Shown here: in pieces, positions 1 to 64,000 of the stretch | Position numbering within the stretch: the stretch's first letter is position 1 | How the letters are laid out: the number at the start of each line of letters is the position of its first letter | The notes under the pieces: generated by a model | Told to the model about the DNA's origin: nothing | Seen by the model: the letters and a program-made list of their open reading frames with translations, nothing else | The model's database searches: none | Assembly (NCBI GenBank): GCA_966211105.1 | Contig: CBIHMU010000014.1 | Location: 18,032-82,031, forward strand | Reading direction: 5' to 3' | From: an uncultured Burkholderiales bacterium | GTDB lineage: Bacteria > Pseudomonadota > Gammaproteobacteria > Burkholderiales > Burkholderiaceae_C | Length of the DNA: 64,000 nt | Made by a program: the position numbers and the translations under genes

Positions 1-10800: not shown

Positions 10801-13800
10801 GGACAGCGCCTTCACGTCGCCCGTTTCCAGGGCGGCCATCTGGTCGGTGGTCAGGCCGGCGACCTGCTTGGTCGTCAGCGCGCCGACTTGCGCGGAGGTC
10901 AGCGCGGCGACGTTTTCTGTCGACAGGGCGCCGATCTGGGCCGAGCCCAGCGCGGCGACCTGCTGGGTCGTCAGCGCCTGCACGTCGGCCGATTCCATGC
11001 CGTTGACCTGGCCGGTCGTCAGCGCGGCGACCTGGGCGGTCGAGAGCGCGCGGATCTGCGCCGAGCCCAGCGCGTTCAGGTCATCCGTGGCCAGCGCCTG
11101 GACTTGCGCCGTCGTCAGCGCAGCGACCTGGGCGGTCGTCAGCGCGGCGATCTGGTCGGAGTTCAGCGCGTCGATCTGTGCGGTCGTCAGGGCGCGCAGC
11201 GCGTTGGTCGACAGCGCGCGGACGTCCACCGTCTCGATGGCGCCGACCTGGTCGGTGGTCAGGCCGCCGACCTGCTTGGTCGACAGCGGGGCGACCTGCT
11301 GCGAGCTCAGCGCGGCGATGTTCTCGGTCGAGAGCGCGCCGACCTGGTCGGAGTTCAGCGCGACGATCTGCTGCGTGGACAGCGCCTGGACGTCGTTGCT
11401 CTCCATGGTGGCGATCTGGGCGGTCGTCAGGGCGGCGACCTGCTGGGTCGACAGCGCCTTGATCTGGCCGCTCGTCAGCGCGTTCAGGTCGTCGGAGGTG
11501 AGGTTGGCGATCTGGCCCGTGGTCAGCGCGGCGACCTGGGCGGTCGTCAGCGCGGCGATCTGGTCGGAACCCAGCGCGGCGATCTGATCGGTGGTGAGCG
11601 CGCGGATGGCCGCGGTGCCCAGCGCCTTCAGGTCGCCCGTCTCGAGGGCGGCCATCTGGTCGGTCGTCAGACCGGCGACCTGCTTGGTCGACAGCGCGGC
11701 GACCTGCGAGGAGGTCAACGCGACGATGTTGTCGGTGGACAGGGCGCCGACCTGGTCGGAGCTCAGTGCCTGGACCTGACCCGAGCTCAGGGCCTGGACG
11801 TCGGCGCTTTCCATCGTCGAGACCTGGGCGGTCGTCAGGGCGGCGACCTGGGCGGTGCCCAGCGCGCGGATCTGGGCGGAGCCCAGCGCGTTCAGGTCAT
11901 CGCTGGTCAGCCCCTGGACCTGGCCGGTCGTCAGCGCGGCGACCTGCTGCGTCGTCAGCGCGCCGACCTGGGCGGAACCCAGCGCGTCGAACTGGTCGGT
12001 GGTCAGCGAACGGATCGCGGCCGTCGACAGCGCACGCAGGTCCTGCGTTTCCATCGCGGCCATCTGGTCGGTGGTGAGGCCGGCGATCTGCTTGGTCGAC
12101 AGCGCGGCGACCTGCGACGAGGTCAACGCGGCGACGTTGTCGGTCGACAGTGCGCCGATCTGGGTGGAGCTCAGCGCGGCGACCTGCGCCGTGGTCAGCG
12201 CCTGCACGTCGGCGCTCTCCATCGCGGAGACCTGGGCCGTCGACAGCGCGGCGACCTGAGCGGTACCGAGCGCGCGGATCTGGGCCGAGCCCAGCGCGTT
12301 CAGGTCGTCGCTGGACATCGCCTGGACCTGGCCGGTCGTCAGCGCGGCGACCTGGCCGGTCGACAGGGCGGCGACCTGGTCGGAGTTCAGCGCATCGAAC
12401 TGGTCGGTCGTGAGCGAGCGGATCGCGGTCGTGGACATGGCGCGCAGGTCGGCCGTCTCGATGGCGGCGACCTGGTCGGTCGTCAGGCCGGCGATCTGCT
12501 TGGTCGACAGCGCGGCGACCTGCGAGGAGCTCAGCGCGGCGATGTTCTCGGTCGAGAGCGCGCCGACCTGGGCCGAGCCCAGCGCCTGGACCTGGCCGGT
12601 GCTCAGGGCCTGCACATCGGCGCTTTCCATCGCGGAAACCTGGGCCGTCGACAGCGCGGCGACCTGAGCGGTACCGAGCGCGCGGATCTGGGCCGAGCCC
12701 AGCGCATTCAAGTCGTCGCTGGACATCGCCTGCACCTGGCCGGTCGTCAGGGCGGCGACCTGCTGGGTGGACAGGGCGGCGACCTGGTCGGAATGCAGCG
12801 CGTCGAACTGGTCGGTCGTCAGCGAGCGGATCGCGGCGGTCGACAGGGCGCGCAGGTCCTGCGACTCGATGGCGGCCATCTGGTCGGTCGACAGACCGGC
12901 CAGTTGCTTGGAGGTGAGGGTCGCGAACTGTCCCGAGGTCAGCGCGACGATGGCGTCGGTGGACAGCGCGGCGATCTGGGCCGAGCTCAGCGCGGCGACC
13001 TGGCCGGTGGTGAAGGCCTGGACGTCGGCCGATTCCATGCCGGAGACCTGGTCGGTGGACAGCGCGGCGATCTGGGCGGTGCCCAGCGCGCGGATCTGCG
13101 CGCTGCTCAGCGCGTTCAGCTCATCGGTGGACAGCACGGCGACCTGGCCGGTCGTCAGCGCGCCGATCTGGGTGCTGGTCAGCGCCGAGACCTGGTCCGA
13201 ATTCAGCGCCTGGACCTGGTCGGTCGACAGGGCGCGGACGGTGGCGGTCGAGAGCGCCTTCATGTCGTCGGAGCTGATGGCCGCCATCTGGTCGGTCGTC
13301 AGACCCTTGACCTGCGTGGAGCTCAGCGCGCCGATCTGGCCGGAGCTCATCGCCTCGATCGAGTCGGTGCTCAGCGCGCCGACCTGGGAGGAACTCAGCG
13401 CGCGGACCTGCGCGGTCGTCAGCGCCTGCACGTCGGTGCTGTTGACGCCGGCCAGCTGGTCGGTCGTCAGCGCGGCGATCTGCTGGGTGGTGATGGCGCG
13501 GATCTGGTTGGTGTCCAGGGCGGCGATCTCATCGCTGGCCAGCTGGCGGATCTGCTGCGTGGACAACGCGCCGATCTGGGCGGTGGTCAGCGCGGCGATC
13601 TGATCGGAATTCAGCGCGGCGATCTGGTCGGTGCCCAACGCCCGGACGGCGGCGGTGCTCAGCGCGTGGACCGCGTCCGAGGTCAGCGCGGCAGCCTGGT
13701 CGGAGGTCAGTGCGGCGGTCTGCGTGCTGCTCAGCGCGGCGGCCTGGCCGGTGCCCAACGCGGCGACGCCCTCGGTGGAGAGGGCGTGGACCTGCTGCGA

Positions 13801-14283
13801 GCTCAGCGACTTGATCTGGTTGGTGGTCAGGGCCTGGAGGTCGTCCGACGCCATGGAGCCGATCAGGCTGGTGGCGATGGCGGCCACCTGCTGCGTGCTC
13901 AGCGCGCGGATCTGGTCGGAGGCCAGGGCGTTCAGGTCGTCCGACTCCAGGTTGCGCACCTGGCTGGTGGTCATCGCGCCGACCTGCTTGGTCGTCATCG
14001 CGCCGAACTGGTCGGAGCCCAGGGCATTCAGCTGCGCGCTGGTGAAGGTCTGCACCGCGGCGGTGGACAGCGCGCGCAGGTCGTCGGACTCGATGGCGGC
14101 GATGTTGGTCGTCGTGAACAGCGAGACCGCCTTGGTGCCCAGGGTCGCGAACTGCGACGTCGTCAGCGCCTGGAACTGCTCGGTGGTGAACGCGGCCCAG
14201 TCTTCGCTGGTCAGGCGCGCCAGGGTCGTCGACGTGAGGGCGGCGATCTGGTCGGTCGTCAGGTTGGTAATCAGCGATGCCAT
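4831..14283 (-). CDS. Giant repetitive protein (~3150 aa): homogeneous LTTxQVAA octapeptide repeats plus C-terminal FrpC-SPM-like domain
   Basis: ORF 4831..14322; ATG at 14283 preceded by GGAG is the likelier start. C-terminus [11 protein letters not shown]...[28 protein letters not shown]...[15 protein letters not shown]...MTDVWFAKD. Confidence 0.92.
   Translation of the reverse strand: [3150 protein letters not shown]
5600..14250 (-). repeat. Nested coding tandem repeat: 24-nt unit, 408-nt (17-unit) super-repeat, 1800-nt higher-order duplication
   Basis: GACCTGAGCGGTACCGAGCG at 12253 and 12661 (408 apart). Variant blocks recur 1800 nt apart (7646/9446, 8161/9961, 8761/10561); 1800 = 4x408 + 168. 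Confidence 0.9.
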
Positions 14284-14862
14284 CTTGGAACTCCGTGAAC
14301 CTATGGGGGCGGATGCGCCCATAGGCGCGAGTGGGTTGGGTCAGCTTGTGGTTGCCGGGCACCCCAACTTCCGGGTGCCGTCAGTCGGTTTTCGGACGCC
14401 GATTGACAAACTTGAGCTAGCCCGGAAATGTTATTGGTGGCGCGCTTAACGTGAACGGAACAAAAGGGCCCGGAGTCGGCCTCAGTTCACGGTTACAGAA
14501 GCGGCGTAAAGCCCGCGAATGCGGGGGAGGAGATGCTTGCCAAGGCAAGGGATCCTGGCCGCGCCATCGAACGAGCGTTCGCTTGTCATGCGGCAGACAT
14601 TCAATGGTGATCGGCACTTACGCGCCATGCTGAAGGCGGTTCGGAGGTCAAAGCTGCCTGCGACACACGATCAACGCCGCTCCAAGGGCGCTGAAACACG
14701 ATGTAAGCCGTGTGAACAAAGGCCATCGAGGCCACCGCCGACGGAGGGCTCCGGGCGGCGCGCTTTGTGTTCGCCGTGATAAGTTCACGGGTTTTCGGCC
14801 ATCCGCATGACCTCAGTTTTGAAGGTATGCCCACCTCTATTAGTTATTGACAGCCAATTAAT

Positions 14863-15351
14863 ATGACGACAAATGCCACCAAGCCCTATCGGGTCCTCGG
14901 CGTCCAGCAGATCGCGATCGGTGGGCCGGACAAGGCCGCACTGCGCCGGCTGTGGGTGGAGGTGCTGGGGCTGGAGGTCGTCGGCCACTTCGTGTCGGCG
15001 TCGGAAAACGTCGACGAGGACATCTGCGCGATCGGCAACGGCCCCCACCGGATCGAGGTCGACCTGATGCAGCCGCTGGATCCGGAGAAGAAACCGGCGG
15101 TCCATGCGACGCCGCTCAATCACATCGGCCTGTGGGTGGACGATCTGCCCAAGGCGGTCGAATGGATGGCCGCGCACGGGGTGCGCTTCGCGCCTGGTGG
15201 CATCCGCAAAGGGGCGGCCGGCCACGACGTCTGCTTCATCCATCCGAAGAGCAGCGGCGATTACCCGATCGGCGGCGAGGGGGTGCTGATCGAGCTGGTG
15301 CAGGCGCCGCCGGAGGTGGTGGCGGCCTTGGGCGGTTCAGGCGGCCCCTGA
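14863..15351 (+). CDS. VOC-family protein (glyoxalase / methylmalonyl-CoA epimerase-like)
   Basis: [31 protein letters not shown] metal-binding beta-alpha-beta pattern. Confidence 0.85.
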
Positions 15352-15368
15352 ACGGGACCCCGTCGCGA

Positions 15369-16058
15369 TCACCAGAACTTCCACCAGGGGGCGCTCGCCA
15401 CAGGGGCCTCCTGGGCCGTCTTGCGGCGTGTGCCTGAGCGTTGGAAGTGCAGCAGCGGGATGGCGAACGGATCGACGCTCGCGGCACCGCCGCCTTCGAG
15501 CTGATACCCGAACCGGGCGAGCAGCACCGCTTCCCCCAGTTCCAGCGGATGGAAGGGCAAGGGGTAGGCGTTTTCGCCCTCGACGCTGGCCACGCGCTGC
15601 TGCTCCGCCCAGTACGGCGCCTCGAAGGGCAGGGGCTCGCCGATGTTCTCCAGGATGCCGCTGTCGGGCGACAGGCTCAGGGAACGGATGAGCCGGCCGT
15701 CCTCCCAGACGGCGAAGGCGAACCAGTCGACCACGCTGTGCATCGCGTGCAAGGTGATCCGGCGTCTGCCGGCGATGTCGAGGAAGCGTCCCGGCAGCTG
15801 CGACGGATGATCGACGGCGAATTCGCTGGCCGCGATCACGGAGACGCCGGGGAAGCAGCCGATGAACATCAGCGGGTCGGGTGGATTGGTGTAGCTCAGG
15901 TCGCCTTCGCCGATCAGCTCGAGCGTTTCCCCTGGAAAGAGCCGTTCAGCCAGCGCGCGTGTCGCGTCCCGGTCGAGCGCAGGCTGCGCTTCCAGGGCCG
16001 CGCGCGCGTCGCCGTCCGCGATGACGAGCATCCAGGTCTTGGCCCCCATGCGCCACAT
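15369..16058 (-). CDS. Conserved hypothetical protein (MGAKTW-type N-terminus; DUF6928-like, tentative)
   Basis: Coherent 229-aa ORF with RBS-like AAGAGG; ends PWWKFW. Confidence 0.6.
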   Translation of the reverse strand: MWRMGAKTWMLVIADGDARAALEAQPALDRDATRALAERLFPGETLELIGEGDLSYTNPPDPLMFIGCFPGVSVIAASEFAVDHPSQLPGRFLDIAGRRRITLHAMHSVVDWFAFAVWEDGRLIRSLSLSPDSGILENIGEPLPFEAPYWAEQQRVASVEGENAYPLPFHPLELGEAVLLARFGYQLEGGGAASVDPFAIPLLHFQRSGTRRKTAQEAPVASAPWWKFW

Positions 16059-16091
16059 CCTCTTCGTTGCGTGGCGAGCATGGTAATCGCG

Positions 16092-17045
16092 TCAGGCCTC
16101 GTACGGCCCCTTGCCGGGCAGCGCCCAGAGCAGGCCCAGCGTCGCGCCGGCCGGCGCCACGGTGAGGTGGTCCTCGCCGGCCAGCACGCGGCTCTCGATG
16201 CGCAACGAGGGGTAGCGGCGCTTGCGCAGGAGCGATTCGAAGCGGCGCGCATCGGCGACGAGGTCGGTCTCCTTGTTGAAGCGCGGTCCCGGCGCGACGG
16301 CCTCGTAGGCGCCGACATACTGGAAAATTCTCGCCGCCAGATCGGCGTGCTGCTTCGCGTACGCCGCCTCACGGTCGAACATCAGGTGCCGATCGAACCA
16401 GAACGACGGGCTGCCGAGGATGTAGTGGCTGAACAGCGCCGGCTTGGCGAACAGCACCTGTGCCGCGAGGAGCGCCCCATAGGAGTGCCCGAGCAGCACG
16501 CGGCGGTCCGCGTCGAGCTGATACCTCGCCGAGACCGCCGGCACCGCCACGTCGGCCAGGTACTTGAGGTAGGCCGCGCCTTCGCCGTAGCGGGGCGCGC
16601 CATAGCGGTCGGCGGGTCGGCCCGGCCGGCTCCGGGGATCGCTGGGCGTGTAGTCGCGCGACCGCATGTCGACCGCGGACTCGTCCGCGGGCCCCGCCAG
16701 CCCGACGACGGCGAAATCGGCCAGGTTGCGGCCCTGCTGGCCCACGCGGTTGCGCAGGGCCCGCACCAGCGGGAAGGCGTAGGGCGCATCGGTGACGAAG
16801 ACGGCCGGTCGCGGGCCGGCATTCGGCGGGGCGTTCAGCGGCGCGTTCGGCGACGCGTTCGGCGGCAGGTCGATCCAGACCTCGTAGCGTCGCCCGGTGA
16901 CCGGATCGGGCAACGGATGGACGAAGGTGCCGGGGAGGGCGTAGGGCCCGGTGGCCTCCGGCAGCGCGGGCGCGGCGATGGACCGGGCGGTCGGCATCAG
17001 CAGCGAACCCATCGCCGCGGCGAGGACTTGCCTGCGGTCGGTCAT
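16092..17045 (-). CDS. Alpha/beta-hydrolase esterase (IroE-like) with Tat-type signal
   Basis: MTDRRQVL twin-arginine-like N-terminus; GHSYG nucleophile elbow; GEDH; internal PPNA-type 4-aa repeat. Confidence 0.8.
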   Translation of the reverse strand: MTDRRQVLAAAMGSLLMPTARSIAAPALPEATGPYALPGTFVHPLPDPVTGRRYEVWIDLPPNASPNAPLNAPPNAGPRPAVFVTDAPYAFPLVRALRNRVGQQGRNLADFAVVGLAGPADESAVDMRSRDYTPSDPRSRPGRPADRYGAPRYGEGAAYLKYLADVAVPAVSARYQLDADRRVLLGHSYGALLAAQVLFAKPALFSHYILGSPSFWFDRHLMFDREAAYAKQHADLAARIFQYVGAYEAVAPGPRFNKETDLVADARRFESLLRKRRYPSLRIESRVLAGEDHLTVAPAGATLGLLWALPGKGPYEA

Positions 17046-17158
17046 GCGAGGAGTCGGAGCAACAAAGGGGTCGCGAGTGTCCCGCGCCGCGTCGACGGGA
17101 CGCGCCCCGGGCGGGGTTACGGGCGTTACGTCCGCCCGCCCGCCCGACCGCGCGCCGG

Positions 17159-17593
17159 TCAGTCGACCAGGATGTTCCGGTTCTTCAGCGTCAGGTGGAT
17201 CTTGTCGCCCACCGTGTCCTTGTTGAACGGCTTGACGATGTAGCCGGTGGCGCCGAGTTGTGCGGCGCGGATGATGTCTTCCTTGCGGCCCTCGGCGGTG
17301 ACCAGCAGCACCGGCACCTTGCGCAGCGGATCGGATTCGGGCTTGGCTCGCAAGGCCTCCAGGAACTGGAAGCCGTTCATCACCGGCATGTTCACGTCGC
17401 TGAGCACGAAGTGGACCGGCTCGCCGGACTCGGCGGAGAGTTCGAGCTGACGCAATGCGGCTTTGCCGTCCTCGGCTTCGAGGATCTTCTTGAAGCCGAG
17501 TTCGCGCAGCAGTCCGGAAATGATGCGGCGCATGGTCGAGAAATCGTCGACCACCAGGAAACAGAACTCTTCGCGTTTGATCGTCGTGACCAT
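17159..17593 (-). CDS. cheY: Chemotaxis response regulator CheY (orphan)
   Basis: FLVVDDFSTMRRII, LSDVNMPVMNG, VLLVTAE, GYIVKPF motifs. Confidence 0.85.
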   Translation of the reverse strand: MVTTIKREEFCFLVVDDFSTMRRIISGLLRELGFKKILEAEDGKAALRQLELSAESGEPVHFVLSDVNMPVMNGFQFLEALRAKPESDPLRKVPVLLVTAEGRKEDIIRAAQLGATGYIVKPFNKDTVGDKIHLTLKNRNILVD

Positions 17594-17664
17594 GTGGAAC
17601 CCCTTCAGGGGGGAATCCTATCGCGTCGGGGTCGGCGCCGGGGCGCTGCGGGTAGCATGCCTGG

Positions 17665-18459
17665 ATGAGCTTCACAACGCCTGACCCCGTCGCCGCCCTG
17701 CTGCGCCACGCCGCCTCCCAATGGATCGCGCCGCGTTTCCGCCATCTGGCGGACGACGAGGTGATGGAAAAGGCCCCGGGGGAGTGGGTCACGACCGTCG
17801 ACCGCGATGTCGAGGCCTTCCTGACGCCCGAACTGCGCGCGCTGGTGCCCGGCTCGCGCGTCGTCGGCGAAGAGCAGTGCGCCGAGACGCCGGAACTGCT
17901 CGACCAGCTCGACGAAGGCGCCGTCTGGCTGGTCGATCCGCTGGACGGGACCTTCAACTTCATCTCCGGGCGGGAGCCGCTGTCGTCGATGGTGGCGCTG
18001 CTGGAAGACGGCGTGACCGTCGGCGCGTGGATGCTGGACCCGATCTCGGGCGTGCTGCATCACGCCCGGCGCGGGCAGGGCGCCTGGCGCGAGGCGCAGC
18101 GGCTGCAGGCGGCCTCGGGGCCGGGTTTGAAACGGGCGGTGGTGAAGACGCGCTTCCTGCCCCAGGACCATCAGGACCGGGTGGCCACCTGGCAGGGCGT
18201 CGAGATCCTGTCGGGCCTCAACTGCGCCGGCGCCGAGTACCCCGCGCTGGCCGAAGGCGCTTTCGACGCGACGCTGTACTGGCGCAAACTCGCCTGGGAC
18301 CATGCGCCCGGTACCCTGTTCATCGCCGAGGCCGGCGGGTTCGCGGCGCGGCTGGACGGTACCCCGTACCGCGCGGGCGACCGGCAACCAGGGCTGCTTG
18401 TGGCGCGCAGTCGCGAGGTGTGGGAAGAGGCGGCGGCCGCCTGGAGGATGACTTCGTGA
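17665..18459 (+). CDS. Inositol monophosphatase family protein
   Basis: VGEE, WLVDPLDGTFNF, WDHAPG motifs. Confidence 0.88.
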   Translation: MSFTTPDPVAALLRHAASQWIAPRFRHLADDEVMEKAPGEWVTTVDRDVEAFLTPELRALVPGSRVVGEEQCAETPELLDQLDEGAVWLVDPLDGTFNFISGREPLSSMVALLEDGVTVGAWMLDPISGVLHHARRGQGAWREAQRLQAASGPGLKRAVVKTRFLPQDHQDRVATWQGVEILSGLNCAGAEYPALAEGAFDATLYWRKLAWDHAPGTLFIAEAGGFAARLDGTPYRAGDRQPGLLVARSREVWEEAAAAWRMTS

Positions 18460-18460
18460 G

Positions 18461-18550
18461 GCCAGGCGCGGGCTCTCCACGGGGCATGAGGGCTCCCTCC
18501 TGGACCCTCAAGCCCCATTCCGGCCCCAGCTGCACTCGTTGACTCCCGGT
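18461..18550. repeat. ~90-bp structured intergenic element, copy 1
   Basis: Homologous to 59543-59633; shares CATTCCGGCCCCAG-N8-GTTGACTSCCGGT and GCGCGGGCNCTCCACG; nested stems GGGGC/GCCCC and TGAGGG/CCCTCA. Confidence 0.7.
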
Positions 18551-18646
18551 CTTCTTTGCGCTCGCTGACTTCGGGTGGGCGTTGAGCGTTGAGCGTTGAT
18601 GGTGGGCTGGGTCGGTGCGGAACGCCGATTGCCGCCTTTGCCGTCG

Positions 18647-20068
18647 ATGACGGCTTCACTCGATATCGCACGCCGACTCGATCGGCTGCCCTGGTCGCGC
18701 TGGCACTGGCGCGTGGTGCTCGCACTCGGCGTGGCCTGGGTGCTCGACGGCCTGGAGGTCACCCTGGTGGGCTCCGTCGGCGCGGTGCTGGAAAGACCTG
18801 ACACCCTCGGGCTGAGCGCCGTCCAGGTGGGCTGGTCCGGATCGCTGTATCTCGCAGGCGCGATCGTCGGCGCCTTGATCTTCGGCCGGATGTCGGACCG
18901 GCTGGGCCGCAAGCGTCTGTTCCTGGCGACGCTCGCCCTCTACGCCGTGGCCACGCTCGCGACGGCCTTCTCCACCGACTTCACCTTCTTCGCGCTGTGC
19001 CGTTTCGTCACCGGACTCGGCATCGGCGGCGAATACGCCGCCATCAACTCCGCGATCGATGAACTCGTGCCCGCCCGCGTGCGCGGCCGCGTGAACCTCG
19101 CCATCAACGGCAGTTTCTGGATCGGCGCCGCGCTGGGCGCCGCGTCCAGTCTCCTGTTGCTCCATCCGGACGTGCTGGGTCCGGTGCAGGGCTGGCGCGT
19201 GGGCTTCGGGATGGGCGCCTTGCTGGCGGTCGGCATGGTGCTCGTGCGGCGCCATGTCCCGGAGAGTCCACGCTGGCTGCTGCGCCACGGGCGTGTCGAG
19301 GAGGCCGGCCGGATCATCGACGCGATCGAGGCCGAGGTCGCCGCCCAGCACGGGCCGCTGCCGCCGGTCCCGCCGGCGGCGCAGCGCGAGCATCGACGCC
19401 CCGTGCCGACGATGCGGGAGGTGCTGCAGGTGCTGGTGCGCCGGTACCGCGTGCGCAGCGGCGTGGCGCTGTCGCTGATGCTGGCGCAGGCCTTCTTCTA
19501 CAACGCGATCTTCTTCAGCTACGCCCTGGTGCTGACACGGTTCTACGGCGTCGCCGACCATCGGGTGGCGCTCTACATCTTCCCGTTCGCCCTGGGCAAT
19601 GTGCTGGGCCCGCTGCTGCTGGGGCCGCTGTTCGACCGGGTGGGCCGCCGGCGCATGATCGCGCTGACCTACGGCCTGGCCGGCGTCGGCCTGGCGGCCA
19701 CCGGCGTGGCCTTCGTGTCGGACGTGCTCGATGCGCGCTCGCAGGCGCTGTGCTGGTCGGCGGTGTTCTTCTTCGCGTCGGCGGCCGCCAGTTCGGCGTA
19801 TCTGACGGTCAGCGAGGTCTTCCCGCTCGAGATGCGCGCGATGGCGATCGCGATCTTCTACGCGGTGGGCACCGGCGCGGGCGGCTTCGTGGCGCCGTTG
19901 CTGTTCGGGTGGCTGGTGGCGAGCGGCGATCGCGGCAACGTGGCGATCGGCTACGGCATCGGTGCCGTGCTGGTGATCGTGGCGGGCCTGCTGGCGTTGC
20001 GCTTCGGCGTCGACGCGGAGCGCAGACCGCTCGAGGACATCGCGCCCTCGATGCACGACGCGGACTAG
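18647..20068 (+). CDS. MFS transporter (sugar-porter-like)
   Basis: GRMSDRLGRKR motif A, GLGIGGE, about 12 hydrophobic segments; ATG at 18647 chosen over upstream TTG. Confidence 0.9.
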   Translation: MTASLDIARRLDRLPWSRWHWRVVLALGVAWVLDGLEVTLVGSVGAVLERPDTLGLSAVQVGWSGSLYLAGAIVGALIFGRMSDRLGRKRLFLATLALYAVATLATAFSTDFTFFALCRFVTGLGIGGEYAAINSAIDELVPARVRGRVNLAINGSFWIGAALGAASSLLLLHPDVLGPVQGWRVGFGMGALLAVGMVLVRRHVPESPRWLLRHGRVEEAGRIIDAIEAEVAAQHGPLPPVPPAAQREHRRPVPTMREVLQVLVRRYRVRSGVALSLMLAQAFFYNAIFFSYALVLTRFYGVADHRVALYIFPFALGNVLGPLLLGPLFDRVGRRRMIALTYGLAGVGLAATGVAFVSDVLDARSQALCWSAVFFFASAAASSAYLTVSEVFPLEMRAMAIAIFYAVGTGAGGFVAPLLFGWLVASGDRGNVAIGYGIGAVLVIVAGLLALRFGVDAERRPLEDIAPSMHDAD

Positions 20069-20075
20069 CGCGGCT

Positions 20076-21005
20076 TCAGCGCTTGCCGAACCAGCGCCGG
20101 ACGCGGCGCTTCCAGTCCAGCCACTGTCGATGGCGGGAGCGGTCGATGCGCTTCACGTCGATCAGCGTGAGGTCGCCGCAGGACGACATCGTGTGCAGGC
20201 CGCTGGCGAAGTCGCGATGCGCGAGATCGCCGGTGAAACTCGCCGGCAGCGCCTGGACCTCGACAGCCTCCCGCGACAGGCGGTTGAAGCGCAGCCAGCG
20301 CGTCGCACCGCCGTAGCCGTTGCGGCTGTCCTGCACGGGCAGTGTCACGAGGCCGTCGACCCCGACGAATGGCGTGCCGGCCGGCCGCGCGCCGTCGTGC
20401 GCGGACCTCACCGGATTGGCGCGATGCGGCGTCCACGGCCCCTGCAGCGCGTCGGCATGCGCGACGTGCAGCTCGCGCTGGTCGCGCTTGTCCGGGCCGA
20501 TCACGGCATAGAACATCCACCAGATGCCGTCGTGCCGCAGCAGCGAGGCGTCGACCGCACGCACGCCCGGCAGCAGCGCGCAGACCCGCTCCCAGCGTTC
20601 CCAGCGCTCGGCGCCGTCCACCGCGCGGTACAGCGCGACTTCCTCGGCCTGGCTGGATTCGGGGACCATCCAGACCTGCCCGGCGTGCTCGAACACGAAG
20701 GGGTAGGACAGATGGAAAGGCGTCTGCAGCACCGGCTTGGGCGCGCTCCAGGCGCCGTCGCTGAGGTTCAGCGTGAGGCGCTGCAGGTCGGCGCGCTTGG
20801 TGCGGTAGTCGAAGTTCTCGACGAACACGTGCAGCGCGTCGCCGTCGCGCAGGGCGAAGGGGTCGGCGTAGTAGCGCCAGTCCCCGGCCTCGGGCATCCA
20901 CACGATGCGATCCCGCAGCTCGTGCAGACGCTCGGGGCTGAGCAGATCGATGCGCTCGGGGACGACGCCGACGGTCCAGAAGTCCGACTTCGGACGCTTA
21001 ACCAT
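20076..21005 (-). CDS. Five-bladed beta-propeller protein of the GINT1 N-terminal / GH43-like type
   Basis: YYADPF, HLSYPFVF, ARPAG motifs typical of this family; ATG at 21005. Confidence 0.7.
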   Translation of the reverse strand: MVKRPKSDFWTVGVVPERIDLLSPERLHELRDRIVWMPEAGDWRYYADPFALRDGDALHVFVENFDYRTKRADLQRLTLNLSDGAWSAPKPVLQTPFHLSYPFVFEHAGQVWMVPESSQAEEVALYRAVDGAERWERWERVCALLPGVRAVDASLLRHDGIWWMFYAVIGPDKRDQRELHVAHADALQGPWTPHRANPVRSAHDGARPAGTPFVGVDGLVTLPVQDSRNGYGGATRWLRFNRLSREAVEVQALPASFTGDLAHRDFASGLHTMSSCGDLTLIDVKRIDRSRHRQWLDWKRRVRRWFGKR

Positions 21006-21031
21006 GGAGGTCAACCATGGACGTCAACCAT
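21001..21031. repeat. 13-bp tandem repeat (~2.4 copies) at the GT4/propeller gene junction
   Basis: ACCATGGAGGTCA ACCATGGACGTCA ACCAT. Confidence 0.7.
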
Positions 21032-22100
21032 GCGCGTCTTCCACGCTCAGGCCAGCCAGGTCGTGCACGCGCGCGCCTTGGCGCGTCAGCACGTCCTGGT
21101 ACAGCGCCAGCGTGGCCCGCACGGCGGTCGAGCGGTCATAGCGGTGCATGTCGTAGTCGACCGGGCGGCGCTGGTCGCGTTGCCGCTGCGCGAGGGCGGC
21201 AGCGATCGCCTGGCCCATCGCCGGGGCGTCGTCGATCGGCACGATGGCCGATTGCGTCGGGTCCAGCATCTCGCGCGCGCCCAGCGTGGCGGTCGCCACG
21301 ATCGGCAGGCGCGCCCGCATCGCCTCCAGGATGGCCAGCGGGAACTGCTCCTCGCGCGACGAGGAGACGTACAGGTCCATCTCGCCGAGCAGCTCGTCGA
21401 CGTTCCAGCGGAAGCCCAGCAGGTGGATGCGCTTGTCGCCGCCGCGCAGCGCCTCGAGATCGGCGCGCTGCGGGCCTTCGCCGATCAGCACCAGGTGGGC
21501 CTCCGCCGGCGCGCTCTGCTGGAAGGCCTGGATCAGCGTGTGCATGCCCTTGGCTTCATGCAGGCGCCCGACGCAGCCGATCACCGGCGCGGCGTGGGGG
21601 ATGCCGAGCTCCATCCGCAGCGAGCCGGACGGGACCTTCGCGGCGCAGGAGCCGGGGCTGCGTTCCGGGGCCCAGTTGTAGATGACGCGATGCATGCCGG
21701 CGAATTCCTTCAGGTGACCGACCTGCGCCGAATTGACGCACACCAGCGCGTCCATCCGCGCGTGATGATGCGTCTTGTACCCGACATGCAGCGTGCCGAC
21801 ACGCACCCGCTCCTTGGCCGCCGCCACCGCCTTGCAGGCCGGCCCGAGATGGCCATGGACGATCTCCGCGCCCAGCTTTGCGGCCAGACGCCGCACGCGC
21901 GCGCCGCGCAGCAGCGGCAGGCGCAGCCCGTGGTAGGTCACGCGCTGGTCCAGGGCATGACGGACCGCGGATCCTGCCGGTCCGATGACGTGCACCGTGT
22001 GGCCCAACGCCGCCTGGGCGTTGGCCAGATCCACACAGTGGTGCTCACCACCGGCGATGCGAGACGAGAAGACCACATGGACGATGGAGAGTGCGCGCAT
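21024..22100 (-). CDS. GT4 family glycosyltransferase
   Basis: GGEHH, VGRLHEAKG, SSSREEQFPLAILEAM (E-x7-E). Confidence 0.88.
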   Translation of the reverse strand: MRALSIVHVVFSSRIAGGEHHCVDLANAQAALGHTVHVIGPAGSAVRHALDQRVTYHGLRLPLLRGARVRRLAAKLGAEIVHGHLGPACKAVAAAKERVRVGTLHVGYKTHHHARMDALVCVNSAQVGHLKEFAGMHRVIYNWAPERSPGSCAAKVPSGSLRMELGIPHAAPVIGCVGRLHEAKGMHTLIQAFQQSAPAEAHLVLIGEGPQRADLEALRGGDKRIHLLGFRWNVDELLGEMDLYVSSSREEQFPLAILEAMRARLPIVATATLGAREMLDPTQSAIVPIDDAPAMGQAIAAALAQRQRDQRRPVDYDMHRYDRSTAVRATLALYQDVLTRQGARVHDLAGLSVEDAHG

Positions 22101-22512
22101 GACGTCGAATCGGCAAAAAGGATAAATAACGTCTGGAGTCTATTTCTTAACATTCAGCAATAGAGCAGGATTTCCCCCGAGATCGTGGGGTGTACGGCGT
22201 TCCGGAAGCAACGCTGTGCGCTATTGCATGGGCCGTGCTCACGTAACCCGAACACTGGATCGAACCAGCGGGCGCGAAAGGCCGAGCGGACGCGCTGAAA
22301 CGAGCCCGGCGTCGATGAAACGCCGCGTAACCAAACCGGCAACGCCGGGGTGGGTGCCGCAGCGCGACGAAGCGCTGTTTCCCTGGGATGAACTGCGGGA
22401 CGTGACCACCTGCATGCAGGGTCATTGAAGTTAAGCTAGCGCGCCTTTTTGCGGCTTTCGCACGAAGGACACCTCTTTACGTCATCTGCCACGTTCCCCC
22501 GGAGCCCGCTTC

Positions 22513-23763
22513 ATGCTGCGTCTGTCGCTGATTGCCCTTGTCGTTGCATCCCTGCTTGCCGGTTGCGGCAAGTCCTCTCCTGACAAGAAGGCGTCGCCCG
22601 CGGCGGAGGCAGCCAGCGCGCCCAGCCTGCTGGTGGCCAATGAGGACGTCCAGACCCTGGGCGTGAGCGCCTATGCCAGCGGCCCGGTCATCACCGGCTC
22701 GATCCAGCCGGAGCGCCGCGCCGACCTGCGCGCCGAGCTGCAGGCCATCGTGCTGCAGGTCTACAAGGAGAACGGCGAGCGCGTGAAGCGCGGCGACCTG
22801 CTGGTCCGCCTGGACGACACGGCCATCCGCGATTCGGTCCAGTCGGCCGACGAGTCCGCTCGCGCGTCCTCGCAAAGCTTCGAGCAGGCCGAGCGTCAAT
22901 ATCAGCGGCTGAAGACCTTGCAGGCGCAGGGCATGAGCTCGATCCAGGCGATGGAGGATGCCGAGATCCGCCGCAACAACGCGCAGAGCGACCTGGTCGC
23001 CGCCCGTGCCCGCGTGGCCACGGCGCGTCAGCAGCAGCAGCGCACCGAGGTGCGCGCGCCGTTCGACGGCGTGGTCGCCGACCGCAAGGTGTCGCCGGGC
23101 GACTCGGCGCAGATCGGCAAGGAACTGATCAAGGTGATGGACCCGGCCTCGATGCGTTTCGAGGGGCTGGTCTCCGCCGACCGCATGTCCGAGCTCAAGC
23201 TCGGGCAGACCGTCTATTTCCGCGTCAACGGGTATCCGCAGGTGGACTTCCAGGGCAAGGTGCGCCGCATCGCGCAGGCCGCCAACGCCAACACCCGCCA
23301 GGTCGAGGTGCTGGTCGACTTCGCCGGCGCGCAGCAGCCCGGCGTGGCCGGTCTCTATGCGGAAGGCCGCGTGCAGACCAACAGCGTCTCGGCGCTGATG
23401 GTGGCCGACAGCGCGCTGGTGCGGGAGGGCGACAAGTCCTTCGTCTGGCGCGTGGACGGCGGCAAGGTCGCGAAGACGCCGGTGGGCCTGGGTGCGCGCG
23501 ACGACCGCCAGGGCCTGTACGTGGTCACGAGCGGGCTGAAGCAGGGCGATCGCATCCTGCGCAGCCCGACCAGCACGCTGATCGACGGCCAACGCGTCGA
23601 GCTCAGCAAGGCCGCCGCGTCCGCTGCGGCCCCCGCGATGACAAGCGCCAGCGGCACGCCGCCCACCGGGTTGACGAACTCGGGCTCGACCTCGACCTCG
23701 TCGGGCTCGACGGTGGTGCCGCTGCCCGTGCTGCCGGTGGCTTCGGCCGCGTCGGCCCAGTGA
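22513..23763 (+). CDS. RND efflux periplasmic adaptor (MFP), lipoprotein
   Basis: LLAGC lipobox; VKRGDLLVRLD, VRAPFDGVV motifs; Ser/Thr-rich tail. Confidence 0.92.
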   Translation: MLRLSLIALVVASLLAGCGKSSPDKKASPAAEAASAPSLLVANEDVQTLGVSAYASGPVITGSIQPERRADLRAELQAIVLQVYKENGERVKRGDLLVRLDDTAIRDSVQSADESARASSQSFEQAERQYQRLKTLQAQGMSSIQAMEDAEIRRNNAQSDLVAARARVATARQQQQRTEVRAPFDGVVADRKVSPGDSAQIGKELIKVMDPASMRFEGLVSADRMSELKLGQTVYFRVNGYPQVDFQGKVRRIAQAANANTRQVEVLVDFAGAQQPGVAGLYAEGRVQTNSVSALMVADSALVREGDKSFVWRVDGGKVAKTPVGLGARDDRQGLYVVTSGLKQGDRILRSPTSTLIDGQRVELSKAAASAAAPAMTSASGTPPTGLTNSGSTSTSSGSTVVPLPVLPVASAASAQ

Positions 23764-23783
23764 TGCGCACAGGAGCCTGAACC

Positions 23784-26700
23784 ATGTTCCTCTCCAATTT
23801 CTCGGTCAAGAAGCCGATCGCGATGATCGTGATCATCATCGGCTTGATGGCCCTGGGCCTGCTGGCCCTGTCCAAGCTGCGCGTCAACGAGCGGCCCGAC
23901 GTCGACCTGCCGCTGCTGGTGGTGAGCATCAGCTATCCCGGCGCCTCGCCGGAGACCTCCGAGCGCGAGATCGTCAACCGCATCGAGAAGTCGCTGCAGA
24001 GCATCTCCGGCGTGAACGAGGTGCGCTCGACCTCGGGCGAAGGCTCGGCGCAGCTGCTGCTGTTCTTCAACTTCGACAAGAACATGATCGAGGCGGCCGA
24101 CGAGGTCCGCAACGCGATCGCCGCGGTCCGCCACAAGCTGCCCACCGAGATGCGCGAGCCGGTGCTGCAGCGCGTCGACCCGTCGGCGCAGCCGATCATG
24201 CAGCTGGCGCTGTCGTCCAGCAGCCAGTCGCACGCCGAGATCTCCCGGATGGCCGAGGACCAGTTCGCCGACCGCTTCCGCGCCATCCCGGGCGCGGCGA
24301 CGGTGACGGTGAACGGCTCGCTCAAGCGCGAGCTGTCGGTGCTGCTGAACGCGCAGAAGCTGCGCGAGTTCAACGTCTCGGTGACCGAGGTCGTCAATGC
24401 GCTGCGCATGCAGAACACGACGGCGCCGGTGGGCAAGGTGCGCGGGCAGCTCGAGGACCAGAGCATCCGGCTGCTGGGCCGCATCGAGTCGCCGGCCGAC
24501 TTCAACCAGATCGTCGTGAAGCGCTCCGGCAGCGAGCTGATCCGCCTGGGCCAGGTGGCCACGGTGCAGGACGGCTTCGCGGAGCAGACCGGCCTGTCGG
24601 TGCGCAACGGCCATCCGAACGTCGGCATCATGGTGACGCGCTCGCGTGACGCCTCGACGGTGAGCGTGGCCAAGGAGGTCCGCAAGCTGGTCGAGGAGAT
24701 CGACAAGACGCTGCCCAAGGGCACCAAGCTCGAAGTGGTGCAGGACGGCGGGCAGGACGCGCAGGACAGCCTGAACAACGTCATCCACGCGCTGGTGTTC
24801 GGCGCGGGCCTGACGATCTTCGTCGTCTACGTGTTCCTGAACTCGTGGCGCTCGACGATGATCACGGCGCTGTCGCTGCCGACCTCGGTGATCGCGGCCT
24901 TCATCGCGGTCTGGCTGTGCGGCTTCACGCTGAACTTCATGAGCCTGCTGGGCCTGTCGCTCGCGATCGGGGTGCTGATCGACGACGCGATCGTGGTCCG
25001 CGAGAACATCGTGCGCCACATGGAGCGCGGCGCGGACCGCCGCACCGCGGCGCTGAAGGGCACGGCAGAGATCGGCCTGGCCGTCGCGGCGACGACCTTC
25101 TCCATCGTGGCCGTGTTCATCCCGGTGGCCTTCATGCCGGGCGTGTCCGGCGAATGGTTCCGGCCGTTCGGGCTGACGGTGGTGGCCTCGGTGCTGGTGT
25201 CGCTGTTCATCTCCTTCACGCTGGACCCGATGCTGTCGGCGTTCTGGGGCGACCCCCCGGGGCACCATGAAGCGCCGAAGACGAACTGGGTGTCGAAGAA
25301 GCTGCATGCCTTCAACGAGTGGTTCGACCGCCAGGCCGACGGCTACGGCCACGTGATCGCCTGGGCGCTGCATCACCGCACCTGGATGGCTGTGTTCGCG
25401 GTGCTGAGCTTCGTGCTGGCGATCTTCCTGCAGGCCACGCTGGGCGGCACGAGCTTCCTGCCGGCCTCGGACTCCGGGACCATCGCCATCGAGGTCCGCA
25501 CGCCGGCCTCGTCCAGCCTGGAATACGCGCGGCTCAAGATGGGCGCGGCCTCCGCGCTGGCGCGCGAGATGCCCGAGACGGTGGCCACCAACGAGAGCGT
25601 GAACGCCAGCGGCGGCCGCATCTACGTGGACCTGGGCAAGAGCACCAAGCGCAAGCGCAGCGCGGCCGAGATCGCCGCCGACCTGCGCACGCGCGTGGCG
25701 CGGCTGGTCGGGGCGGAGTACGTGGTGCTGGACGACCTGAACAACGGCGCGCAGAAGCCGGTGCAGATCCGGTTCTCGGGCGCGGACTCGCGCAAGCTGA
25801 TGGAGATCACCACCGACTACATGGAGAAGCTGCGCCGCGTGCCGGGCGCGGTGGACGTGGGCCTGTCGGAACAGGATCCGCAGAACGAGCTGCAGATCGA
25901 GCTCAACCGCGGCCTGGCCAACACGCTGGGCATCTCGGTGGGCGACGCGGCGAATTCCCTGCGCGTGGCTTTCGCCGGCGTGGAAGTCGGCGACTGGATC
26001 GACCCGAGCAGCGAGACGCGGGACGTCGCGGTGCGGCTGGCGCCGGAAGACCGGGTCGACGCGAGCAACATCGAGCGTCTGCCGATCGCGGTGACCGGCG
26101 CCGGCGTGATGGTGCCGCTGGAGCAGATCGCGACGGTGACCATGGGCAAGGGCCCGGCCAAGATCCAGCATGCGGACGGCAAGCGGATGATCGCGGTGTC
26201 GGCCAACGCGCACGGCCGCTCGCCGGGCGAGGTCACCAGCGACGCGCTGAAGCTGGCCAAGTCGATCAACTTCCCGCCGGGTTACGGCATCGAGCTGGCG
26301 GGCGCGGCCAAGGACCAGCAGGAGGTGTTCAGCGCCATGGGCATCGCGCTGGCCTCGGGCATCGGCCTGATGTACCTGATCCTGGTGATGCAGTTCGGCA
26401 GCTTCACCGCGCCGCTGGGCGTGATGCTGTCCTTGCCGCTGTCGCTGATCGGCGTGGTGGTGGCGCTGCTGCTGACCAAGGGCACGCTGAACCTGATGAG
26501 CTTCATCGGGATCATCATGCTGGCCGGCCTGGTGGCCAAGAACGCCATCCTGCTGCTGGACGCGGCGCGCCAGGAGGAGGCGGCCGGCGTGCCCCGCGAA
26601 GAGGCGCTGATGCATGCGGGCCGCAAGCGCTTCCGTCCCATCCTGATGACGACCTTCGCGCTGATCGCCGGCATGCTGCCGGTGGCGGTGGGCATCGGCG

Positions 26701-27017
26701 AGGGCGGCGAGTTCTATCGCCCGATGGCGGTGGCCATCATCGGCGGCACGATCACCTCGACCTTCCTGACGCTGCTGATGGTGCCGAGCTTCTACGACAG
26801 CATCGAGATCAAGCGCGACAGCTTCCTGGTGAAGTTCCACCGCCGCGAGGCGCGCTGGACGACGGCCGGCGCGCTGCTGGCGGGCATCGTCGAGTTCGTG
26901 CTGTTCCTGACCTTCGTCCGCTTCGTGTTCCGCCTGGTGATGCGTGCCTGGGACAGGGTCAGCGGCAAGGCCCGCCGTCCGGCCGATTTCACGACGCACG
27001 GCGCGGGCGACGACTGA
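23784..27017 (+). CDS. RND efflux permease (AcrB/AcrD/AcrF superfamily)
   Basis: 1077 aa; IDDAIVVRENI and KNAILL proton-relay motifs; RPILMTT. Confidence 0.95.
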   Translation: MFLSNFSVKKPIAMIVIIIGLMALGLLALSKLRVNERPDVDLPLLVVSISYPGASPETSEREIVNRIEKSLQSISGVNEVRSTSGEGSAQLLLFFNFDKNMIEAADEVRNAIAAVRHKLPTEMREPVLQRVDPSAQPIMQLALSSSSQSHAEISRMAEDQFADRFRAIPGAATVTVNGSLKRELSVLLNAQKLREFNVSVTEVVNALRMQNTTAPVGKVRGQLEDQSIRLLGRIESPADFNQIVVKRSGSELIRLGQVATVQDGFAEQTGLSVRNGHPNVGIMVTRSRDASTVSVAKEVRKLVEEIDKTLPKGTKLEVVQDGGQDAQDSLNNVIHALVFGAGLTIFVVYVFLNSWRSTMITALSLPTSVIAAFIAVWLCGFTLNFMSLLGLSLAIGVLIDDAIVVRENIVRHMERGADRRTAALKGTAEIGLAVAATTFSIVAVFIPVAFMPGVSGEWFRPFGLTVVASVLVSLFISFTLDPMLSAFWGDPPGHHEAPKTNWVSKKLHAFNEWFDRQADGYGHVIAWALHHRTWMAVFAVLSFVLAIFLQATLGGTSFLPASDSGTIAIEVRTPASSSLEYARLKMGAASALAREMPETVATNESVNASGGRIYVDLGKSTKRKRSAAEIAADLRTRVARLVGAEYVVLDDLNNGAQKPVQIRFSGADSRKLMEITTDYMEKLRRVPGAVDVGLSEQDPQNELQIELNRGLANTLGISVGDAANSLRVAFAGVEVGDWIDPSSETRDVAVRLAPEDRVDASNIERLPIAVTGAGVMVPLEQIATVTMGKGPAKIQHADGKRMIAVSANAHGRSPGEVTSDALKLAKSINFPPGYGIELAGAAKDQQEVFSAMGIALASGIGLMYLILVMQFGSFTAPLGVMLSLPLSLIGVVVALLLTKGTLNLMSFIGIIMLAGLVAKNAILLLDAARQEEAAGVPREEALMHAGRKRFRPILMTTFALIAGMLPVAVGIGEGGEFYRPMAVAIIGGTITSTFLTLLMVPSFYDSIEIKRDSFLVKFHRREARWTTAGALLAGIVEFVLFLTFVRFVFRLVMRAWDRVSGKARRPADFTTHGAGDD

Positions 27018-27050
27018 CGCCGGAGACGGCCTGTCGACAACGCCATGAAC

Positions 27051-27076
27051 AGAGCGCCTCTCGAGGCGCTCTTTTT
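27051..27076 (+). terminator. Intrinsic terminator after the RND operon
   Basis: AGAGCGCCT-CTCG-AGGCGCTCT stem followed by a T run. Confidence 0.8.
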
Positions 27077-27097
27077 CTTGCGGACGCCGCCAGTCGA

Positions 27098-30000
27098 TCA
27101 GGGGCGTCGCCGGCGACGCCACCAGCTGGCGCGCGAGCTGCGGGGCGCAGCGCCGTCGGAGAGGTCGTAAGCCCGCGCGGCGGGCGCGGACAGCTCGACC
27201 TCGGTCCCCACGCCGACGTGCGACACGAGGCGGTAGGCGATGCCGGCAAGTTCGGCGCGCTCGCGCATCCCGGACAGGCCCCAGTGGCCCGGACGGCCGC
27301 CGCGGTCCTGGACCTCGTCCGGAACGCCGACGCCGTCGTCCCGCACGAACAGCATGAAGTTCGCCTCGTCGTACCGGAGCGTGACCTGGATGTGCTGCGC
27401 CTGCGCATGCTGGAACGCGTTGAAGATCGCCTCGCGCGCGATCAGGCAGAGGGACGCCGACAGCGCCGGCGCCAGCGCCCGGGGCGCGCCTTCCACGCCC
27501 AGCGCGAAGGCCGCTCCGTGCGTGTGCGAGAGCTCGCGCCCGAGGGCTTCCAGCGTCTGCTCGAGGCGGTTGGCATCCGGCGGCGGCAGGCGCAGGTCCG
27601 TGACGCGGTCGCGGCTTTCGACGAGCAGCGCGTCCGCGTCCGTCAGCACGCGTTCCATGGCCGCGCGCTCCGTGCCCGGGAGGCGGCGCGCGATCGCCTC
27701 GAAACGCAGGATGAGGCCGTAGACGCCCTGCAGCAGCGTGTCGTGCAGGTCGCGCGCGATGCGTTCGCGCTCCTGCACGCGCGCGGCGAGGCGCTCCTGC
27801 TCGTGCAGTCGACGTCGCCGGGCGCGCAGCGCGGCAAGGGCACCCAGCGTCGCGAGGCCCACGAGCACCGCGGCCGCGCGGAACCAGCCCGTCTGCGTCA
27901 GCGTCGGCGCGATCTCGAAGCGCAGCATGGCCGGCGTCGTGCTCCACGGCCCGCCGTCCTGCGAGGCCTGGACGCGGAAGTCGTAGGTGCCCGGGCCGAG
28001 GTTGGTATAGAAGGCGCGACGCCGCGTGCCCGCGTCCTGCCAGTCCCGGTCCTGGCCGATCAACTGGTATCTGAAGCGGGTGCGCTCCGGCTGGGCCAGG
28101 CTGATCGCGGTGTAGGCGATCTCCAGGTCACGCGTGCCTGGAGCGAGTCGCAGGGCATCCTTTGTGGCGGGGCGAACCACCGGCGCGCCGCGCACGGACA
28201 GCTGCTGCACGTCGACCGCCGGCGCCGGCGCCGGGTCCTTGGGCAGCCGTGCAGGATCGATGCGCACCAGCCCGTTGCTCAGGGTGAACCACAGCAGGCC
28301 ATCCGGCGTCCGGGCCGCCGTGCGCAGCGGCCAGGATTGTTCGGCTCGCCCGGAAAGCCCGTCGTCAAGGCTGAAGCGGCGGCCGGTCGGGCGACCCTCG
28401 CTGCCCGGCGCCGCGGCCAGGGCGCGACGCACCTCGTCGGCCTGGAGCCGCGTGATGCCGTTCGCCCCGTTCAGCCACAACTCGCCCTCGGGCGTCTCGA
28501 CGATCCCGGACACCCCGTCCAGCGCATCGGCGTCGGCCAGCCGCAGCACCGGCAGACCGGGCGCGGACACGAGCTGCACGCCGCGCTCGCCGCCGACCCA
28601 CAGGTGCCCGCCCTGCTGCGTGATGACCTTGATCGAACCGATCTTCAGGCCGTCGGCGGGCGTCAGGGCGATGGTGCTTCCGCCTTCGCGACGCAGGAGC
28701 GAGCCGTCGCCGTAGCCGACCCAGATCCGGCCTTGCGCGTCCCTCCCGATCGCCTGGGGACCCTTGCGCGGGAAACCCTCCGAGCCGAACAGCCGGGTGA
28801 CCCGTCCGCCGGCGTATCGCATCAGGCCGTAGCGATTGCCGCAGAACCAGATCGCGCCGTCGGCGTCCTCCGTGATTTCGAAGACCGCCGCCATCCACGG
28901 CTGGCCGTCGGGTGTCGGCAGCAGCACGAAACGTCCGCCTTCCTGCCGCCACAAGCCCGTGCGTCCGCCGACCCACACCCGCCCGCCACCGTCGACGTGG
29001 ACGCTGGTGAAGGTTTCCATCTCCGGATCGACGGGAAGCCGCTCGATCGCCGTGTCGCCCGGCGCCCGGTGCTGCAGGGTGTTGCCGGAGGCGATCCAGA
29101 GCTGGCCGCGCCCGTCGGTCGACATGGCGATGCTGGTGTTGCGGGAGGCCAGATCGACGCGGTCGACGGCGGCGCCCCGGAAACGGTCGAGCCCGCCGTT
29201 GGTGCCGACCCAGATCGCGCCGTCGCGATCCTGGAAGATGCGCATGACGAGCTCGCCGGACAGCCCCTTGTCGGTGCCGAAGAACTGGCGGCTGGCCGCG
29301 GCGGCCGCCGGTGTCCCGGACACGTCCATGCGGTTGATGCCGTCCAGCGCGCCGTACCAGAGCAGGCCCCGGCGGTCGAAGGCCGGCATGAAAAAGCTCC
29401 TGGGCACCGGGTAGCGCGGCGCCGCGGCGGAAGCCGGACTTTCGCCCGGCACCGGGAGGGGCGCGACGCCGCGGTCGGCGGGCGACATGTCGTTGGTCCA
29501 GGCGCGGCCGTCGGGAGCGATGGCGAGTTGCGACAAACCGAGCGAGGGTCCGCCGGTCGCGACGAAACGCGCGCTGGCGGCGGCTTTCACGAACACCGCG
29601 CGGTCGGTGACGGCCCAGACGTTGCCGCGACCGTCGACGTCGACCTTCATCGTCGGCGGCGCCCGGCCGGTGCCGTCGTCGTAGCCGGATTCAGGACCGA
29701 CCGCCGTCCACCGGACGCCGTCGCGCTTGAGCAGTGCCCGGCCCGTGGCGGCCCAGAGCGTGCCGTCGGCTTGCTGGGCGAAGGCCCGGGTCGAGGTCAC
29801 GAAGGGACCGTCGGCGGCGTCGACGTGCAGCACGCGTCCTTCGCGCACCAGGGCCGCACCGCCGTCGAGCAGGCCGACCCACAGCGCGTTGTCCTTCGTC
29901 GCGAACAGCGACAGCACCTGCCGGCTGGGCAGCGACTCGCCGGCGATCGTGTCGAAGCGCTCGAAGCGGACGCCGTCGAAGCGGAACAGCCCCGCGCCGG

Positions 30001-30235
30001 TGCCCAGCCACAGGTAGCCGTCGGTGGTCTGGGCGATCGCCATCACCGGGCCCGCCATGCCGTCCTTCAGCGTCCAGCTCGTGTGCTGCAGGTGCGCGAG
30101 CGGCTGCTCGGAGGGCGTCGACGATTGCGCGTGCGCAGGCGCCGCGGTCATCGCCACGGCGCCGGCAAGGACGAGGAGGGCGGCGAGTGCGAGGGCGTGA
30201 AGACGGGAACGGGGCGGCGCGGCGGGGAGACTCAC
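27098..30235 (-). CDS. Sensor histidine kinase with periplasmic beta-propeller (Reg_prop / Y_Y_Y) and HisKA_3-HATPase core, ~1045 aa
   Basis: Signal peptide; repeated DGxLWxGT blades; YTNLGPGTYDFRVQA; RERIARDLHDTLLQG; DDGVG, GHWGLSGMRERA. GTG start overlaps the upstream TGA (GTGA). Confidence 0.88.
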   Translation of the reverse strand: MSLPAAPPRSRLHALALAALLVLAGAVAMTAAPAHAQSSTPSEQPLAHLQHTSWTLKDGMAGPVMAIAQTTDGYLWLGTGAGLFRFDGVRFERFDTIAGESLPSRQVLSLFATKDNALWVGLLDGGAALVREGRVLHVDAADGPFVTSTRAFAQQADGTLWAATGRALLKRDGVRWTAVGPESGYDDGTGRAPPTMKVDVDGRGNVWAVTDRAVFVKAAASARFVATGGPSLGLSQLAIAPDGRAWTNDMSPADRGVAPLPVPGESPASAAAPRYPVPRSFFMPAFDRRGLLWYGALDGINRMDVSGTPAAAAASRQFFGTDKGLSGELVMRIFQDRDGAIWVGTNGGLDRFRGAAVDRVDLASRNTSIAMSTDGRGQLWIASGNTLQHRAPGDTAIERLPVDPEMETFTSVHVDGGGRVWVGGRTGLWRQEGGRFVLLPTPDGQPWMAAVFEITEDADGAIWFCGNRYGLMRYAGGRVTRLFGSEGFPRKGPQAIGRDAQGRIWVGYGDGSLLRREGGSTIALTPADGLKIGSIKVITQQGGHLWVGGERGVQLVSAPGLPVLRLADADALDGVSGIVETPEGELWLNGANGITRLQADEVRRALAAAPGSEGRPTGRRFSLDDGLSGRAEQSWPLRTAARTPDGLLWFTLSNGLVRIDPARLPKDPAPAPAVDVQQLSVRGAPVVRPATKDALRLAPGTRDLEIAYTAISLAQPERTRFRYQLIGQDRDWQDAGTRRRAFYTNLGPGTYDFRVQASQDGGPWSTTPAMLRFEIAPTLTQTGWFRAAAVLVGLATLGALAALRARRRRLHEQERLAARVQERERIARDLHDTLLQGVYGLILRFEAIARRLPGTERAAMERVLTDADALLVESRDRVTDLRLPPPDANRLEQTLEALGRELSHTHGAAFALGVEGAPRALAPALSASLCLIAREAIFNAFQHAQAQHIQVTLRYDEANFMLFVRDDGVGVPDEVQDRGGRPGHWGLSGMRERAELAGIAYRLVSHVGVGTEVELSAPAARAYDLSDGAAPRSSRASWWRRRRRP

Positions 30236-31644
30236 ACCACCCGCCCCGGATTGAGCAGGCCGCGCGGATCCAGCGCCTGCTTGATCTGCCGCATCAGCTG
30301 CATCGCCACCGGGCTCTTGCGCTGCGCGAGCTCGTCGCGCTTGAGCTGCCCGATCCCGTGCTCGGCGGAGATGGACCCGCCGTGCGCCGCCACCTGGTCG
30401 TAGACGACGGCGTTGACCGCGGCCTCGTGTTCGCGCAGGAAGTCGGCGGCCGCGACGCCTTCCGGCGCCTGGAGGTTGTAGTGCAGGTTGCCGTCGCCCA
30501 GATGGCCGAAGTCCACCAGCCGCGAGCCGGGAAACTGCTCCCCCAGCAACGCGTCGCAGCGCTCGACGAAGTCCGGGATGCGCGACACCGGCAGCGCGAT
30601 GTCGTGCTTGATGTTCAGGCCTTCCTCGCTCTGCGCCAGCGGGATGGACTCGCGCAGGTGCCACATCGCCTGGCTCTGCGACAGGCTCTCCGCCACCGCC
30701 GCGTCGTCGATCGCGCCGCGTTCGAGCGCTTCCTCGAGCAGGCCTTCGAACTGCGCGCGGGCATGTTCCTCGCCTTCGCTGTCCGACAGCTCCAGCAGCA
30801 CCGTCCACGGTCGCGGCCCGAGCGGCTGCGTCAACTGCGGGAAGTGCTTGCGGACCAGCGCCAGCGACAGCGCGTTCATCACCTCGAAACCGGTCAGCGC
30901 CGCGCCGCAGCGCGATCGCGCCAGATCCAGCAAGCGCACCGCGTCGCGCAGCGAGCCGCAGGCGGCCAGGGCCGTCATCCGCGCGCGCGGCAGCGGATGC
31001 AGCTTCAGTGTTGCCGCGGTGATCACGCCCAGCGTGCCTTCGGACCCGATGAACAGGTCGCGCAGGTCGTAGCCGGTGTTGTCCTTGCGCAGCGCCGACA
31101 GCCCGTCCCAGACCGTGCCGTCGGCGGTCACGACTTCCAGGCCCAGGCACAGCTCGCGCGCGTTGCCGTAGCGCAGCACCTGTGTGCCGCCGGCGTTCGT
31201 CGCGAGGTTGCCGCCGATCGTGCAGCTGCCTTCGGCGGCGAGGCTGAGCGGGAACAGCCAGCCCGCCTCGCGCGCAGCCTGCTGGACGCTCTCCAACACG
31301 CAGCCGGCCTCGACCGTCATCGTCAGGTTGGAGGGATCGATCTGGCGCACGCGGTTCAGCCGCTGCAGGCTGAGCAGCAGCTGCGTCCCCGAGTCGTCCG
31401 GGACGCCGCCGCCGACCAGCCCCGTGTTGCCGCCTTGCGGCACCAGCGGCACGCCGTGTTCGCGGGCGAGCATCACGACCGCGGCGACCTGCGCCGTGTC
31501 GGCCGGGCGGACCACCGCCAGCGCGCGTCCCAGGTAGCGCTTGCGCCAGTCGCGCTCATAACCGGACAGATCGTGTTCGGCCGGCAGCAGCACGTGCGCG
31601 TCGCCCAGCGCCGCGCGCAACGCGTCGATCAGGGCGGCGGTCAT
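30232..31644 (-). CDS. FAD-binding oxidoreductase (D-2-hydroxyglutarate / D-lactate dehydrogenase-like)
   Basis: PQGGNTGLVGG, GGNLATNAGG, GSEGTLG, GHLGDGNLH, SAEHGIG. Confidence 0.92.
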   Translation of the reverse strand: MTAALIDALRAALGDAHVLLPAEHDLSGYERDWRKRYLGRALAVVRPADTAQVAAVVMLAREHGVPLVPQGGNTGLVGGGVPDDSGTQLLLSLQRLNRVRQIDPSNLTMTVEAGCVLESVQQAAREAGWLFPLSLAAEGSCTIGGNLATNAGGTQVLRYGNARELCLGLEVVTADGTVWDGLSALRKDNTGYDLRDLFIGSEGTLGVITAATLKLHPLPRARMTALAACGSLRDAVRLLDLARSRCGAALTGFEVMNALSLALVRKHFPQLTQPLGPRPWTVLLELSDSEGEEHARAQFEGLLEEALERGAIDDAAVAESLSQSQAMWHLRESIPLAQSEEGLNIKHDIALPVSRIPDFVERCDALLGEQFPGSRLVDFGHLGDGNLHYNLQAPEGVAAADFLREHEAAVNAVVYDQVAAHGGSISAEHGIGQLKRDELAQRKSPVAMQLMRQIKQALDPRGLLNPGRVV

Positions 31645-32132
31645 CCGACGTCCTTCGTCAAGGCGTCGGCCCGTCGGGCTTCGGCCAGCCGCTGCCGGAT
31701 CTGTGCGGCGCAGGCGACGAAGATCGTCACCGAGAGCACCACCTCGACCCACGCGAGCGCCATGCCCAGACCGCCTTCGGACGTCCCGCGCACCAGGCCT
31801 TCGGTCACGTAGAGCCAGATCATCAGGCTGAGCCAGCGATAGGTGTACATGCGATAGCGCCACAGGCCGGGCAGCGGCAGCAGCAGCGGCAGGGCCTTGA
31901 TCGCGAGCGTGCCGCGTCCGGTCGGCGCGAGCCAGAGCTCCCAGGCCAGGCACACCAGCGCCAGCGCCAGCGTGGCGAAGAACGCCAGCTGCCGGCTGCC
32001 GCGTTCGCGCGAGGTCGGCGCCGAGCGGGCGGACGGGGCGGACGGTGCGGACGAGGAGGGCGGTCCCGACCTCCCGGGAGGGGCCGAGGGGGCGGCGTCG
32101 AGGCTTGACATGGCTGGCATCATAGCCAGCAT
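31641..32132 (-). CDS. DUF2069-family membrane protein (start uncertain, 32111-32132)
   Basis: WELWLAP...KALPLLLPLPG...YTYRWLSL pattern; overlaps the FAD oxidase start. Confidence 0.75.
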   Translation of the reverse strand: MLAMMPAMSSLDAAPSAPPGRSGPPSSSAPSAPSARSAPTSRERGSRQLAFFATLALALVCLAWELWLAPTGRGTLAIKALPLLLPLPGLWRYRMYTYRWLSLMIWLYVTEGLVRGTSEGGLGMALAWVEVVLSVTIFVACAAQIRQRLAEARRADALTKDVG

Positions 32133-33438
32133 GATCAGTGAAGTTCAGGCGCAGACGCAGAGCTGGCGCGAGGGAATCCGGGAGCTCGGACGCGAGCTGT
32201 TGACGTGGCCGTACGCCCGCACGCTGCGCCTTTTCGTGCAGCGCTTCCGCGAGGAGCGCCTGGGCCTGACCGCCGGCAGCCTGACCTTCACCACGCTGAT
32301 CTCGCTGGTGCCGCTGCTGACCGTCGCGCTGGCGCTGTTCACCGCGTTCCCGATGTTCTCCAGCTTCCAGTCCGCGCTGGAGAAGTACTTCCTCAAGTCG
32401 CTGATCCCCGACAACATCGCCCGCCCGGTGCTGATGTCGTTGACGCAGTTCGCGGCCAAGGCCAACCGGCTCGGCGTGGTCGGCCTGATCGTGCTGGCGG
32501 TGACGGCCTTGTCGCTGATGCTGACGATCGACCGCACGCTCAACCAGATCTGGCGCGTGCAGCGCCCGCGGCCGATCGCGCAGCGCGTGCTCGTCTACTG
32601 GGCCGCGCTGACGCTGGGGCCGCTGCTGCTGGGCGGCAGCCTGACGGTCACGAGCCTGCTGATCTCGGCCAGCCAGAACCTGGTCGACAACATGCCGCGC
32701 GGCCTCGTCGTGCTGCTCAACAGCGTGGACCTGCTGGTGCTGTGGGCGGCGATCGCCGGGCTCTTCCACTACGTGCCCAACACCGACGTGCGCTGGCGCC
32801 ACGCGCTGACCGGCGCGGCCTTCGTCGCCGTGGCCTTCCACCTGGCCAAGCTGGCGCTGGCCTGGTACGTGAAACAGGTGCCGACCTACTCGACGCTCTA
32901 CGGCGCGTTCGCGGCGGTGCCCATCTTCCTGATCTGGATCTACGTCGGCTGGGCCATCGTGCTGCTCGGCGCGATCCTGGCCGCGAACGCGCCCGCCCTG
33001 GCCGGCGGCGTCAGCGTGCGCGGCAACAAGCCGGGCATGCAGATGGCGCTGGCGCTGGACGTGATCCGTGAGCTCGACACGGCGCGCCTGGGAGGCGAAT
33101 CGGGACTGTCGATGCTCGGCCTGTCGCAGCGGATGTCGGTCGACCCGCTGCAGCTGGAGCCCGTCATCCAGCACCTGCAGAAGCTGGACTGGATCGGGCG
33201 TCTGGAAGAGGGGGGCGCCCAGCGCCTGGTGCTGCTGTGCGAGCCGTCCTCGACGGTCGCCGAGCCCCTCATCCGCCTGCTGCTGGCGGACCGCCAGCCC
33301 GGGCTGGCGGAACTGTGGGAGCAGGCCGGCTGGGAACAGACGACCGTCGGCGTGCTGATCGGGCGCGCGGCGCCCGACGGGATCCCCCTGTCCGCCGCGG
33401 CGGTCAGCGGACCTGCCGGCGCCGCGGTCGCCCTCTGA
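32131..33438 (+). CDS. YihY/BrkB family inner membrane protein with C-terminal extension
   Basis: AGSLTFTTLISLVP, TIDRTLNQIW, YSTLYGAFAAVP. Confidence 0.85.
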   Translation: MISEVQAQTQSWREGIRELGRELLTWPYARTLRLFVQRFREERLGLTAGSLTFTTLISLVPLLTVALALFTAFPMFSSFQSALEKYFLKSLIPDNIARPVLMSLTQFAAKANRLGVVGLIVLAVTALSLMLTIDRTLNQIWRVQRPRPIAQRVLVYWAALTLGPLLLGGSLTVTSLLISASQNLVDNMPRGLVVLLNSVDLLVLWAAIAGLFHYVPNTDVRWRHALTGAAFVAVAFHLAKLALAWYVKQVPTYSTLYGAFAAVPIFLIWIYVGWAIVLLGAILAANAPALAGGVSVRGNKPGMQMALALDVIRELDTARLGGESGLSMLGLSQRMSVDPLQLEPVIQHLQKLDWIGRLEEGGAQRLVLLCEPSSTVAEPLIRLLLADRQPGLAELWEQAGWEQTTVGVLIGRAAPDGIPLSAAAVSGPAGAAVAL

Positions 33439-33465
33439 CGTCGGCGGTGTCCTCGACGGCGTCCG

Positions 33466-33846
33466 CTAGCGCAGGTACATGAGGGCCGCGCCGCCGACCA
33501 CCGCCAGCAGCGCCGCCACCGAATAGATCGCGCGCCGGTACGGCGGCTTCGGTCTCGTCGCGCCGGTCGGTTTCATGCCGTACTTCGGCGTGGCGCCGAG
33601 CGGCAAAGCCGCCTTGTCGATCAGGGGGCTGGAGCGGTGCTCGCGCGCCCTTTGCTCCGCGACGCGCAGACGCGCGGATCCATCCAGCAGCTGGAGCTGC
33701 TTCGCCTGGGTTTCGGTGTCGATCGTGGCCGGTTGGGTCGGGGTGGGGATGTGGGGGTGCTTGTCTGAAAACGAGCGTTGCTGCATGTGGACTGCCTTGA
33801 CTGCAATACGCTCCCTCGCCTCCGCGAATCGACTGATTGTCGGCAT
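33466..33846 (-). CDS. Hypothetical protein with C-terminal TM anchor (start may be at 33786)
   Basis: ORF fills the gap; hydrophobic C-terminus IYSVAALLAVVGGAALMYLR. Confidence 0.5.
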   Translation of the reverse strand: MPTISRFAEARERIAVKAVHMQQRSFSDKHPHIPTPTQPATIDTETQAKQLQLLDGSARLRVAEQRAREHRSSPLIDKAALPLGATPKYGMKPTGATRPKPPYRRAIYSVAALLAVVGGAALMYLR

Positions 33847-33935
33847 CAGGTCGCGAGGGTCAAGTAACAGGAGGTGTGGGCGCTGGAAAGAAAAGCCGCG
33901 CGCCAGGCCTGACCGGGTCGCGCAGCGGCGTGTGT

Positions 33936-34514
33936 TCAGGCGTGCAGCACGACGAGCAGCGCCGTGGCCGCTTTCTTCGACAGGTTGCGGATCGCATGCG
34001 CGCCGTCGACCGCATAGCGCGCGGTCTCGCCCGTCTTGACCATCTGCCGGCTCCCACCGGCGGTCACCTCCAGCTCGCCGCCGAGCACGCTCAGGTGCTC
34101 GCGGGAGCCGGGTTCATGCGCCTCCGACTCCAGCGCGCCGCCCGGCTGCACGGTCAGCTCGTACCACTCGAAGTGGCCGGCCAGGTCGATGGGGCCGAGG
34201 ATCCGCAGCCGGCACAGGCCGTCCGGGCTCGACAGCCCCGGCGTCCCGTGCGACGCGACGATCTCGATCGGCGGCGCGGCAGGACGCTCGCCGCCCAGCA
34301 GCTCCGACAACTCCACCCGCAGCGCATTGGCCAGCCGCCACACCACCGCCACGGTGGGATTGGCCTGGTTGCGCTCGATCTGCGACAGCATCGACTTCGA
34401 CACGCCCGCTCTTCGCGACAGTTCGTCCAGCGACAGGCCCTGCGATTGCCGCAAGGCCTGCAGGGTCGCACCGACGCGCGGGGGTTCCAGTTTCTCGGCA
34501 GGCGTGGCGGACAT
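33936..34514 (-). CDS. XRE-family HTH plus cupin transcriptional regulator
   Basis: LSLDELSRRAGVSKSMLSQIERNQANPT; HEPGSREH cupin motif. Confidence 0.9.
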   Translation of the reverse strand: MSATPAEKLEPPRVGATLQALRQSQGLSLDELSRRAGVSKSMLSQIERNQANPTVAVVWRLANALRVELSELLGGERPAAPPIEIVASHGTPGLSSPDGLCRLRILGPIDLAGHFEWYELTVQPGGALESEAHEPGSREHLSVLGGELEVTAGGSRQMVKTGETARYAVDGAHAIRNLSKKAATALLVVLHA

Positions 34515-34530
34515 CGGCGGCGGCTGTTGG

Positions 34531-34560
34531 GGAAAGTTCGGGAAAGTTCGGGAAAGTTCG
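34531..34560. repeat. 10-bp tandem repeat x3 upstream of the XRE regulator
   Basis: GGAAAGTTCG x3, followed by degenerate copies. Confidence 0.85.
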
Positions 34561-34642
34561 GCGAAAGCAGGGAATTCGGCTAGCGTTCCAGCGGGCGTCG
34601 ACGCCTTGACCGGCTGCGGCGCTTCCTTGATACTGCACGGCT

Positions 34643-34676
34643 GTTCGATATAACGAACGCGTTCGATTTAACGGAT
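34643..34676. promoter_or_regulatory. Candidate tandem palindromic operator upstream of kbl
   Basis: GTTCG-ATATAA-CGAAC followed 18 bp later by GTTCG-ATTTAA-CGGAT, just upstream of the kbl RBS. Confidence 0.5.
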
Positions 34677-34695
34677 TGTGCCGCAGGAGCACCGC

Positions 34696-35937
<1,242 letters not shown>

Positions 35938-35996
35938 GCGGCATCGCAAGCAGCCGCCTGAAAGCAGCCTGAGAGCAGTCTGAAAAGTAGATCCCC

Positions 35997-36935
35997 ATGA
36001 CGAAGATCCTGTTGATCGGCGCGAACGGCCAGATCGGTTCCGAACTGGCGGTGGAGCTCGCGAAGCGCCACGGCAATGCCAACGTGATCACCAGCGACGT
36101 GGCGCCGCAGGGCCGCGTGCCGCAGCTGACGCACGAGATGCTGGACGTGACGGACGCGGCCGCGCTGGCGGCGGTGGTCAAGCGCCACGGCATCACGCAG
36201 ATCTACCACCTGGCGGCGGCGCTGTCGGCCACGGGCGAGAAGCACCCGATGTGGGCCTGGGACCTGAACATGAAGGGCCTGCTCAACGTGCTGGAGCTGG
36301 CGCGCACGGTGAAGCTGGAGCGCGTGTTCTGGCCGAGCTCGATCGCGGCCTTCGGTCCGCAGACCCCCAAGCGCGACACGCCGCAGACCACGGCGATGGA
36401 CCCGTCGACGATCTACGGCATCTCCAAGCTGGCCGGCGAGGGCTGGTGCCGCTGGTACCACGCCAACCACGGCGTGGACGTGCGCAGCCTGCGCTACCCG
36501 GGCCTGATCAGCTGGAAGACGCCCCCGGGCGGCGGCACGACCGACTACGCGGTCGAGATCTTTCACGAGGCGCTCAAGCAGGGCCGCTACACCTGCTTCC
36601 TGAAGGAAGACCAGGCGCTGCCGATGATGTACATGCCCGACGCGCTGCGCGCGACGCTGGAGCTGATGGAAGCGCCGGCCGAGCGGATCACCGAGTGGGG
36701 CAGCTACAACCTGGCGGGCGTGAGCTTCACGCCGGCGCAGATCGCCGCATCCATCCGCCGCCGCATCGCGGGCTTCACGATCGACTACGCGCCGGACTTC
36801 CGCCAGAACATCGCGGCGAGCTGGCCGCAGTCGATCGACGACTCGGTCGCGCAACGCGACTGGGGCTGGAAGCTCGGCTACGACCTGGACGCGATGGCGG
36901 ACGACATGCTGGCGTCGTTGCAGGCGCAGGGCTGA
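35997..36935 (+). CDS. tdh: L-threonine 3-dehydrogenase, SDR/epimerase type
   Basis: GANGQIG, YGISK, GGGTTDYAVEIF; directly follows kbl. Confidence 0.85.
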   Translation: MTKILLIGANGQIGSELAVELAKRHGNANVITSDVAPQGRVPQLTHEMLDVTDAAALAAVVKRHGITQIYHLAAALSATGEKHPMWAWDLNMKGLLNVLELARTVKLERVFWPSSIAAFGPQTPKRDTPQTTAMDPSTIYGISKLAGEGWCRWYHANHGVDVRSLRYPGLISWKTPPGGGTTDYAVEIFHEALKQGRYTCFLKEDQALPMMYMPDALRATLELMEAPAERITEWGSYNLAGVSFTPAQIAASIRRRIAGFTIDYAPDFRQNIAASWPQSIDDSVAQRDWGWKLGYDLDAMADDMLASLQAQG

Positions 36936-37388
36936 TCAGGACTGCGTGGGCTGCGATGACACTTCCGCTGCCGAGCTTGCGAGCACGGTCTCATAGTCTC
37001 GGTAGGGGATTTCCGGCTCGACCAGATCCATGCCTGAAAAGTCCAGGTCGAAGCCTTCCTGATCCGAGTCTTCGTTATCGGAACTGGGCGTCGCGTGCTG
37101 ATCGATCTCCTCCGCGTGAGAGGCGCTGGGAGATTGAAGCTGACCGGTACGCGCCAGCGTGGCGACGTGACGCTGCGTCAGCGACGCGGGATTGTCACGT
37201 GCGTCCAGGACCAATCCTCTGGAAGAAGGCGACCCTCGAAGCGCGAGTGCCAGAGCATCTCGATCTCGCGGCCCGTTGTGGGTGGCGCCATCGGGCGAAG
37301 CGTCTGACAGGCTGCCAGCTTGCGCGGGGGAAGGTGCTGTCGCGTCATGATCATGCAAGGCGGTGTGCGTAGAGGCTGTGATCTTCAT
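36936..37388 (-). CDS. Hypothetical Ser/Pro/acid-rich, probably disordered protein
   Basis: 150-aa ORF in an AT-richer gap; no family recognised. Confidence 0.35.
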   Translation of the reverse strand: MKITASTHTALHDHDATAPSPAQAGSLSDASPDGATHNGPRDRDALALALRGSPSSRGLVLDARDNPASLTQRHVATLARTGQLQSPSASHAEEIDQHATPSSDNEDSDQEGFDLDFSGMDLVEPEIPYRDYETVLASSAAEVSSQPTQS

Positions 37389-37546
37389 CGGTGCAGGCTT
37401 TCGGTTGCGAATCGGAAATGCCGCTCATCGAACTGTCGATGTGTCGGCGGAGAAAGCGATTGGTGGCATGAAGCTTCCCGCGGGTTCCGGCGAGACAATG
37501 GCGCCGCTTCGTCCCGTTGTTCCGGTTGTTCCCGATGAATGCACGC

Positions 37547-38233
37547 ATGTCCCGACTCGCCACCGAATTCCAACGTCTCTATGCCGCCGGTCCTGAAGGA
37601 TCGGTGCGCGCGCTTGTGCTCGACGTCGGGCGCCCTTCCGATTGGGAGCTGATCGGCGCCGCCTGGCGCGGCGTTCAGCTCAACCTGTCGCTGCCCGCGC
37701 CGGGCATCGCCATCGCGGGAGAAAACAGCTATCAGCTGTGGTTCTCGCTTCAGCAAGGCTGTACGCCGGAGGAGGCGAGGGCCTTCTTCGATGGCCTGAA
37801 AGCGCGCTACCTGGGCGGCGTCGCCGCGCCACGAATCCGTTGCCTGACGGAGCCTCCAGCGGTGCCGAGCGAGGTCAATGAAGGGCAATGGTCCGCGTTC
37901 GTCGCGCCCGATCTCGCGCCGGTGTTCGTCGAGGCGACGTGGCTCGACATTCCGCCGGGCGTGGAAGGGCAGGCGGACCTGCTGAAGTCGCTGAAGAGCA
38001 TCGCGCGTCAGGAGTGGCTGGCCGCGCTGGAGCAACTCGCGCTGCCGGCAGCGCAAGACCTGGCCCCCGCGGTCACAACGCAGTCGCCCGAGGTCTTGCC
38101 GCTGGCCTCCTATTCGCCGGCTACCGGCTTCAGCGACCCGCGCGCGTTCCTGCTGCAGGTCATGAACGATGCGACCGTGCCGATGGCATTGAGGATCGAG
38201 GCGGCGAAGGCGTTGCTCCCTGCCAAAGAGTAG
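37547..38233 (+). CDS. Conserved hypothetical protein
   Basis: Coherent ORF (LPAPGIAIAG..YQLWFSL; WSAFVAPDLAP; FLLQVMND..RIEAAKALLP). Confidence 0.65.
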   Translation: MSRLATEFQRLYAAGPEGSVRALVLDVGRPSDWELIGAAWRGVQLNLSLPAPGIAIAGENSYQLWFSLQQGCTPEEARAFFDGLKARYLGGVAAPRIRCLTEPPAVPSEVNEGQWSAFVAPDLAPVFVEATWLDIPPGVEGQADLLKSLKSIARQEWLAALEQLALPAAQDLAPAVTTQSPEVLPLASYSPATGFSDPRAFLLQVMNDATVPMALRIEAAKALLPAKE

Positions 38234-38341
38234 ATTTGACTCTTATGGGGAGTGAACTTGGCGACATTCACATGCAAAGGCCAATGACGATTGCAATGCG
38301 ACCAGACAAAGTGGCTGCCTTCCTTCCCGGAGGTGCCACAT

Positions 38342-38791
38342 ATGTCTCCCGTCGTCGCCGCATCGCAAGCCATGGTCTCGCCCGCGGACCTCTATATCCT
38401 CGACGTCACCCAGTTCTCGAAGGATTTTTATCGGATGGGGAACGGGACGTGGCCCCTGTTCACTGACGAACGCGCGCGCATCGATGTCGCCGTCTCGGTG
38501 CAGAACGAGGTGGAGGTTGTGGTCGCCGATGGCAATGGGTTCTCTGCTTTCGACACCATCATTCCTGCGATGCGGCAGCAGGGGCGCAAGGTCTGGCGCA
38601 TCATGAAGGGCGCCGTGATTCCTCCGGAACTTGTTCTGGTGAAGGATCTGCGCCCCAACCACGCGGGGCACTACGTGATCGCGCCGGCCACGACGATGCC
38701 GTTGAAGAAATATCTTGGCGCCCTGGAGGAGCTCGGCATGGATCGCAACCGAGTTCAACTCATCGTTGAAGGAGATTCAGATGCCCGTTAG
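38342..38791 (+). CDS. Tse2-like ADP-ribosyltransferase-fold toxin (149 aa)
   Basis: GGAGG RBS then ATG. FYR, GFSAFD, KGAVIPPELVLVKD, HYVIAPATTM align by eye with the R/S/H motifs of P. aeruginosa Tse2. Confidence 0.75.
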   Translation: MSPVVAASQAMVSPADLYILDVTQFSKDFYRMGNGTWPLFTDERARIDVAVSVQNEVEVVVADGNGFSAFDTIIPAMRQQGRKVWRIMKGAVIPPELVLVKDLRPNHAGHYVIAPATTMPLKKYLGALEELGMDRNRVQLIVEGDSDAR

Positions 38792-38984
38792 GTTCATCGT
38801 CAGCGAATACAACCTGCTGTGGGAGGCGCTGAGGCACTATCGGCAGCACTTGGCGCATGTTTCGGCGAGTTCGTCGGATGAAGACGAGCAACTGCTCGTG
38901 GATGAGAACCTCGTCAAGCTCGACGGCATGTTCAAGGATGTGCAGATGGCCGCCAAACAGGACTGGGGCCTGAACCTGAAGTGA
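38781..38984 (+). CDS. Small acidic helical protein, putative Tsi2-like immunity protein (67 aa)
   Basis: GGAG RBS; overlaps the toxin stop by 11 bp; DEDEQLLV recalls Tsi2 ELEQLLV. Confidence 0.65.
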   Translation: MPVRFIVSEYNLLWEALRHYRQHLAHVSASSSDEDEQLLVDENLVKLDGMFKDVQMAAKQDWGLNLK

Positions 38985-39022
38985 CCGTCGTTGCTCAACG
39001 TTGATCCGGAACACCAACCACT

Positions 39023-39931
39023 TCACCCAGCCAACGTCAGCACCCCCTCCGGATACCCGGCGCACAGGAAATCCACGAAGGCCTTGACCTTCGGGCTCGC
39101 GAGGCGGCGCGAGGTGTGCAGCACCCACAGGTCGACCTCCTTGCCGCGTACCGCGCCCCACTGGACGAGTTCACCGCGCGTCAGCTGGCTCCAGACGATG
39201 GACTGAGGCAGCATCGCGACCCCCGCGCCGGCGAGCGTGGCGTCCCGCACCATCAGCATGGACGACAGCCGCAGCACCGGACGCGGCGCGAGCTTGAGCG
39301 TGCCGCCGTCGAGTTCCCACACGTCACCTTCCCGCGTGGTGCTCACGACCGCGGGCACCTCCACGGGGGGCTCGTTCGACGCCGCCTGGCGCGAGCCCGC
39401 CTTGCCTGAGGCCGGCATCGCGAACGCCGGTGCGGCGACGACCACCAGCCGGTCCTTCGCGAAGCAGCGGCCCACCAGGGTGGTGGCCATGCGCGGATTC
39501 GGCCGGATCGCCACGTCGAAGCGCTCGTCGACCAGATCCACCACACGGTCCTCCGCGACGACGTCCACCGTCACCCCGGGATGCAGCGCGCGGAAATCGG
39601 CGCACAGGCGCCCCATCGCGAGCTGCGAGAACAGCAGCGGCGCGGCGACGCGCAACTGACCGCGCACCTGGTCCGCGCCCTCGCGCGTGGACGCGAAGGC
39701 GTCGACCACCTCGTTCATCGGACCCTCGGTCCGGCTGAGCAGCAGCTGACCCGCCTCCGTCAGCTCGAGTCCCTTGGCGCTGCGCTCGATGAGGCGCACG
39801 CCGAGCTGCTCCTCCAGATCGGCGACACGCCGCGACAGGGTCGCCTTCGATCGTCGGCCGGCGCGGCTTGCGCGACCAAAGCCGCCATGCGTCGCCACCA
39901 GGTTGAAGTCCGCGAGTGCGTTCAGGTCCAT
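39023..39931 (-). CDS. LysR-family transcriptional regulator
   Basis: MDLNALADF...GGFGRASR...KATLSRRVADLEEQLGVRLIERS. Confidence 0.92.
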   Translation of the reverse strand: MDLNALADFNLVATHGGFGRASRAGRRSKATLSRRVADLEEQLGVRLIERSAKGLELTEAGQLLLSRTEGPMNEVVDAFASTREGADQVRGQLRVAAPLLFSQLAMGRLCADFRALHPGVTVDVVAEDRVVDLVDERFDVAIRPNPRMATTLVGRCFAKDRLVVVAAPAFAMPASGKAGSRQAASNEPPVEVPAVVSTTREGDVWELDGGTLKLAPRPVLRLSSMLMVRDATLAGAGVAMLPQSIVWSQLTRGELVQWGAVRGKEVDLWVLHTSRRLASPKVKAFVDFLCAGYPEGVLTLAG

Positions 39932-40036
39932 GTGTTCCACCAATGAGACAGACGGTATCGATTCTGGCGTCTTTGTTTATTGAATGCAACGGCCTATCGT
40001 TCATCCATCGCAACCCCTGATGGAAGGAACTGAACC

Positions 40037-40969
40037 ATGACCACCGTGCAAGCCCTGACCCTGAATGCCTACGGCGGCGCCGACGCCGTCACGATGTCCG
40101 CGATCGCCACCCCCGTGGCCCAGGCCGGACAGGTGCTGGTGCGCGTGCGCGCCGCGGGCCTCAACGCCCTGGACTGGAAAGTCCGCGAAGGCTACGTCCG
40201 CGACGCCTTCCCGATCGCCTTGCCCGCGGTGCTCGGCATCGAACTGGCGGGTGTCGTGGAGGCCGTCGGACCGGGCGTGTCGCGCTTCCAGGTCGGCGAC
40301 CGTGTGATGGGACCGCTCGGCGGCCTGGGCGCCTACGCCGAACGGGTGGCCGTGGACGAGGCCAACCTGGCGCCCACCCCCGCGGCGCTCGATGACCGGA
40401 CCGCCGCCTCGGTGCCTGTCGCCGCGCTGGCCGCCTGGCAGAGCCTGCACTTCGCCGGCCCGGTCTGGCCGTCGCAGCGCGTGCTGATCCACGGCGCGGC
40501 CGGCGGTCTCGGCCGCTTCGCGGTCCAGTTCGCGAAGCGCGCCGGCGCCCACGTCATCGCGACCGCCTCCGGCGACGACGTCGAAGCGATCCGCGCACTC
40601 GGGGCCGACCAGGTTATCGACTACCGGACGCAGCGCTTCGAATCCGAGGTGCGCGACATCGACCTGGTGCTCGACTACGTCGGCGGCGAGGTGCTCAACC
40701 GCAGCTGGCAGGTCCTGTCCCGCCACGGCGTCGTGGTCGGCACCTCGTCGCCGGAGATCCTCGCCAGCACGCCGTCCGGACTGCGCGGCCTGTGGTTCGT
40801 GATGAAGCCCGACGGCGCGCTGCTGGATCAGCTTGCGCAGCAGATCGCCCGAGGCGAGCTCCAGGCGAGCGTGGGCGAGGTCATTCCCTTCGCCCAACTG
40901 CCCGCCGCCATCGAGCGTCATCGACTCGGCCAGATCCGCGGCAAGGCCGTCGTCGAGGTCTCGGCCTGA
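40037..40969 (+). CDS. NADP-dependent oxidoreductase (MDR / quinone reductase-like)
   Basis: GLNALDWK, GIELAGVV, LIHGAAGGLG. Confidence 0.88.
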   Translation: MTTVQALTLNAYGGADAVTMSAIATPVAQAGQVLVRVRAAGLNALDWKVREGYVRDAFPIALPAVLGIELAGVVEAVGPGVSRFQVGDRVMGPLGGLGAYAERVAVDEANLAPTPAALDDRTAASVPVAALAAWQSLHFAGPVWPSQRVLIHGAAGGLGRFAVQFAKRAGAHVIATASGDDVEAIRALGADQVIDYRTQRFESEVRDIDLVLDYVGGEVLNRSWQVLSRHGVVVGTSSPEILASTPSGLRGLWFVMKPDGALLDQLAQQIARGELQASVGEVIPFAQLPAAIERHRLGQIRGKAVVEVSA

Positions 40970-41064
40970 ACCCGGCGCGGTGCCGACTCCGTTGTCGTTC
41001 TTCTCGCCCTTTTTTCCCTGTTCCCCTTCGTTCCCCTCACTTCCCACCCTTCCAGGAGATTTCC

Positions 41065-41934
41065 ATGAGCATCCTCGTCACCGGTGCCTCCGGCACCATC
41101 GGTTCCCTCGTTGTCCAAGGCCTGGCGCGCCACGGCGCGACCGTGAAGGCGCTGGTCCGCAAGGCCGGCAAGGCGCAGTTGCCGGCCGGCGTCGCCGAAG
41201 TCGTGGCCGACCTGTCGGACATCCCGTCGATGCGCCACGCGCTGGCTGGCGTGCGCAGCCTGTTCCTGCTCAACGCGGTCACGCCGGACGAAGTCACGCA
41301 AGCGCTCCAGACCTTGAGCCTGGCGCGCGAAGCCGGCATCGAGCGCATCGTCTACCTGTCCGTGATCCACGCGGACGAGTTCGTCGACGTGCCGCACTTC
41401 ACCGGCAAGCACACGGTGGAGCGGATGGTCGAGCACCTCGACCTGCCGGTGACCGTGCTGCGTCCGGCCTACTTCATGCAGAACGACGCGCAGGTGCAGT
41501 CGGTGGTCGAGGGCTACGGCGTCTACCCCATGCCCATCGGCGACGCGGGCGTGGCGATGATCGACACCCGCGACCTGGCGGAGGTGGCCGTCGCGCAGCT
41601 GCTGCGTCGCGACGCCGCGCCCGGACCGCTGCCGCGTGAGGTGCTCGATGTCGTCGGGCCGGAAGCGCTCACCGGCGCGTCGGCGACGGAAACCTGGAGC
41701 CGCGTGCTGCAGCGCGAGATCCGCTACGGCGGCGACGACCTGGCCGCCTTCGAGGCCCAACTGGCCCAGGCGATGCCATCCTGGATGGCCTACGACATGC
41801 GCCTGATGATGGCGCGCATCCAGCAGCAAGGGATGACGCCGGCCGCCGGCACCGTCCAGCGCCTGGAGACCTTGCTGGGTCGACCGTTGCGGCGCTACGA
41901 AGCGCTGGTCAGGGAGCTCGCCGGCGCGCGTTGA
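41065..41934 (+). CDS. NmrA-like atypical SDR NAD(P)-binding protein
   Basis: ILVTGASGTIG, HFTGKH, LRPAYFMQN; AGGAG RBS. Confidence 0.85.
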   Translation: MSILVTGASGTIGSLVVQGLARHGATVKALVRKAGKAQLPAGVAEVVADLSDIPSMRHALAGVRSLFLLNAVTPDEVTQALQTLSLAREAGIERIVYLSVIHADEFVDVPHFTGKHTVERMVEHLDLPVTVLRPAYFMQNDAQVQSVVEGYGVYPMPIGDAGVAMIDTRDLAEVAVAQLLRRDAAPGPLPREVLDVVGPEALTGASATETWSRVLQREIRYGGDDLAAFEAQLAQAMPSWMAYDMRLMMARIQQQGMTPAAGTVQRLETLLGRPLRRYEALVRELAGAR

Positions 41935-41994
41935 TCGCCGGCTGTGGAGCCCAGGTGCCTGGGTCTGAGGAAGGATGGACGGAAGGCCGGTTCT

Positions 41995-42354
41995 TCAGAA
42001 TCGGATCTTCCCCGTCCAGATGTCCTTGTACATGACCCAGTCGCCCATGAAGCTGTACAGCGGGCGCTTGAACGACGCGGGCTTGTTCTTCTCGAAGCCG
42101 AAGTGCCCGATCCACGCGAACGCGTAGCCGCACAGCAGGCCGACGAGCAGGAAGCTCCAGGTCTGCGTCGCCAGCGCGTAGGCCAGGCACAGCAGCCCCA
42201 GCGTCGAGCCGACGAAATGCAGCCGCCGGCAGGTGCGATGGCGGTGCTCGCCGAGGTAGAACGGATAGAACTCGGCGAAGCTGCGCATCGACTTCACGCG
42301 GTCGACGCCCGCCGCCGGGTCCTCGGGCGCGTGGGGCAGGGGGCTGGTGCTCAT
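41995..42354 (-). CDS. DUF962 / Mpo1-like membrane protein
   Basis: FYPFYLGEH..RRLHFVG, WIGHFGFEKNKPASF. Confidence 0.85.
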   Translation of the reverse strand: MSTSPLPHAPEDPAAGVDRVKSMRSFAEFYPFYLGEHRHRTCRRLHFVGSTLGLLCLAYALATQTWSFLLVGLLCGYAFAWIGHFGFEKNKPASFKRPLYSFMGDWVMYKDIWTGKIRF

Positions 42355-42417
42355 GAGGGTCTCCTGAAGCGGCCCTCGCGGGACCGTCTGCTGGGCTGAG
42401 GGCTCACCGTACGGCGC

Positions 42418-43275
42418 TCAGCCGAGCGCCGCCTTCAAGGCATTCAACATCCCCTCCGGCGCCTCGGTCATCAGTGAATGCCCGGCCGGCAGGGTCTGCA
42501 CGCGGGCGCCCAGCATCCCGGCCAGCTGCTTGGCGGCCTTCGGCGGCGTCATCGCGTCCTTTGCGCCGAGGATCATCTCCGTCCGGATGCCCGCCGCGGT
42601 CACGGTCGCGGCGGCCTCCGGCGCGCCCTGGTAGCGATCGCAGACCAGGAAGTCGTGTTCGAAGAGATTGCCGTGCCCGCTGTAACCGTCCTGCATGCGT
42701 TCCATCAGCGCCAGGTTGCCGCCGTGCATCCACGCGCCCGGACCCGGATACGACGGCTTGCCGCCCGTCGTCGAATGCGAGAACGCATTGATCATCGCCA
42801 TCGCCGCCCGCGGCCGTTCGCGCGCGGTGCTCAACAGCGCGTCCGACACCTTCATCGGCCAGGCCGTGCCGACCATCACCAGCCGCGCGACGCGTGCCGG
42901 ACGCCGCGCCGCCGCCTCGAGCGCGATCAGCGAGCCCATTGAATGTCCGACCAGGGACACGGCGCCTCCCGCGCTTCCCGCGCTTCCCGTGCCCTGCGCG
43001 GCGAAGCCGGCGGCGTCGATCAGATCGTTGAGCCAATCGCCGAGCGCTCCCACGTCATCGAGCGCAGGGCCTTCGCTGCGCCCATGTCCCGGCAGGTCGA
43101 CCGCCAGCACGCCGTGCCCGTGATGGGCGAAGTGGCGCGCCAGCAGCGTCCACACGCTGTGGTCGTGCAGCGCGCCGTGGACGAAGACGACGCAGGGCAG
43201 GGCCGCGTCGAAACGCTTGCCGCCGGTGTACGCATAGGCCGCGCGGCCTTGGATGCTGAGCTGCTTCGCACTCAT
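42418..43275 (-). CDS. Alpha/beta hydrolase
   Basis: FVHGA, DLPGHG, GHSMG; ATG overlaps the upstream TGA. Confidence 0.88.
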   Translation of the reverse strand: MSAKQLSIQGRAAYAYTGGKRFDAALPCVVFVHGALHDHSVWTLLARHFAHHGHGVLAVDLPGHGRSEGPALDDVGALGDWLNDLIDAAGFAAQGTGSAGSAGGAVSLVGHSMGSLIALEAAARRPARVARLVMVGTAWPMKVSDALLSTARERPRAAMAMINAFSHSTTGGKPSYPGPGAWMHGGNLALMERMQDGYSGHGNLFEHDFLVCDRYQGAPEAAATVTAAGIRTEMILGAKDAMTPPKAAKQLAGMLGARVQTLPAGHSLMTEAPEGMLNALKAALG

Positions 43276-44585
43276 TTGGACGCCACCTTCAATGCAGACT
43301 TCAGATCGGCGATCAGATCGTCGGGGTCCTCCAGACCGATCGACAGACGGATCGTCCCCGCGCGGATGCCGGACGCCGCCAGCGCCGCGTCGTCCATCCG
43401 GAAGTGCGTCGTCGACGCCGGATGGATCACCAGCGAGCGCGCATCGCCCACGTTGGCCAGGTGCGAGAACAGCCGCAGCGATTCGATGAAGCGCCGGCCA
43501 GGTTCGCGACCGCCCTTCAGGTCGAAGCTGAACACCGCGCCGCTGCCCTTGGGCAGCAGCCGCTGCGCCAGCGCATGGTCGCGATGCGAGGCCAGCCCCG
43601 GATAGTTCACGCGCTCGACGATGTCCTGCGCCTCGAGGAATTCGGCGATCCGCTGCGCGTTGCTGACGTGGCGCTGCATCCGCAGCGGCAGCGTCTCGAT
43701 GCCCTGCAGGATCAGCCACGCGGTGTGCGGGCTCATGCAGGCGCCGAAGTCGCGCAGGCCCTCGCGCCGCGCGCGCAGCAGGAAGGCGCCCACCGTGCTT
43801 TCCTCCGAGAACACCATGCCGTGGAAGCCGTCGTACGGCTCGCAGAGTTCGGCGAAACGGCGACGGTCGCCGCTGGCGGCATGCGCGCGATCCCAGTCGA
43901 AACGTCCGCCGTCGACCAGCAGTCCGCCCACGACGGTCCCGTGACCGCACAGGAACTTGGTGGCCGAGTGGTAGACCAGGTCCGCCCCCAGCGCGATCGG
44001 CTGCTGCAGGTAGGGCGTGGCGAAGGTCGCGTCGACCAGCAGCGGCCGATGCGCCTCATGGGCGATCGCTGCGATGGCCGGGATGTCGAGCACGTCCAGA
44101 CCGGGGTTGCCCAGGCTCTCGCCCAGCAGCAGCTTGGTCTGCGGCCGGATCGCCGCGCGCCAGGCGTCCAGGTCGCCGGGCCGCACGAAGGTCGTCTCGA
44201 TGCCGAAGCGCTTGAGCGTGTAGTGCAGCAGGTTGTGCGAGCCGCCGTACAGCGCGCTCGACGCCACGATGTGATCGCCGGCCGCGGCGAGGGTCGCGAT
44301 CGCGAGGTGCAGCGCCGCCTGGCCGCTGGCCGTGGCCAGGCCGCCGATGCCGCCGTCCAGCGCGGCGATGCGTTCTTCCAGCACCGCGGTCGTCGGGTTC
44401 GACAGGCGCGAGTAGACGTGTCCGCTGCGCTCCATGTTGAACAGGCCCGCGGCCTGCTCGGCGCTCTCGAACACGAACGAGGTCGTCAGATGCAGCGGCA
44501 CGGCGCGTGCGCCGGTGGTGGGATCGGGCGCGGCCCCGGCGTGTAGCGCCAAGGTATCAAAGCCCGGGTCGGATGGACCTGACAT
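43272..44585 (-). CDS. metY: O-acetylhomoserine aminocarboxypropyltransferase / trans-sulfuration family PLP enzyme
   Basis: YSRLSNPT, ASGQAA, HSATKFLCGHG, LANVGDARSLVIHPASTTH. Confidence 0.85.
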   Translation of the reverse strand: MSGPSDPGFDTLALHAGAAPDPTTGARAVPLHLTTSFVFESAEQAAGLFNMERSGHVYSRLSNPTTAVLEERIAALDGGIGGLATASGQAALHLAIATLAAAGDHIVASSALYGGSHNLLHYTLKRFGIETTFVRPGDLDAWRAAIRPQTKLLLGESLGNPGLDVLDIPAIAAIAHEAHRPLLVDATFATPYLQQPIALGADLVYHSATKFLCGHGTVVGGLLVDGGRFDWDRAHAASGDRRRFAELCEPYDGFHGMVFSEESTVGAFLLRARREGLRDFGACMSPHTAWLILQGIETLPLRMQRHVSNAQRIAEFLEAQDIVERVNYPGLASHRDHALAQRLLPKGSGAVFSFDLKGGREPGRRFIESLRLFSHLANVGDARSLVIHPASTTHFRMDDAALAASGIRAGTIRLSIGLEDPDDLIADLKSALKVASK

Positions 44586-44674
44586 GGGTGTCTCCTGCTT
44601 GTTATGGTGTCCAGTCGTGTCTGGCGCCGGGCATTGTGTGCTATGTTGCCAGCCAAGCTTTTTCTCATGCGGCC

Positions 44675-45130
44675 ATGAAAGTTTCCGACATCCTGCGCGT
44701 CAAGGGCAGCACGCTCTTCACCGTCTCTCCCGACACCCCGCTGGCGCAGGCCGCCGAGACCATGGCCGAGCGCGACATCGGCTCGCTGGTGGTGATGGAG
44801 TTCGGCGACCTGGTGGGCATGCTCACCTTCCGCGAGGTCATCCAGGCCGTGGTCGGCAACGGCGGCAGCGTCGGGACCCGGCTGGTGCGCAGCGTCATGG
44901 ACGACGCGCCGCTGACCTGCACGCCCGAGACCGAGATCGACGAGGTCCGCCGCATGATGCTGGGCCGTCACGCGCGCTACATGCCGGTGCTCAACGGCCG
45001 GCAGCTGATGGGCGTGATCTCGTTCTACGACGTCGCCAAGACGGTCGTCGACGCGCAGGACTTCGAGAACCGCATGCTCAAGGCCTACATCCGCGACTGG
45101 CCCGCCGAGGACGGCGCGAACGCCGCTTGA
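44675..45130 (+). CDS. CBS-domain pair protein
   Basis: IGSLVV, GMLTFRE, RYMPV, GVISFYD. Confidence 0.88.
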   Translation: MKVSDILRVKGSTLFTVSPDTPLAQAAETMAERDIGSLVVMEFGDLVGMLTFREVIQAVVGNGGSVGTRLVRSVMDDAPLTCTPETEIDEVRRMMLGRHARYMPVLNGRQLMGVISFYDVAKTVVDAQDFENRMLKAYIRDWPAEDGANAA

Positions 45131-45157
45131 TGACGCCCTGACCGCCCCCACGTGAAA

Positions 45158-45182
45158 AAGCGCCCCGGTCTCCCGGGGCGCT
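45158..45182. terminator. Bidirectional terminator between the CBS and PRC-barrel genes
   Basis: AGCGCCCCGG-TCTC-CCGGGGCGCT, flanked by an A run and CTT. Confidence 0.75.
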
Positions 45183-45231
45183 CTTCATTGCAGGATCGAT
45201 GGCCCCGGCCCGAAAGCCAGGGCCGGGGTTC

Positions 45232-45573
45232 TTACATCCAGGCCACGCCGTAGTAGTCGTAGACCTTGCGGCCGTATTCATCGGAGTACTCGGGACGGTC
45301 GGTCTGCGCATAGCGCGGCGCCTTCTCGAGCTGGTCCTCGCGCAGCGGCACGACATAGCCGTCCAGGCTGGTGTCGTACTTCAGCATGTTCCAGGGAATC
45401 GGATACCGGTCGGTGCCGATGCCCATGAATCCGCCGAACTCGAGGGCCGCGTAACGGACCAGGCCAGAGCGCTTGTCGATGACGAGGTTGTCGATCGAGC
45501 CGAGCTTGTCGCCGTTGCCGTTGTAGACCTTGGTGCCTTCGACGCGGTCGGAAGCGATGGTGGTGCTTGCCAT
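45232..45573 (-). CDS. PRC-barrel domain protein
   Basis: VEGTKVYN..GDKLGSI..LVIDKRSG..YAALEFGGFMGIG..PIPW. Confidence 0.9.
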   Translation of the reverse strand: MASTTIASDRVEGTKVYNGNGDKLGSIDNLVIDKRSGLVRYAALEFGGFMGIGTDRYPIPWNMLKYDTSLDGYVVPLREDQLEKAPRYAQTDRPEYSDEYGRKVYDYYGVAWM

Positions 45574-45609
45574 GAGGGTCTCCTGGTGGGTTGGGATAAG
45601 AGCTTCCAG

Positions 45610-45624
45610 GCAATCGCCGTGCCG
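45610..45624 (-). promoter_or_regulatory. Sigma-54 -24/-12 promoter (PRC-barrel gene)
   Basis: CGGCACGGCGATTGC(C), 37 bp upstream of ATG. Confidence 0.75.
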
Positions 45625-45660
45625 CCGTCGACGTTGTCGGCACGCGTCGTCGGCTCACGT

Positions 45661-45705
45661 CTTCCGCACGCCTCTTCCGCACGCCTCTTCCGCAGGCCTC
45701 TTCCG
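45661..45705. repeat. 13-bp tandem repeat (~3.5 copies)
   Basis: CTTCCGCACGCCT x2, CTTCCGCAGGCCT, CTTCCG. Confidence 0.85.
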
Positions 45706-45799
45706 AAAACAGGCGGCGGGCGGGACTTTCCCTTGCCTCGACAAAGAAAATCCCTGCCCCTTCCGTTTCCCCCGCCGCGCCTGTCCGCGGCCACCTCGC

Positions 45800-46714
45800 A
45801 TGCCCAAGCTGCCCCACGCCGTCCAGGAAGCCATCGACATCGTCAGCGAGGCCGCGCAGAGCTGGAGCGACGACAACGCGCCCAGCATGGGCGCGGCGCT
45901 GGCCTACTACACGCTGTTCTCGATCGCGCCGCTGCTGCTGATCGTCATCAGCGTGGCGGGCCTGGTGTTCGGCGAGCAGGCCGCGCGCGGCGAGGTCATG
46001 GAGCAGCTCTCCGGCCTGCTCGGCACCGACGGCGCCATGGCGGTGGAGGACCTGCTCAAGCGCGTCAACCGGCCGGAAGAGGGCGGCTGGGCCGCCGCGA
46101 TCGGCACGGTCGTGCTGCTGGTGGGCGCGACCTCGGTGTTCGCCGAGCTGCAGAACTCGCTGAACCGGATCTGGAAGGCGCCGACGGCACCCAGCGCGCC
46201 GGTCTGGCAGGGCCTGGTGACCTTGCTGCGCAAGCGTCTGCTGTCGCTGGGCCTGATCCTCGGCCTGGGCTTCCTGTCGATGATCTCGATGGTGGCCAGC
46301 GCCGCGCTCGCCGCGATCAGCAAGTGGTGGACGCCGTGGCTGGGCACCGAGTTCGTCCTGCTCGCCCAGATCCTGAACGGCACGCTGGCCTATGCGCTGA
46401 TCACCGTGATGTTCGCCGTCATCTACAAGTGGGTGCCCGACGTCCCCGTGCGCTGGCGCGACGTCTGGGTCGGCGCGCTGATCACCTCGGCGCTGTTCAG
46501 CCTGGGCAAGACCTTGATCGGCCTGTACATCGGCCGCAGCGGCGTGAGCTCCGCCTACGGCGCCGCGGCGTCGCTGGTCGTGATGATGCTGTGGGTCTAC
46601 TACTCGACGCAGGTGTTCCTGATGGGCGCCGAACTCAGCTGGGCCTTCGCCAAGCGCCACAGCCTGCGGGAGCAGGCCGTCGCGACCGTGGCGCGGACGC
46701 TCGGGCCGCACTGA
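45800..46714 (+). CDS. YihY/BrkB family membrane protein
   Basis: MGAALAYYTLFSIAP, ATSVFAELQNSLNRIW, YGAAASLVV. Confidence 0.88.
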   Translation: MPKLPHAVQEAIDIVSEAAQSWSDDNAPSMGAALAYYTLFSIAPLLLIVISVAGLVFGEQAARGEVMEQLSGLLGTDGAMAVEDLLKRVNRPEEGGWAAAIGTVVLLVGATSVFAELQNSLNRIWKAPTAPSAPVWQGLVTLLRKRLLSLGLILGLGFLSMISMVASAALAAISKWWTPWLGTEFVLLAQILNGTLAYALITVMFAVIYKWVPDVPVRWRDVWVGALITSALFSLGKTLIGLYIGRSGVSSAYGAAASLVVMMLWVYYSTQVFLMGAELSWAFAKRHSLREQAVATVARTLGPH

Positions 46715-46776
46715 CGCACCCGTGAGACGCTAGCGGACGATCACCCGGCAGCCCGCACCGATCCTCGTTTTTCGTC

Positions 46777-46791
46777 CGGCATGTCGCTTGC
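46777..46791 (+). promoter_or_regulatory. Sigma-54 promoter (GT9-like gene)
   Basis: CGGCATGTCGCTTGC(C); ATG is 13 bp after the -12 C. Confidence 0.7.
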
Positions 46792-46803
46792 CGGCAAAGC
46801 GCC

Positions 46804-47877
46804 ATGATCGCGACGTCCCTCGAGCAGCGCGCCCCTGCGCCCAGCCTTCCCGAGCTGGAAGCGGCGAGCGCGCCCCTGCGCGACGGGCCGCTGCCCGTCG
46901 ACGCGCACGCGCTGGCCGAGGAGCGCCATCGCCGCTGGTGCAACGTGCGCCGCGTGCTGTTGATCCGGCTGGACGGTGTCGCGGGCGTGCTGGCGTCGAC
47001 GGCGTCGTTCGCGGCGGTGCACGAGACGATGCCGTGGACGCAGCTGACCCTGCTGGCGGCGCCCGAGGCGCTCGCGCTGCGGCCGCATCTGCAGGCGGTG
47101 GACGACGTCATGACCTTCAACGCGCCGTGGACCGCCGCCGGCGCCGCCGTGCTGAACGCCGAACCGCCGAGCATGCGCGGCGACGCCGAGATGCACCTGG
47201 TGCGCAAGCTGCGCCGCAGCCACTTCGACGCCGCGGTGCTGTTCACCGCCGCCGCGCAGAGCGCGCTGCCTGCCGCGGTGCTGTGCCGCATGGCGGGCAT
47301 TCCGCTGACGCTGGCCCATGTGCGCGAGCCGGCCCACGGCCTGCTCAGCGATGAACTCCTGGTCGGCGATGAACGGGCCGACGACGGCCAGGACGACACG
47401 CGCCGCCAGCTGGCGCTGGTGGCGCATGTCGGCATGCACACCGCCGACGAACGACCGCGCCTGCGGCTGCTGCCCAAGGACAGCCACCACATGCGGAACG
47501 TCTTGCAGCAAGCCGGCTTGCGCTTTGGTCAGCGCTACGTGCTGGTCTGTCCGGGCGGCGGCGCCAGGCGGCACTGCCCGCCCGCGGTCTTCGCGGCCGC
47601 GGCGGACGTGTTGCTCGACGCCTGGGCCGACGACACGGCCGTGGTGCTGTGCGCGGTGCCCGGCGAGGAGGCGGCCCTGGCCGAACTTCGCGCGGCCATG
47701 CCGTCGCGGGGGCAGGTCTTGCCTCCGGTCGCGTCGATCGGGGAGTTGGCCGCCCTGGCCGCCGGCGCCCGCGTGGTCGTGGCCACAGACGATCTGCCCC
47801 TGACCATCGCGGCCGCCTCCCGCGTGCCGGCGGTGCTGCCCGGCGATGCGTTGCGCCGGGAGATGAACATCGGCTGA
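46804..47877 (+). CDS. GT9 (heptosyltransferase-like) family protein, apparently degenerate
   Basis: RRVLLIRLD, FDAAVLFT..QSALPAA..AGIPL, YVLVCPG; catalytic GD and DxGxxH motifs altered. Confidence 0.75.
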   Translation: MIATSLEQRAPAPSLPELEAASAPLRDGPLPVDAHALAEERHRRWCNVRRVLLIRLDGVAGVLASTASFAAVHETMPWTQLTLLAAPEALALRPHLQAVDDVMTFNAPWTAAGAAVLNAEPPSMRGDAEMHLVRKLRRSHFDAAVLFTAAAQSALPAAVLCRMAGIPLTLAHVREPAHGLLSDELLVGDERADDGQDDTRRQLALVAHVGMHTADERPRLRLLPKDSHHMRNVLQQAGLRFGQRYVLVCPGGGARRHCPPAVFAAAADVLLDAWADDTAVVLCAVPGEEAALAELRAAMPSRGQVLPPVASIGELAALAAGARVVVATDDLPLTIAAASRVPAVLPGDALRREMNIG

Positions 47878-47984
47878 GCCTCCGGAGCCGGCGAGGCTGC
47901 TGGCGTCGACGATGCGATATCGCCCGCAATACCAGTCCGCAGTGTCCCTGAGACCGGTGCGAAATCGTCACTGAACGTTCGTCC

Positions 47985-47999
47985 GGGCACGGTGCTTGC
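47985..47999 (+). promoter_or_regulatory. Sigma-54 promoter (small secreted protein)
   Basis: GGGCACGGTGCTTGC(C), 92 bp upstream of ATG. Confidence 0.7.
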
Positions 48000-48090
48000 C
48001 TCCGTTGCCAGCCGCGCGTGAACGCTCGGCAGACGCGCGGGCCGGACGGATGTCCGGACGCGCTCCCGTTGCCATCACAGGAGGTATTTC

Positions 48091-48438
48091 ATGCACCTGC
48101 ACAAGCTCGCCTGGGCGATGCCGCTGTTGCTGGCCGCCAGCGCGGCCCACGCGGAGAGCTCCGGCAGTTTCCTGGAGGGTGCCAAGCTCGCGGCGCTGGT
48201 CCGTCCGGAGGCCGCGGGCCCGGCGAACGGCCCTGTCCACCACGCTCCCGCTGGCGTCCGGTCTGTCCCGCAGGGCCAGACGCCGTCGGCGACCGCCTCT
48301 CCGCCGGCGAGTCCGTCCTCCGTCACCGACACGGACATCGAGCCCTCCGGGGCGTCGTTCGAGATCCGCAACTTCTTCACCCTGGTCGTCGCACTGGCCT
48401 TGGTGGGATGGGTCCAGCGCCGCCGCCGGGATGCGTGA
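48091..48438 (+). CDS. Small exported Pro/Ser/Thr-rich protein with PEP-CTERM-like C-terminal anchor
   Basis: AGGAGG RBS; signal peptide ending AHA; C-terminus TLVVALALVGWVQRRRRDA. Confidence 0.65.
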   Translation: MHLHKLAWAMPLLLAASAAHAESSGSFLEGAKLAALVRPEAAGPANGPVHHAPAGVRSVPQGQTPSATASPPASPSSVTDTDIEPSGASFEIRNFFTLVVALALVGWVQRRRRDA

Positions 48439-48725
48439 GTCCGACGCCTTCCAACCTCCCCTCCGGCGGTTCCGCGACCGCCTCCCGGCACCGGCGTGGT
48501 CTTCGGACCGCAGCCGGTGTCCTTTTGTGGGGCATGTTGTTCGTATGTCGTCTGTCAATGGACGCGCATCGACCATCAATCGCCGGAATATTTTTCAAAT
48601 CGAATCCCCAAGGGGCTGGCAAGCGGGCCGCTTGCTGCAAGAATGAGTTAACCGAGATCGGCGGCCCTAGTTCACGAAGCGCTGACTCAAAGAAGTGAAT
48701 ACCTCCCACAACGAAGGATGACCCG

Positions 48726-50222
<1,497 letters not shown>

Positions 50223-50246
50223 AGGCTTCTGCACTGTCGCGGCGGT

Positions 50247-50261
50247 TGGCATGCGGCCTGC
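50247..50261 (+). promoter_or_regulatory. Sigma-54 promoter (topoisomerase IB)
   Basis: TGGCATGCGGCCTGC(C), 25 bp upstream of ATG, with AGGAGG between. Confidence 0.7.
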
Positions 50262-50285
50262 CTTGTGAAAGGCAGGAGGACTGGT

Positions 50286-51464
50286 ATGCCACTGCGTTGG
50301 GTATCCGATTGCGAACCCGGGCTGCGCCGCAAGCGCGCCGCCAAGGGTTTCCGTTATGTCGATGGCGACGGGCGTCCCGTGCGGGACGCCGCGACACTGC
50401 AGCGCATCCGCGCGCTGGCGATTCCGCCGGCCTACGAGGACGTCTGGATCTGCGCCCGCGACGACGGTCACATCCAGGCGACCGCCCGCGACGCGCGCGG
50501 ACGCAAGCAATACCGCTATCACGCCGACTGGATGGCCCTGCGCGGCGAGAACAAGTTCGGCCTGCTGCTGGACTTCGGCCAACGACTGCCACGCCTGCGT
50601 CGCCAGGTGCAGCGCCGGCTGCGCCCGGACGGCGCCGGCGGCAACGTCGACCGTGAACGCGTCATCGCGGCGCTGGTGCGTCTGCTCGACCGCACCTGGA
50701 TGCGCATCGGCCATCGCGAATACGCGCGCAGCAACGGCTCCTACGGCCTCAGCACCCTGCTGTGCCGGCATGTGAAAGTCAGGGGCGACGCGCTGCTGCT
50801 GAGCTTTCCCGGCAAGAGCGGCGTGCGCCATCAGCTCGCGGTGCGTGACGACCGCGTTGCGGCGCTGGTGCGCCGCTGCCGCGATCTCCCCGGCCAGGAA
50901 CTCTTCGGCTATGAGGACGATGCCGGCGACCCGCACCGCATCGACGCCTCCGACGTCAACGACTGGCTGGCCACCGCCGGCGGACCGACCTGCAGCGCCA
51001 AGGTGTTCCGCACCTGGCATGCGAGCGTGCTCGCGCTCGATCTGCTGTCGGACCATGCCCGCGCTGGCACGGCGCCGGCCGAGGCGTTGAAGCAGACGGT
51101 GAAGGACGTCGCCGCGCGACTCGGCAACACCGTGGCGGTCTGCCGCAAGTCCTACATCCACCCGGCCGTGCTGGCGTTTGGCCAGTCCGACCAGTTGGCG
51201 TCCTTGCCGACGCAGCGCTGGATGGCCGCGCCGCCGGCGGTTGCCGGATTGAACACCGCGGAGCGGCGCCTGATGGGACTGCTGCGGACGCAGCCCCGCG
51301 TGGAGGTGGCTACGCCGGCGCCTGCGCCTGAGCCGTCACCGACGAAGCCATCGCGGTCGAGGACAGGCGGCTCATCGGCTCGTCGAGCGGCGCGTCCATC
51401 GCTACCGAAGTCCCCGCCGCCGCCTCGCGCAGCAGGTGCTCGGCCAGCGACGGCCAGTCGCTGA
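50286..51464 (+). CDS. Bacterial DNA topoisomerase IB
   Basis: IPPAYEDVWI, GHIQATARDARGRKQYRY, FPGKSG, AKVFRTW, LGNT..VCRKSYIHP (catalytic Tyr). Confidence 0.92.
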   Translation: MPLRWVSDCEPGLRRKRAAKGFRYVDGDGRPVRDAATLQRIRALAIPPAYEDVWICARDDGHIQATARDARGRKQYRYHADWMALRGENKFGLLLDFGQRLPRLRRQVQRRLRPDGAGGNVDRERVIAALVRLLDRTWMRIGHREYARSNGSYGLSTLLCRHVKVRGDALLLSFPGKSGVRHQLAVRDDRVAALVRRCRDLPGQELFGYEDDAGDPHRIDASDVNDWLATAGGPTCSAKVFRTWHASVLALDLLSDHARAGTAPAEALKQTVKDVAARLGNTVAVCRKSYIHPAVLAFGQSDQLASLPTQRWMAAPPAVAGLNTAERRLMGLLRTQPRVEVATPAPAPEPSPTKPSRSRTGGSSARRAARPSLPKSPPPPRAAGARPATASR

Positions 51465-52065
51465 AGACGCCGGCCGGCTCGCGCAGCGGCGATCGCCGCC
51501 AGGCGGTTTCCGCGCCGGTGTCGAGCAGCAGCCCCGTCGCGCCGGCGCGGTGGCCCGCCTCGACGTCGTCGAGCAGATCGCCCACCATCCACGAGCGGCC
51601 CAGGTCAAGGCCGTGCGCGCGCGCCGCGCGCGTCAGCATGCCGGGCGCCGGCTTGCGACACAGGCACGCCGGACGTCCTTGCGCGTCGGGCGCATGCGGG
51701 CAGACCGCCACGTCGGTCAAGGCCACGCCGAACTCGTCCTTCAGGCGCGCCAGCAGCGCCGCTTGCAGCCGCGCGAACTGGACACGCGTGAACGCGCCGC
51801 GCGCGATGCCGCTTTCGTTGGTGACCAGGACCAGGGCCAGTCCCGCGGCGCTCAGCCGCGCGAGCGCCTCGCCCGCGCCGGGCATCAGGCGCACGCGGGA
51901 CGGATCATGGATGGCCGCGTCGTCCGGCACCACCAGCGTGCCGTCCTTGTCGAGGAAGACCGCCGGACGCAGCGACCCCGGCGACGGCCGGTCGGGCCGC
52001 TCGCGGGAAAAGTCGAGGTCGTGGAGGGAGAGGGTGGTGAGCGGCGCGTCGAGCCAGGCAGTCAC
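51310..52065 (-). CDS. HAD-IIIA phosphatase, GmhB (heptose-1,7-bisphosphate phosphatase)-like
   Basis: FLDKDGTL, VTNESG, CPH...CLCRKPAPGM, MVGDLLDDVEAG. Confidence 0.85.
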   Translation of the reverse strand: MTAWLDAPLTTLSLHDLDFSRERPDRPSPGSLRPAVFLDKDGTLVVPDDAAIHDPSRVRLMPGAGEALARLSAAGLALVLVTNESGIARGAFTRVQFARLQAALLARLKDEFGVALTDVAVCPHAPDAQGRPACLCRKPAPGMLTRAARAHGLDLGRSWMVGDLLDDVEAGHRAGATGLLLDTGAETAWRRSPLREPAGVFSDWPSLAEHLLREAAAGTSVAMDAPLDEPMSRLSSTAMASSVTAQAQAPA

Positions 52066-52086
52066 AGGGCAGCCTCCGCGACGCGC

Positions 52087-52620
52087 TCAGCGCACCCAAC
52101 CGTAGTCGGTCTGGCGCGGCGCCAGCGACTGTTTGTGCCGCGCCATCAGGCCCGACTCCCGTCTCGCGCCGTCGGCGGCCGGATCGATCATCGTGCCGGT
52201 CTGAAGCCCGCCGCCCTGCAGATCGGCCGCGTCGGCCGGCCGCGCGCCGCGCGGCGGCGGCAGCAGCTCGGCCAGGCGGGCCAGCGTCTTGCGCACGTCC
52301 AGCGGCTTGGCCCACAGCTCCAGGAAGCCGCAGCCCAGCGCGTCGAAATCGGAATCGGCCGTCACCGCGATCGCCGGCACCTGCGCCCAGCCGCGCCGCA
52401 TGCGCAGCAGCTTCAGCAGGTCGGAGCCGTGGCAGTCGGGCAGGTGCAGGTCGATCAGCAGCAGCGACGGCTGCAACTGGGCGCTGAGCCGCCAGGCGGG
52501 CATGCCAGCCTCGGCGACGTGCAGGCGCAAGTCACGGCGTTGCTCGAACATCGCCTCCATCACGATGACGTTGAGCGGGCTGTCTTCGACGTACAGCACC
52601 GACGTGAAACCGTCGTTCAT
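52087..52620 (-). CDS. Single-domain response regulator
   Basis: LYVEDSPLN, LLLIDLHLPD, AVTA, KPLD. Confidence 0.85.
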   Translation of the reverse strand: MNDGFTSVLYVEDSPLNVIVMEAMFEQRRDLRLHVAEAGMPAWRLSAQLQPSLLLIDLHLPDCHGSDLLKLLRMRRGWAQVPAIAVTADSDFDALGCGFLELWAKPLDVRKTLARLAELLPPPRGARPADAADLQGGGLQTGTMIDPAADGARRESGLMARHKQSLAPRQTDYGWVR

Positions 52621-52664
52621 CGTTCGCTCCTTCCCTGTTCGAATTCAGTTGGTCGCGAGATATG

Positions 52665-52679
52665 GCAATCGCCGTGCCT
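52665..52679 (-). promoter_or_regulatory. Sigma-54 promoter (receiver / HAD operon)
   Basis: AGGCACGGCGATTGC(C), 45 bp upstream of ATG; 14 of 15 nt identical to the 45610 site. Confidence 0.75.
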
Positions 52680-52835
52680 GAAGCGCTCCCCAACCCTGGG
52701 GATTCCACTGCCTGGCACAGGATGATTCGGCCTCACCGGTGTAACCGGTCGGTGGCCCGCGCGTCAATCTCGGTGACACCTTGGTGGGTCTTCTTTTCCG
52801 GTCGGTTCGCGTGTGGGAAAGACGGCGGACGCGAT

Positions 52836-52850
52836 AGGTATGAGGCTTGC
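52836..52850 (+). promoter_or_regulatory. Sigma-54 promoter (hypothetical gene at 52891)
   Basis: AGGTATGAGGCTTGC(C), 41 bp upstream of ATG. Confidence 0.6.
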
Positions 52851-52890
52851 CTTGCCGGGAAGACTTGCTTCCCACTTCAAGGAGCTCCCC

Positions 52891-53427
52891 ATGGCCACAA
52901 GCATCCGACCCGGCGCCCCGGACGCCCCGGACGACGCCAACGACAGTCCCGGCAGTGCCCCTGCCGAGGACCGCCCCAGCAGTTTCGGCGTGCACAAGCC
53001 GGTGGACCATCTGGTGATCAGCTTCCCCGGCGCGCCGGAGGCCGGGCAGGCCCGTGCGGCGCTGAGCGCGCACGGCATCGCCGAGGCGGACCTCCACGCG
53101 ATCGGCGACCGCGAGATGATCGACCTGGTCGAGCGCGACCTGAAGCGCGCCAGTCCGCTGGCGGCGATCGGGCAGGAGATCAACCTGCTGCGCAGCCACG
53201 GCGAACTGGCCGAACGCGGCTTCCACTTCCTCGTCGTCAAGGCCAAGGATGATGCGCAGGCGCGCGAGATCGCCGAGATCGCCCGCCGCAACCATGCCGA
53301 GCGCGCCCAGTACTACGGTCACTTCATCATCGAGGAGATGCTGGAGCCCGAAGGCGGCCGCCCGCAGGTGTCCGAGTCGCCGCACCGCGGCCTCGACACC
53401 CATCCGAAACCGCCGCTGCCGCGCTGA
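52891..53427 (+). CDS. Conserved hypothetical protein
   Basis: AAGGAG RBS; coherent ORF (FGVHKPVDHLVISF...AQYYGHFIIEEM). Confidence 0.75.
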   Translation: MATSIRPGAPDAPDDANDSPGSAPAEDRPSSFGVHKPVDHLVISFPGAPEAGQARAALSAHGIAEADLHAIGDREMIDLVERDLKRASPLAAIGQEINLLRSHGELAERGFHFLVVKAKDDAQAREIAEIARRNHAERAQYYGHFIIEEMLEPEGGRPQVSESPHRGLDTHPKPPLPR

Positions 53428-53480
53428 ACGGACGCATGCGGCCTCCCGAGCGTCGATCGTCGGTGCCCCCCTTGCCTCCG

Positions 53481-53495
53481 GGGCACGCCGCTTGC
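53481..53495 (+). promoter_or_regulatory. Sigma-54 promoter (elaB/yqjE/yqjK-like operon)
   Basis: GGGCACGCCGCTTGC(C), 63 bp upstream of ATG. Confidence 0.75.
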
Positions 53496-53557
53496 CATCT
53501 CGGTCATCACCGATCCATGTCCCTGCTGCCACTGCGCACGCCGAAAGGAAACTTCCC

Positions 53558-53935
53558 ATGAGCACCACGCCCAACAACGAGAAGAGCGACAAGTCCGTGC
53601 CGTTCACCACCGCCGAAGATGCCGCCAAGCTGGTCAACGGCACCAGCGCGTCCGGCACGCCGTCGAGCACCGCGGCCGCCGATCTGGTGAACCGCGTCGC
53701 CGACAAGGCGCACGCCACGATCGACCGCCTCGCGACCACTGCCGCCCCGAAGGCGCAGCAATTGCAGAAAAGCCTGGAGGACACGAACGAGCTGCTGCAG
53801 GACCGTGCCGAGCGGCTGCGCCTGACCGGCAACGAGTGGTGCGACACCCTGCGCTCGAACGTGCGCGAACATCCGCTGATGGCGGTCGGCACCGCGCTGG
53901 CGGTCGGCCTGCTGATCGCGCGTCTGACGCGCTGA
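53558..53935 (+). CDS. DUF883 / ElaB-YqjD-like tail-anchored protein
   Basis: VREHPLMAVGTALAVGLLIARLTR C-terminus. Confidence 0.85.
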   Translation: MSTTPNNEKSDKSVPFTTAEDAAKLVNGTSASGTPSSTAAADLVNRVADKAHATIDRLATTAAPKAQQLQKSLEDTNELLQDRAERLRLTGNEWCDTLRSNVREHPLMAVGTALAVGLLIARLTR

Positions 53936-53948
53936 CCGCGGCGCGCCC

Positions 53949-54488
53949 ATGAGCGACGTGCCGCACGCTTCGCCATCCTTCCCGCCGCCGTTCCCGCCGC
54001 CGCCGCCGTCGCCTCCATCGCCACCGCCACGTTCCGGGCCCGCACCCGGATCGGCGGCGGACGCTCCGCCTCCGGGCGAGGGTCCGCCGCACGGCACCAG
54101 CTGGCTGGGCGAGGTGCAGGGCATGGCGCGCGCGGCGCGCGGCATGCTCTCCGGGCGTCTCCTGCTGCTCGCGCTGGAACTCCAGCGCGCGAAACACGGC
54201 CTGGTCAGCCTCCTCATCCTGGGCGTGGTCGCGGCGATCGCCGGGGCCACGGCCTGGATCGCGCTGTGGGCCCTGCTGGTGGCGATCGCGGTTCATCTGG
54301 GCCTGAGCTGGCCCTGGGCCTTCGCCGGCGTGCTGGCGATCAACCTGCTGCTGCTGGTGTGGGTCGCCGCCGCGATGAAGGCGCTCACGCCGATGCTGGC
54401 GTTGCCGGCCTCCCGCCGCCAGTTCCACTGGCTGTTCAACGATCCGATGGATCCTGAGGAACCCAGTCCCGATGGCCGCCACCCCTGA
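53949..54488 (+). CDS. YqjE-like membrane protein (annotated as phage holin family) with polyproline N-terminus
   Basis: LLALELQRA, hydrophobic hairpin, LPASRRQ; position after DUF883. Confidence 0.75.
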   Translation: MSDVPHASPSFPPPFPPPPPSPPSPPPRSGPAPGSAADAPPPGEGPPHGTSWLGEVQGMARAARGMLSGRLLLLALELQRAKHGLVSLLILGVVAAIAGATAWIALWALLVAIAVHLGLSWPWAFAGVLAINLLLLVWVAAAMKALTPMLALPASRRQFHWLFNDPMDPEEPSPDGRHP

Positions 54489-55014
54489 CCGTCCCGATCC
54501 CCGACGCATCCCCGATGTCCCCGACCCCGGGGGCGCCGCCGAGTCGATGGAGGCGCTGACGCTGCGCATCGAGATGGCGGAGTTGCGCGTCGTGCGCCGC
54601 GACCTGGAATTCCAGTTGCATTGGGATGCCTTGCAACAGCGCAGCAAGGCCGTGTTCGTCCCCGGCCGCTGGCTGCTGCCGGCGTTGGGCACCGGCGCGA
54701 GCTGGCTGTTCTGGCGACTGGTGCGTGGCAAACGGCGGCGTCACGAGCGTCCTCGTGCCGATGCGTCGGCTCGACGGGCATTCCACGGACCGCAGCCGGC
54801 GCGCGCCGATCACGCCCGGCCGGCCGCCGATCGACCCGAGGTCGGCACGCTGCAGTTGCTGACGATGCTGTGGGGCTTCATGCCGGCGCGTCTGCGCGGG
54901 CAGGTCGGACCCGAGATCACGCAGCTGGTGCTGGGCGTGATCGCCGGCTTCCTGCAAGGTCGCAAGAAGCAGCGGGAAGCGGGGCACGAAGGGCAGCGCG
55001 AAGAGGCCCGCTAG
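54472..55014 (+). CDS. YqjK-like hypothetical protein
   Basis: Overlaps the previous gene; third member of the elaB-yqjE-yqjK-type triad. Confidence 0.6.
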   Translation: MAATPDRPDPRRIPDVPDPGGAAESMEALTLRIEMAELRVVRRDLEFQLHWDALQQRSKAVFVPGRWLLPALGTGASWLFWRLVRGKRRRHERPRADASARRAFHGPQPARADHARPAADRPEVGTLQLLTMLWGFMPARLRGQVGPEITQLVLGVIAGFLQGRKKQREAGHEGQREEAR

Positions 55015-55067
55015 TCGATGGGAGCGGCCCGCACGCGTGCGGGGCCGTTCCTCGCCGACCCATGAAA

Positions 55068-55091
55068 AAGGCGCACCCTCGGGTGCGCCTT
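55068..55091. terminator. Bidirectional terminator
   Basis: AAGGCGCACC-CTCG-GGTGCGCCTT between convergent genes. Confidence 0.75.
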
Positions 55092-55134
55092 GTCTTTGGC
55101 ACGCGGCGCGGGCGATGCCGCGCCATGCCTGCCG

Positions 55135-55593
55135 TCAGACCTTCTCGGCGTTGCGCGCCTGGTCGCGCAGCAGCTTGATCTGGTCATGGTTGCGCAGCGT
55201 GCCCGCCAGCTGGCGCTGGACGACTTCCAGCACGCCTGCGGGCAGATCCTTCTGCGCCGCCTTGCGATAACGCGCCACGGCGGCGTCCTCGCCGCGTTCG
55301 CATTCCTCGAGCATCGCCTTGTCGCTGTAGCCGGTCAGCGTGCCCTTCACCGCGACCCAGCCGCGGTGCATCGCGCCGGCCGTGCTGCCGTCGTCCTCGG
55401 GCTTGCCGCCGTGCTGGCGCACCAGCTGCTGCAGTTCCGAGGCGGCCTGGCGGCATTCGGCGGCGCGCTGCGCGAAGACCTCGCGCAGGCTGGTGCTCTT
55501 GACGTGTTCGGCAGAGCTCAAGAATCCGAACTCGCCGTCCTTGCAGGTTTCGACCAGCGTGTTCAGTTCGTCGATGACGTCCTTGTTGTCCAT
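55135..55593 (-). CDS. PA2169 / DUF2383 four-helix-bundle protein
   Basis: LNTLVETCKDGEFGF, GAMHRGWV, EECERGEDAAVARY. Confidence 0.9.
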   Translation of the reverse strand: MDNKDVIDELNTLVETCKDGEFGFLSSAEHVKSTSLREVFAQRAAECRQAASELQQLVRQHGGKPEDDGSTAGAMHRGWVAVKGTLTGYSDKAMLEECERGEDAAVARYRKAAQKDLPAGVLEVVQRQLAGTLRNHDQIKLLRDQARNAEKV

Positions 55594-55635
55594 GGCAGTC
55601 CTTTCCGATCGGGGGAGTGGTGATGCCATGAAACA

Positions 55636-55650
55636 GCAAGTCACGTACCC
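55636..55650 (-). promoter_or_regulatory. Sigma-54 promoter (PA2169-like gene)
   Basis: GGGTACGTGACTTGC(T), 43 bp upstream of ATG; overlaps the kinase stop codon. Confidence 0.65.
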
Positions 55651-58055
55651 GTCGGCAAGCCCATCGCGCGCCGCAGCGCTTCCAGGATCTGCGACGGCGA
55701 CGCGGGCTTGCGCAGCACGGTGAAGGAGGACTCCGCCGTCAGCGCCTCGCTGAAGCCGCTGATCAGCACGATGGGCAGTCCGGCCCGTCGCTTGCGCAGC
55801 TCGCGGGCCAGCGCCTGGCCGTCCATGGAGCCCGGCATCACCACGTCCGACAGCACGATGTCCACCGCCGCGCCGCTGCCGAAGAGCTGCAGCGCCTCGT
55901 CCGCGTCCTTGGCGCTGAGCACCTGGCAGGAGAAGCTGCGCAGCAGGCCGGCGGTGACGCGGTTGAGTTCCTCGTTGTCCTCGACCAGCAGCACGCGCAT
56001 GCCCGCCAGGCTGTTGGTGAGACCGTCGTCGCGCGTGCGCTCGCGCTCGGTGCCGTCGACGCGCGCGCCGTCGGGCACGAGACGCGCGCTGGTCTGCGCG
56101 GGCAGCAGCAGCGTCACCGTCGTGCCCGCGCCGAGCTGGCTCGCGATGCGCGCGGTGCCGCCCGCCTGCACGCAGAAGCCCAGCACCTGGCTCAGGCCCA
56201 GGCCGGTGCCCTTGCCGACGGGCTTGGTGGTGAAGAAGGGTTCGAAGACGCGCGCCAGCAGGTCGTCGGGAATGCCCGGTCCGCGGTCGGTCACGCTGAT
56301 CGCGACGTACTCGCCCGGCGCGAGGTCCTGCACGTCGCCGGGAGAGGCGCGGCCGGCCTCCACGGTGATCTCGCCCATGCCGTTGGTCGCGTCGCGCGCA
56401 TTGAGCGCGATGTTGATCAGCGCGAGCTCCAGCTCCGACGGATCCACGCGCACGCTCGGCAGGTCCGGCGCCATCGTCATCGCGAGCTGCATGCGCTTGC
56501 CCAGCACGGTGACGAGCAGCTCCTTCATCTCGCCGAGCGTCGAGCGCAGGTCCACGACCTGCGGATGGACCGGCTGGCGGCCCGCGACCCGCAGCAGGTG
56601 CTGGGTCAGCCGGCTGCCGACGTCGACCGACCGCATGATCGCGCCCAGCGGCATGGCCAGCGATTCGGCGTGCGGGCTGCGCTGGATCAGGTGGGCGCTG
56701 TTGCTGATGACGCCCAGCAGGTTGTTGAAGTCGTGCGCGACGCCGCCGGTGAGCCGGCCCAGCGCGGCCGTGCGCTGCGAGCGCGAGCTGAGCTGCTCGG
56801 CCTCGCGCGTGCGGTCGATGGCTTCGTTCACCCGTTCCTCGAGCTCGTAGCGACCCTGATGGATCGCGGCGCTCGCGTCCTCGAGCGCGAGCGCGACCTC
56901 GTCGCATTCGACCATGCCGGTCTTGCGCGCACGCACCGGCTCGCCGGCGCGCAGTTCGTTGGCGATCTCGTTGAGCGCGTGGATCGGTCCGGAGATGCGC
57001 CGGCTGATCCACAGCGCGCCGAACATGCCGACCAGCACCAGCAGCAGCGCGCCGATCGCGATGGGCTGCAGCGCGGCGCGCGCGCCGAAGCCGCTGAATC
57101 CGCCGGGGCCGCCGTCGCGCGGCACTGCGGTCACCACCGTCCAGCCCTGCGGCGACTTGCTGAAGTAGCCGACGACCGGGCGGCCGTCCAGGTTGACCGA
57201 GTCGAACTGCGCCTCGTCGTGCGTGGCCATGAGGCTTTTGAGGTCCTCGGTGCCGGGACGCCCCGCATAGCTGATGCCGCCCGGATGCCGCGCCACGACC
57301 GTGCCACGGCCGTCCATGATCGTCGCGGTCCAGTCCGGCGGGAGGCGCTGCCCGTCGATGATCTGCTGCAGCTCCTGCGGCAGCACGGTGATGCTCATGT
57401 TCAGCCACACATGGCCGCCGCGTTCGATCGGCTGGATGATCTGCGCGCGCAACTGGCCGGTGGCGGGGTCGGGCGCGAGGTCGCCCATGATGGCCTGCTC
57501 GGCCAGCGGCACGCCTTCGCGGACCAGGACCGGGCGGGAGGCGGCGGTGGTCGGCAGACCCGGCGGCACTGTCGCGGTGGGGGCGGTGGCGGCGGTGCCG
57601 ATGGTCGCCCCGGGCGACGGCAGCGCGGAGACCGGAGACGAGGGCGCCGCGGAGGCCGCCGCCGCAGGCGGTACCAGCGACGTCACCGGCACGCGGCCCG
57701 GCGCGAGCCGGGTGCTGAACAGCGTGCGGTCCGGCGCGTTGAGTTCCACCCAGCCGGACAGGCCCTGCATCGCGCGACGCGACTGCAGCTCCAGCATCGC
57801 GAGGTCGTCCGGCGCGATCTGCGGCGATCCGTCCAGGATCTGCGACAGGGACAGCACCCGCGCGATGCCGGCGCGACGCGCCAGTTCCTTGTCCACCACC
57901 ATGGACAGCGCGCGCGTGCTGTCGCGCATATGGCGCACGGTGGCGTCGCGCTCGTCGCTCCAGGTCTGCCAGCTGACCCACAGCGCCGCGATGATGCCCG
58001 GCAACATCACGGACAGGACGAGCACGAGCAGACGGGAACGGATCGGCAGAGGCAT
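55641..58055 (-). CDS. Hybrid sensor histidine kinase (periplasmic Cache-like domain, HisKA, HATPase, REC)
   Basis: TM-periplasm-TM; GVAHDFNNLL, NIALNARDA, DRGPGI, FFTTK..GKGTGLGL, LSDVVMPG. Confidence 0.9.
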   Translation of the reverse strand: MPLPIRSRLLVLVLSVMLPGIIAALWVSWQTWSDERDATVRHMRDSTRALSMVVDKELARRAGIARVLSLSQILDGSPQIAPDDLAMLELQSRRAMQGLSGWVELNAPDRTLFSTRLAPGRVPVTSLVPPAAAASAAPSSPVSALPSPGATIGTAATAPTATVPPGLPTTAASRPVLVREGVPLAEQAIMGDLAPDPATGQLRAQIIQPIERGGHVWLNMSITVLPQELQQIIDGQRLPPDWTATIMDGRGTVVARHPGGISYAGRPGTEDLKSLMATHDEAQFDSVNLDGRPVVGYFSKSPQGWTVVTAVPRDGGPGGFSGFGARAALQPIAIGALLLVLVGMFGALWISRRISGPIHALNEIANELRAGEPVRARKTGMVECDEVALALEDASAAIHQGRYELEERVNEAIDRTREAEQLSSRSQRTAALGRLTGGVAHDFNNLLGVISNSAHLIQRSPHAESLAMPLGAIMRSVDVGSRLTQHLLRVAGRQPVHPQVVDLRSTLGEMKELLVTVLGKRMQLAMTMAPDLPSVRVDPSELELALINIALNARDATNGMGEITVEAGRASPGDVQDLAPGEYVAISVTDRGPGIPDDLLARVFEPFFTTKPVGKGTGLGLSQVLGFCVQAGGTARIASQLGAGTTVTLLLPAQTSARLVPDGARVDGTERERTRDDGLTNSLAGMRVLLVEDNEELNRVTAGLLRSFSCQVLSAKDADEALQLFGSGAAVDIVLSDVVMPGSMDGQALARELRKRRAGLPIVLISGFSEALTAESSFTVLRKPASPSQILEALRRAMGLPTGT

Positions 58056-58149
58056 GGGCGGAGAAACGGAGGAACGGGCGGGCCGCCACCGCGGCCAGAG
58101 GCCGGCGGCGCGGACAGGGACGCCGGGGCGCGGGCGTCGCGGCGGCAGA

Positions 58150-59370
58150 TTATGGGTGGTGCTGTTCAAGGGCGTTCGGACGCGCCACCACGGGGGTGGC
58201 GCCATCGGCAGGCGGCAGGGGGCTGTGCGGAGCGACGAGCGGGGGGACGTGCGGCGCGAGGGACGGCGGCCGGGGCGGCCGCAACAGTGTGCTCAACGGC
58301 GTGCACGGGCGGTCGCTGCCGCGCAGGTACACGGCGACCGGACGCATCTGGCGGTTGCGCTGGCTGATGCTGCGCAGGCAGATGAGCAGCGGCACCGCCA
58401 GCACCGCGCCGACGACGCCCCAGAGCCAGCCCCAGAACATCACCGACAGCAGGACCGACAGCGGATTCATCGACAGCTGCTTGCCGATCACCATCGGGGT
58501 CACGAAGTTCGACTCGATCGCGTGGATGCAGAGGTAGGACAGCACCGGCGCGGCCAGCGCGGCGAAGCCCGCGTCGCCGAGCGAGGCCGCCAGCGACGCC
58601 GCCAGCAGCAGCCCGCACATGATCAGGGGGCCGAGGTAGGGGATGAAGTTGAACAGCGCGGCCAGCGCGCCCCAGAAGCCGGGGTTGGGCAGGTCCACGA
58701 ACCACATCGTGCCCGACACCACCAGGCCGACGCCGATGTTGATCAGACTCACGGAGCCGACGTAGCGCGAGATGTCGCGCTGCGCGGCGCGCAGGCCACC
58801 GAGCACGACGGCGCGCAGGCGCGGTCGATGCGGCAGCAGCTCGATGCAGCGCGACAGCACCCAGTGTTCGGACGCGAGCAGGAAGTACAGCAGGATGGTG
58901 GTCGCGGCGGTGGACACCAGGAATTTCAGGCCGATGCCCAGCGCCTGGGCCGTCAGCGCCACGCCCTCGCTGGCGATGCGCTCGCGCACGGGATCCGCGG
59001 GCGGCGTCGGAGCCGCGGCGCGACCCGAGGTCCGCCGTTCCACCGGCGGCCCGAAACCCGGGATCGCCGCGCGCCACCGGTCCACCTGGCTCAAGGCCTG
59101 CGACACCGCCACCGGCGCACGTTGCCACCACTGCGCCAGCGGATCCACCAGCAGCGCCGCGCTCAGCACCGTGCAACCGACCACCGTCGTCACCAGCATA
59201 GCCGCGCTCACCGACTCGGGTATGCCGTGATGGCGCATCGTCCGCACCGCCGGCGCCAGCACGAAGGTCAGGATCAGCGCCACCAGCACCGGCAGCACGA
59301 TGGCACTGGCTTCCTTCAACAGGAACACCAGCGCAATCAAGAGCAGGCCTCGCGTCGCCCAGCGGCGCAT
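58150..59370 (-). CDS. AI-2E family transporter (start may be TTG at 59400)
   Basis: LPVLVALILTFVLAP, FWGALAALFNFIPYLG, ESNFVTPMVIG, WGWLWGVVGAVLAVP. Confidence 0.88.
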   Translation of the reverse strand: MRRWATRGLLLIALVFLLKEASAIVLPVLVALILTFVLAPAVRTMRHHGIPESVSAAMLVTTVVGCTVLSAALLVDPLAQWWQRAPVAVSQALSQVDRWRAAIPGFGPPVERRTSGRAAAPTPPADPVRERIASEGVALTAQALGIGLKFLVSTAATTILLYFLLASEHWVLSRCIELLPHRPRLRAVVLGGLRAAQRDISRYVGSVSLINIGVGLVVSGTMWFVDLPNPGFWGALAALFNFIPYLGPLIMCGLLLAASLAASLGDAGFAALAAPVLSYLCIHAIESNFVTPMVIGKQLSMNPLSVLLSVMFWGWLWGVVGAVLAVPLLICLRSISQRNRQMRPVAVYLRGSDRPCTPLSTLLRPPRPPSLAPHVPPLVAPHSPLPPADGATPVVARPNALEQHHP

Positions 59371-59443
59371 CGTGGTCGGGGGCAGGGCGGAGGGGCGCAA
59401 GATGGTAAGGATGACGGGAGAAGGGATCGGGCAGGCTCTTGAA

Positions 59444-59458
59444 GCAAGGGCTGGGCCA
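59444..59458 (-). promoter_or_regulatory. Sigma-54 promoter (AI-2E gene)
   Basis: TGGCCCAGCCCTTGC(T). Confidence 0.6.
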
Positions 59459-59542
59459 GCAGGGAGCGGTACCACCAAGGTCCCGGGGGAGAGGTACAGC
59501 GGGTGACGGTGGGGGTGGGTGCTGGGAAGTGGACTTCGCTGC

Positions 59543-59633
59543 GTCAAGCGCGGGCGCTCCACGAGGCAGGGGGCATCGCGTCCGCGAACCCCCAGCCTCA
59601 TTCCGGCCCCAGTGACTGACGTTGACTGCCGGT
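59543..59633. repeat. ~90-bp structured intergenic element, copy 2
   Basis: Homologous to 18461-18550; stems GAGGC/GCCTC and GGGGG/CCCCC. Confidence 0.7.
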
Positions 59634-59872
59634 GAGCGGGCATGCGGAGGCTGCCGCTCGGTAAAAGGTGCCGAAAGCCTTGCGGGGCGGACGGGCCGCG
59701 GCGTGGTCCGAGGGGGGCGGGTCGGGCGAAGCGGTGGCCGGGCGGCGTCTGTAGGTGCGCCGCGGGACGATGGGTCCATCGCCCGGCAGGCCCCGTGCCT
59801 ACAGGGATTGCGGCTTTCGGGCAGGCACGCCGAATGGCGCGCGCTCCGCGATATGAAAACGCCGCGGCGAGG

Positions 59873-59887
59873 TGGCATGGTCCTTGC
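59873..59887 (+). promoter_or_regulatory. Sigma-54 promoter upstream of the rpoN paralog
   Basis: TGGCATGGTCCTTGC, near-perfect consensus, 134 bp upstream of ATG. Confidence 0.75.
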
Positions 59888-60020
59888 GCTGATGGCTCCA
59901 TCAGGCCGGTTCGCCGGCACTGCCTACAACCCGTTCCCGTCCTCGCCGATGGGGACCCTCCGGAATCCGGTTGCAGGCAGCCTCACCCTTTACCGGACAG
60001 GAGTCTCACAAGTGGGAGCA

Positions 60021-61424
60021 ATGGAACTCAGGCACGAGCATCGGCAGACACAGACGCTGTCGCCTCGGCTCCAGCACGCCGTGCGGCTGCTGCAGATGTC
60101 CTCGCTGGACTTCACCACCATGGTCACCGACATGCTGGGGCGCAACCCCTTCCTGGAAGTGACCGAGTCGTCGGACGATTCGTCGCCGCTGGAATCGGAG
60201 ATGCCGGTCGCACCGTCGCCGGTGATGTCGGACGCGCCGGAACCCTTCCCGGACGACCGCGAGATCTGGCGTGCGGAGAGCTCCGGCTCGATGCGCCGCG
60301 CGGAGGACGGCGAACTGAGCGCGCTGGAGATGACCGCCGCGCAGACCTGCCTGCGCGAACACCTGCGCAGCCAGCTGAACGTGCTGCGGCTGTCGCCGCG
60401 CGACCTGGTGCTGGCGACGATCGTGGCCGAGTCGGTCGACGACGACGGCTACCTGCGCAGCTCGCTGGAGGAGCTGGCGGTGGTCGCGCAGATGCAGCCG
60501 CCGGTGGGCATCGACGAGATGCAGATCGCGCTCAAGCGCGTGCAGGCGCTGGATCCGCTGGGCGTGGGCGCGCGCAGCGTGGCCGAATGCCTGCTGCTGC
60601 AGCTGCCCAAGATCGAGGACACGCGCAGCCGCCTGCTGGCCGAGCGCATCATCTCGCAGCACTTGAACCTGCTGGCCTCGCGCGACATCCCGTCGCTGGC
60701 GCAGCTGCTGGACGTGAGCGTGGCGGAAGCCGAGGCCGTGTGCCTGAAGCTGCGCCGCTTCGACCCGCGGCCGGGCTGGCGCTACGAGACGACGCAGGCC
60801 GCCTACATCGTGCCGGACGTGCTGACGACCAAGGTGCGCGGCCAATGGCGCGTGCAGCTGAATCCGGCGGTGATCCCGAAGGTGCGGATGAACCAGGTGT
60901 ACGCGGAACTGTTCCAGCGCCACCGCCAGCAAGGTCATGCGGAAATGGCCAACCACCTGCAGGAGGCCCGCTGGACGATGCGCAACATCGAGCAGCGCTT
61001 CTCGACCATCCTGGACGTGGCCAACGCGATCGTGAAGCGGCAGCGCCACTTCCTCGAGTTCGGCGCGATGGCGATGAAGCCGCTGGGCCTGAAGGAGATC
61101 GCCGACGAGGTCGGCATCCATGAATCGACGGTCTCGCGCGTGACCAACAACAAGTACCTCGCGACGCCGAGCGGCGTGTACGAACTGAAGTACTTCTTCT
61201 CGCGCGCGATCGTGAGCAGCAACGGCAGCGCGTGCTCGGGCACCGCGATCCGCGGACTGATCAAGGACATCATCGAGGCCGAGCGCGCGGAGAACCCGCT
61301 GTCCGACGCCGAGATCACCCGTCAGCTCGCCCGCCAGGGCCTGGTGGTGGCTCGCCGCACGGTGACCAAGTACCGCCAGATGCTGCGCATCGACGCCGTC
61401 GAACGGCGCAGACAGCACAGCTGA
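60021..61424 (+). CDS. rpoN: RNA polymerase sigma-54 factor, paralog outside the usual lptB-rpoN-hpf context
   Basis: Region I LQHAVRLLQM, NPFLE, GVGARSVAECL, HESTVSRVT, RpoN box ARRTVTKYR. Confidence 0.95.
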   Translation: MELRHEHRQTQTLSPRLQHAVRLLQMSSLDFTTMVTDMLGRNPFLEVTESSDDSSPLESEMPVAPSPVMSDAPEPFPDDREIWRAESSGSMRRAEDGELSALEMTAAQTCLREHLRSQLNVLRLSPRDLVLATIVAESVDDDGYLRSSLEELAVVAQMQPPVGIDEMQIALKRVQALDPLGVGARSVAECLLLQLPKIEDTRSRLLAERIISQHLNLLASRDIPSLAQLLDVSVAEAEAVCLKLRRFDPRPGWRYETTQAAYIVPDVLTTKVRGQWRVQLNPAVIPKVRMNQVYAELFQRHRQQGHAEMANHLQEARWTMRNIEQRFSTILDVANAIVKRQRHFLEFGAMAMKPLGLKEIADEVGIHESTVSRVTNNKYLATPSGVYELKYFFSRAIVSSNGSACSGTAIRGLIKDIIEAERAENPLSDAEITRQLARQGLVVARRTVTKYRQMLRIDAVERRRQHS

Positions 61425-61458
61425 CGACCCGTTTTCCCGAGGCGCGATGGAGACAAGG

Positions 61459-61484
61459 ACGAGGCCCCAAGAGGCCTCGTTTTC
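61459..61484 (+). terminator. Intrinsic terminator after rpoN
   Basis: ACGAGGCC-CCAAGA-GGCCTCGT followed by TTT. Confidence 0.7.
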
Positions 61485-61552
61485 ATTGGCGGGTTCAGTG
61501 GCGGCTTCAGTGGCGCCGGCGCAGGGCAGGGGCGCCGCGCCGCCGGCGGGGA

Positions 61553-61939
61553 TCAGTGGTCGGACGAGCGCTTCATCGGGCTGGAGGACTTGGTGTCGTC
61601 CTTGACCATCCGGCCGCGCTGTTCGGCGTCCAGTCCCGGTGTCGATCGCAGGTCGGTGTCGACCTGGCCCTGCTTGAGGTCCTCATGGGCCTGGCCGATG
61701 ACCTCGCGCTGATTCTCACCGGCCGCGCCGGAGCCCATGCCGCCGGTCGAGTCGCCGCCGATGCTCTGATCGCGCTCGTGCGGCAGCTGCGCGTCGTCGT
61801 CGTGGGTGGGCGCTGCGTCGGGCTCGACCTGTCCCGGCGCGACGGGCGACTTGTCGAGCACGGGCCGCGAGCCCGGCGTTTGTGCGGGGCGATCGGTCTT
61901 GGGGGCGGGGGTGCTGGCCATGGCGAGTTCCTGATTCAT
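61553..61939 (-). CDS. Small hydrophilic hypothetical protein (LPHERDQS...GQVDTD motif)
   Basis: Coherent ORF, probably disordered; weak upstream sigma-54-like site GGGTGGGCCGATTGC(C) at 61957-61971. Confidence 0.65.
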   Translation of the reverse strand: MNQELAMASTPAPKTDRPAQTPGSRPVLDKSPVAPGQVEPDAAPTHDDDAQLPHERDQSIGGDSTGGMGSGAAGENQREVIGQAHEDLKQGQVDTDLRSTPGLDAEQRGRMVKDDTKSSSPMKRSSDH

Positions 61940-62061
61940 TGAGATCCCCGGTTGAGGCAATCGGCCCACCCGCGCCGACCGGCGAACCGGCCGGCCGACA
62001 TCACCGCACCAAACGTCGCGCGGCGCCACTGACATCCTCCTTGTTCACCTGACATCCCGCC

Positions 62062-62937
62062 ATGCTGACCCTGCCCGCCTCCTTGATCACGCCGTCGAAC
62101 AGCCCACTGGATGACCTGTTCGCCGCGAAGGAAGACCACGGTCCCGGACACCGCGAAGGTCCGGAGGACGACGCCTTCGAGGCCTGCCAGAACGGCAGGC
62201 TGCCGCCCGGCGGTCTGGCCCACCTCGTCCGCGAGGGCGCGGCGCGGCACGAGAGCCGGGCCGCTCTGAGTGACGGCCTGGAAGAGGTGCTGTCCCATTT
62301 CACCAGGCAGAAGCAGCACCGGGCCGGCATGGCGGCGCACCTCTGCCTTCGCGCCAGTGAGCTGGGTCCGGAGCTTCGACAGGATCCGTGGCGGGACGCG
62401 AGCCACGCCCGGCCGCTGCTGAAGGCGGCCGCCACCTTGTCGCGGTGTCTCGACGCGCAGGCCCCGTGGCGGCTGATCCAACTCCAGTTGCAGGAAGACA
62501 GCCCGCAATACCGGCACGAGGCGCTTCGCCGACGCCTCGCGCGCATCGATGAGATGTCGACCACCATCGATCGCGAGCTGGCCGATCCCGGCATCGACCC
62601 CGCCCATCCGGGACCGCTGAGCTCGCAGGTGCTGGAGGCGTTGACCCACCGGACGGAGGCGGTGGCGGAGCGGATGGGGGCGCTCCTCGCCGCAGCGAGC
62701 AACCTGTTGTCGCTGGCGGACCTGCGCGGTCCGCGCGCCGCGCCGCTGCTGACTGCGCTGTCGGACTACGAAGACATCGTTGCCAAGGCGAGCGAGCGCG
62801 CGAGGCGCGACGGGCACTCCGATGCGATCGCCATGCGGATCGCCCGATACGATGGCCTGGGGGCCGAAGTCCTGCGATTGCCCCACCAGATGTCGGTCGT
62901 GCGCGACGCACTGCTGGGCAGGGGCTGGCGGGGGTGA
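62062..62937 (+). CDS. Hypothetical helical protein
   Basis: 291-aa ORF filling the gap; no family recognised. Confidence 0.55.
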   Translation: MLTLPASLITPSNSPLDDLFAAKEDHGPGHREGPEDDAFEACQNGRLPPGGLAHLVREGAARHESRAALSDGLEEVLSHFTRQKQHRAGMAAHLCLRASELGPELRQDPWRDASHARPLLKAAATLSRCLDAQAPWRLIQLQLQEDSPQYRHEALRRRLARIDEMSTTIDRELADPGIDPAHPGPLSSQVLEALTHRTEAVAERMGALLAAASNLLSLADLRGPRAAPLLTALSDYEDIVAKASERARRDGHSDAIAMRIARYDGLGAEVLRLPHQMSVVRDALLGRGWRG

Positions 62938-62949
62938 CGCGCAGCGCGC

Positions 62950-62964
62950 CGGAACGGCGCTTGC
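62950..62964 (+). promoter_or_regulatory. Sigma-54 promoter (MscS gene)
   Basis: CGGAACGGCGCTTGC(C); ATG is 13 bp after the -12 C. Confidence 0.6.
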
Positions 62965-62976
62965 CCGCCCGGCGCC

Positions 62977-64000
62977 ATGCAGACCTGGAAATCCCGTTTC
63001 GCGATCCTCGATACCGACCTCATGCTCTGGGGTCAGTTGTTGCTCGGCGCCTTGGTGATCATCGCCGGCGCGCTGCTCCTGCATGCGATCCTGCGGCCGA
63101 TCGCCGTGCGCCTCACGCGTTTCTCACCGCTGCTGAGTTCGGTGGTGAAGCGCTGCGACAACCCGGCCCGGTGGGCCTTGCCGACGATCGGGCTGCTGAT
63201 CGCCGCGCAGGGCGTGCCGGACACGATGCCGGGCATCAACGGCGTGCAGCATCTGCTGGGCGTGTTGTGCATCGTCGCGCTGGCCGCCGTCGCGGCCGGC
63301 GCGATCACGGGCGTGGCGCACGGTGTGGCGCTGATGAATCCTGCGGACGTCGAGGACAACCTCGCCGCGCGCCGCATCCAGACGCAGACCAAGGTGCTGG
63401 CCCGCGTCGCCAAGGGGGCGGTGATGCTGACCGCGCTGGCCTTCATCCTGATGACTTTCCCGCGCGCCAAGCAGGTCGGCGCCAGCCTGCTGGCCTCGGC
63501 GGGCATCGCCGGACTGGTCTTCGGCCTGGCGGCGAAGTCCGTGTTCGGCAACCTGCTCGCCGGTCTGCAGATCGCCATGGCGCAACCGATCCGGCTCGAC
63601 GACGTGCTCATCATCCAGGGCGAATGGGGCCGGGTGGAGGAAATCACCTCGACCTACGTGGTGCTCAAGATCTGGGACGAACGCCGGCTGGTGATCCCGC
63701 TTCAATGGTTCATCGAGAACCCGTTCCAGAACTGGACGCGCACCAGCTCCAGCATCCTCGGCACGGTGATGCTGTGGGTCGACTTCACGCTGCCGGTCAA
63801 TGAGCTGCGCGAGAAGGCCACCATCATGTGCAAGGGCTCGGCGCATTGGGACGGGCGGGTCTGCGGCGTCCAGGTCGTGGAAACCACCGAACGCACCATG
63901 CAGATCCGCGTGCTCGTCAGCGCGAAAGACTCGGGCAAGGCCTTCGACCTGCGCTGCGAGTTGCGCGAAGGTCTGATCGCCTGGCTGCAGAAGACGCACC
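62977..64000 (+). CDS. MscS-family mechanosensitive channel (runs off the window end)
   Basis: LLASAGIAGLVFGLAA, NLLAGLQI..QPIRLDDV, WGRVEEITSTYVV, FQNWTR. Confidence 0.9.
   Translation, partial: MQTWKSRFAILDTDLMLWGQLLLGALVIIAGALLLHAILRPIAVRLTRFSPLLSSVVKRCDNPARWALPTIGLLIAAQGVPDTMPGINGVQHLLGVLCIVALAAVAAGAITGVAHGVALMNPADVEDNLAARRIQTQTKVLARVAKGAVMLTALAFILMTFPRAKQVGASLLASAGIAGLVFGLAAKSVFGNLLAGLQIAMAQPIRLDDVLIIQGEWGRVEEITSTYVVLKIWDERRLVIPLQWFIENPFQNWTRTSSSILGTVMLWVDFTLPVNELREKATIMCKGSAHWDGRVCGVQVVETTERTMQIRVLVSAKDSGKAFDLRCELREGLIAWLQKTH

Follow-up and report, generated by a model that had tools for sequence, protein, structure and literature searches.

A hairpin-forming intergenic repeat of Roseateles and Mitsuaria, probably REP/ERIC/MITE-like, with conserved loops and covarying stems

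Two copies of a four-helix element in the window

The 64,000-nucleotide stretch of DNA analysed here (the window) carries two copies of a structured element. Copy A is located between an inositol-monophosphatase-family gene (17665–18459, plus strand) and an MFS transporter gene (approximately 18647–20068, plus strand), and copy B is located in a 650-bp divergent spacer that separates an AI-2E-family transporter gene (58150 to approximately 59370, minus strand) from rpoN (approximately 60021–61424, plus strand). The initial annotation had reported that positions 18461–18550 and 59543–59633 align from end to end, and we found this to be so, with 81% column identity including the flanks and an E value of 5e-13 when the copy pair was compared with the whole genome by blastn. 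The two aligned copies are real, but the conserved unit is slightly longer than first given. It spans approximately 97 nt and consists of ACTkCG-N4-GCCArGCGC, a four-helix hairpin of 57–58 nt, and CA-N5-CaCTCGCTGACttCG. In copy A the TGA stop codon of the inositol-monophosphatase-family gene (18457–18459) falls within the N4 spacer. The features of the two copies are as follows.

18451–18547, plus strand: copy A, full unit (ACTTCG-tgag-GCCAGGCGC, hairpin, CA-N5-CACTCGTTGACTCCCG)
18470–18526, plus strand: copy A, hairpin
18470–18473 and 18523–18526, plus strand: copy A, helix P1 (GGGC/GCCC)
18474–18480 and 18517–18522, plus strand: copy A, internal loop (TCTCCAC/ATTCCG)
18481–18485 and 18512–18516, plus strand: copy A, helix P2 (GGGGC/GCCCC)
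18486 and 18511, plus strand: copy A, A.A mismatch
18487–18491 and 18506–18510, plus strand: copy A, helix P3 (TGAGG/CCTCA)
18492–18505, plus strand: copy A, apical module (GCTCCCTCCTGGAC), with an invariant TCC inside
18561–18575, plus strand: the 3' end motif again (CTCGCTGACTTCGGG), 28 nt past its first occurrence
59533–59630, plus strand: copy B, full unit
59552–59609, plus strand: copy B, hairpin
59552–59555 and 59606–59609, plus strand: copy B, helix P1 (GGGC/GCCC)
59556–59562 and 59600–59605, plus strand: copy B, internal loop (GCTCCAC/ATTCCG)
59563–59567 and 59595–59599, plus strand: copy B, helix P2 (GAGGC/GCCTC)
59568 and 59594, plus strand: copy B, A.A mismatch
59569–59573 and 59589–59593, plus strand: copy B, helix P3 (GGGGG/CCCCC)
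59574–59588, plus strand: copy B, apical module (CATCGCGTCCGCGAA), the second common apical variant, with the loop GTCC

As had been noticed at the outset, both P2 and P3 differ between the copies by changes on the two sides of the stem, the A.A mismatch that these helices flank is kept, and the unpaired motifs CTCCACG and CATTCCGGCCCC are common to both. The outer inverted repeat is weak (7–9 nt, GCCA-GCG/CGC-TGAC) and lacks compensated variation. Two further pairings were considered and dropped: an outer GGCC/GGCC helix, the 5' side of which varies without compensation, and a small conserved 3' hairpin, which can form in a subset of copies only and shows no covariation. In DNA sequencing runs of related strains the copy A locus was filled, with a 9- to 38-fold pile-up of depth exactly over 18461–18550. 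RNA evidence amounted to a few contaminant contigs over the neighbouring MFS gene and none over the element.

A family with covarying stems and nearly invariant loops

The 6.1-Mb genome to which the window belongs (the source genome) contains 39 copies of the element as detected by nhmmer and 40 as detected with a covariance model, scattered singly on more than 30 contigs. The initial annotation had cautioned that two copies cannot establish covariation, which is correct; the wider family does establish it. Among 38 aligned copies from the source genome, 96.6% of pair cells were paired and 14 of the 18 pairs had changed on both sides, a level of pairing reached by none of 500 shuffled controls, and pairing fell to 30–58% when the partners were slid against one another. 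With these 38 copies the covariation is statistically solid. Individual sequences, by comparison with shuffles of themselves, did not fold more stably (z = -0.8 to -1.8).

Paired columns were about twice as variable as unpaired columns (0.47 versus 0.23 bits), and the three unpaired regions were nearly invariant, each containing TCC, or GGA on the opposite, minus strand. Every one of the 29 apical variants has TCC in its apical loop, and 32 of the 38 copies have it in each of the three loops. This loop invariance rests on the copies from the source genome, since those of other species were chosen by a search pattern that itself fixes the loops. Wobble pairs made up only 25 of 2,128 pair cells (approximately 1%). 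The suggestion that a G.U pair slightly favours the minus strand was not borne out; among 152 copies we counted 20 wobbles on the minus strand and 5 on the plus strand, yet a single position accounts for 18 of those 20, and the hint is further countered by an outer pair with 35 plus-strand G.T occurrences.

The family is confined to a narrow group of hosts in our searches. With the covariance model, 18 of 29 species of Roseateles (including former Mitsuaria) had between 4 and 73 copies and 11 had none. No copies were detected in 150 other genera of the family. A pattern scan of 185,579 species genomes returned at least 114 loci, and among the matches listed all were from Roseateles or Mitsuaria. 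Two unannotated copies were found on one Mitsuaria plasmid/chromid, and the phages searched contained none. Rfam gave no family at gathering thresholds in the window, and a permissive scan of both copies gave matches at chance level only (E ≥ 0.7). A literature search turned up no publication that deals with repeats in Roseateles or Mitsuaria.

Position, turnover and overwriting of copies

Copies pile up in the short untranslated stretch just past stop codons, where they do little harm. In the source genome 36 of 39 copies are intergenic, and copies lie within tens of bases of a gene 3' end; 21 of the 39 are located between convergent genes, and copy B is one of only two between divergent genes. 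Some copies sit between a stop codon and a terminator, and several precede a canonical terminator. Orientation relative to transcription was unbiased in the source genome, with 8 sense and 7 antisense copies between tandem genes, and only 10 of the 39 copies have a downstream gene that faces away in the same orientation. Nor did we detect a bias with respect to replication: in two complete, dnaA-oriented genomes (G022 and G013) 37 and 43 copies were found in the two leading-strand orientations, the termini being taken as opposite dnaA because a dif pattern search gave no match, and a GC-skew proxy in the source genome gave p = 0.7. Apart from common paralogues such as LysR regulators, MCPs and kinases, no protein family recurred next to copies, and tandem repeats beside the 3' end were not clearly more frequent than in the intergenic background (39% versus 30%).

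Species differ by gain and loss of copies. For 98 copies of relatives whose flanks are syntenic in the source genome, the corresponding site was filled in 46 cases and not filled in 52. The site between the inositol-monophosphatase-family and MFS genes illustrates this turnover; it is filled in the source genome and in G016, G022 and G042, is empty in G009, G012 and G024, and in G013 lacks the core. The second 3' end motif of copy A (18561–18575) belongs to an approximately 148-nt block that is missing at the empty orthologous sites.

At filled sites, the inner stems have been overwritten repeatedly by other variants of the family. In 41 orthologous pairs, the flanks of which are 89.5% identical, P2 and P3 showed 39 double changes and 6 single changes, and the apical module differed in 28 of the 41; the locus-specific tails stay orthologous while the inner stems swap among family variants. 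Junctions between filled and empty sites were fuzzy, and sharp ends were not found. A target-site duplication was considered and rejected, as the two ACTkCG end motifs of one copy agree no better with each other than with those of other copies (27 versus 20 expected, p = 0.06). In exact-motif scans the end motifs occurred mostly beside cores, for which reason they appear to be part of the element and not an independent repeat. A looser scan that allowed mismatches returned mostly noise.

Affiliation and rival explanations

We consider it probable that both stretches are members of a lineage-specific, non-autonomous, REP/ERIC/MITE-like, hairpin-forming intergenic repeat of Roseateles/Mitsuaria. 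Of the interpretations initially proposed, that of a structured repeat of the REP/MITE kind has held up, and that of the end of an IS110 element has not. The family is new and was undescribed before, its kind is known, and it represents no new kind of system. Selection would preserve the fold of one strand together with the 4-bp closing helix and the three TCC (GGA) loops that are left unpaired, and a putative trans-acting protein may recognise the DNA either as a folded single strand or as an extruded cruciform. Recognition appears to occur at the level of DNA because the element is indifferent to the direction of transcription and its pairs are almost purely Watson–Crick. Short-patch gene conversion, for which the invariant sequences flanking the stems would serve as template, would be the simplest explanation of the overwriting; the pattern at filled sites is what points to such conversion.

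Among known repeats the closest in kind are ERIC/IRU elements, which are imperfect palindromes of about 127 bp. Like these, the element is an imperfect palindrome (of approximately 100 nt) that is present in tens to hundreds of copies, lies in either orientation close to gene ends within transcribed intergenic regions, varies in presence among relatives, keeps a long hairpin through compensated changes and has no transposase of its own. The agreement in size, copy number, position, orientation, polymorphism and paired changes is one of kind and not of sequence family: the element has no sequence similarity to ERIC/IRU, is hosted by one genus of Burkholderiales, has internal loops that are large, asymmetric and conserved, with a TCC triad, and shows no TA-type target duplication that we could see. 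REP/REPIN–RAYT systems likewise comprise GC-rich extragenic palindromes at gene 3' ends whose hairpin is kept by paired changes, in vertically inherited populations with master variants and with Y1 transposase homologues in the genome. However, the GTAG head is absent from the 152-copy consensus, in which the feet of the hairpin are CTCCACG and CATTCCG. Nor is the element a doublet of inverted short REPs, because outside the stems its arms are not inverted copies of each other; when the 5' arm GCGGGCTCTCCACG is set against the 3' arm in reverse complement (TGGGGCCGGAATG), nothing but the GGGC of P1 is common to them, and the internal loops of the two arms are unrelated. A link to a RAYT was rejected as well, as each of the 29 species has Y1_Tnp (IS200-like) genes, also the 11 that lack the element; the two in the source genome have unique flanks that are not bordered by the element, and Y1 genes have inverted repeats of their own that are unrelated to it.

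Lagging-strand single-strand transposition gives a replichore orientation bias. An IS200/IS605 derivative (PATE-like) or omega RNA end was rejected on the lack of such a bias and of TnpB (PF07282, no matches in 29 genomes). Correia/NEMIS elements of Neisseria and other MITEs resemble the element as non-autonomous units of 100–150 bp that lie near genes, are co-transcribed and are insertion-polymorphic between strains, but those of Correia type are bounded by clear 26-bp terminal inverted repeats and have a TA duplication as well as an IHF site; with its weak outer repeat, no duplication seen and no parent IS found, the element was not accepted as an IS-derived MITE. Integron attC sites, which recombine as folded bottom strands, resemble the element in having a closing helix, a central spacer that is unpaired and an inner helix in which a base is mismatched or extrahelical, as well as a variable tip, freedom of stem sequence and a position at gene 3' ends. 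In contrast to attC, the element is dispersed singly and not in cassette arrays, its loops are invariant in sequence, and both cores (RYYYAAC...GTTRRRY) are missing from the consensus. CGTC-tagged REPs without a dedicated transposase, which have a single 8–9-bp stem with A/T first pairs and 4–5-nt loops (Di Nocera et al. 2013, PMC3733652), are also palindromic, with a conserved unpaired tag and a short tail that ends in CA/CCA; the element differs in its four stacked helices, its 57–58-nt hairpin and a CGTG, not CGTC, neighbour.

Several other explanations bear on RNA. That the element is a structured RNA module of 3' untranslated regions, either a hairpin that stabilises transcripts against 3' exonucleases or a platform for an RNA-binding protein, with spread as DNA being secondary, is possible but fairly unlikely. 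Such a protein would read three GGA loops in the minus sense or three UCC, anti-Shine–Dalgarno-like loops in the plus sense, and the positions directly after stop codons, several of them ahead of a canonical terminator, together with the strongly conserved fold and invariant loops, count in its favour; GGA in hairpin loops is moreover the pattern recognised by CsrA/RsmA. However, as both orientations are used equally, the loops displayed by the RNA would be UCC or GGA depending on the gene, wobbles are rarer than is typical of functional RNAs, no Rfam family matches, and close species differ in presence at about half of the sites. The hairpin is not an intrinsic terminator, as no U-tract follows it, and a CsrA sponge was rejected because a tblastn search of the whole genome with CsrA from E. 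coli revealed no homologue (best E = 3.1). It is exceedingly improbable that the element serves the genes downstream (those for the MFS transporter and rpoN) as a riboswitch or another cis-regulatory leader, a reading suggested by the position of both copies in the window upstream of a plus-strand gene, on the sense strand; copies at gene 3' ends in either orientation, unrelated neighbouring genes, folds not above shuffles and orthologous leaders that lack the element in close relatives speak against it, and its distribution refutes it. Almost no credence attaches to a transposase-less non-coding end of an IS110-family element with a bridge- or seek-type guide RNA, a reading that is largely refuted. 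Its basis is a general likeness of a stem with an internal loop, with neither terminal inverted repeats nor target duplications. PF02371 had no match in the source genome, with its 40 copies, or in six element-rich congeners (G024, G016, G023, G008, G017 and G014, 13–50 copies each), and no copy lay within 3 kb of any of 12 IS110 loci in seven congeners. In bridge RNAs it is the loops that vary, as the programmable part, but this element has invariant loops and variable stems, and its unit of approximately 97 nt is shorter than the approximately 180 nt of bridge RNAs.

Two other explanations act on DNA. A host-domesticated site for a nucleoid or topology protein, which would manage supercoiling between convergent genes, is distinctly unlikely. 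The enrichment between convergent genes, the independence of orientation and unpaired motifs compatible with protein contact are in its favour, and BIME/REP elements of E. coli bind IHF, gyrase and Pol I; but sites are freely gained and lost, no binding protein is known, and a core chromosomal function is unlikely because 11 of 29 congeners have no copies and the others from 4 to 73. We also think it unlikely that the hairpin, closing helix, A.A mismatch and three TCC (GGA) loops form the folded-strand substrate of a putative recombination or mobilisation enzyme, new to such repeats, that inserts next to stop codons and swaps the inner-stem 'cassette' between copies. If true, this would account for orthologous copies showing hardly any differences other than paired changes.

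What was tempting to regard as an unknown riboswitch or bridge RNA is now a documented repeat family. Current annotation of Roseateles/Mitsuaria, rhizosphere and chitin-degrading soil bacteria, leaves the stretches occupied by the element blank, and the covariance model and search pattern allow the family to be annotated in these genomes. With its frozen loops, free stems and overwritten orthologous sites, the family offers a clean data set from nature, and its record of paired changes is unusually clean. It can be used to study how palindromic repeats come to be recognised and homogenised without an evident RAYT or IS partner, a question that dates from the report that CGTC-type REPs lack a transposase.

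Copies in the window and the range of the family

The element is a hairpin-forming DNA repeat with helices that we call P1 to P4, from the outermost to the tip. Its two copies in the window are as follows.

Copy A, conserved unit 18451-18547: GCCAGGCGC-GGGC-TCTCCAC-GGGGC-A-TGAGG-[GCTCCCTCCTGGAC]-CCTCA-A-GCCCC-ATTCCG-GCCC-CA; the stop codon of an IMPase-family gene falls within the N4 spacer of the element.
Copy B, conserved unit 59533-59630: same frame as copy A; P2 reads GAGGC/GCCTC, P3 reads GGGGG/CCCCC and the tip differs (CATCGCGTCCGCGAA); it lies in the 650-bp spacer 59371-60020, ahead of rpoN, with a divergent AI-2E-family transporter gene on the other side.

The initial annotation had described paired stem changes, an A.A mismatch and invariant unpaired motifs in these copies, all of which we confirmed. 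When either strand of each copy was folded singly, stability was not unusual (z = -0.8 to -1.8), so the evidence for structure must be comparative. Past copy A, a second CTCGCTGACTTCGGG occurs at 18561-18575, 28 nt beyond the first, and the heptamer GCGTTGA is repeated three times in tandem at 18579-18599. This array is polymorphic in length, since contigs from a related strain (run X6) have one more CGTTGA.

The suggested BLAST check of copy number revealed a dispersed, genus-restricted repeat family. Using blastn and iterated nhmmer, we found 39 copies, spread over more than 30 contigs of the bacterium's own 6.1-Mb assembly (hereafter the own genome), and a covariance model built from 38 own-genome copies found 40. 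Across 29 species of the genus Roseateles (including former Mitsuaria), the model detected 4-73 copies in 18 species and none in the remaining 11, nor did it detect any in 150 other genera of the family. Searching the own genome with an exact pattern that covers both conserved loops gave 27 matches, as compared with 0 for the reversed control pattern. In a scan of one genome per species (185,579 species) we found at least 114 loci, and the matches listed all belonged to Roseateles or Mitsuaria, including R. noduli, R. chitinivorans and Mitsuaria spp. The plasmid of Mitsuaria sp. 7 carries two copies, which are without annotation; the phages searched had none. In DNA runs from related strains, contig depth rose 9-38-fold exactly across 18461-18550. 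The Rfam search proposed at the outset gave no known family at gathering thresholds and only chance-level matches in a permissive scan (E >= 0.7), and our literature search found no publication on repeats of this genus.

Fold, loops and covariation

Information content across 152 copies indicated that the conserved unit consists of ACTkCG-N4-GCCArGCGC, then the hairpin, then CA-N5-CaCTCGCTGACttCG, and reaches 19 nt beyond P1 on the 5' side and 21 nt beyond it on the 3' side. The hairpin contains P1 (4 bp), P2 (5 bp), P3 (5 bp) and P4 (3-4 bp). Between P1 and P2 is an asymmetric internal loop, with TCTCCAC on one side and ATTCCG opposite; between P2 and P3 is the A.A mismatch, which is a G-C pair in 14 of the 152 copies; and between P3 and P4 is a small internal loop. 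The consensus also contains an outer imperfect inverted repeat, GCCA-GCG / CGC-TGAC, whose variants are without compensation. The ACTkCG motifs at the ends were tested as target-site duplications and rejected. The end motifs appear to be parts of the element, not an independent repeat, since exact-motif scans found them mostly next to the hairpin cores; a looser scan allowing mismatches was too noisy to inform.

The fold is conserved. In the 38 own-genome copies, which were picked without selection on the loops, standard pairs occupy 96.6% of pair cells, and both partners have changed in 14 of the 18 pairs (83 cells in total). None of 500 shuffles matched these values, and sliding the partner by 1-3 columns lowered pairing to 30-58%. 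Among the P1-P3 cells of the 152 copies from several species, a set gathered by a pattern in which the loops are fixed, 2081 are Watson-Crick, 25 wobble and 22 mismatched. The loops are frozen: paired columns are twice as variable as unpaired columns (0.47 versus 0.23 bits). Each of the three unpaired regions contains TCC (GGA on the other strand), 32 of the 38 own-genome copies have it in all three, and the apical-loop TCC is present in 29 of 29 apical variants, though the pairs around it covary.

Partial and variant forms also occur in the own genome. At C2:86308-86385, a full copy comes after three partial 5' halves of 35 nt in tandem (CACTTCGTTnGGCCAAGCGCGGGCTCTCCACGGGG), an arrangement suggestive of slippage between CACGGGGCA and CACTTCG. 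At C1:118550-118620, one copy has its 3' end motif in triplicate, at a period of 27 nt (GGCGATCGCTGACTGCACTTGGTCGT). A hairpin relative at about C3:118050-118115 has the same P2/A/P3 (GGGGC-A-TGGGG ... CCCCA-A-GCCCC) and the 3' motif CACTCGCTGG, with a different tip (CCACAGGCGTCAAGCGCCTGAA) and without P1 or the TCC internal loops; it may represent a second, older sub-family missed by the profile.

Position at gene ends and turnover between species

The element is placed at the 3' ends of genes, in either orientation. According to a rough, purpose-made gene caller based on codon usage, 36 of the 39 own-genome copies are intergenic; convergent genes flank 21, tandem genes flank 8 in sense and 7 in antisense, and divergent genes flank only 2, one of them copy B, with a stop codon within tens of bases of the element's near end. 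Several copies are found after a stop codon and before a canonical terminator, and others past one gene's terminator and ahead of the convergent gene's; the hairpin has no U-tract after it. Neighboring genes are unrelated except for common paralogue families, and no gene in the own genome is bracketed by copies. The only close pair seen is in R. noduli 37a16 (locus L082, 5600-5800; G022:C1:6477610-6477800), where two copies stand tail to tail, inverted, 62 nt apart.

Copies are often gained and lost between species. Using BLAST of 400-nt flanks to assign orthology, we found 98 copies of other species with both flanks syntenic in the own genome, where 46 of the sites are filled and 52 are not. 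The own genome and congeners G016, G022 and G042 carry the element at the site of copy A, between the IMPase and MFS genes; in G009, G012 and G024 the site is empty, and the conserved sequence that filled genomes have downstream of the element starts 0-20 nt after the stop codon. In G013 the tail is kept and the core is missing. Junctions between filled and empty sites are not sharp, and the missing block spans 100-190 nt, usually including the 5' ACTkCG motif.

At orthologous sites, the inner stems have been replaced. We compared 41 orthologous filled pairs whose flanks share 89.5% identity. Their ten P2/P3 base pairs give 39 double versus 6 single changes, and the apical module (the tip beyond P3) differs in 28 of the 41; divergence across the 13 loop bases is only 3.6%. 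At a site on own-genome contig C21, locus-specific tails are nearly identical in six species, yet there are three stem/tip combinations, each of which recurs at other loci. The simplest reading is that stems are replaced by short-patch gene conversion between copies, for which the invariant sequences flanking the stems on both sides would provide the template, or by re-insertion. Because of this replacement, the covariation counts probably reflect a pool of functional variants rather than dozens of independent compensations.

Relation to known elements and a possible mode of recognition

The initial annotation had raised the possibility of an IS110 end with a bridge RNA, which we reject. We found no IS110-family transposase in the own genome or in six congeners with 13-50 copies, and 12 IS110 loci in seven congeners are all more than 3 kb from any copy. 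An IS200/IS605 derivative was rejected, as the genus has no TnpB and there is no replication-strand bias: in G022, 20 copies point with the leading strand and 29 against it, and in G013 the counts are 17 and 14 (origin at dnaA, terminus assumed opposite), and a GC-skew proxy in the own genome gave p = 0.7. A REP/REPIN-RAYT system was rejected for lack of a GTAG head and a REP doublet. Two Y1_Tnp genes occur per genome in 29 of 29 species, and both have unique flanks in the own genome. One (locus L151, own C19:24541-25245) is single-copy, encodes a 234-aa IS200-like protein, adjoins a dGTPase-like gene and lies between 17-nt inverted repeats of its own (TAATTGGGGACAGACT) that show no relation to the hairpin family; the other (C26), also single-copy, encodes a protein with a C-terminal helix-turn-helix. 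The earlier suggestion of a REP or MITE stands as to kind, in that the element is REP/ERIC-like, and not as to sequence. ERIC/IRU elements are closest in kind and REP/REPIN, Correia elements and CGTC REPs more loosely alike, but the element belongs to none of their sequence families. CGTC REPs have a single 8-9-bp stem and 4-5-nt loops (PMC3733652), which excludes that family; like the element, they are without a dedicated transposase.

A cis-regulatory motif had also been raised initially; a riboswitch or leader is excluded by the position at gene ends and by the absence of the element from orthologous leaders. The three GGA loops are suggestive of a CsrA sponge; the own genome, however, has no csrA. 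We consider a role of the RNA in 3' untranslated regions unlikely: the direction of transcription makes no difference to the element, there are almost no wobble pairs, and conserved loops would serve no purpose in a hairpin that merely stabilizes RNA. These same points favor a role for the DNA. That the element is a domesticated DNA-binding site strikes us as improbable. We lean instead towards a trans-acting protein that would recognize the fold together with the TCC/GGA loops, acting on folded single-stranded DNA or a cruciform. There may be a target preference for sites just past stop codons; under the reading we favor, the position of the element after stop codons would be mostly a survival filter, insertions elsewhere being harmful.

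Follow-up and report, generated by a model that had tools for sequence, protein, structure and literature searches.

A divergent Tse2-family toxin gene and its overlapping partner gene as a candidate orphan effector-immunity cassette in an uncultured Burkholderiales bacterium

Tse2 of Pseudomonas aeruginosa was one of the earliest antibacterial effectors of the T6SS to be described. Two small overlapping open reading frames (ORFs) in the genome of an uncultured Burkholderiales bacterium of the genus Roseateles raised the question of whether a Tse2-like toxin and its immunity protein are encoded there, and whether such a pair would serve as an Hcp-carried T6SS effector with its immunity protein or as a stand-alone toxin-antitoxin module. 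The window, that is, the whole stretch of DNA that was analysed, is 64,000 nucleotides long. The following features were recognized at the locus.

38223..39022, no strand: lower-GC insertion of about 0.8 kb with only the toxin and immunity genes inside (GC dip and empty site in sister genome G414)
38329..38333, + strand: GGAGG, Shine-Dalgarno sequence for the toxin gene, ending 8 nt upstream of its start codon ATG (sequence reading)
38342..38791, + strand: putative toxin gene, 149 aa (P0001), of a divergent short PF18648 subfamily (ORF, Pfam, hhalign, Foldseek and dN/dS)
38770..38774, + strand: AGGAG, Shine-Dalgarno sequence for the immunity gene, ending 6 nt upstream of its start codon ATG and within the 3' end of the toxin gene (sequence reading)
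38781..38984, + strand: putative cognate immunity (antidote) gene, 67 aa (P0002), predicted acidic helical hairpin of an unannotated family (toxin-coupled position, homologues, AlphaFold2 model and dN/dS)

The coordinates of the two ORFs and their overlap of 11 bp agreed with the original prediction, and all the motifs that it had named were found: Y30-R31, G66-F-S-A-F-D71, I93-P-P-E-L-V-L-V-K-D102 and H110-Y-V-I-A-P-A-T-T-M119 in the 149-aa protein, and EQLLV at residues 36-40 of the 67-aa protein. Both ORFs are real genes under purifying selection, because their homologues formed 68 (toxin) and 206 (67-aa protein) clusters at 90% identity in a large public protein collection, and because dN/dS against orthologues of the same genus was low (0.09-0.14 in the toxin gene, 0.16-0.22 in the 67-aa gene). 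The pair had also been described as lying in an AT-richer islet, and this was confirmed by the base composition. The GC content was 0.60 in the toxin gene and 0.57 in the immunity gene, against 0.696 in the window and 0.69-0.73 in the neighbour genes, and GC3 was 0.75-0.81 in the two genes against 0.89-0.97 in the neighbours. The GGAGG site of the toxin gene was kept at the orthologous loci of Mitsuaria sp. 7 and of sister genome G412. The AGGAG site of the immunity gene, which is placed inside the end of the toxin gene, gives the layout that would be expected for translational coupling. A consensus scan detected neither a sigma-70 promoter nor an intrinsic terminator.

Judged from its sequence, the 149-aa protein is a member of the Tse2 family, in which it represents a divergent short subfamily. 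It matched PF18648 (ADPRTs_Tse2) with 43.2 bits (E 8e-11), above the gathering cut-off of 26.6 bits, over profile positions 78-134 of 137 only, and a six-frame search of the genome with the same profile gave 42.6 bits at the toxin locus. PF18648 was the sole Pfam domain of the protein, and neither a signal peptide nor an N-terminal trafficking domain (PAAR, Rhs, LXG, MIX or similar) was found in it. The direct match with Tse2 (5AKO chain C) was weak, with E 0.45 by phmmer and E 0.27 by the subfamily profile, and the similarity seen by phmmer was limited to the C-terminal ~70 residues. The same genome carries a second gene on contig C66, a canonical Tse2-type gene of 154 aa, which matched the full PF18648 profile with 85 bits and, in comparison with the PDB, matched 5ako_C at E 3.7e-6. 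When the subfamily alignment of the 149-aa toxin (A2) was compared by hhalign with the alignment of the canonical 154-aa Tse2-type subfamily (A6, the first row of which is the C66 copy), the two were aligned over 100 columns, covering residues 24-134, with a probability of 98.1 and E 1.3e-13. The link of the 149-aa toxin to Tse2 is therefore firm, because the canonical subfamily, through the C66 copy, bridges to 5AKO.

An AlphaFold2 model of the toxin, built from 31 sequences, had a mean pLDDT of 72, with residues 31-46 below 50. When this model was searched against the PDB with Foldseek, 5ako_C was the sole match at E <= 1e-3 (E 1e-3, probability 1.00). The superposition gave a TM-score of 0.40 over 74 columns, in the C-terminal half only. 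The N-terminal third was modelled with low confidence and lies outside both the Pfam match and the 5AKO match. The PF18648 score, the hhalign homology, the sole fold match in the PDB and a conserved serine equivalent to S80 of Tse2, described below, agree in placing the protein in the Tse2 family, as the original prediction had proposed. The label "ADP-ribosyltransferase" is based on fold similarity.

A T79A/S80A double mutant of Tse2 is non-toxic (PMC3325213). In the phmmer alignment to 5ako_C (chain numbering offset 21), T79/S80 of Tse2 were opposite F67/S68 of the toxin; the position of T79 is thus Phe here, and S68 was invariant in the 31 sequences of the subfamily. R44, D48, D71, D102 and H110 were also invariant in these 31 sequences and, together with P115, were found at or beside invariant or nearly invariant columns of the canonical type, according to hhalign and the list of invariant columns in A6. 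R31 of the "YR" motif was invariant in the subfamily as well, and its region was unaligned with the canonical type. The N-terminal third has an invariant motif of its own, YRMGN-x2-WP-x-F ... R-x-R-x-D, which is covered by neither the Pfam profile nor the structural match. The subfamily is compact, with a mean column identity of 64% and a sharply defined invariant set (R31, N34, R44, D48, S68, D102 and H110), and all subfamily-invariant residues were present at this locus.

The downstream ORF had been predicted to encode a Tsi2-like immunity protein. What stood of this claim was a predicted acidic helical hairpin and the position of the gene; what did not stand was homology to Tsi2. In the AlphaFold2 model of the 67-aa protein (pLDDT 83.7), helices 2-30 and 34-62 span the whole length, and the calculated pI was 5.1. 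No Pfam or NCBIfam family matched the protein at E <= 1, and PF21643 (T6SS_Tsi2-like) matched nothing at E <= 1 across the whole genome. Tsi2 was not found among its PDB matches by phmmer or by profile search, nor was it among the top 50 PDB matches of the model in Foldseek, where no match had E < 1. With all of these searches negative, the 67-aa ORF was ruled out as a Tsi2 homologue. Matches to PPR proteins in the PDB profile search were dismissed as sums of sub-threshold repeats. The acidic helical hairpin predicted for the 67-aa protein, which Tsi2 has too, is a generic architecture.

From its sequence relatives, the 67-aa protein appears to behave as a cognate partner of an unannotated family that always follows the toxin subfamily. 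The assignment of the downstream ORF as the partner held up in this respect: it is always co-encoded with the toxin, with the same overlap. The immunity family had a mean column identity of 66% (38 sequences), and its only public name was "hypothetical protein". No sequence similarity was found between the 67-aa protein and the 74-aa ORF that follows the toxin copy on contig C66.

A gene of 66-70 aa overlapping the 3' end of the toxin gene was found in eight unrelated chromosomal contexts and on one plasmid. The overlap was 8-14 bp across contexts, 11 bp in most, and the toxins were 140-160 aa long. The hosts of the cassette were Mitsuaria sp. 7, Methylobacter marinus, a Steroidobacter MAG, Hahella sp. 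CCB-MM4 and several metagenome contigs; the contig scan for further loci, made with a single-protein query, gave at least three loci. In the contexts examined, no T6SS gene (hcp, vgrG or other) adjoined any copy of the cassette. The original observation that no hcp, vgrG or PAAR gene adjoins the pair within the window was correct. Integrase and transposase genes were not found within 6-8 kb of the cassette in any context listed, and the insert had no flanking direct or inverted repeats of note. Anti-phage defence or a phage origin was ruled out, as PADLOC and PHROGs gave no matches and none of 50,697 phage records contained the family. Among 72,556 plasmids, three carried the family. Two of them are chromids of 0.8-0.9 Mb, and the third is pPsKG3_2 of Pseudoalteromonas sp. 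KG3, a Rep-only plasmid of 3,799 bp with one diverged cassette (toxin 45% identical, partner 28% identical).

On one side the insert is bordered by the 3' end of a 238-aa gene conserved in the genus, and on the other by that of a convergent LysR gene. The upstream 238-aa ORF was considered as a third component and rejected: across the genus it is the neighbour of an epimerase gene whether the cassette is there or not, and the cassettes of other genera lack it. Sister genomes provided a series of states of this locus. The cassette was present at the same site in G412 and G417. In G414 (L028) the site was empty, the homologue of the 238-aa gene and the LysR gene being ~30 bp apart, and from this empty site the insert was delimited to about 0.8 kb. 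In G409 the toxin was reduced to its last 40 codons and the immunity gene was intact. G407 and G410, both 100% complete, had no PF18648 gene anywhere and carried an intact immunity homologue (60% identity) elsewhere, directly after a DUF4265 gene. Orphan immunity genes in such toxin-less relatives fit defence against neighbours better than addiction. We propose that the cassette spreads horizontally as a small unit.

The original prediction had suggested checking the genome for a T6SS, and a cluster of T6SS genes was found on contig C44. This contig carries genes for TssA/B/C, two Hcp, TssE/F/G, ClpV, two VgrG, DUF2169 and a PAAR-like Rhs toxin; the inventory stops at the contig end and covers components other than those of the membrane complex. 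TssC was found in all six other named genomes with the toxin subfamily, and also in the class-sample genomes G146 and G175. Counted by independent lineages, T6SS (TssC) accompanied the toxin subfamily in 6 of 6, against a background of 21% (84 of 400 genomes) in an even sample of the class, with counts uncorrected for genome size and phylogeny. Across PF18648 as a whole, TssC was present in 6 of 8 positive genomes and 78 of 392 negative genomes (Fisher p = 0.0014, likewise uncorrected). The PF18648-positive genomes without TssC, G037 and G377, both had more distant members of the family. Within the genus, T6SS is nearly universal, so the genus adds little to this co-occurrence test. In P. aeruginosa, tse2-tsi2 (PA2702/PA2703) is a bicistron outside the H1-T6SS cluster; because it sits away from that cluster, a window that holds no secretion genes is normal for such an effector. 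Tse2 is a proven cargo of Hcp1 (PMC8262886; PMC12133291), and the cryo-EM structure of Hcp1-Tse2 was reported in a 2026 preprint.

The evidence favours an effector-immunity pair over a stand-alone toxin-antitoxin module, because of the orphan immunity genes, the T6SS co-occurrence and the homology to an Hcp cargo, and because of the toxin-first order, a partner that has no DNA-binding domain and the absence of the family from phages and defence models. We consider that the pair is probably an orphan Hcp-cargo T6SS effector-immunity cassette of the Tse2 kind. The 149-aa protein would be a growth-arrest toxin that acts in the cytoplasm through a Tse2 (ADP-ribosyltransferase-like) core. With a mass of ~16.5 kDa, it would be small enough for the Hcp tube, and the T6SS encoded on another contig could inject it into neighbouring bacteria. 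The translationally coupled 67-aa hairpin would bind and block the toxin in the producer and its sister cells, probably by occluding the active site, by analogy with Tse2-Tsi2. The cassette may have been dropped between housekeeping genes as a horizontally moved unit. Toxicity and its neutralisation, the loading into Hcp and the export of the toxin by the T6SS are what we infer from these data. Some observations run against the effector reading: no copy is adjacent to T6SS genes, two PF18648 genomes are without TssC, one copy is on a 3.8-kb plasmid and resembles an addiction module there, the N-terminal third of the toxin model is of low confidence, and the partner has no homology to Tsi2.

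The pair could instead be a T6SS-independent toxin-antitoxin module for addiction or stress, in which the toxin would remain in the cell that makes it, with the small protein as its labile antitoxin, and the two genes would serve to maintain the DNA that carries them or to arrest growth on cue. This is conceivable but doubtful. It is supported by pPsKG3_2, where the cassette is among the very few genes of a Rep-only plasmid, a classical layout for post-segregational killing. It would also suit a cassette that occurs only as a lone bicistron at a distance from T6SS genes, and the two class-sample genomes that have PF18648 and no TssC. Against such a module stand the orphan immunity genes in toxin-less relatives and the T6SS in 6/6 independent lineages against the background of 21%. 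The toxin-first gene order argues against it, and so does the partner, which has no Pfam match and no DNA-binding domain of the usual type II kind; the model shows just two helices forming a hairpin. The family was absent from phages and found in 3/72,556 plasmids, two of them chromids, and Tsi2 is more stable than Tse2 in P. aeruginosa (PMC3325213). A dual-use or T6SS-independent toxin-antidote module, with plasmid or genomic addiction (as on pPsKG3_2) acting alongside or instead of a secreted weapon, is in our view unlikely.

Two further readings were considered. An effector-immunity pair might be delivered by another route, such as another contractile injection system or a contact-dependent pathway, or might be aimed at eukaryotic cells; the sequence does not specify a secretion route, and Tse2 is toxic inside bacterial, yeast and mammalian cells (PMC12133291). 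We regard this as improbable, since the toxin has no signal peptide, trafficking domain or second Pfam domain, it resembles a proven Hcp cargo in size and belongs to the family of that cargo, and a cytoplasmic immunity gene with orphan immunity genes in relatives points to bacterial targets. It is very improbable that the locus has lost its function and persists as an inactive or decaying remnant. A relative, G409, does have a shortened toxin, and the islet is a foreign insert of lower GC, but here both ORFs are intact with good ribosome-binding sites, dN/dS is 0.09-0.22, and the subfamily-invariant residues are all present. An Hcp-cargo effector-immunity cassette remains the preferred reading.

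The original prediction had pointed to the occurrence of such a pair outside Pseudomonas, which is not new. NCBI and UniRef already use the name "Tse2 family ADP-ribosyltransferase toxin" for homologues from Mitsuaria, Methylobacter, Hahella, Steroidobacter and others, and a Tse2-like effector of Pseudoalteromonas has been predicted (PMC11882849). The novelty is therefore modest, since homologue names are already in the databases and the literature. As far as the searched literature goes, what has no earlier description is the immunity family that belongs to the short subfamily, together with the presence/absence series in Roseateles/Mitsuaria. The original statement that the mechanism of Tse2 is unresolved agrees with a 2025 review (PMC12133291).

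The locus adds a well-delimited, conserved and divergent Tse2 subfamily with its own unannotated immunity family. The sister genomes amount to natural "experiments", namely an empty site, a shortened toxin with an intact immunity gene, and orphan immunity genes. This series could help to define the residues that matter across the Tse2 family, and could permit testing whether Tse2-type toxins always depend on a T6SS. About 200 "hypothetical" proteins of 67-70 aa could be annotated as immunity proteins. The compact subfamily could also be easier to work with than P. aeruginosa Tse2 in the search for the biochemical activity and the target of the family. The general picture of how such systems work is unchanged by this locus.

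Among known systems, Tse2-Tsi2 (PDB 5AKO, 3RQ9; PF18648, PF21643) is similar in that the toxin is a small stand-alone protein, 149 aa here and 158 aa in Tse2, and in the motifs that the two toxins have in common: GxSxFD, which holds the serine of the T79/S80 site, IPPxL...D and HYxIxPA. In both cases a toxin-then-immunity bicistron is found with no adjacent T6SS gene, in a host that has a T6SS and Hcp. The helices of Tsi2 (4-26 and 30-62; PMC3325213) and those predicted for the 67-aa protein (2-30 and 34-62) have the same topology. The 67-aa protein, however, is 10 residues shorter, does not have the C-terminal extension of Tsi2 and is less acidic (pI 5.1 vs 4.1). The canonical 154-aa type, to which the C66 copy belongs, is homologous to the toxin over ~100 columns with ~32% identity in the profile alignment, and has invariant positions R, D, S, D, W, D, H and P in common with it. 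It scores 85 bits over the whole PF18648 profile, against 43 bits over the C-terminal part for the toxin described here. A small helical ORF follows the canonical toxin too (74 aa at C66), but the partners of the two types are unrelated in sequence.

A more distant member is WP_033023891 of Pseudoalteromonas fuliginea BSW20308, a PF18648 protein in a T6SS-bearing host whose domain content led to its prediction as an effector (PMC11882849, PMC12628799). Some expression data exist for this protein: its mRNA is bound by CsrA, and it has been fused to GFP (PMC11882849, PMC12628799). We found a PF18648-type gene, 34% identical to the toxin, on the BSW20308 replicon NZ_CP013139.1, which may or may not be the gene of WP_033023891. 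Type II toxin-antitoxin systems with the toxin gene first, such as higBA, resemble the pair in having an overlapping bicistron with a small acidic, putatively neutralising partner, carried as a solitary horizontally moved cassette, and one homologue of the present cassette is on a tiny plasmid. The cassette differs from them in that its partner has no DNA-binding domain (HTH/RHH/AbrB-type) and that its family seldom occurs on plasmids and does not occur in phages. It differs also in its co-occurrence with T6SS and in the orphan partner genes carried by toxin-less relatives.

The putative toxin-immunity cassette is preceded by a gene conserved in the genus, which was found beside an epimerase gene in the sister genomes whether the cassette was present or not.

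Window 37517-38233, plus strand: 238-aa ORF
Window 36936-37388, minus strand: 150-aa ORF rich in Ser, Ala and Asp

No Pfam family was matched by the 238-aa ORF, and its C-terminal ~38 residues (FLLQVMNDATVPMALRIEAAKALLP) showed weak likeness to two families: phrog_641, which comprises phage small terminases (E 7e-6), and BPSL0761 of NCBIfam (E 0.08). The 150-aa ORF, which had no family match, lies inside the ~580-bp stretch that separates the epimerase gene from the 238-aa gene (window 36936-37516). This stretch was missing in sister genome G417 (Mitsuaria sp. 7 type), while G414 and a relative from a metagenome (L036) had different DNA in its place; it is a second variable spot, adjoining the cassette. 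The 108 bp directly upstream of the toxin gene (window 38234-38341) were kept across the genus orthologues, for example as GGTCAATGAC and CTTCCTTCCCGGAGGTG, and a simple scan of them detected no sigma-70 consensus promoter.

Outside the window, the same genome carries a second, canonical Tse2-family gene (PF18648, 85 bits), whose product also matched PDB entry 5AKO (E 3.7e-6), and a T6SS cluster.

Contig C66, 10277-10702 (locus L001, 1495-1959), minus strand: 154-aa Tse2-family gene
Locus L001, 1274-1498, minus strand: 74-aa ORF following it, with a 4-bp overlap
Contig C44, 19236-46152: T6SS cluster

The 74-aa ORF showed no match to Tsi2 (PF21643) or to the 67-aa partner encoded in the window. 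Sister genomes G409, G412, G413, G414 and G417 contain yet another PF18648 subtype, the third, with an ORF of about 141 aa that scores about 47 bits. The T6SS cluster includes a tandem pair of Hcp genes, two VgrG genes, DUF2169 and a PAAR-like Rhs toxin of 1727 aa. Not far past TssA the contig breaks off, which leaves the membrane-complex genes outside view.

In sister genome G409, both the toxin gene and tssC were degraded.

Locus L031, 1482-1797: toxin remnant (last 40 residues) and intact immunity gene
G409:C2:696432-697348: tssC, its match split and read through one TGA

These features may mean that weapon and effector decayed together, or may stem from an error in the assembly of this genome, which is 91% complete. 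A homologue of the immunity gene was also found in sister genomes G407 and G410, neither of which contains a PF18648 toxin.

L029 2094-2297 (G407) and L030 2094-2297 (G410), minus strand: orphan immunity homologue, 60% identical

Directly 5' of the homologue in both genomes is a DUF4265 gene (PF14085, 74 bits), of a family for which an immunity role has been proposed, and the two genes may form a small immunity-gene array.

A diverged copy of the cassette was located on a 3.8-kb Pseudoalteromonas plasmid, pPsKG3_2, that is Rep-only.

L042 (NZ_CP098526.1), 2056-2680, minus strand: cassette copy

Its toxin is 45% identical and its partner 28% identical to those in the window. Because this copy sits on such a plasmid, it suggests that the module may double as a plasmid addiction system.

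What the first reader, a model, noticed from the sequence alone, without database searches (positions are those of the whole stretch)
45232..64000. Self-contained sigma-54 paralog regulon driving a general-stress gene set
Seen: one island encodes an rpoN paralog, a sigma-54 activator with intact GAFTGA, a hybrid kinase and a free receiver. About 12 GG-N10-GC motifs lie intergenic or at gene ends, correctly oriented, 13-134 bp upstream of starts (45610-, 46777+, 47985+, 50247+, 52665-, 52836+, 53481+, 55636-, 59444-, 59873+, weak 61957-, 62950+). Known: PRC-barrel, DUF883/ElaB, PA2169, MscS and topo IB-type genes are typical general-stress genes under RpoS, SigB or EcfG in other bacteria. Inference: here that programme is wired to a dedicated sigma-54 plus enhancer-binding protein. 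I do not know of this being characterised as such.
Basis: partly seen in the sequence, partly recalled or inferred. Interest (0 to 1): 0.85.

Follow-up and report, generated by a model that had tools for sequence, protein, structure and literature searches.

The report
Second sigma-54 stress regulon island
A Roseateles bacterium carries a second copy of the sigma-54 transcription factor beside its own activator and sensor kinase, and about a dozen conserved sigma-54 promoters there (plus roughly 50-60 elsewhere in the genome) sit in front of typical survival and stress genes, which points to an undescribed stress switch that runs alongside the classical RpoS one.

Summary
The window (Roseateles, Burkholderiales) encodes a complete RpoN paralogue (60021-61424), an NtrC-type activator with GAFTGA, a hybrid kinase and a free receiver. 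Eight strict GG[CT]A[CT]-N5-TTGC motifs fall in 45.6-59.9 kb, against 1.3 expected for the whole 64 kb. This is the densest such cluster in the 6.1-Mb genome. Four weaker sites are also present.

Comparison supports function. About 57 orthologous rpoN2 loci from more than 10 genera carry 4-12 motifs per 20 kb, against about 1 at housekeeping rpoN loci. The motifs precede DUF2383, DUF883, PRC-barrel, MscS, CsbD, KGG, BON, YmgE and hemerythrin genes.

"Self-contained" is wrong. The island runs past the window end (a further promoter, then otsA). About 60 more high-scoring non-coding sites are scattered over the genome, for example before sodC and DJ-1. rpoS and an lptB-linked rpoN1 are both present.

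New here: target promoters read VGGCAYG-N4-TTGCC, with C after GC in 82%. rpoN2's own promoter reads TGGCAYG-N4-TTGC[G/A], like classical RpoN1 promoters. This suggests a cascade RpoN1 -> rpoN2 -> stress genes.

No expression data could be obtained. RpoN2-specific promoter reading is an inference. I found no publication on this clade. The partial precedents are Ralstonia and Burkholderia RpoN2.

The parts
60021..61424 (+). rpoN2, the sigma-54 paralogue (467 aa)
   Evidence: Pfam finds AID, CBD and DBD. The start was set from the AID position and the translation. It belongs to a clade of 47 sequences (SH-aLRT 100) that is separate from the genome's own RpoN1. Clade-fixed changes are SRVTNNKY in the HTH and ARRTVTKYR in the RpoN box.
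59874..59887 (+). rpoN2's own promoter, TGGCATGGTCCTTGCG (canonical class: T before GG, G after GC)
   Evidence: Invariant in 6 Roseateles species. A strict motif lies 90-170 nt upstream of rpoN2 in 55-57 orthologous loci, including the Ralstonia megaplasmid. It scores only 10.2 with the target-promoter PWM.
59785..59799 (.). Invariant element GGCAGGCCCCGTGCC about 85 bp upstream of the rpoN2 promoter. It is either an inverted-repeat enhancer or a minus-strand GGCACGGGGCCTGCC promoter.
   Evidence: All columns are identical in 6 species. PWM hit of 11.7 on the minus strand. One-mismatch match.
48726..50222 (+). NtrC-type enhancer-binding protein (REC, AAA+, HTH_8)
   Evidence: Pfam. GAFTGA at residue 216 and a receiver Asp in the LLDLQLPD motif. 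An orthologue of 57-72% identity lies within 10 kb of rpoN2 in 19 of 45 loci of other genera. It has no close paralogue among the 14 bEBPs of the genome.
55641..58205 (-). Hybrid sensor kinase (two TM helices, a periplasmic domain of about 300 aa, HisKA, HATPase, REC). The likely true start is near 58055.
   Evidence: Pfam. Hydropathy. Homologues lie at 14 of 45 other-genus loci, and 13 sigma-54 motifs precede such kinases.
58150..59370 (-). AI-2E family transporter, probably the first gene of an operon with the kinase
   Evidence: Pfam 5.6e-40. Start set.
59444..59457 (-). Weak promoter before AI-2E/kinase, TGGCCCAGCCCTTGCT (T before GG, T after GC)
   Evidence: TGGC[CG]C-N5-TTGCT is conserved in 5 of 6 Roseateles species.
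52087..52620 (-). Free receiver (REC-only) protein
   Evidence: Pfam 8.4e-13. A promoter precedes its orthologue in 14 loci.
52665..52678 (-). Promoter of the REC gene, GGCACGGCGATTGCC (best PWM score in the island, 22.5)
   Evidence: GC to ATG distance is 45 nt, with a GGAGC Shine-Dalgarno.
52837..52850 (+). Divergent promoter GGTATGAGGCTTGCC for the conserved unknown gene 52891-53427
   Evidence: A promoter precedes the orthologue in 15 loci, including Delftia.
53482..53495 (+). Promoter GGCACGCCGCTTGCC for the DUF883-like gene 53558-53935 (followed by 53949-54488 and 54472-55014)
   Evidence: A promoter precedes the orthologue in 16 loci.
55636..55649 (-). Promoter GGTACGTGACTTGCT for the DUF2383/PA2169 gene 55135-55593. 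It lies in the 3' end of the kinase gene.
   Evidence: A promoter precedes the orthologue in 11 loci. It is present in G109, and absent before the homologue of the RpoN2-less genome G280.
45610..45623 (-). Promoter GGCACGGCGATTGCC for the PRC-barrel gene 45232-45573
   Evidence: PRC-barrel genes follow such motifs in 5 other loci.
46778..46791 (+). Promoter GGCATGTCGCTTGCC, 12 nt before ATG 46804 of the GT9-like gene (probably a leaderless transcript)
   Evidence: (score 19.9).
47986..47999 (+). Promoter GGCACGGTGCTTGCC for the small secreted protein 48091-48438 (possibly reading on into the bEBP gene)
   Evidence: score 18.5.
50248..50261 (+). Weaker promoter GGCATGCGGCCTGCC for topoisomerase IB 50286-51464
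   Evidence: The Aquabacterium topo IB orthologue has a strict motif.
61957..61970 (-). Weak site GGTGGGCCGATTGCC before the unknown gene 61553-61939
   Evidence: The Ralstonia homologue of this gene is preceded by TGGCACGGCGGTTGCA.
62951..62964 (+). Site GGAACGGCGCTTGCC, 12 nt before ATG 62977 of MscS (the gene runs to 64098, past the window end)
   Evidence: MscS orthologues in 3 Roseateles relatives and in Comamonas have strict motifs at 11-13 nt.
45530..46714 (+). BrkB/YihY family membrane protein. The true start lies downstream of 45623; the Pfam domain begins at about 45869.
   Evidence: Pfam 1.7e-54. Homologues at 11 other-genus loci and at the Ralstonia rpoN2 locus.

Best explanation
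The region is the core of a sigma-54-dependent stress and survival regulon governed by a specialised sigma-54 paralogue (RpoN2) and its linked NtrC-type activator.

Shown:
- The genes are present.
- The -24/-12 motifs are far denser than chance and correctly placed and oriented.
- The motifs are conserved before orthologous genes in more than 10 genera of Sphaerotilaceae and Comamonadaceae.
- The activator co-localises with rpoN2.
- Two sequence classes of promoter exist.

Inferred:
(1) A membrane hybrid kinase senses an envelope or periplasmic cue. Directly or through the free receiver, it controls phosphorylation of the activator's receiver domain.
(2) rpoN2 is transcribed from a canonical TGGCAYG-N4-TTGC[G/A] promoter, most likely by the housekeeping RpoN1 holoenzyme. 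An invariant element about 85 bp upstream may serve as its enhancer.
(3) RpoN2 holoenzyme, remodelled by the activator's ATPase, then fires the VGGCAYG-N4-TTGCC promoters. About 10 of these lie in the island and roughly 50-60 elsewhere.
(4) These promoters drive small membrane and periplasmic stress proteins, MscS, trehalose-6-P synthase, Cu/Zn-SOD, DJ-1, SDRs, topo IB and further receiver proteins.

This programme runs in parallel with RpoS, which is also encoded.
For: Motif enrichment: 8 observed against 1.29 expected in the window, with 0 of 100 shuffles reaching 8. It is the top cluster genome-wide.

Cross-genus evidence:
- RpoN2 loci carry 4-12 motifs per 20 kb, against about 1 at canonical rpoN loci.
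- Downstream ORFs cluster into REC/HK, DUF883, DUF2383, PRC, MscS, BON, hemerythrin, Transgly_assoc, CsbD, KGG, Pyrid_ox_like, CBS and OMP families.

A PWM trained on other genera gives 61 non-coding against 12 coding hits at score >=16 in this genome. These precede Sod_Cu, DJ-1, DUF3309, Gly-zipper, DUF326, SDR and Mpo1-like genes.

The bEBP orthologue is linked to rpoN2 in 19 of 45 distant loci.

Promoter classes:
- Among 249 unique target sites, the base after GC is C in 82% and the base before GG is T in 5%.
- Among 52 unique rpoN2-upstream sites, the same figures are 2% C and 58% T.
- Five promoters beside other bEBPs in this genome (glnA, livH-like, rtc/Ro-like and two others) have 0 of 5 C and 4 of 5 T.

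RpoN2-clade-fixed substitutions lie in the HTH, the RpoN box and region I.

Experimental precedents:
- R. solanacearum rpoN2 has a sigma-54 promoter and needs rpoN1 (PMC4371752).
- B. pseudomallei rpoN2 is needed for late-stationary katE expression but not for nitrogen use (PMC4745423).
- R. sphaeroides RpoN1 and RpoN2 promoters differ at -11 (Poggio 2006, as cited in PMC3162934).
Against:
- No common upstream activator site was found by dyad or k-mer enrichment.
- Raw genome counts of GGCAYG-N4-TTGCC do not separate RpoN2-bearing from RpoN2-less relatives. G154 has 41 hits with neither RpoN2 nor the bEBP orthologue. The 21 G154 hits I inspected mostly lie inside coding genes, and none precedes a homologue of a candidate target.
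- Nothing shows that RpoN1 cannot read TTGCC promoters.
- Four island sites are weak.
- The Ralstonia rpoN2 mutant had no phenotype in metabolism or virulence, and its few local promoters are TTGCA/T rather than TTGCC.
- The tree does not resolve whether Ralstonia RpoN2 is an orthologue.
- No Hpt domain was found to link the hybrid kinase to the activator.
- rpoS is present, so the cue may be narrower than 'general stress'.
Confidence: 0.65

Rival explanations
1. The promoters are real sigma-54 promoters but are read by the housekeeping RpoN1, or by either sigma-54 interchangeably. RpoN2 only raises total sigma-54 capacity under stress. The TTGCC flavour reflects the activator or local composition rather than sigma specificity.
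For: Some genomes without RpoN2 still hold many GGCAYG-N4-TTGCC matches. A C after the GC is not known to block sigma-54 binding (my own knowledge). In Ralstonia, plasmid rpoN2 partly complements an rpoN1 mutant on C4-dicarboxylates (PMC4676750).
Against: The two classes separate sharply: 82% C at target sites against 2% C at rpoN2's own promoter, across more than 10 genera. Promoters beside other bEBPs have 0 of 5 C. The RpoN2 clade has fixed substitutions in both DNA-reading elements. The G154 matches are mostly intragenic and precede no target homologue. The DUF2383 homologue of the RpoN2-less genome G280 lacks the motif.
Confidence: 0.2
2. rpoN2 is chiefly autoregulated. RpoN2 reads its own promoter, giving a positive-feedback and possibly bistable switch, rather than being placed under RpoN1 in a cascade.
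For: A sigma-54 promoter before rpoN2 is nearly universal, in 55-57 loci. The same linked activator could serve it through the invariant upstream element.
Against: rpoN2's promoter differs systematically from the target class at the two discriminating positions, and it scores 10.2 against 16-22 with the target PWM. In Ralstonia, rpoN2 expression requires rpoN1 (PMC4371752). A pure auto-loop also needs a primer.
Confidence: 0.15
3. The regulon answers one narrow cue, such as hyperosmotic or desiccation stress or envelope damage sensed by the periplasmic domain of the kinase. General or stationary-phase protection remains with RpoS.
For: rpoS is intact. The island is rich in osmotic and envelope items: MscS, GT20 trehalose-6-P synthase, BON, Gly-zipper lipoproteins, DUF883, AI-2E and BrkB membrane proteins. 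The kinase has a large periplasmic domain.
Against: Predicted targets also include oxidative and redox genes and a DNA-topology gene: Sod_Cu, DJ-1, SDRs, topo IB, and zwf and glutaredoxin as read by eye. The family mix (CsbD, KGG, YmgE, hemerythrin, GSP26-like) is the one seen in multi-stress regulons (established knowledge of SigB, RpoS and EcfG regulons).
Confidence: 0.3
4. The motifs are chance or compositional matches with no promoter function.
For: Four of the 12 sites are degenerate. The genome is 70% G+C, where GG-N10-GC alone is very common.
Against: 0 of 100 shuffles reach the observed count. All sites are oriented toward genes. They are conserved before orthologues across genera, and the rpoN2 promoter is invariant within otherwise diverged intergenic DNA. 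High-scoring hits show a 5:1 non-coding bias.
Confidence: 0.02

Closest known systems
Paralogue-specific sigma-54 modules of Rhodobacter (Cereibacter) sphaeroides: RpoN1-NifA, RpoN2-FleQ/FleT, RpoN3 with its own activator (Poggio et al. 2002 and 2006, as cited in PMC3162934; PMC11999139)
   Same: There are several rpoN copies, each linked to a cognate activator and not interchangeable. Promoter discrimination is reported at the base next to the -12 GC, which is the position that differs here (C against A/G/T).
   Different: It is alphaproteobacterial, and its regulons are nitrogen fixation and flagella rather than stress genes. The specificity claimed here is inferred from sequence statistics only.
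Ralstonia solanacearum RpoN2 locus (RSp1671 with EBPs RSp1667/1668; PMC4371752, PMC4676750)
   Same: It is also in the Burkholderiales. rpoN2 is preceded by a sigma-54 promoter and depends on rpoN1. The neighbours include a BrkB/YihY protein, sigma-54 activators (51% identical to the one here), a hybrid kinase and a homologue of gene 61553-61939 with its own sigma-54 promoter. Region I and the YFFSR substitutions are shared.
   Different: Identity is only 43%, and the tree places it between the two clades. It keeps the canonical RpoN box, and its local promoters are TTGCA/T. Its function is reported as unknown, and stress was never tested.
Burkholderia pseudomallei RpoN2 (chromosome 2; PMC4745423)
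   Same: A second RpoN that is dispensable for nitrogen and amino-acid use but required for a stationary-phase, oxidative-stress gene (katE) that carries an RpoN box.
   Different: Only a single target is documented. No island, activator or promoter class is described, and orthology to this clade was not tested here.
General stress regulons under RpoS (Gammaproteobacteria), SigB (Bacillota) and EcfG-PhyR (Alphaproteobacteria)
   Same: The gene repertoire is the same: CsbD, KGG/YciG, YmgE/GlsB, BON/OsmY, DUF883/ElaB, PRC-barrel, DUF2383, GSP26-like, YdaD-like SDR, SodC, OtsA and MscS.
   Different: Those use sigma-70-family factors controlled by proteolysis or partner switching. Here the wiring is sigma-54 with an ATP-dependent activator and a two-component input, and RpoS coexists with it.
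Bradyrhizobium sp. DOA9 plasmid RpoNp (PMC13207237)
   Same: An accessory sigma-54 copy reported to influence stress-adaptation genes rather than core nitrogen functions.
   Different: It is alphaproteobacterial and megaplasmid-borne. The effects are modest and are seen only in a double mutant. No dense promoter island or distinct promoter class is reported.

Membership tests
Sigma-54 (RpoN) family | Region I activator-interacting domain, core-binding domain, and DNA-binding domain with HTH and RpoN box | tested here: met
   Pfam finds Sigma54_AID 3.4e-11, CBD 1.5e-52 and DBD 4.1e-58. The RpoN box is present as ARRTVTKYR.
Housekeeping rpoN (lptB-rpoN locus) | Position downstream of lptA and lptB, and clustering with canonical betaproteobacterial RpoN | tested here: not met
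   The window copy lies between an AI-2E transporter and an unknown gene. The lptA-like, LptB-type ABC ATPase and rpoN arrangement is at contig C82. In the tree, the window copy falls in a separate clade with support 100.
Sigma-54-dependent promoters | GG and GC dinucleotides exactly 10 nt apart within GGCAC / TTGC elements | tested here: met
   8 strict and 4-5 relaxed matches.
Sigma-54-dependent promoters | Location upstream of genes and in their orientation, above chance, and conserved in relatives | tested here: met
Sigma-54-dependent promoters | Transcription start about 11-12 nt downstream of the GC, dependent on rpoN and an activator | not testable with these tools
Bacterial enhancer-binding proteins (NtrC class) | AAA+ sigma-54 interaction domain with GAFTGA, an N-terminal receiver and a C-terminal HTH_8 | tested here: met
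Bacterial enhancer-binding proteins (NtrC class) | Defined upstream activator sequences at the target promoters | tested here: inconclusive
   No shared dyad or k-mer was found. One invariant inverted repeat lies about 85 bp upstream of the rpoN2 promoter.
Paralogue-specific sigma-54 module (R. sphaeroides type) | Promoters of the paralogue differ from those of the housekeeping sigma-54 at defined positions | tested here: met
   After the GC, C is found in 82% of targets, in 2% of rpoN2's own promoters, and in 0 of 5 promoters beside other bEBPs. This is statistical evidence only.
Paralogue-specific sigma-54 module (R. sphaeroides type) | Functional non-interchangeability of the sigma copies and a cognate activator | not testable with these tools
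   Only the genetic linkage of the activator and the region I substitutions are available.
General stress response regulon | Gene repertoire of multi-stress protection proteins | tested here: met
   Pfam identifications.
General stress response regulon | Induction by several unrelated stresses or stationary phase, and cross-protection | not testable with these tools
   No expression or phenotype data are available.
Ralstonia/Burkholderia RpoN2 orthologous group | Monophyly with those proteins to the exclusion of RpoN1 | tested here: inconclusive
   Ralstonia RpoN2 is a long branch between the two clades. It shares the derived region I and YFFSR states and the neighbouring gene set. Burkholderia RpoN2 was not included.

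The most novel reading that the evidence does not exclude
A clade of RpoN2 proteins in Sphaerotilaceae and Comamonadaceae has evolved its own promoter dialect: no T before the -24 GG and a C right after the -12 GC. This dialect is matched by fixed changes in the HTH and the RpoN box. The clade sits below the housekeeping RpoN1 in a sigma-54-to-sigma-54 cascade, and with one dedicated activator it commands some 60 or more promoters. Together these amount to a second, enhancer-dependent general stress response beside RpoS. Part of its transcripts, for example mscS, are leaderless.
Probability: 0.4. Interest if true: 0.8.

Novelty: new variant of a known kind. Interest (0 to 1): 0.7.

Why it matters
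Specialised second copies of sigma-54 are known for nitrogen fixation and flagella. The 'RpoN2' of Burkholderiales has remained without a function: the Ralstonia mutants showed no phenotype, and stress was never tested.

This locus and its relatives give a concrete, testable assignment. They suggest a survival and stress programme with a defined sensor kinase, activator, sigma factor and promoter signature.

If the promoter dialect proves to be RpoN2-specific, the system would show how two sigma-54 holoenzymes are insulated in one cell. It would also be an example of a general-stress-type gene set run by an all-or-none, ATP-dependent switch instead of a sigma-70-family factor. The genera involved include genetically tractable ones (Delftia, Variovorax, Comamonas, Roseateles/Mitsuaria).

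Tried and rejected

(2) A common enhancer. Palindromic 5-mer dyads with 0-14 nt spacers, and 6-8-mer enrichment, were run on 109-205 upstream regions against 907 intergenic controls. They gave only fragments of the promoter motif itself, Shine-Dalgarno pieces of divergent genes, and one dyad (CCGGT-N3-ACCGG). That dyad comes from orthologous copies of a single intergenic region.

(3) Genome-count test. I asked whether GGCAYG-N4-TTGCC is commoner in RpoN2-bearing genomes, using 22 genomes. It did not separate the groups. G154 has 41 hits but neither RpoN2 nor the activator orthologue. Inspection of 21 of its hits showed mostly intragenic matches and no target homologues. The raw count is therefore confounded by composition and coding sequence, and I treat it as uninformative.

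(4) Orthology with Ralstonia RpoN2. The quick ML tree leaves it as a long branch between the clades.

(5) The DUF2383 test in RpoN2-less relatives. Only one informative case emerged (G280, no motif). In G197 (no RpoN2) and G239 (has RpoN2) the homologue is fused inside a longer ORF.

(6) Chance as the explanation was considered and rejected.

(7) A mobile or foreign-island origin is not indicated. G+C is flat (0.68-0.73) across the window, and no integrase gene turned up among the ORFs scanned from 45.2 kb to the contig end.

Full report
ORGANISM AND SETTING

The window is C14:18032-82031 of a 6.12-Mb, 197-contig genome. The RpoN paralogue is 100% identical to a Roseateles sp. MAG and 97% identical to R. 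chitinivorans and R. noduli. The organism is therefore a Roseateles (formerly Mitsuaria), in the Sphaerotilaceae of the Burkholderiales. G+C is 0.65-0.73 throughout, with no compositional break at the island.

OBSERVATION: GENES

Because of the high G+C, I called genes by third-position G+C and scanned them against Pfam. The gene map follows.

- PRC-barrel, 45232-45573 (-).
- BrkB/YihY, ending at 46714 (+).
- GT9-like, 46804-47877 (+).
- Small secreted protein, 48091-48438 (+).
- NtrC-type activator, 48726-50222 (+). It has REC, Sigma54_activat at 4.7e-68 and HTH_8, with GAFTGA at residue 216.
- Topoisomerase IB, 50286-51464 (+).
- HAD hydrolase, 51310-52065 (-).
- REC-only protein, 52087-52620 (-).
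- Conserved unknown, 52891-53427 (+).
- DUF883-like, 53558-53935 (+). Its score of 25.8 bits is just below the 27-bit cut-off.
- Two further small proteins, reaching 55014 (+).
- DUF2383/PA2169, 55135-55593 (-), at 1.8e-40.
- Hybrid kinase, 55641-58205 (-). It has two TM helices around a periplasmic domain of about 300 aa.
- AI-2E transporter, 58150-59370 (-).
- rpoN2, 60021-61424 (+), with all three sigma-54 domains.
- Two unknown genes.
- MscS, starting at 62977 (+).

Several starts proposed by the longest-ORF rule had to be moved.

OBSERVATION: MOTIFS

Eight match GG[CT]A[CT]-N5-TTGC exactly. The other four deviate in one element.

Dinucleotide shuffles of the window give 1.29 +/- 1.05 strict matches, with a maximum of 4, against 8 observed. 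All 8 lie within 45.6-59.9 kb. The whole genome has 170 strict matches, or 0.53 per 19 kb. The island is its densest 20-kb cluster, with 8 against 4 for the runner-up.

Every site points toward a start codon 12-134 nt downstream.

Two additional sites emerged. One is GGCACGGGGCCTGCC at 59785-59799 (-). The other, GGCACGGCGATTGCC at window-equivalent 67737 (-), lies beyond the window. It precedes a membrane protein and a TM-anchored GT20 trehalose-6-phosphate synthase at 8.7e-120.

The genome has two rpoN genes. The other, at C82, follows an LptA-like gene and an ABC ATPase with the LptB-type C-terminal motif. It is the housekeeping copy. A true rpoS is present at 393.5 bits, above the TIGR02394 cut-off of 378.7. 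There are 14 bEBPs. The island's bEBP has no close paralogue.

COMPARATIVE EVIDENCE THAT THE MOTIFS ARE PROMOTERS

The search for related loci returned 80 loci. Loci L006-L064 encode proteins 50-100% identical to RpoN2. They come from Roseateles, Pelomonas, Aquabacterium, Piscinibacter, Ideonella, Rubrivivax, Hydrogenophaga, Delftia, Comamonas, Ramlibacter and Variovorax. Loci L065-L085 encode canonical RpoN at 42-45% identity.

- RpoN2 loci carry 4-12 strict motifs per 20 kb. Canonical loci carry about 1.
- In 55-57 RpoN2 loci, a motif lies 90-170 nt upstream of rpoN2 itself. This includes the Ralstonia megaplasmid copy and a Comamonadaceae plasmid copy.
- The ORFs downstream of the other motifs cluster into a limited set of families. 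The clusters with a homologue in the window are REC/hybrid kinase (28 sites), DUF883 (16), the unknown 52891 family (15), DUF2383 (11), the 67177 membrane protein (8), PRC-barrel (5) and MscS (3-4).
- Clusters absent from this window were checked with Pfam and are BON, Hemerythrin, Transgly_assoc (YmgE/GlsB), CsbD, KGG, Pyrid_ox_like (GSP26-type), CBS and OMP beta-barrel. YdaD-like SDR and PLD-like clusters were recognised by eye only.
- Orthologues of the activator (57-72% identity) lie within 10 kb of rpoN2 in 19 of 45 loci outside the close Roseateles group.

An alignment of the AI-2E/rpoN2 intergenic region from six Roseateles species is only 52% identical on average. It keeps the rpoN2 promoter and the 59785-59799 element invariant.

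THE REGULON IS NOT CONFINED TO THE ISLAND

I trained a PWM on 180 sites from other genera only. In this genome it finds 73 sites scoring >=16. Of these, 61 are non-coding and 12 coding, and 7 lie in the island. Of the 64 non-coding sites outside the island that score >=15, 58 have a co-oriented ORF within 300 nt.

Pfam confirms Sod_Cu, DJ-1/PfpI, DUF3309, Gly-zipper_YMGG lipoprotein, DUF326, YdaD-like SDR, Mpo1-like and OmpA among them. Others recognisable by eye include glucose-6-phosphate dehydrogenase, glutaredoxin, PQQ glucose dehydrogenase and four REC-only proteins. The list also holds classical sigma-54 targets such as ureA, so not every hit belongs to this regulon.

TWO PROMOTER CLASSES

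Among 249 unique motif instances in RpoN2 loci that do not precede rpoN2:

- The base after the -12 GC is C in 82% (A 3%, G 1%, T 14%).
- The base before the -24 GG is T in only 5%.

Among 52 unique sites that precede rpoN2:

- The base after GC is G in 67%, A in 31% and C in 2%.
- The base before GG is T in 58%.

In this genome, five promoters lie beside other bEBP genes: glnA, a livH-like permease, an Ro/rtc-like operon, an ABC binding protein and one other. After the GC they read T, A, G, A, A, and four of the five have T before GG. The island has C after GC at 10 of its 14 sites.

RpoN2's own promoter scores 10.2 with the target PWM, against 15.8-22.5 for the island targets. The weak AI-2E/kinase promoter is also of the T...TTGCT kind and is conserved.

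The RpoN2 clade (47 sequences, support 100) has fixed substitutions where sigma-54 reads DNA:

- HTH: SRVTTAKY to SRVTNNKY.
- RpoN box: ARRTVAKYR to ARRTVTKYR.
- Region I: six changes.

Ralstonia RpoN2 shares the region I and YFFSR changes but keeps the canonical RpoN box. Its local promoters are TTGCA/T.

These patterns fit a cascade. RpoN1 would read the rpoN2 promoter, and perhaps the kinase promoter. RpoN2 would read the TTGCC class. Published work supplies the precedents:

- R. solanacearum rpoN2 has a sigma-54 promoter and needs rpoN1 (PMC4371752).
- The two Ralstonia proteins are not interchangeable (PMC4676750).
- R. sphaeroides RpoN1 and RpoN2 promoters differ at -11 (PMC3162934, citing Poggio 2006).

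WHAT WEAKENS THE SPECIFICITY CLAIM

- Counts of GGCAYG-N4-TTGCC in 22 genomes did not separate RpoN2 carriers from non-carriers. G154 has 41 hits but neither RpoN2 nor the activator orthologue. Inspection of 21 of those hits showed that most sit inside long ORFs that look like coding sequence (for example RNA polymerase beta-prime-like and NuoF-like, judged by eye). None precedes a homologue of the roughly 330 candidate target proteins. That test is confounded rather than contradictory.
- One cleaner comparison agrees with the model. The DUF2383 homologue of the RpoN2-less relative G280 has no sigma-54 motif, while that of G109 has one. This is a single case.
- No common enhancer was detected.
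- No Hpt domain was found to connect the hybrid kinase to the activator.
- No transcript data could be obtained.

LITERATURE

Full-text searches found nothing on a second sigma-54 in Roseateles, Delftia, Variovorax, Acidovorax or Comamonas. They also found no description of a sigma-54-driven general-stress gene set in Burkholderiales. The nearest published items are these:

- The Ralstonia rpoN2 papers report function as unknown, and the word 'stress' does not occur in PMC4676750.
- B. pseudomallei rpoN2 is needed for katE at 48-72 h and not for nitrogen use (PMC4745423).
- Bradyrhizobium DOA9 RpoNp is reported to be stress-associated (PMC13207237).

Earlier notes of this scan describe similar islands in other Burkholderiales genomes. 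They are leads, not independent evidence.

VERDICT

It is wrong in calling the unit self-contained.

The best-supported mechanism is a two-tier sigma-54 cascade with a distinct target-promoter dialect. The existence of the regulon is well supported by comparative evidence. The sigma specificity, the cascade and the inducing signal remain inferences.

Noticed in passing
46778-46806 and 62951-62979, with related loci L015-L017 and L058: The distance from the -12 GC to the start codon is bimodal over 250 unique sites. There is a sharp peak at 12 nt (11 sites; 6 at 11 nt and 5 at 13 nt), mostly ATG with no Shine-Dalgarno sequence, and a broad peak at 34-55 nt. MscS keeps the 11-13 nt spacing in five species. 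This suggests leaderless sigma-54 transcripts.
   Followed up: partly
52700-52790 (REC / 52891 divergent intergenic region): A palindrome CCGGTTACACCGG (CCGGT-N3-ACCGG) lies between the two back-to-back promoters. It recurs in 14 of 205 upstream regions against 0.34 expected, but these are probably orthologous copies of the same region. It may be an operator or enhancer for this pair only.
   Followed up: partly
about 45655-45700 (-), just upstream of the PRC-barrel promoter: Three direct repeats of TGCGGAAGAGGCG (the third reads TGCGGAAGACGTG) lie 30-75 nt upstream of the -24 element. They could be a regulator-binding array.
   Followed up: no
53462-53475 (+): A second, degenerate -24/-12-like motif, GGTGCCCCCCTTGCC, lies 20 nt upstream of the DUF883 promoter. 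GCTTGCC is also enriched in upstream regions generally, which hints at tandem or overlapping promoters.
   Followed up: no
genome contig C38:37605-41684 (outside the window): A second small module. A bEBP at C38:40137 lies beside a REC-only gene whose N-terminus resembles the island activator's receiver. That gene is preceded by a TTGCC-class site. A classical TGGCAC...TTGCA site precedes a livH-like gene nearby.
   Followed up: no
51310-51464: The topo IB ORF (+) and the HAD hydrolase ORF (-) converge and overlap by about 155 nt as called. One of the two 3' ends may be miscalled.
   Followed up: no
locus L086 (Ralstonia solanacearum megaplasmid, CP049790.1 1994593-2020199): The Ralstonia rpoN2 neighbourhood repeats the same gene kinds: BrkB/YihY, DUF1328, two sigma-54 activators, a hybrid kinase, and a homologue of window gene 61553-61939 with its own sigma-54 motif. 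An integrase gene lies at the edge.
   Followed up: partly
window 473-14283 and 38342-38984: Other first-stage notes exist for giant repeat proteins and for a Tse2/Tsi2-like pair in this window. I did not examine them.
   Followed up: no
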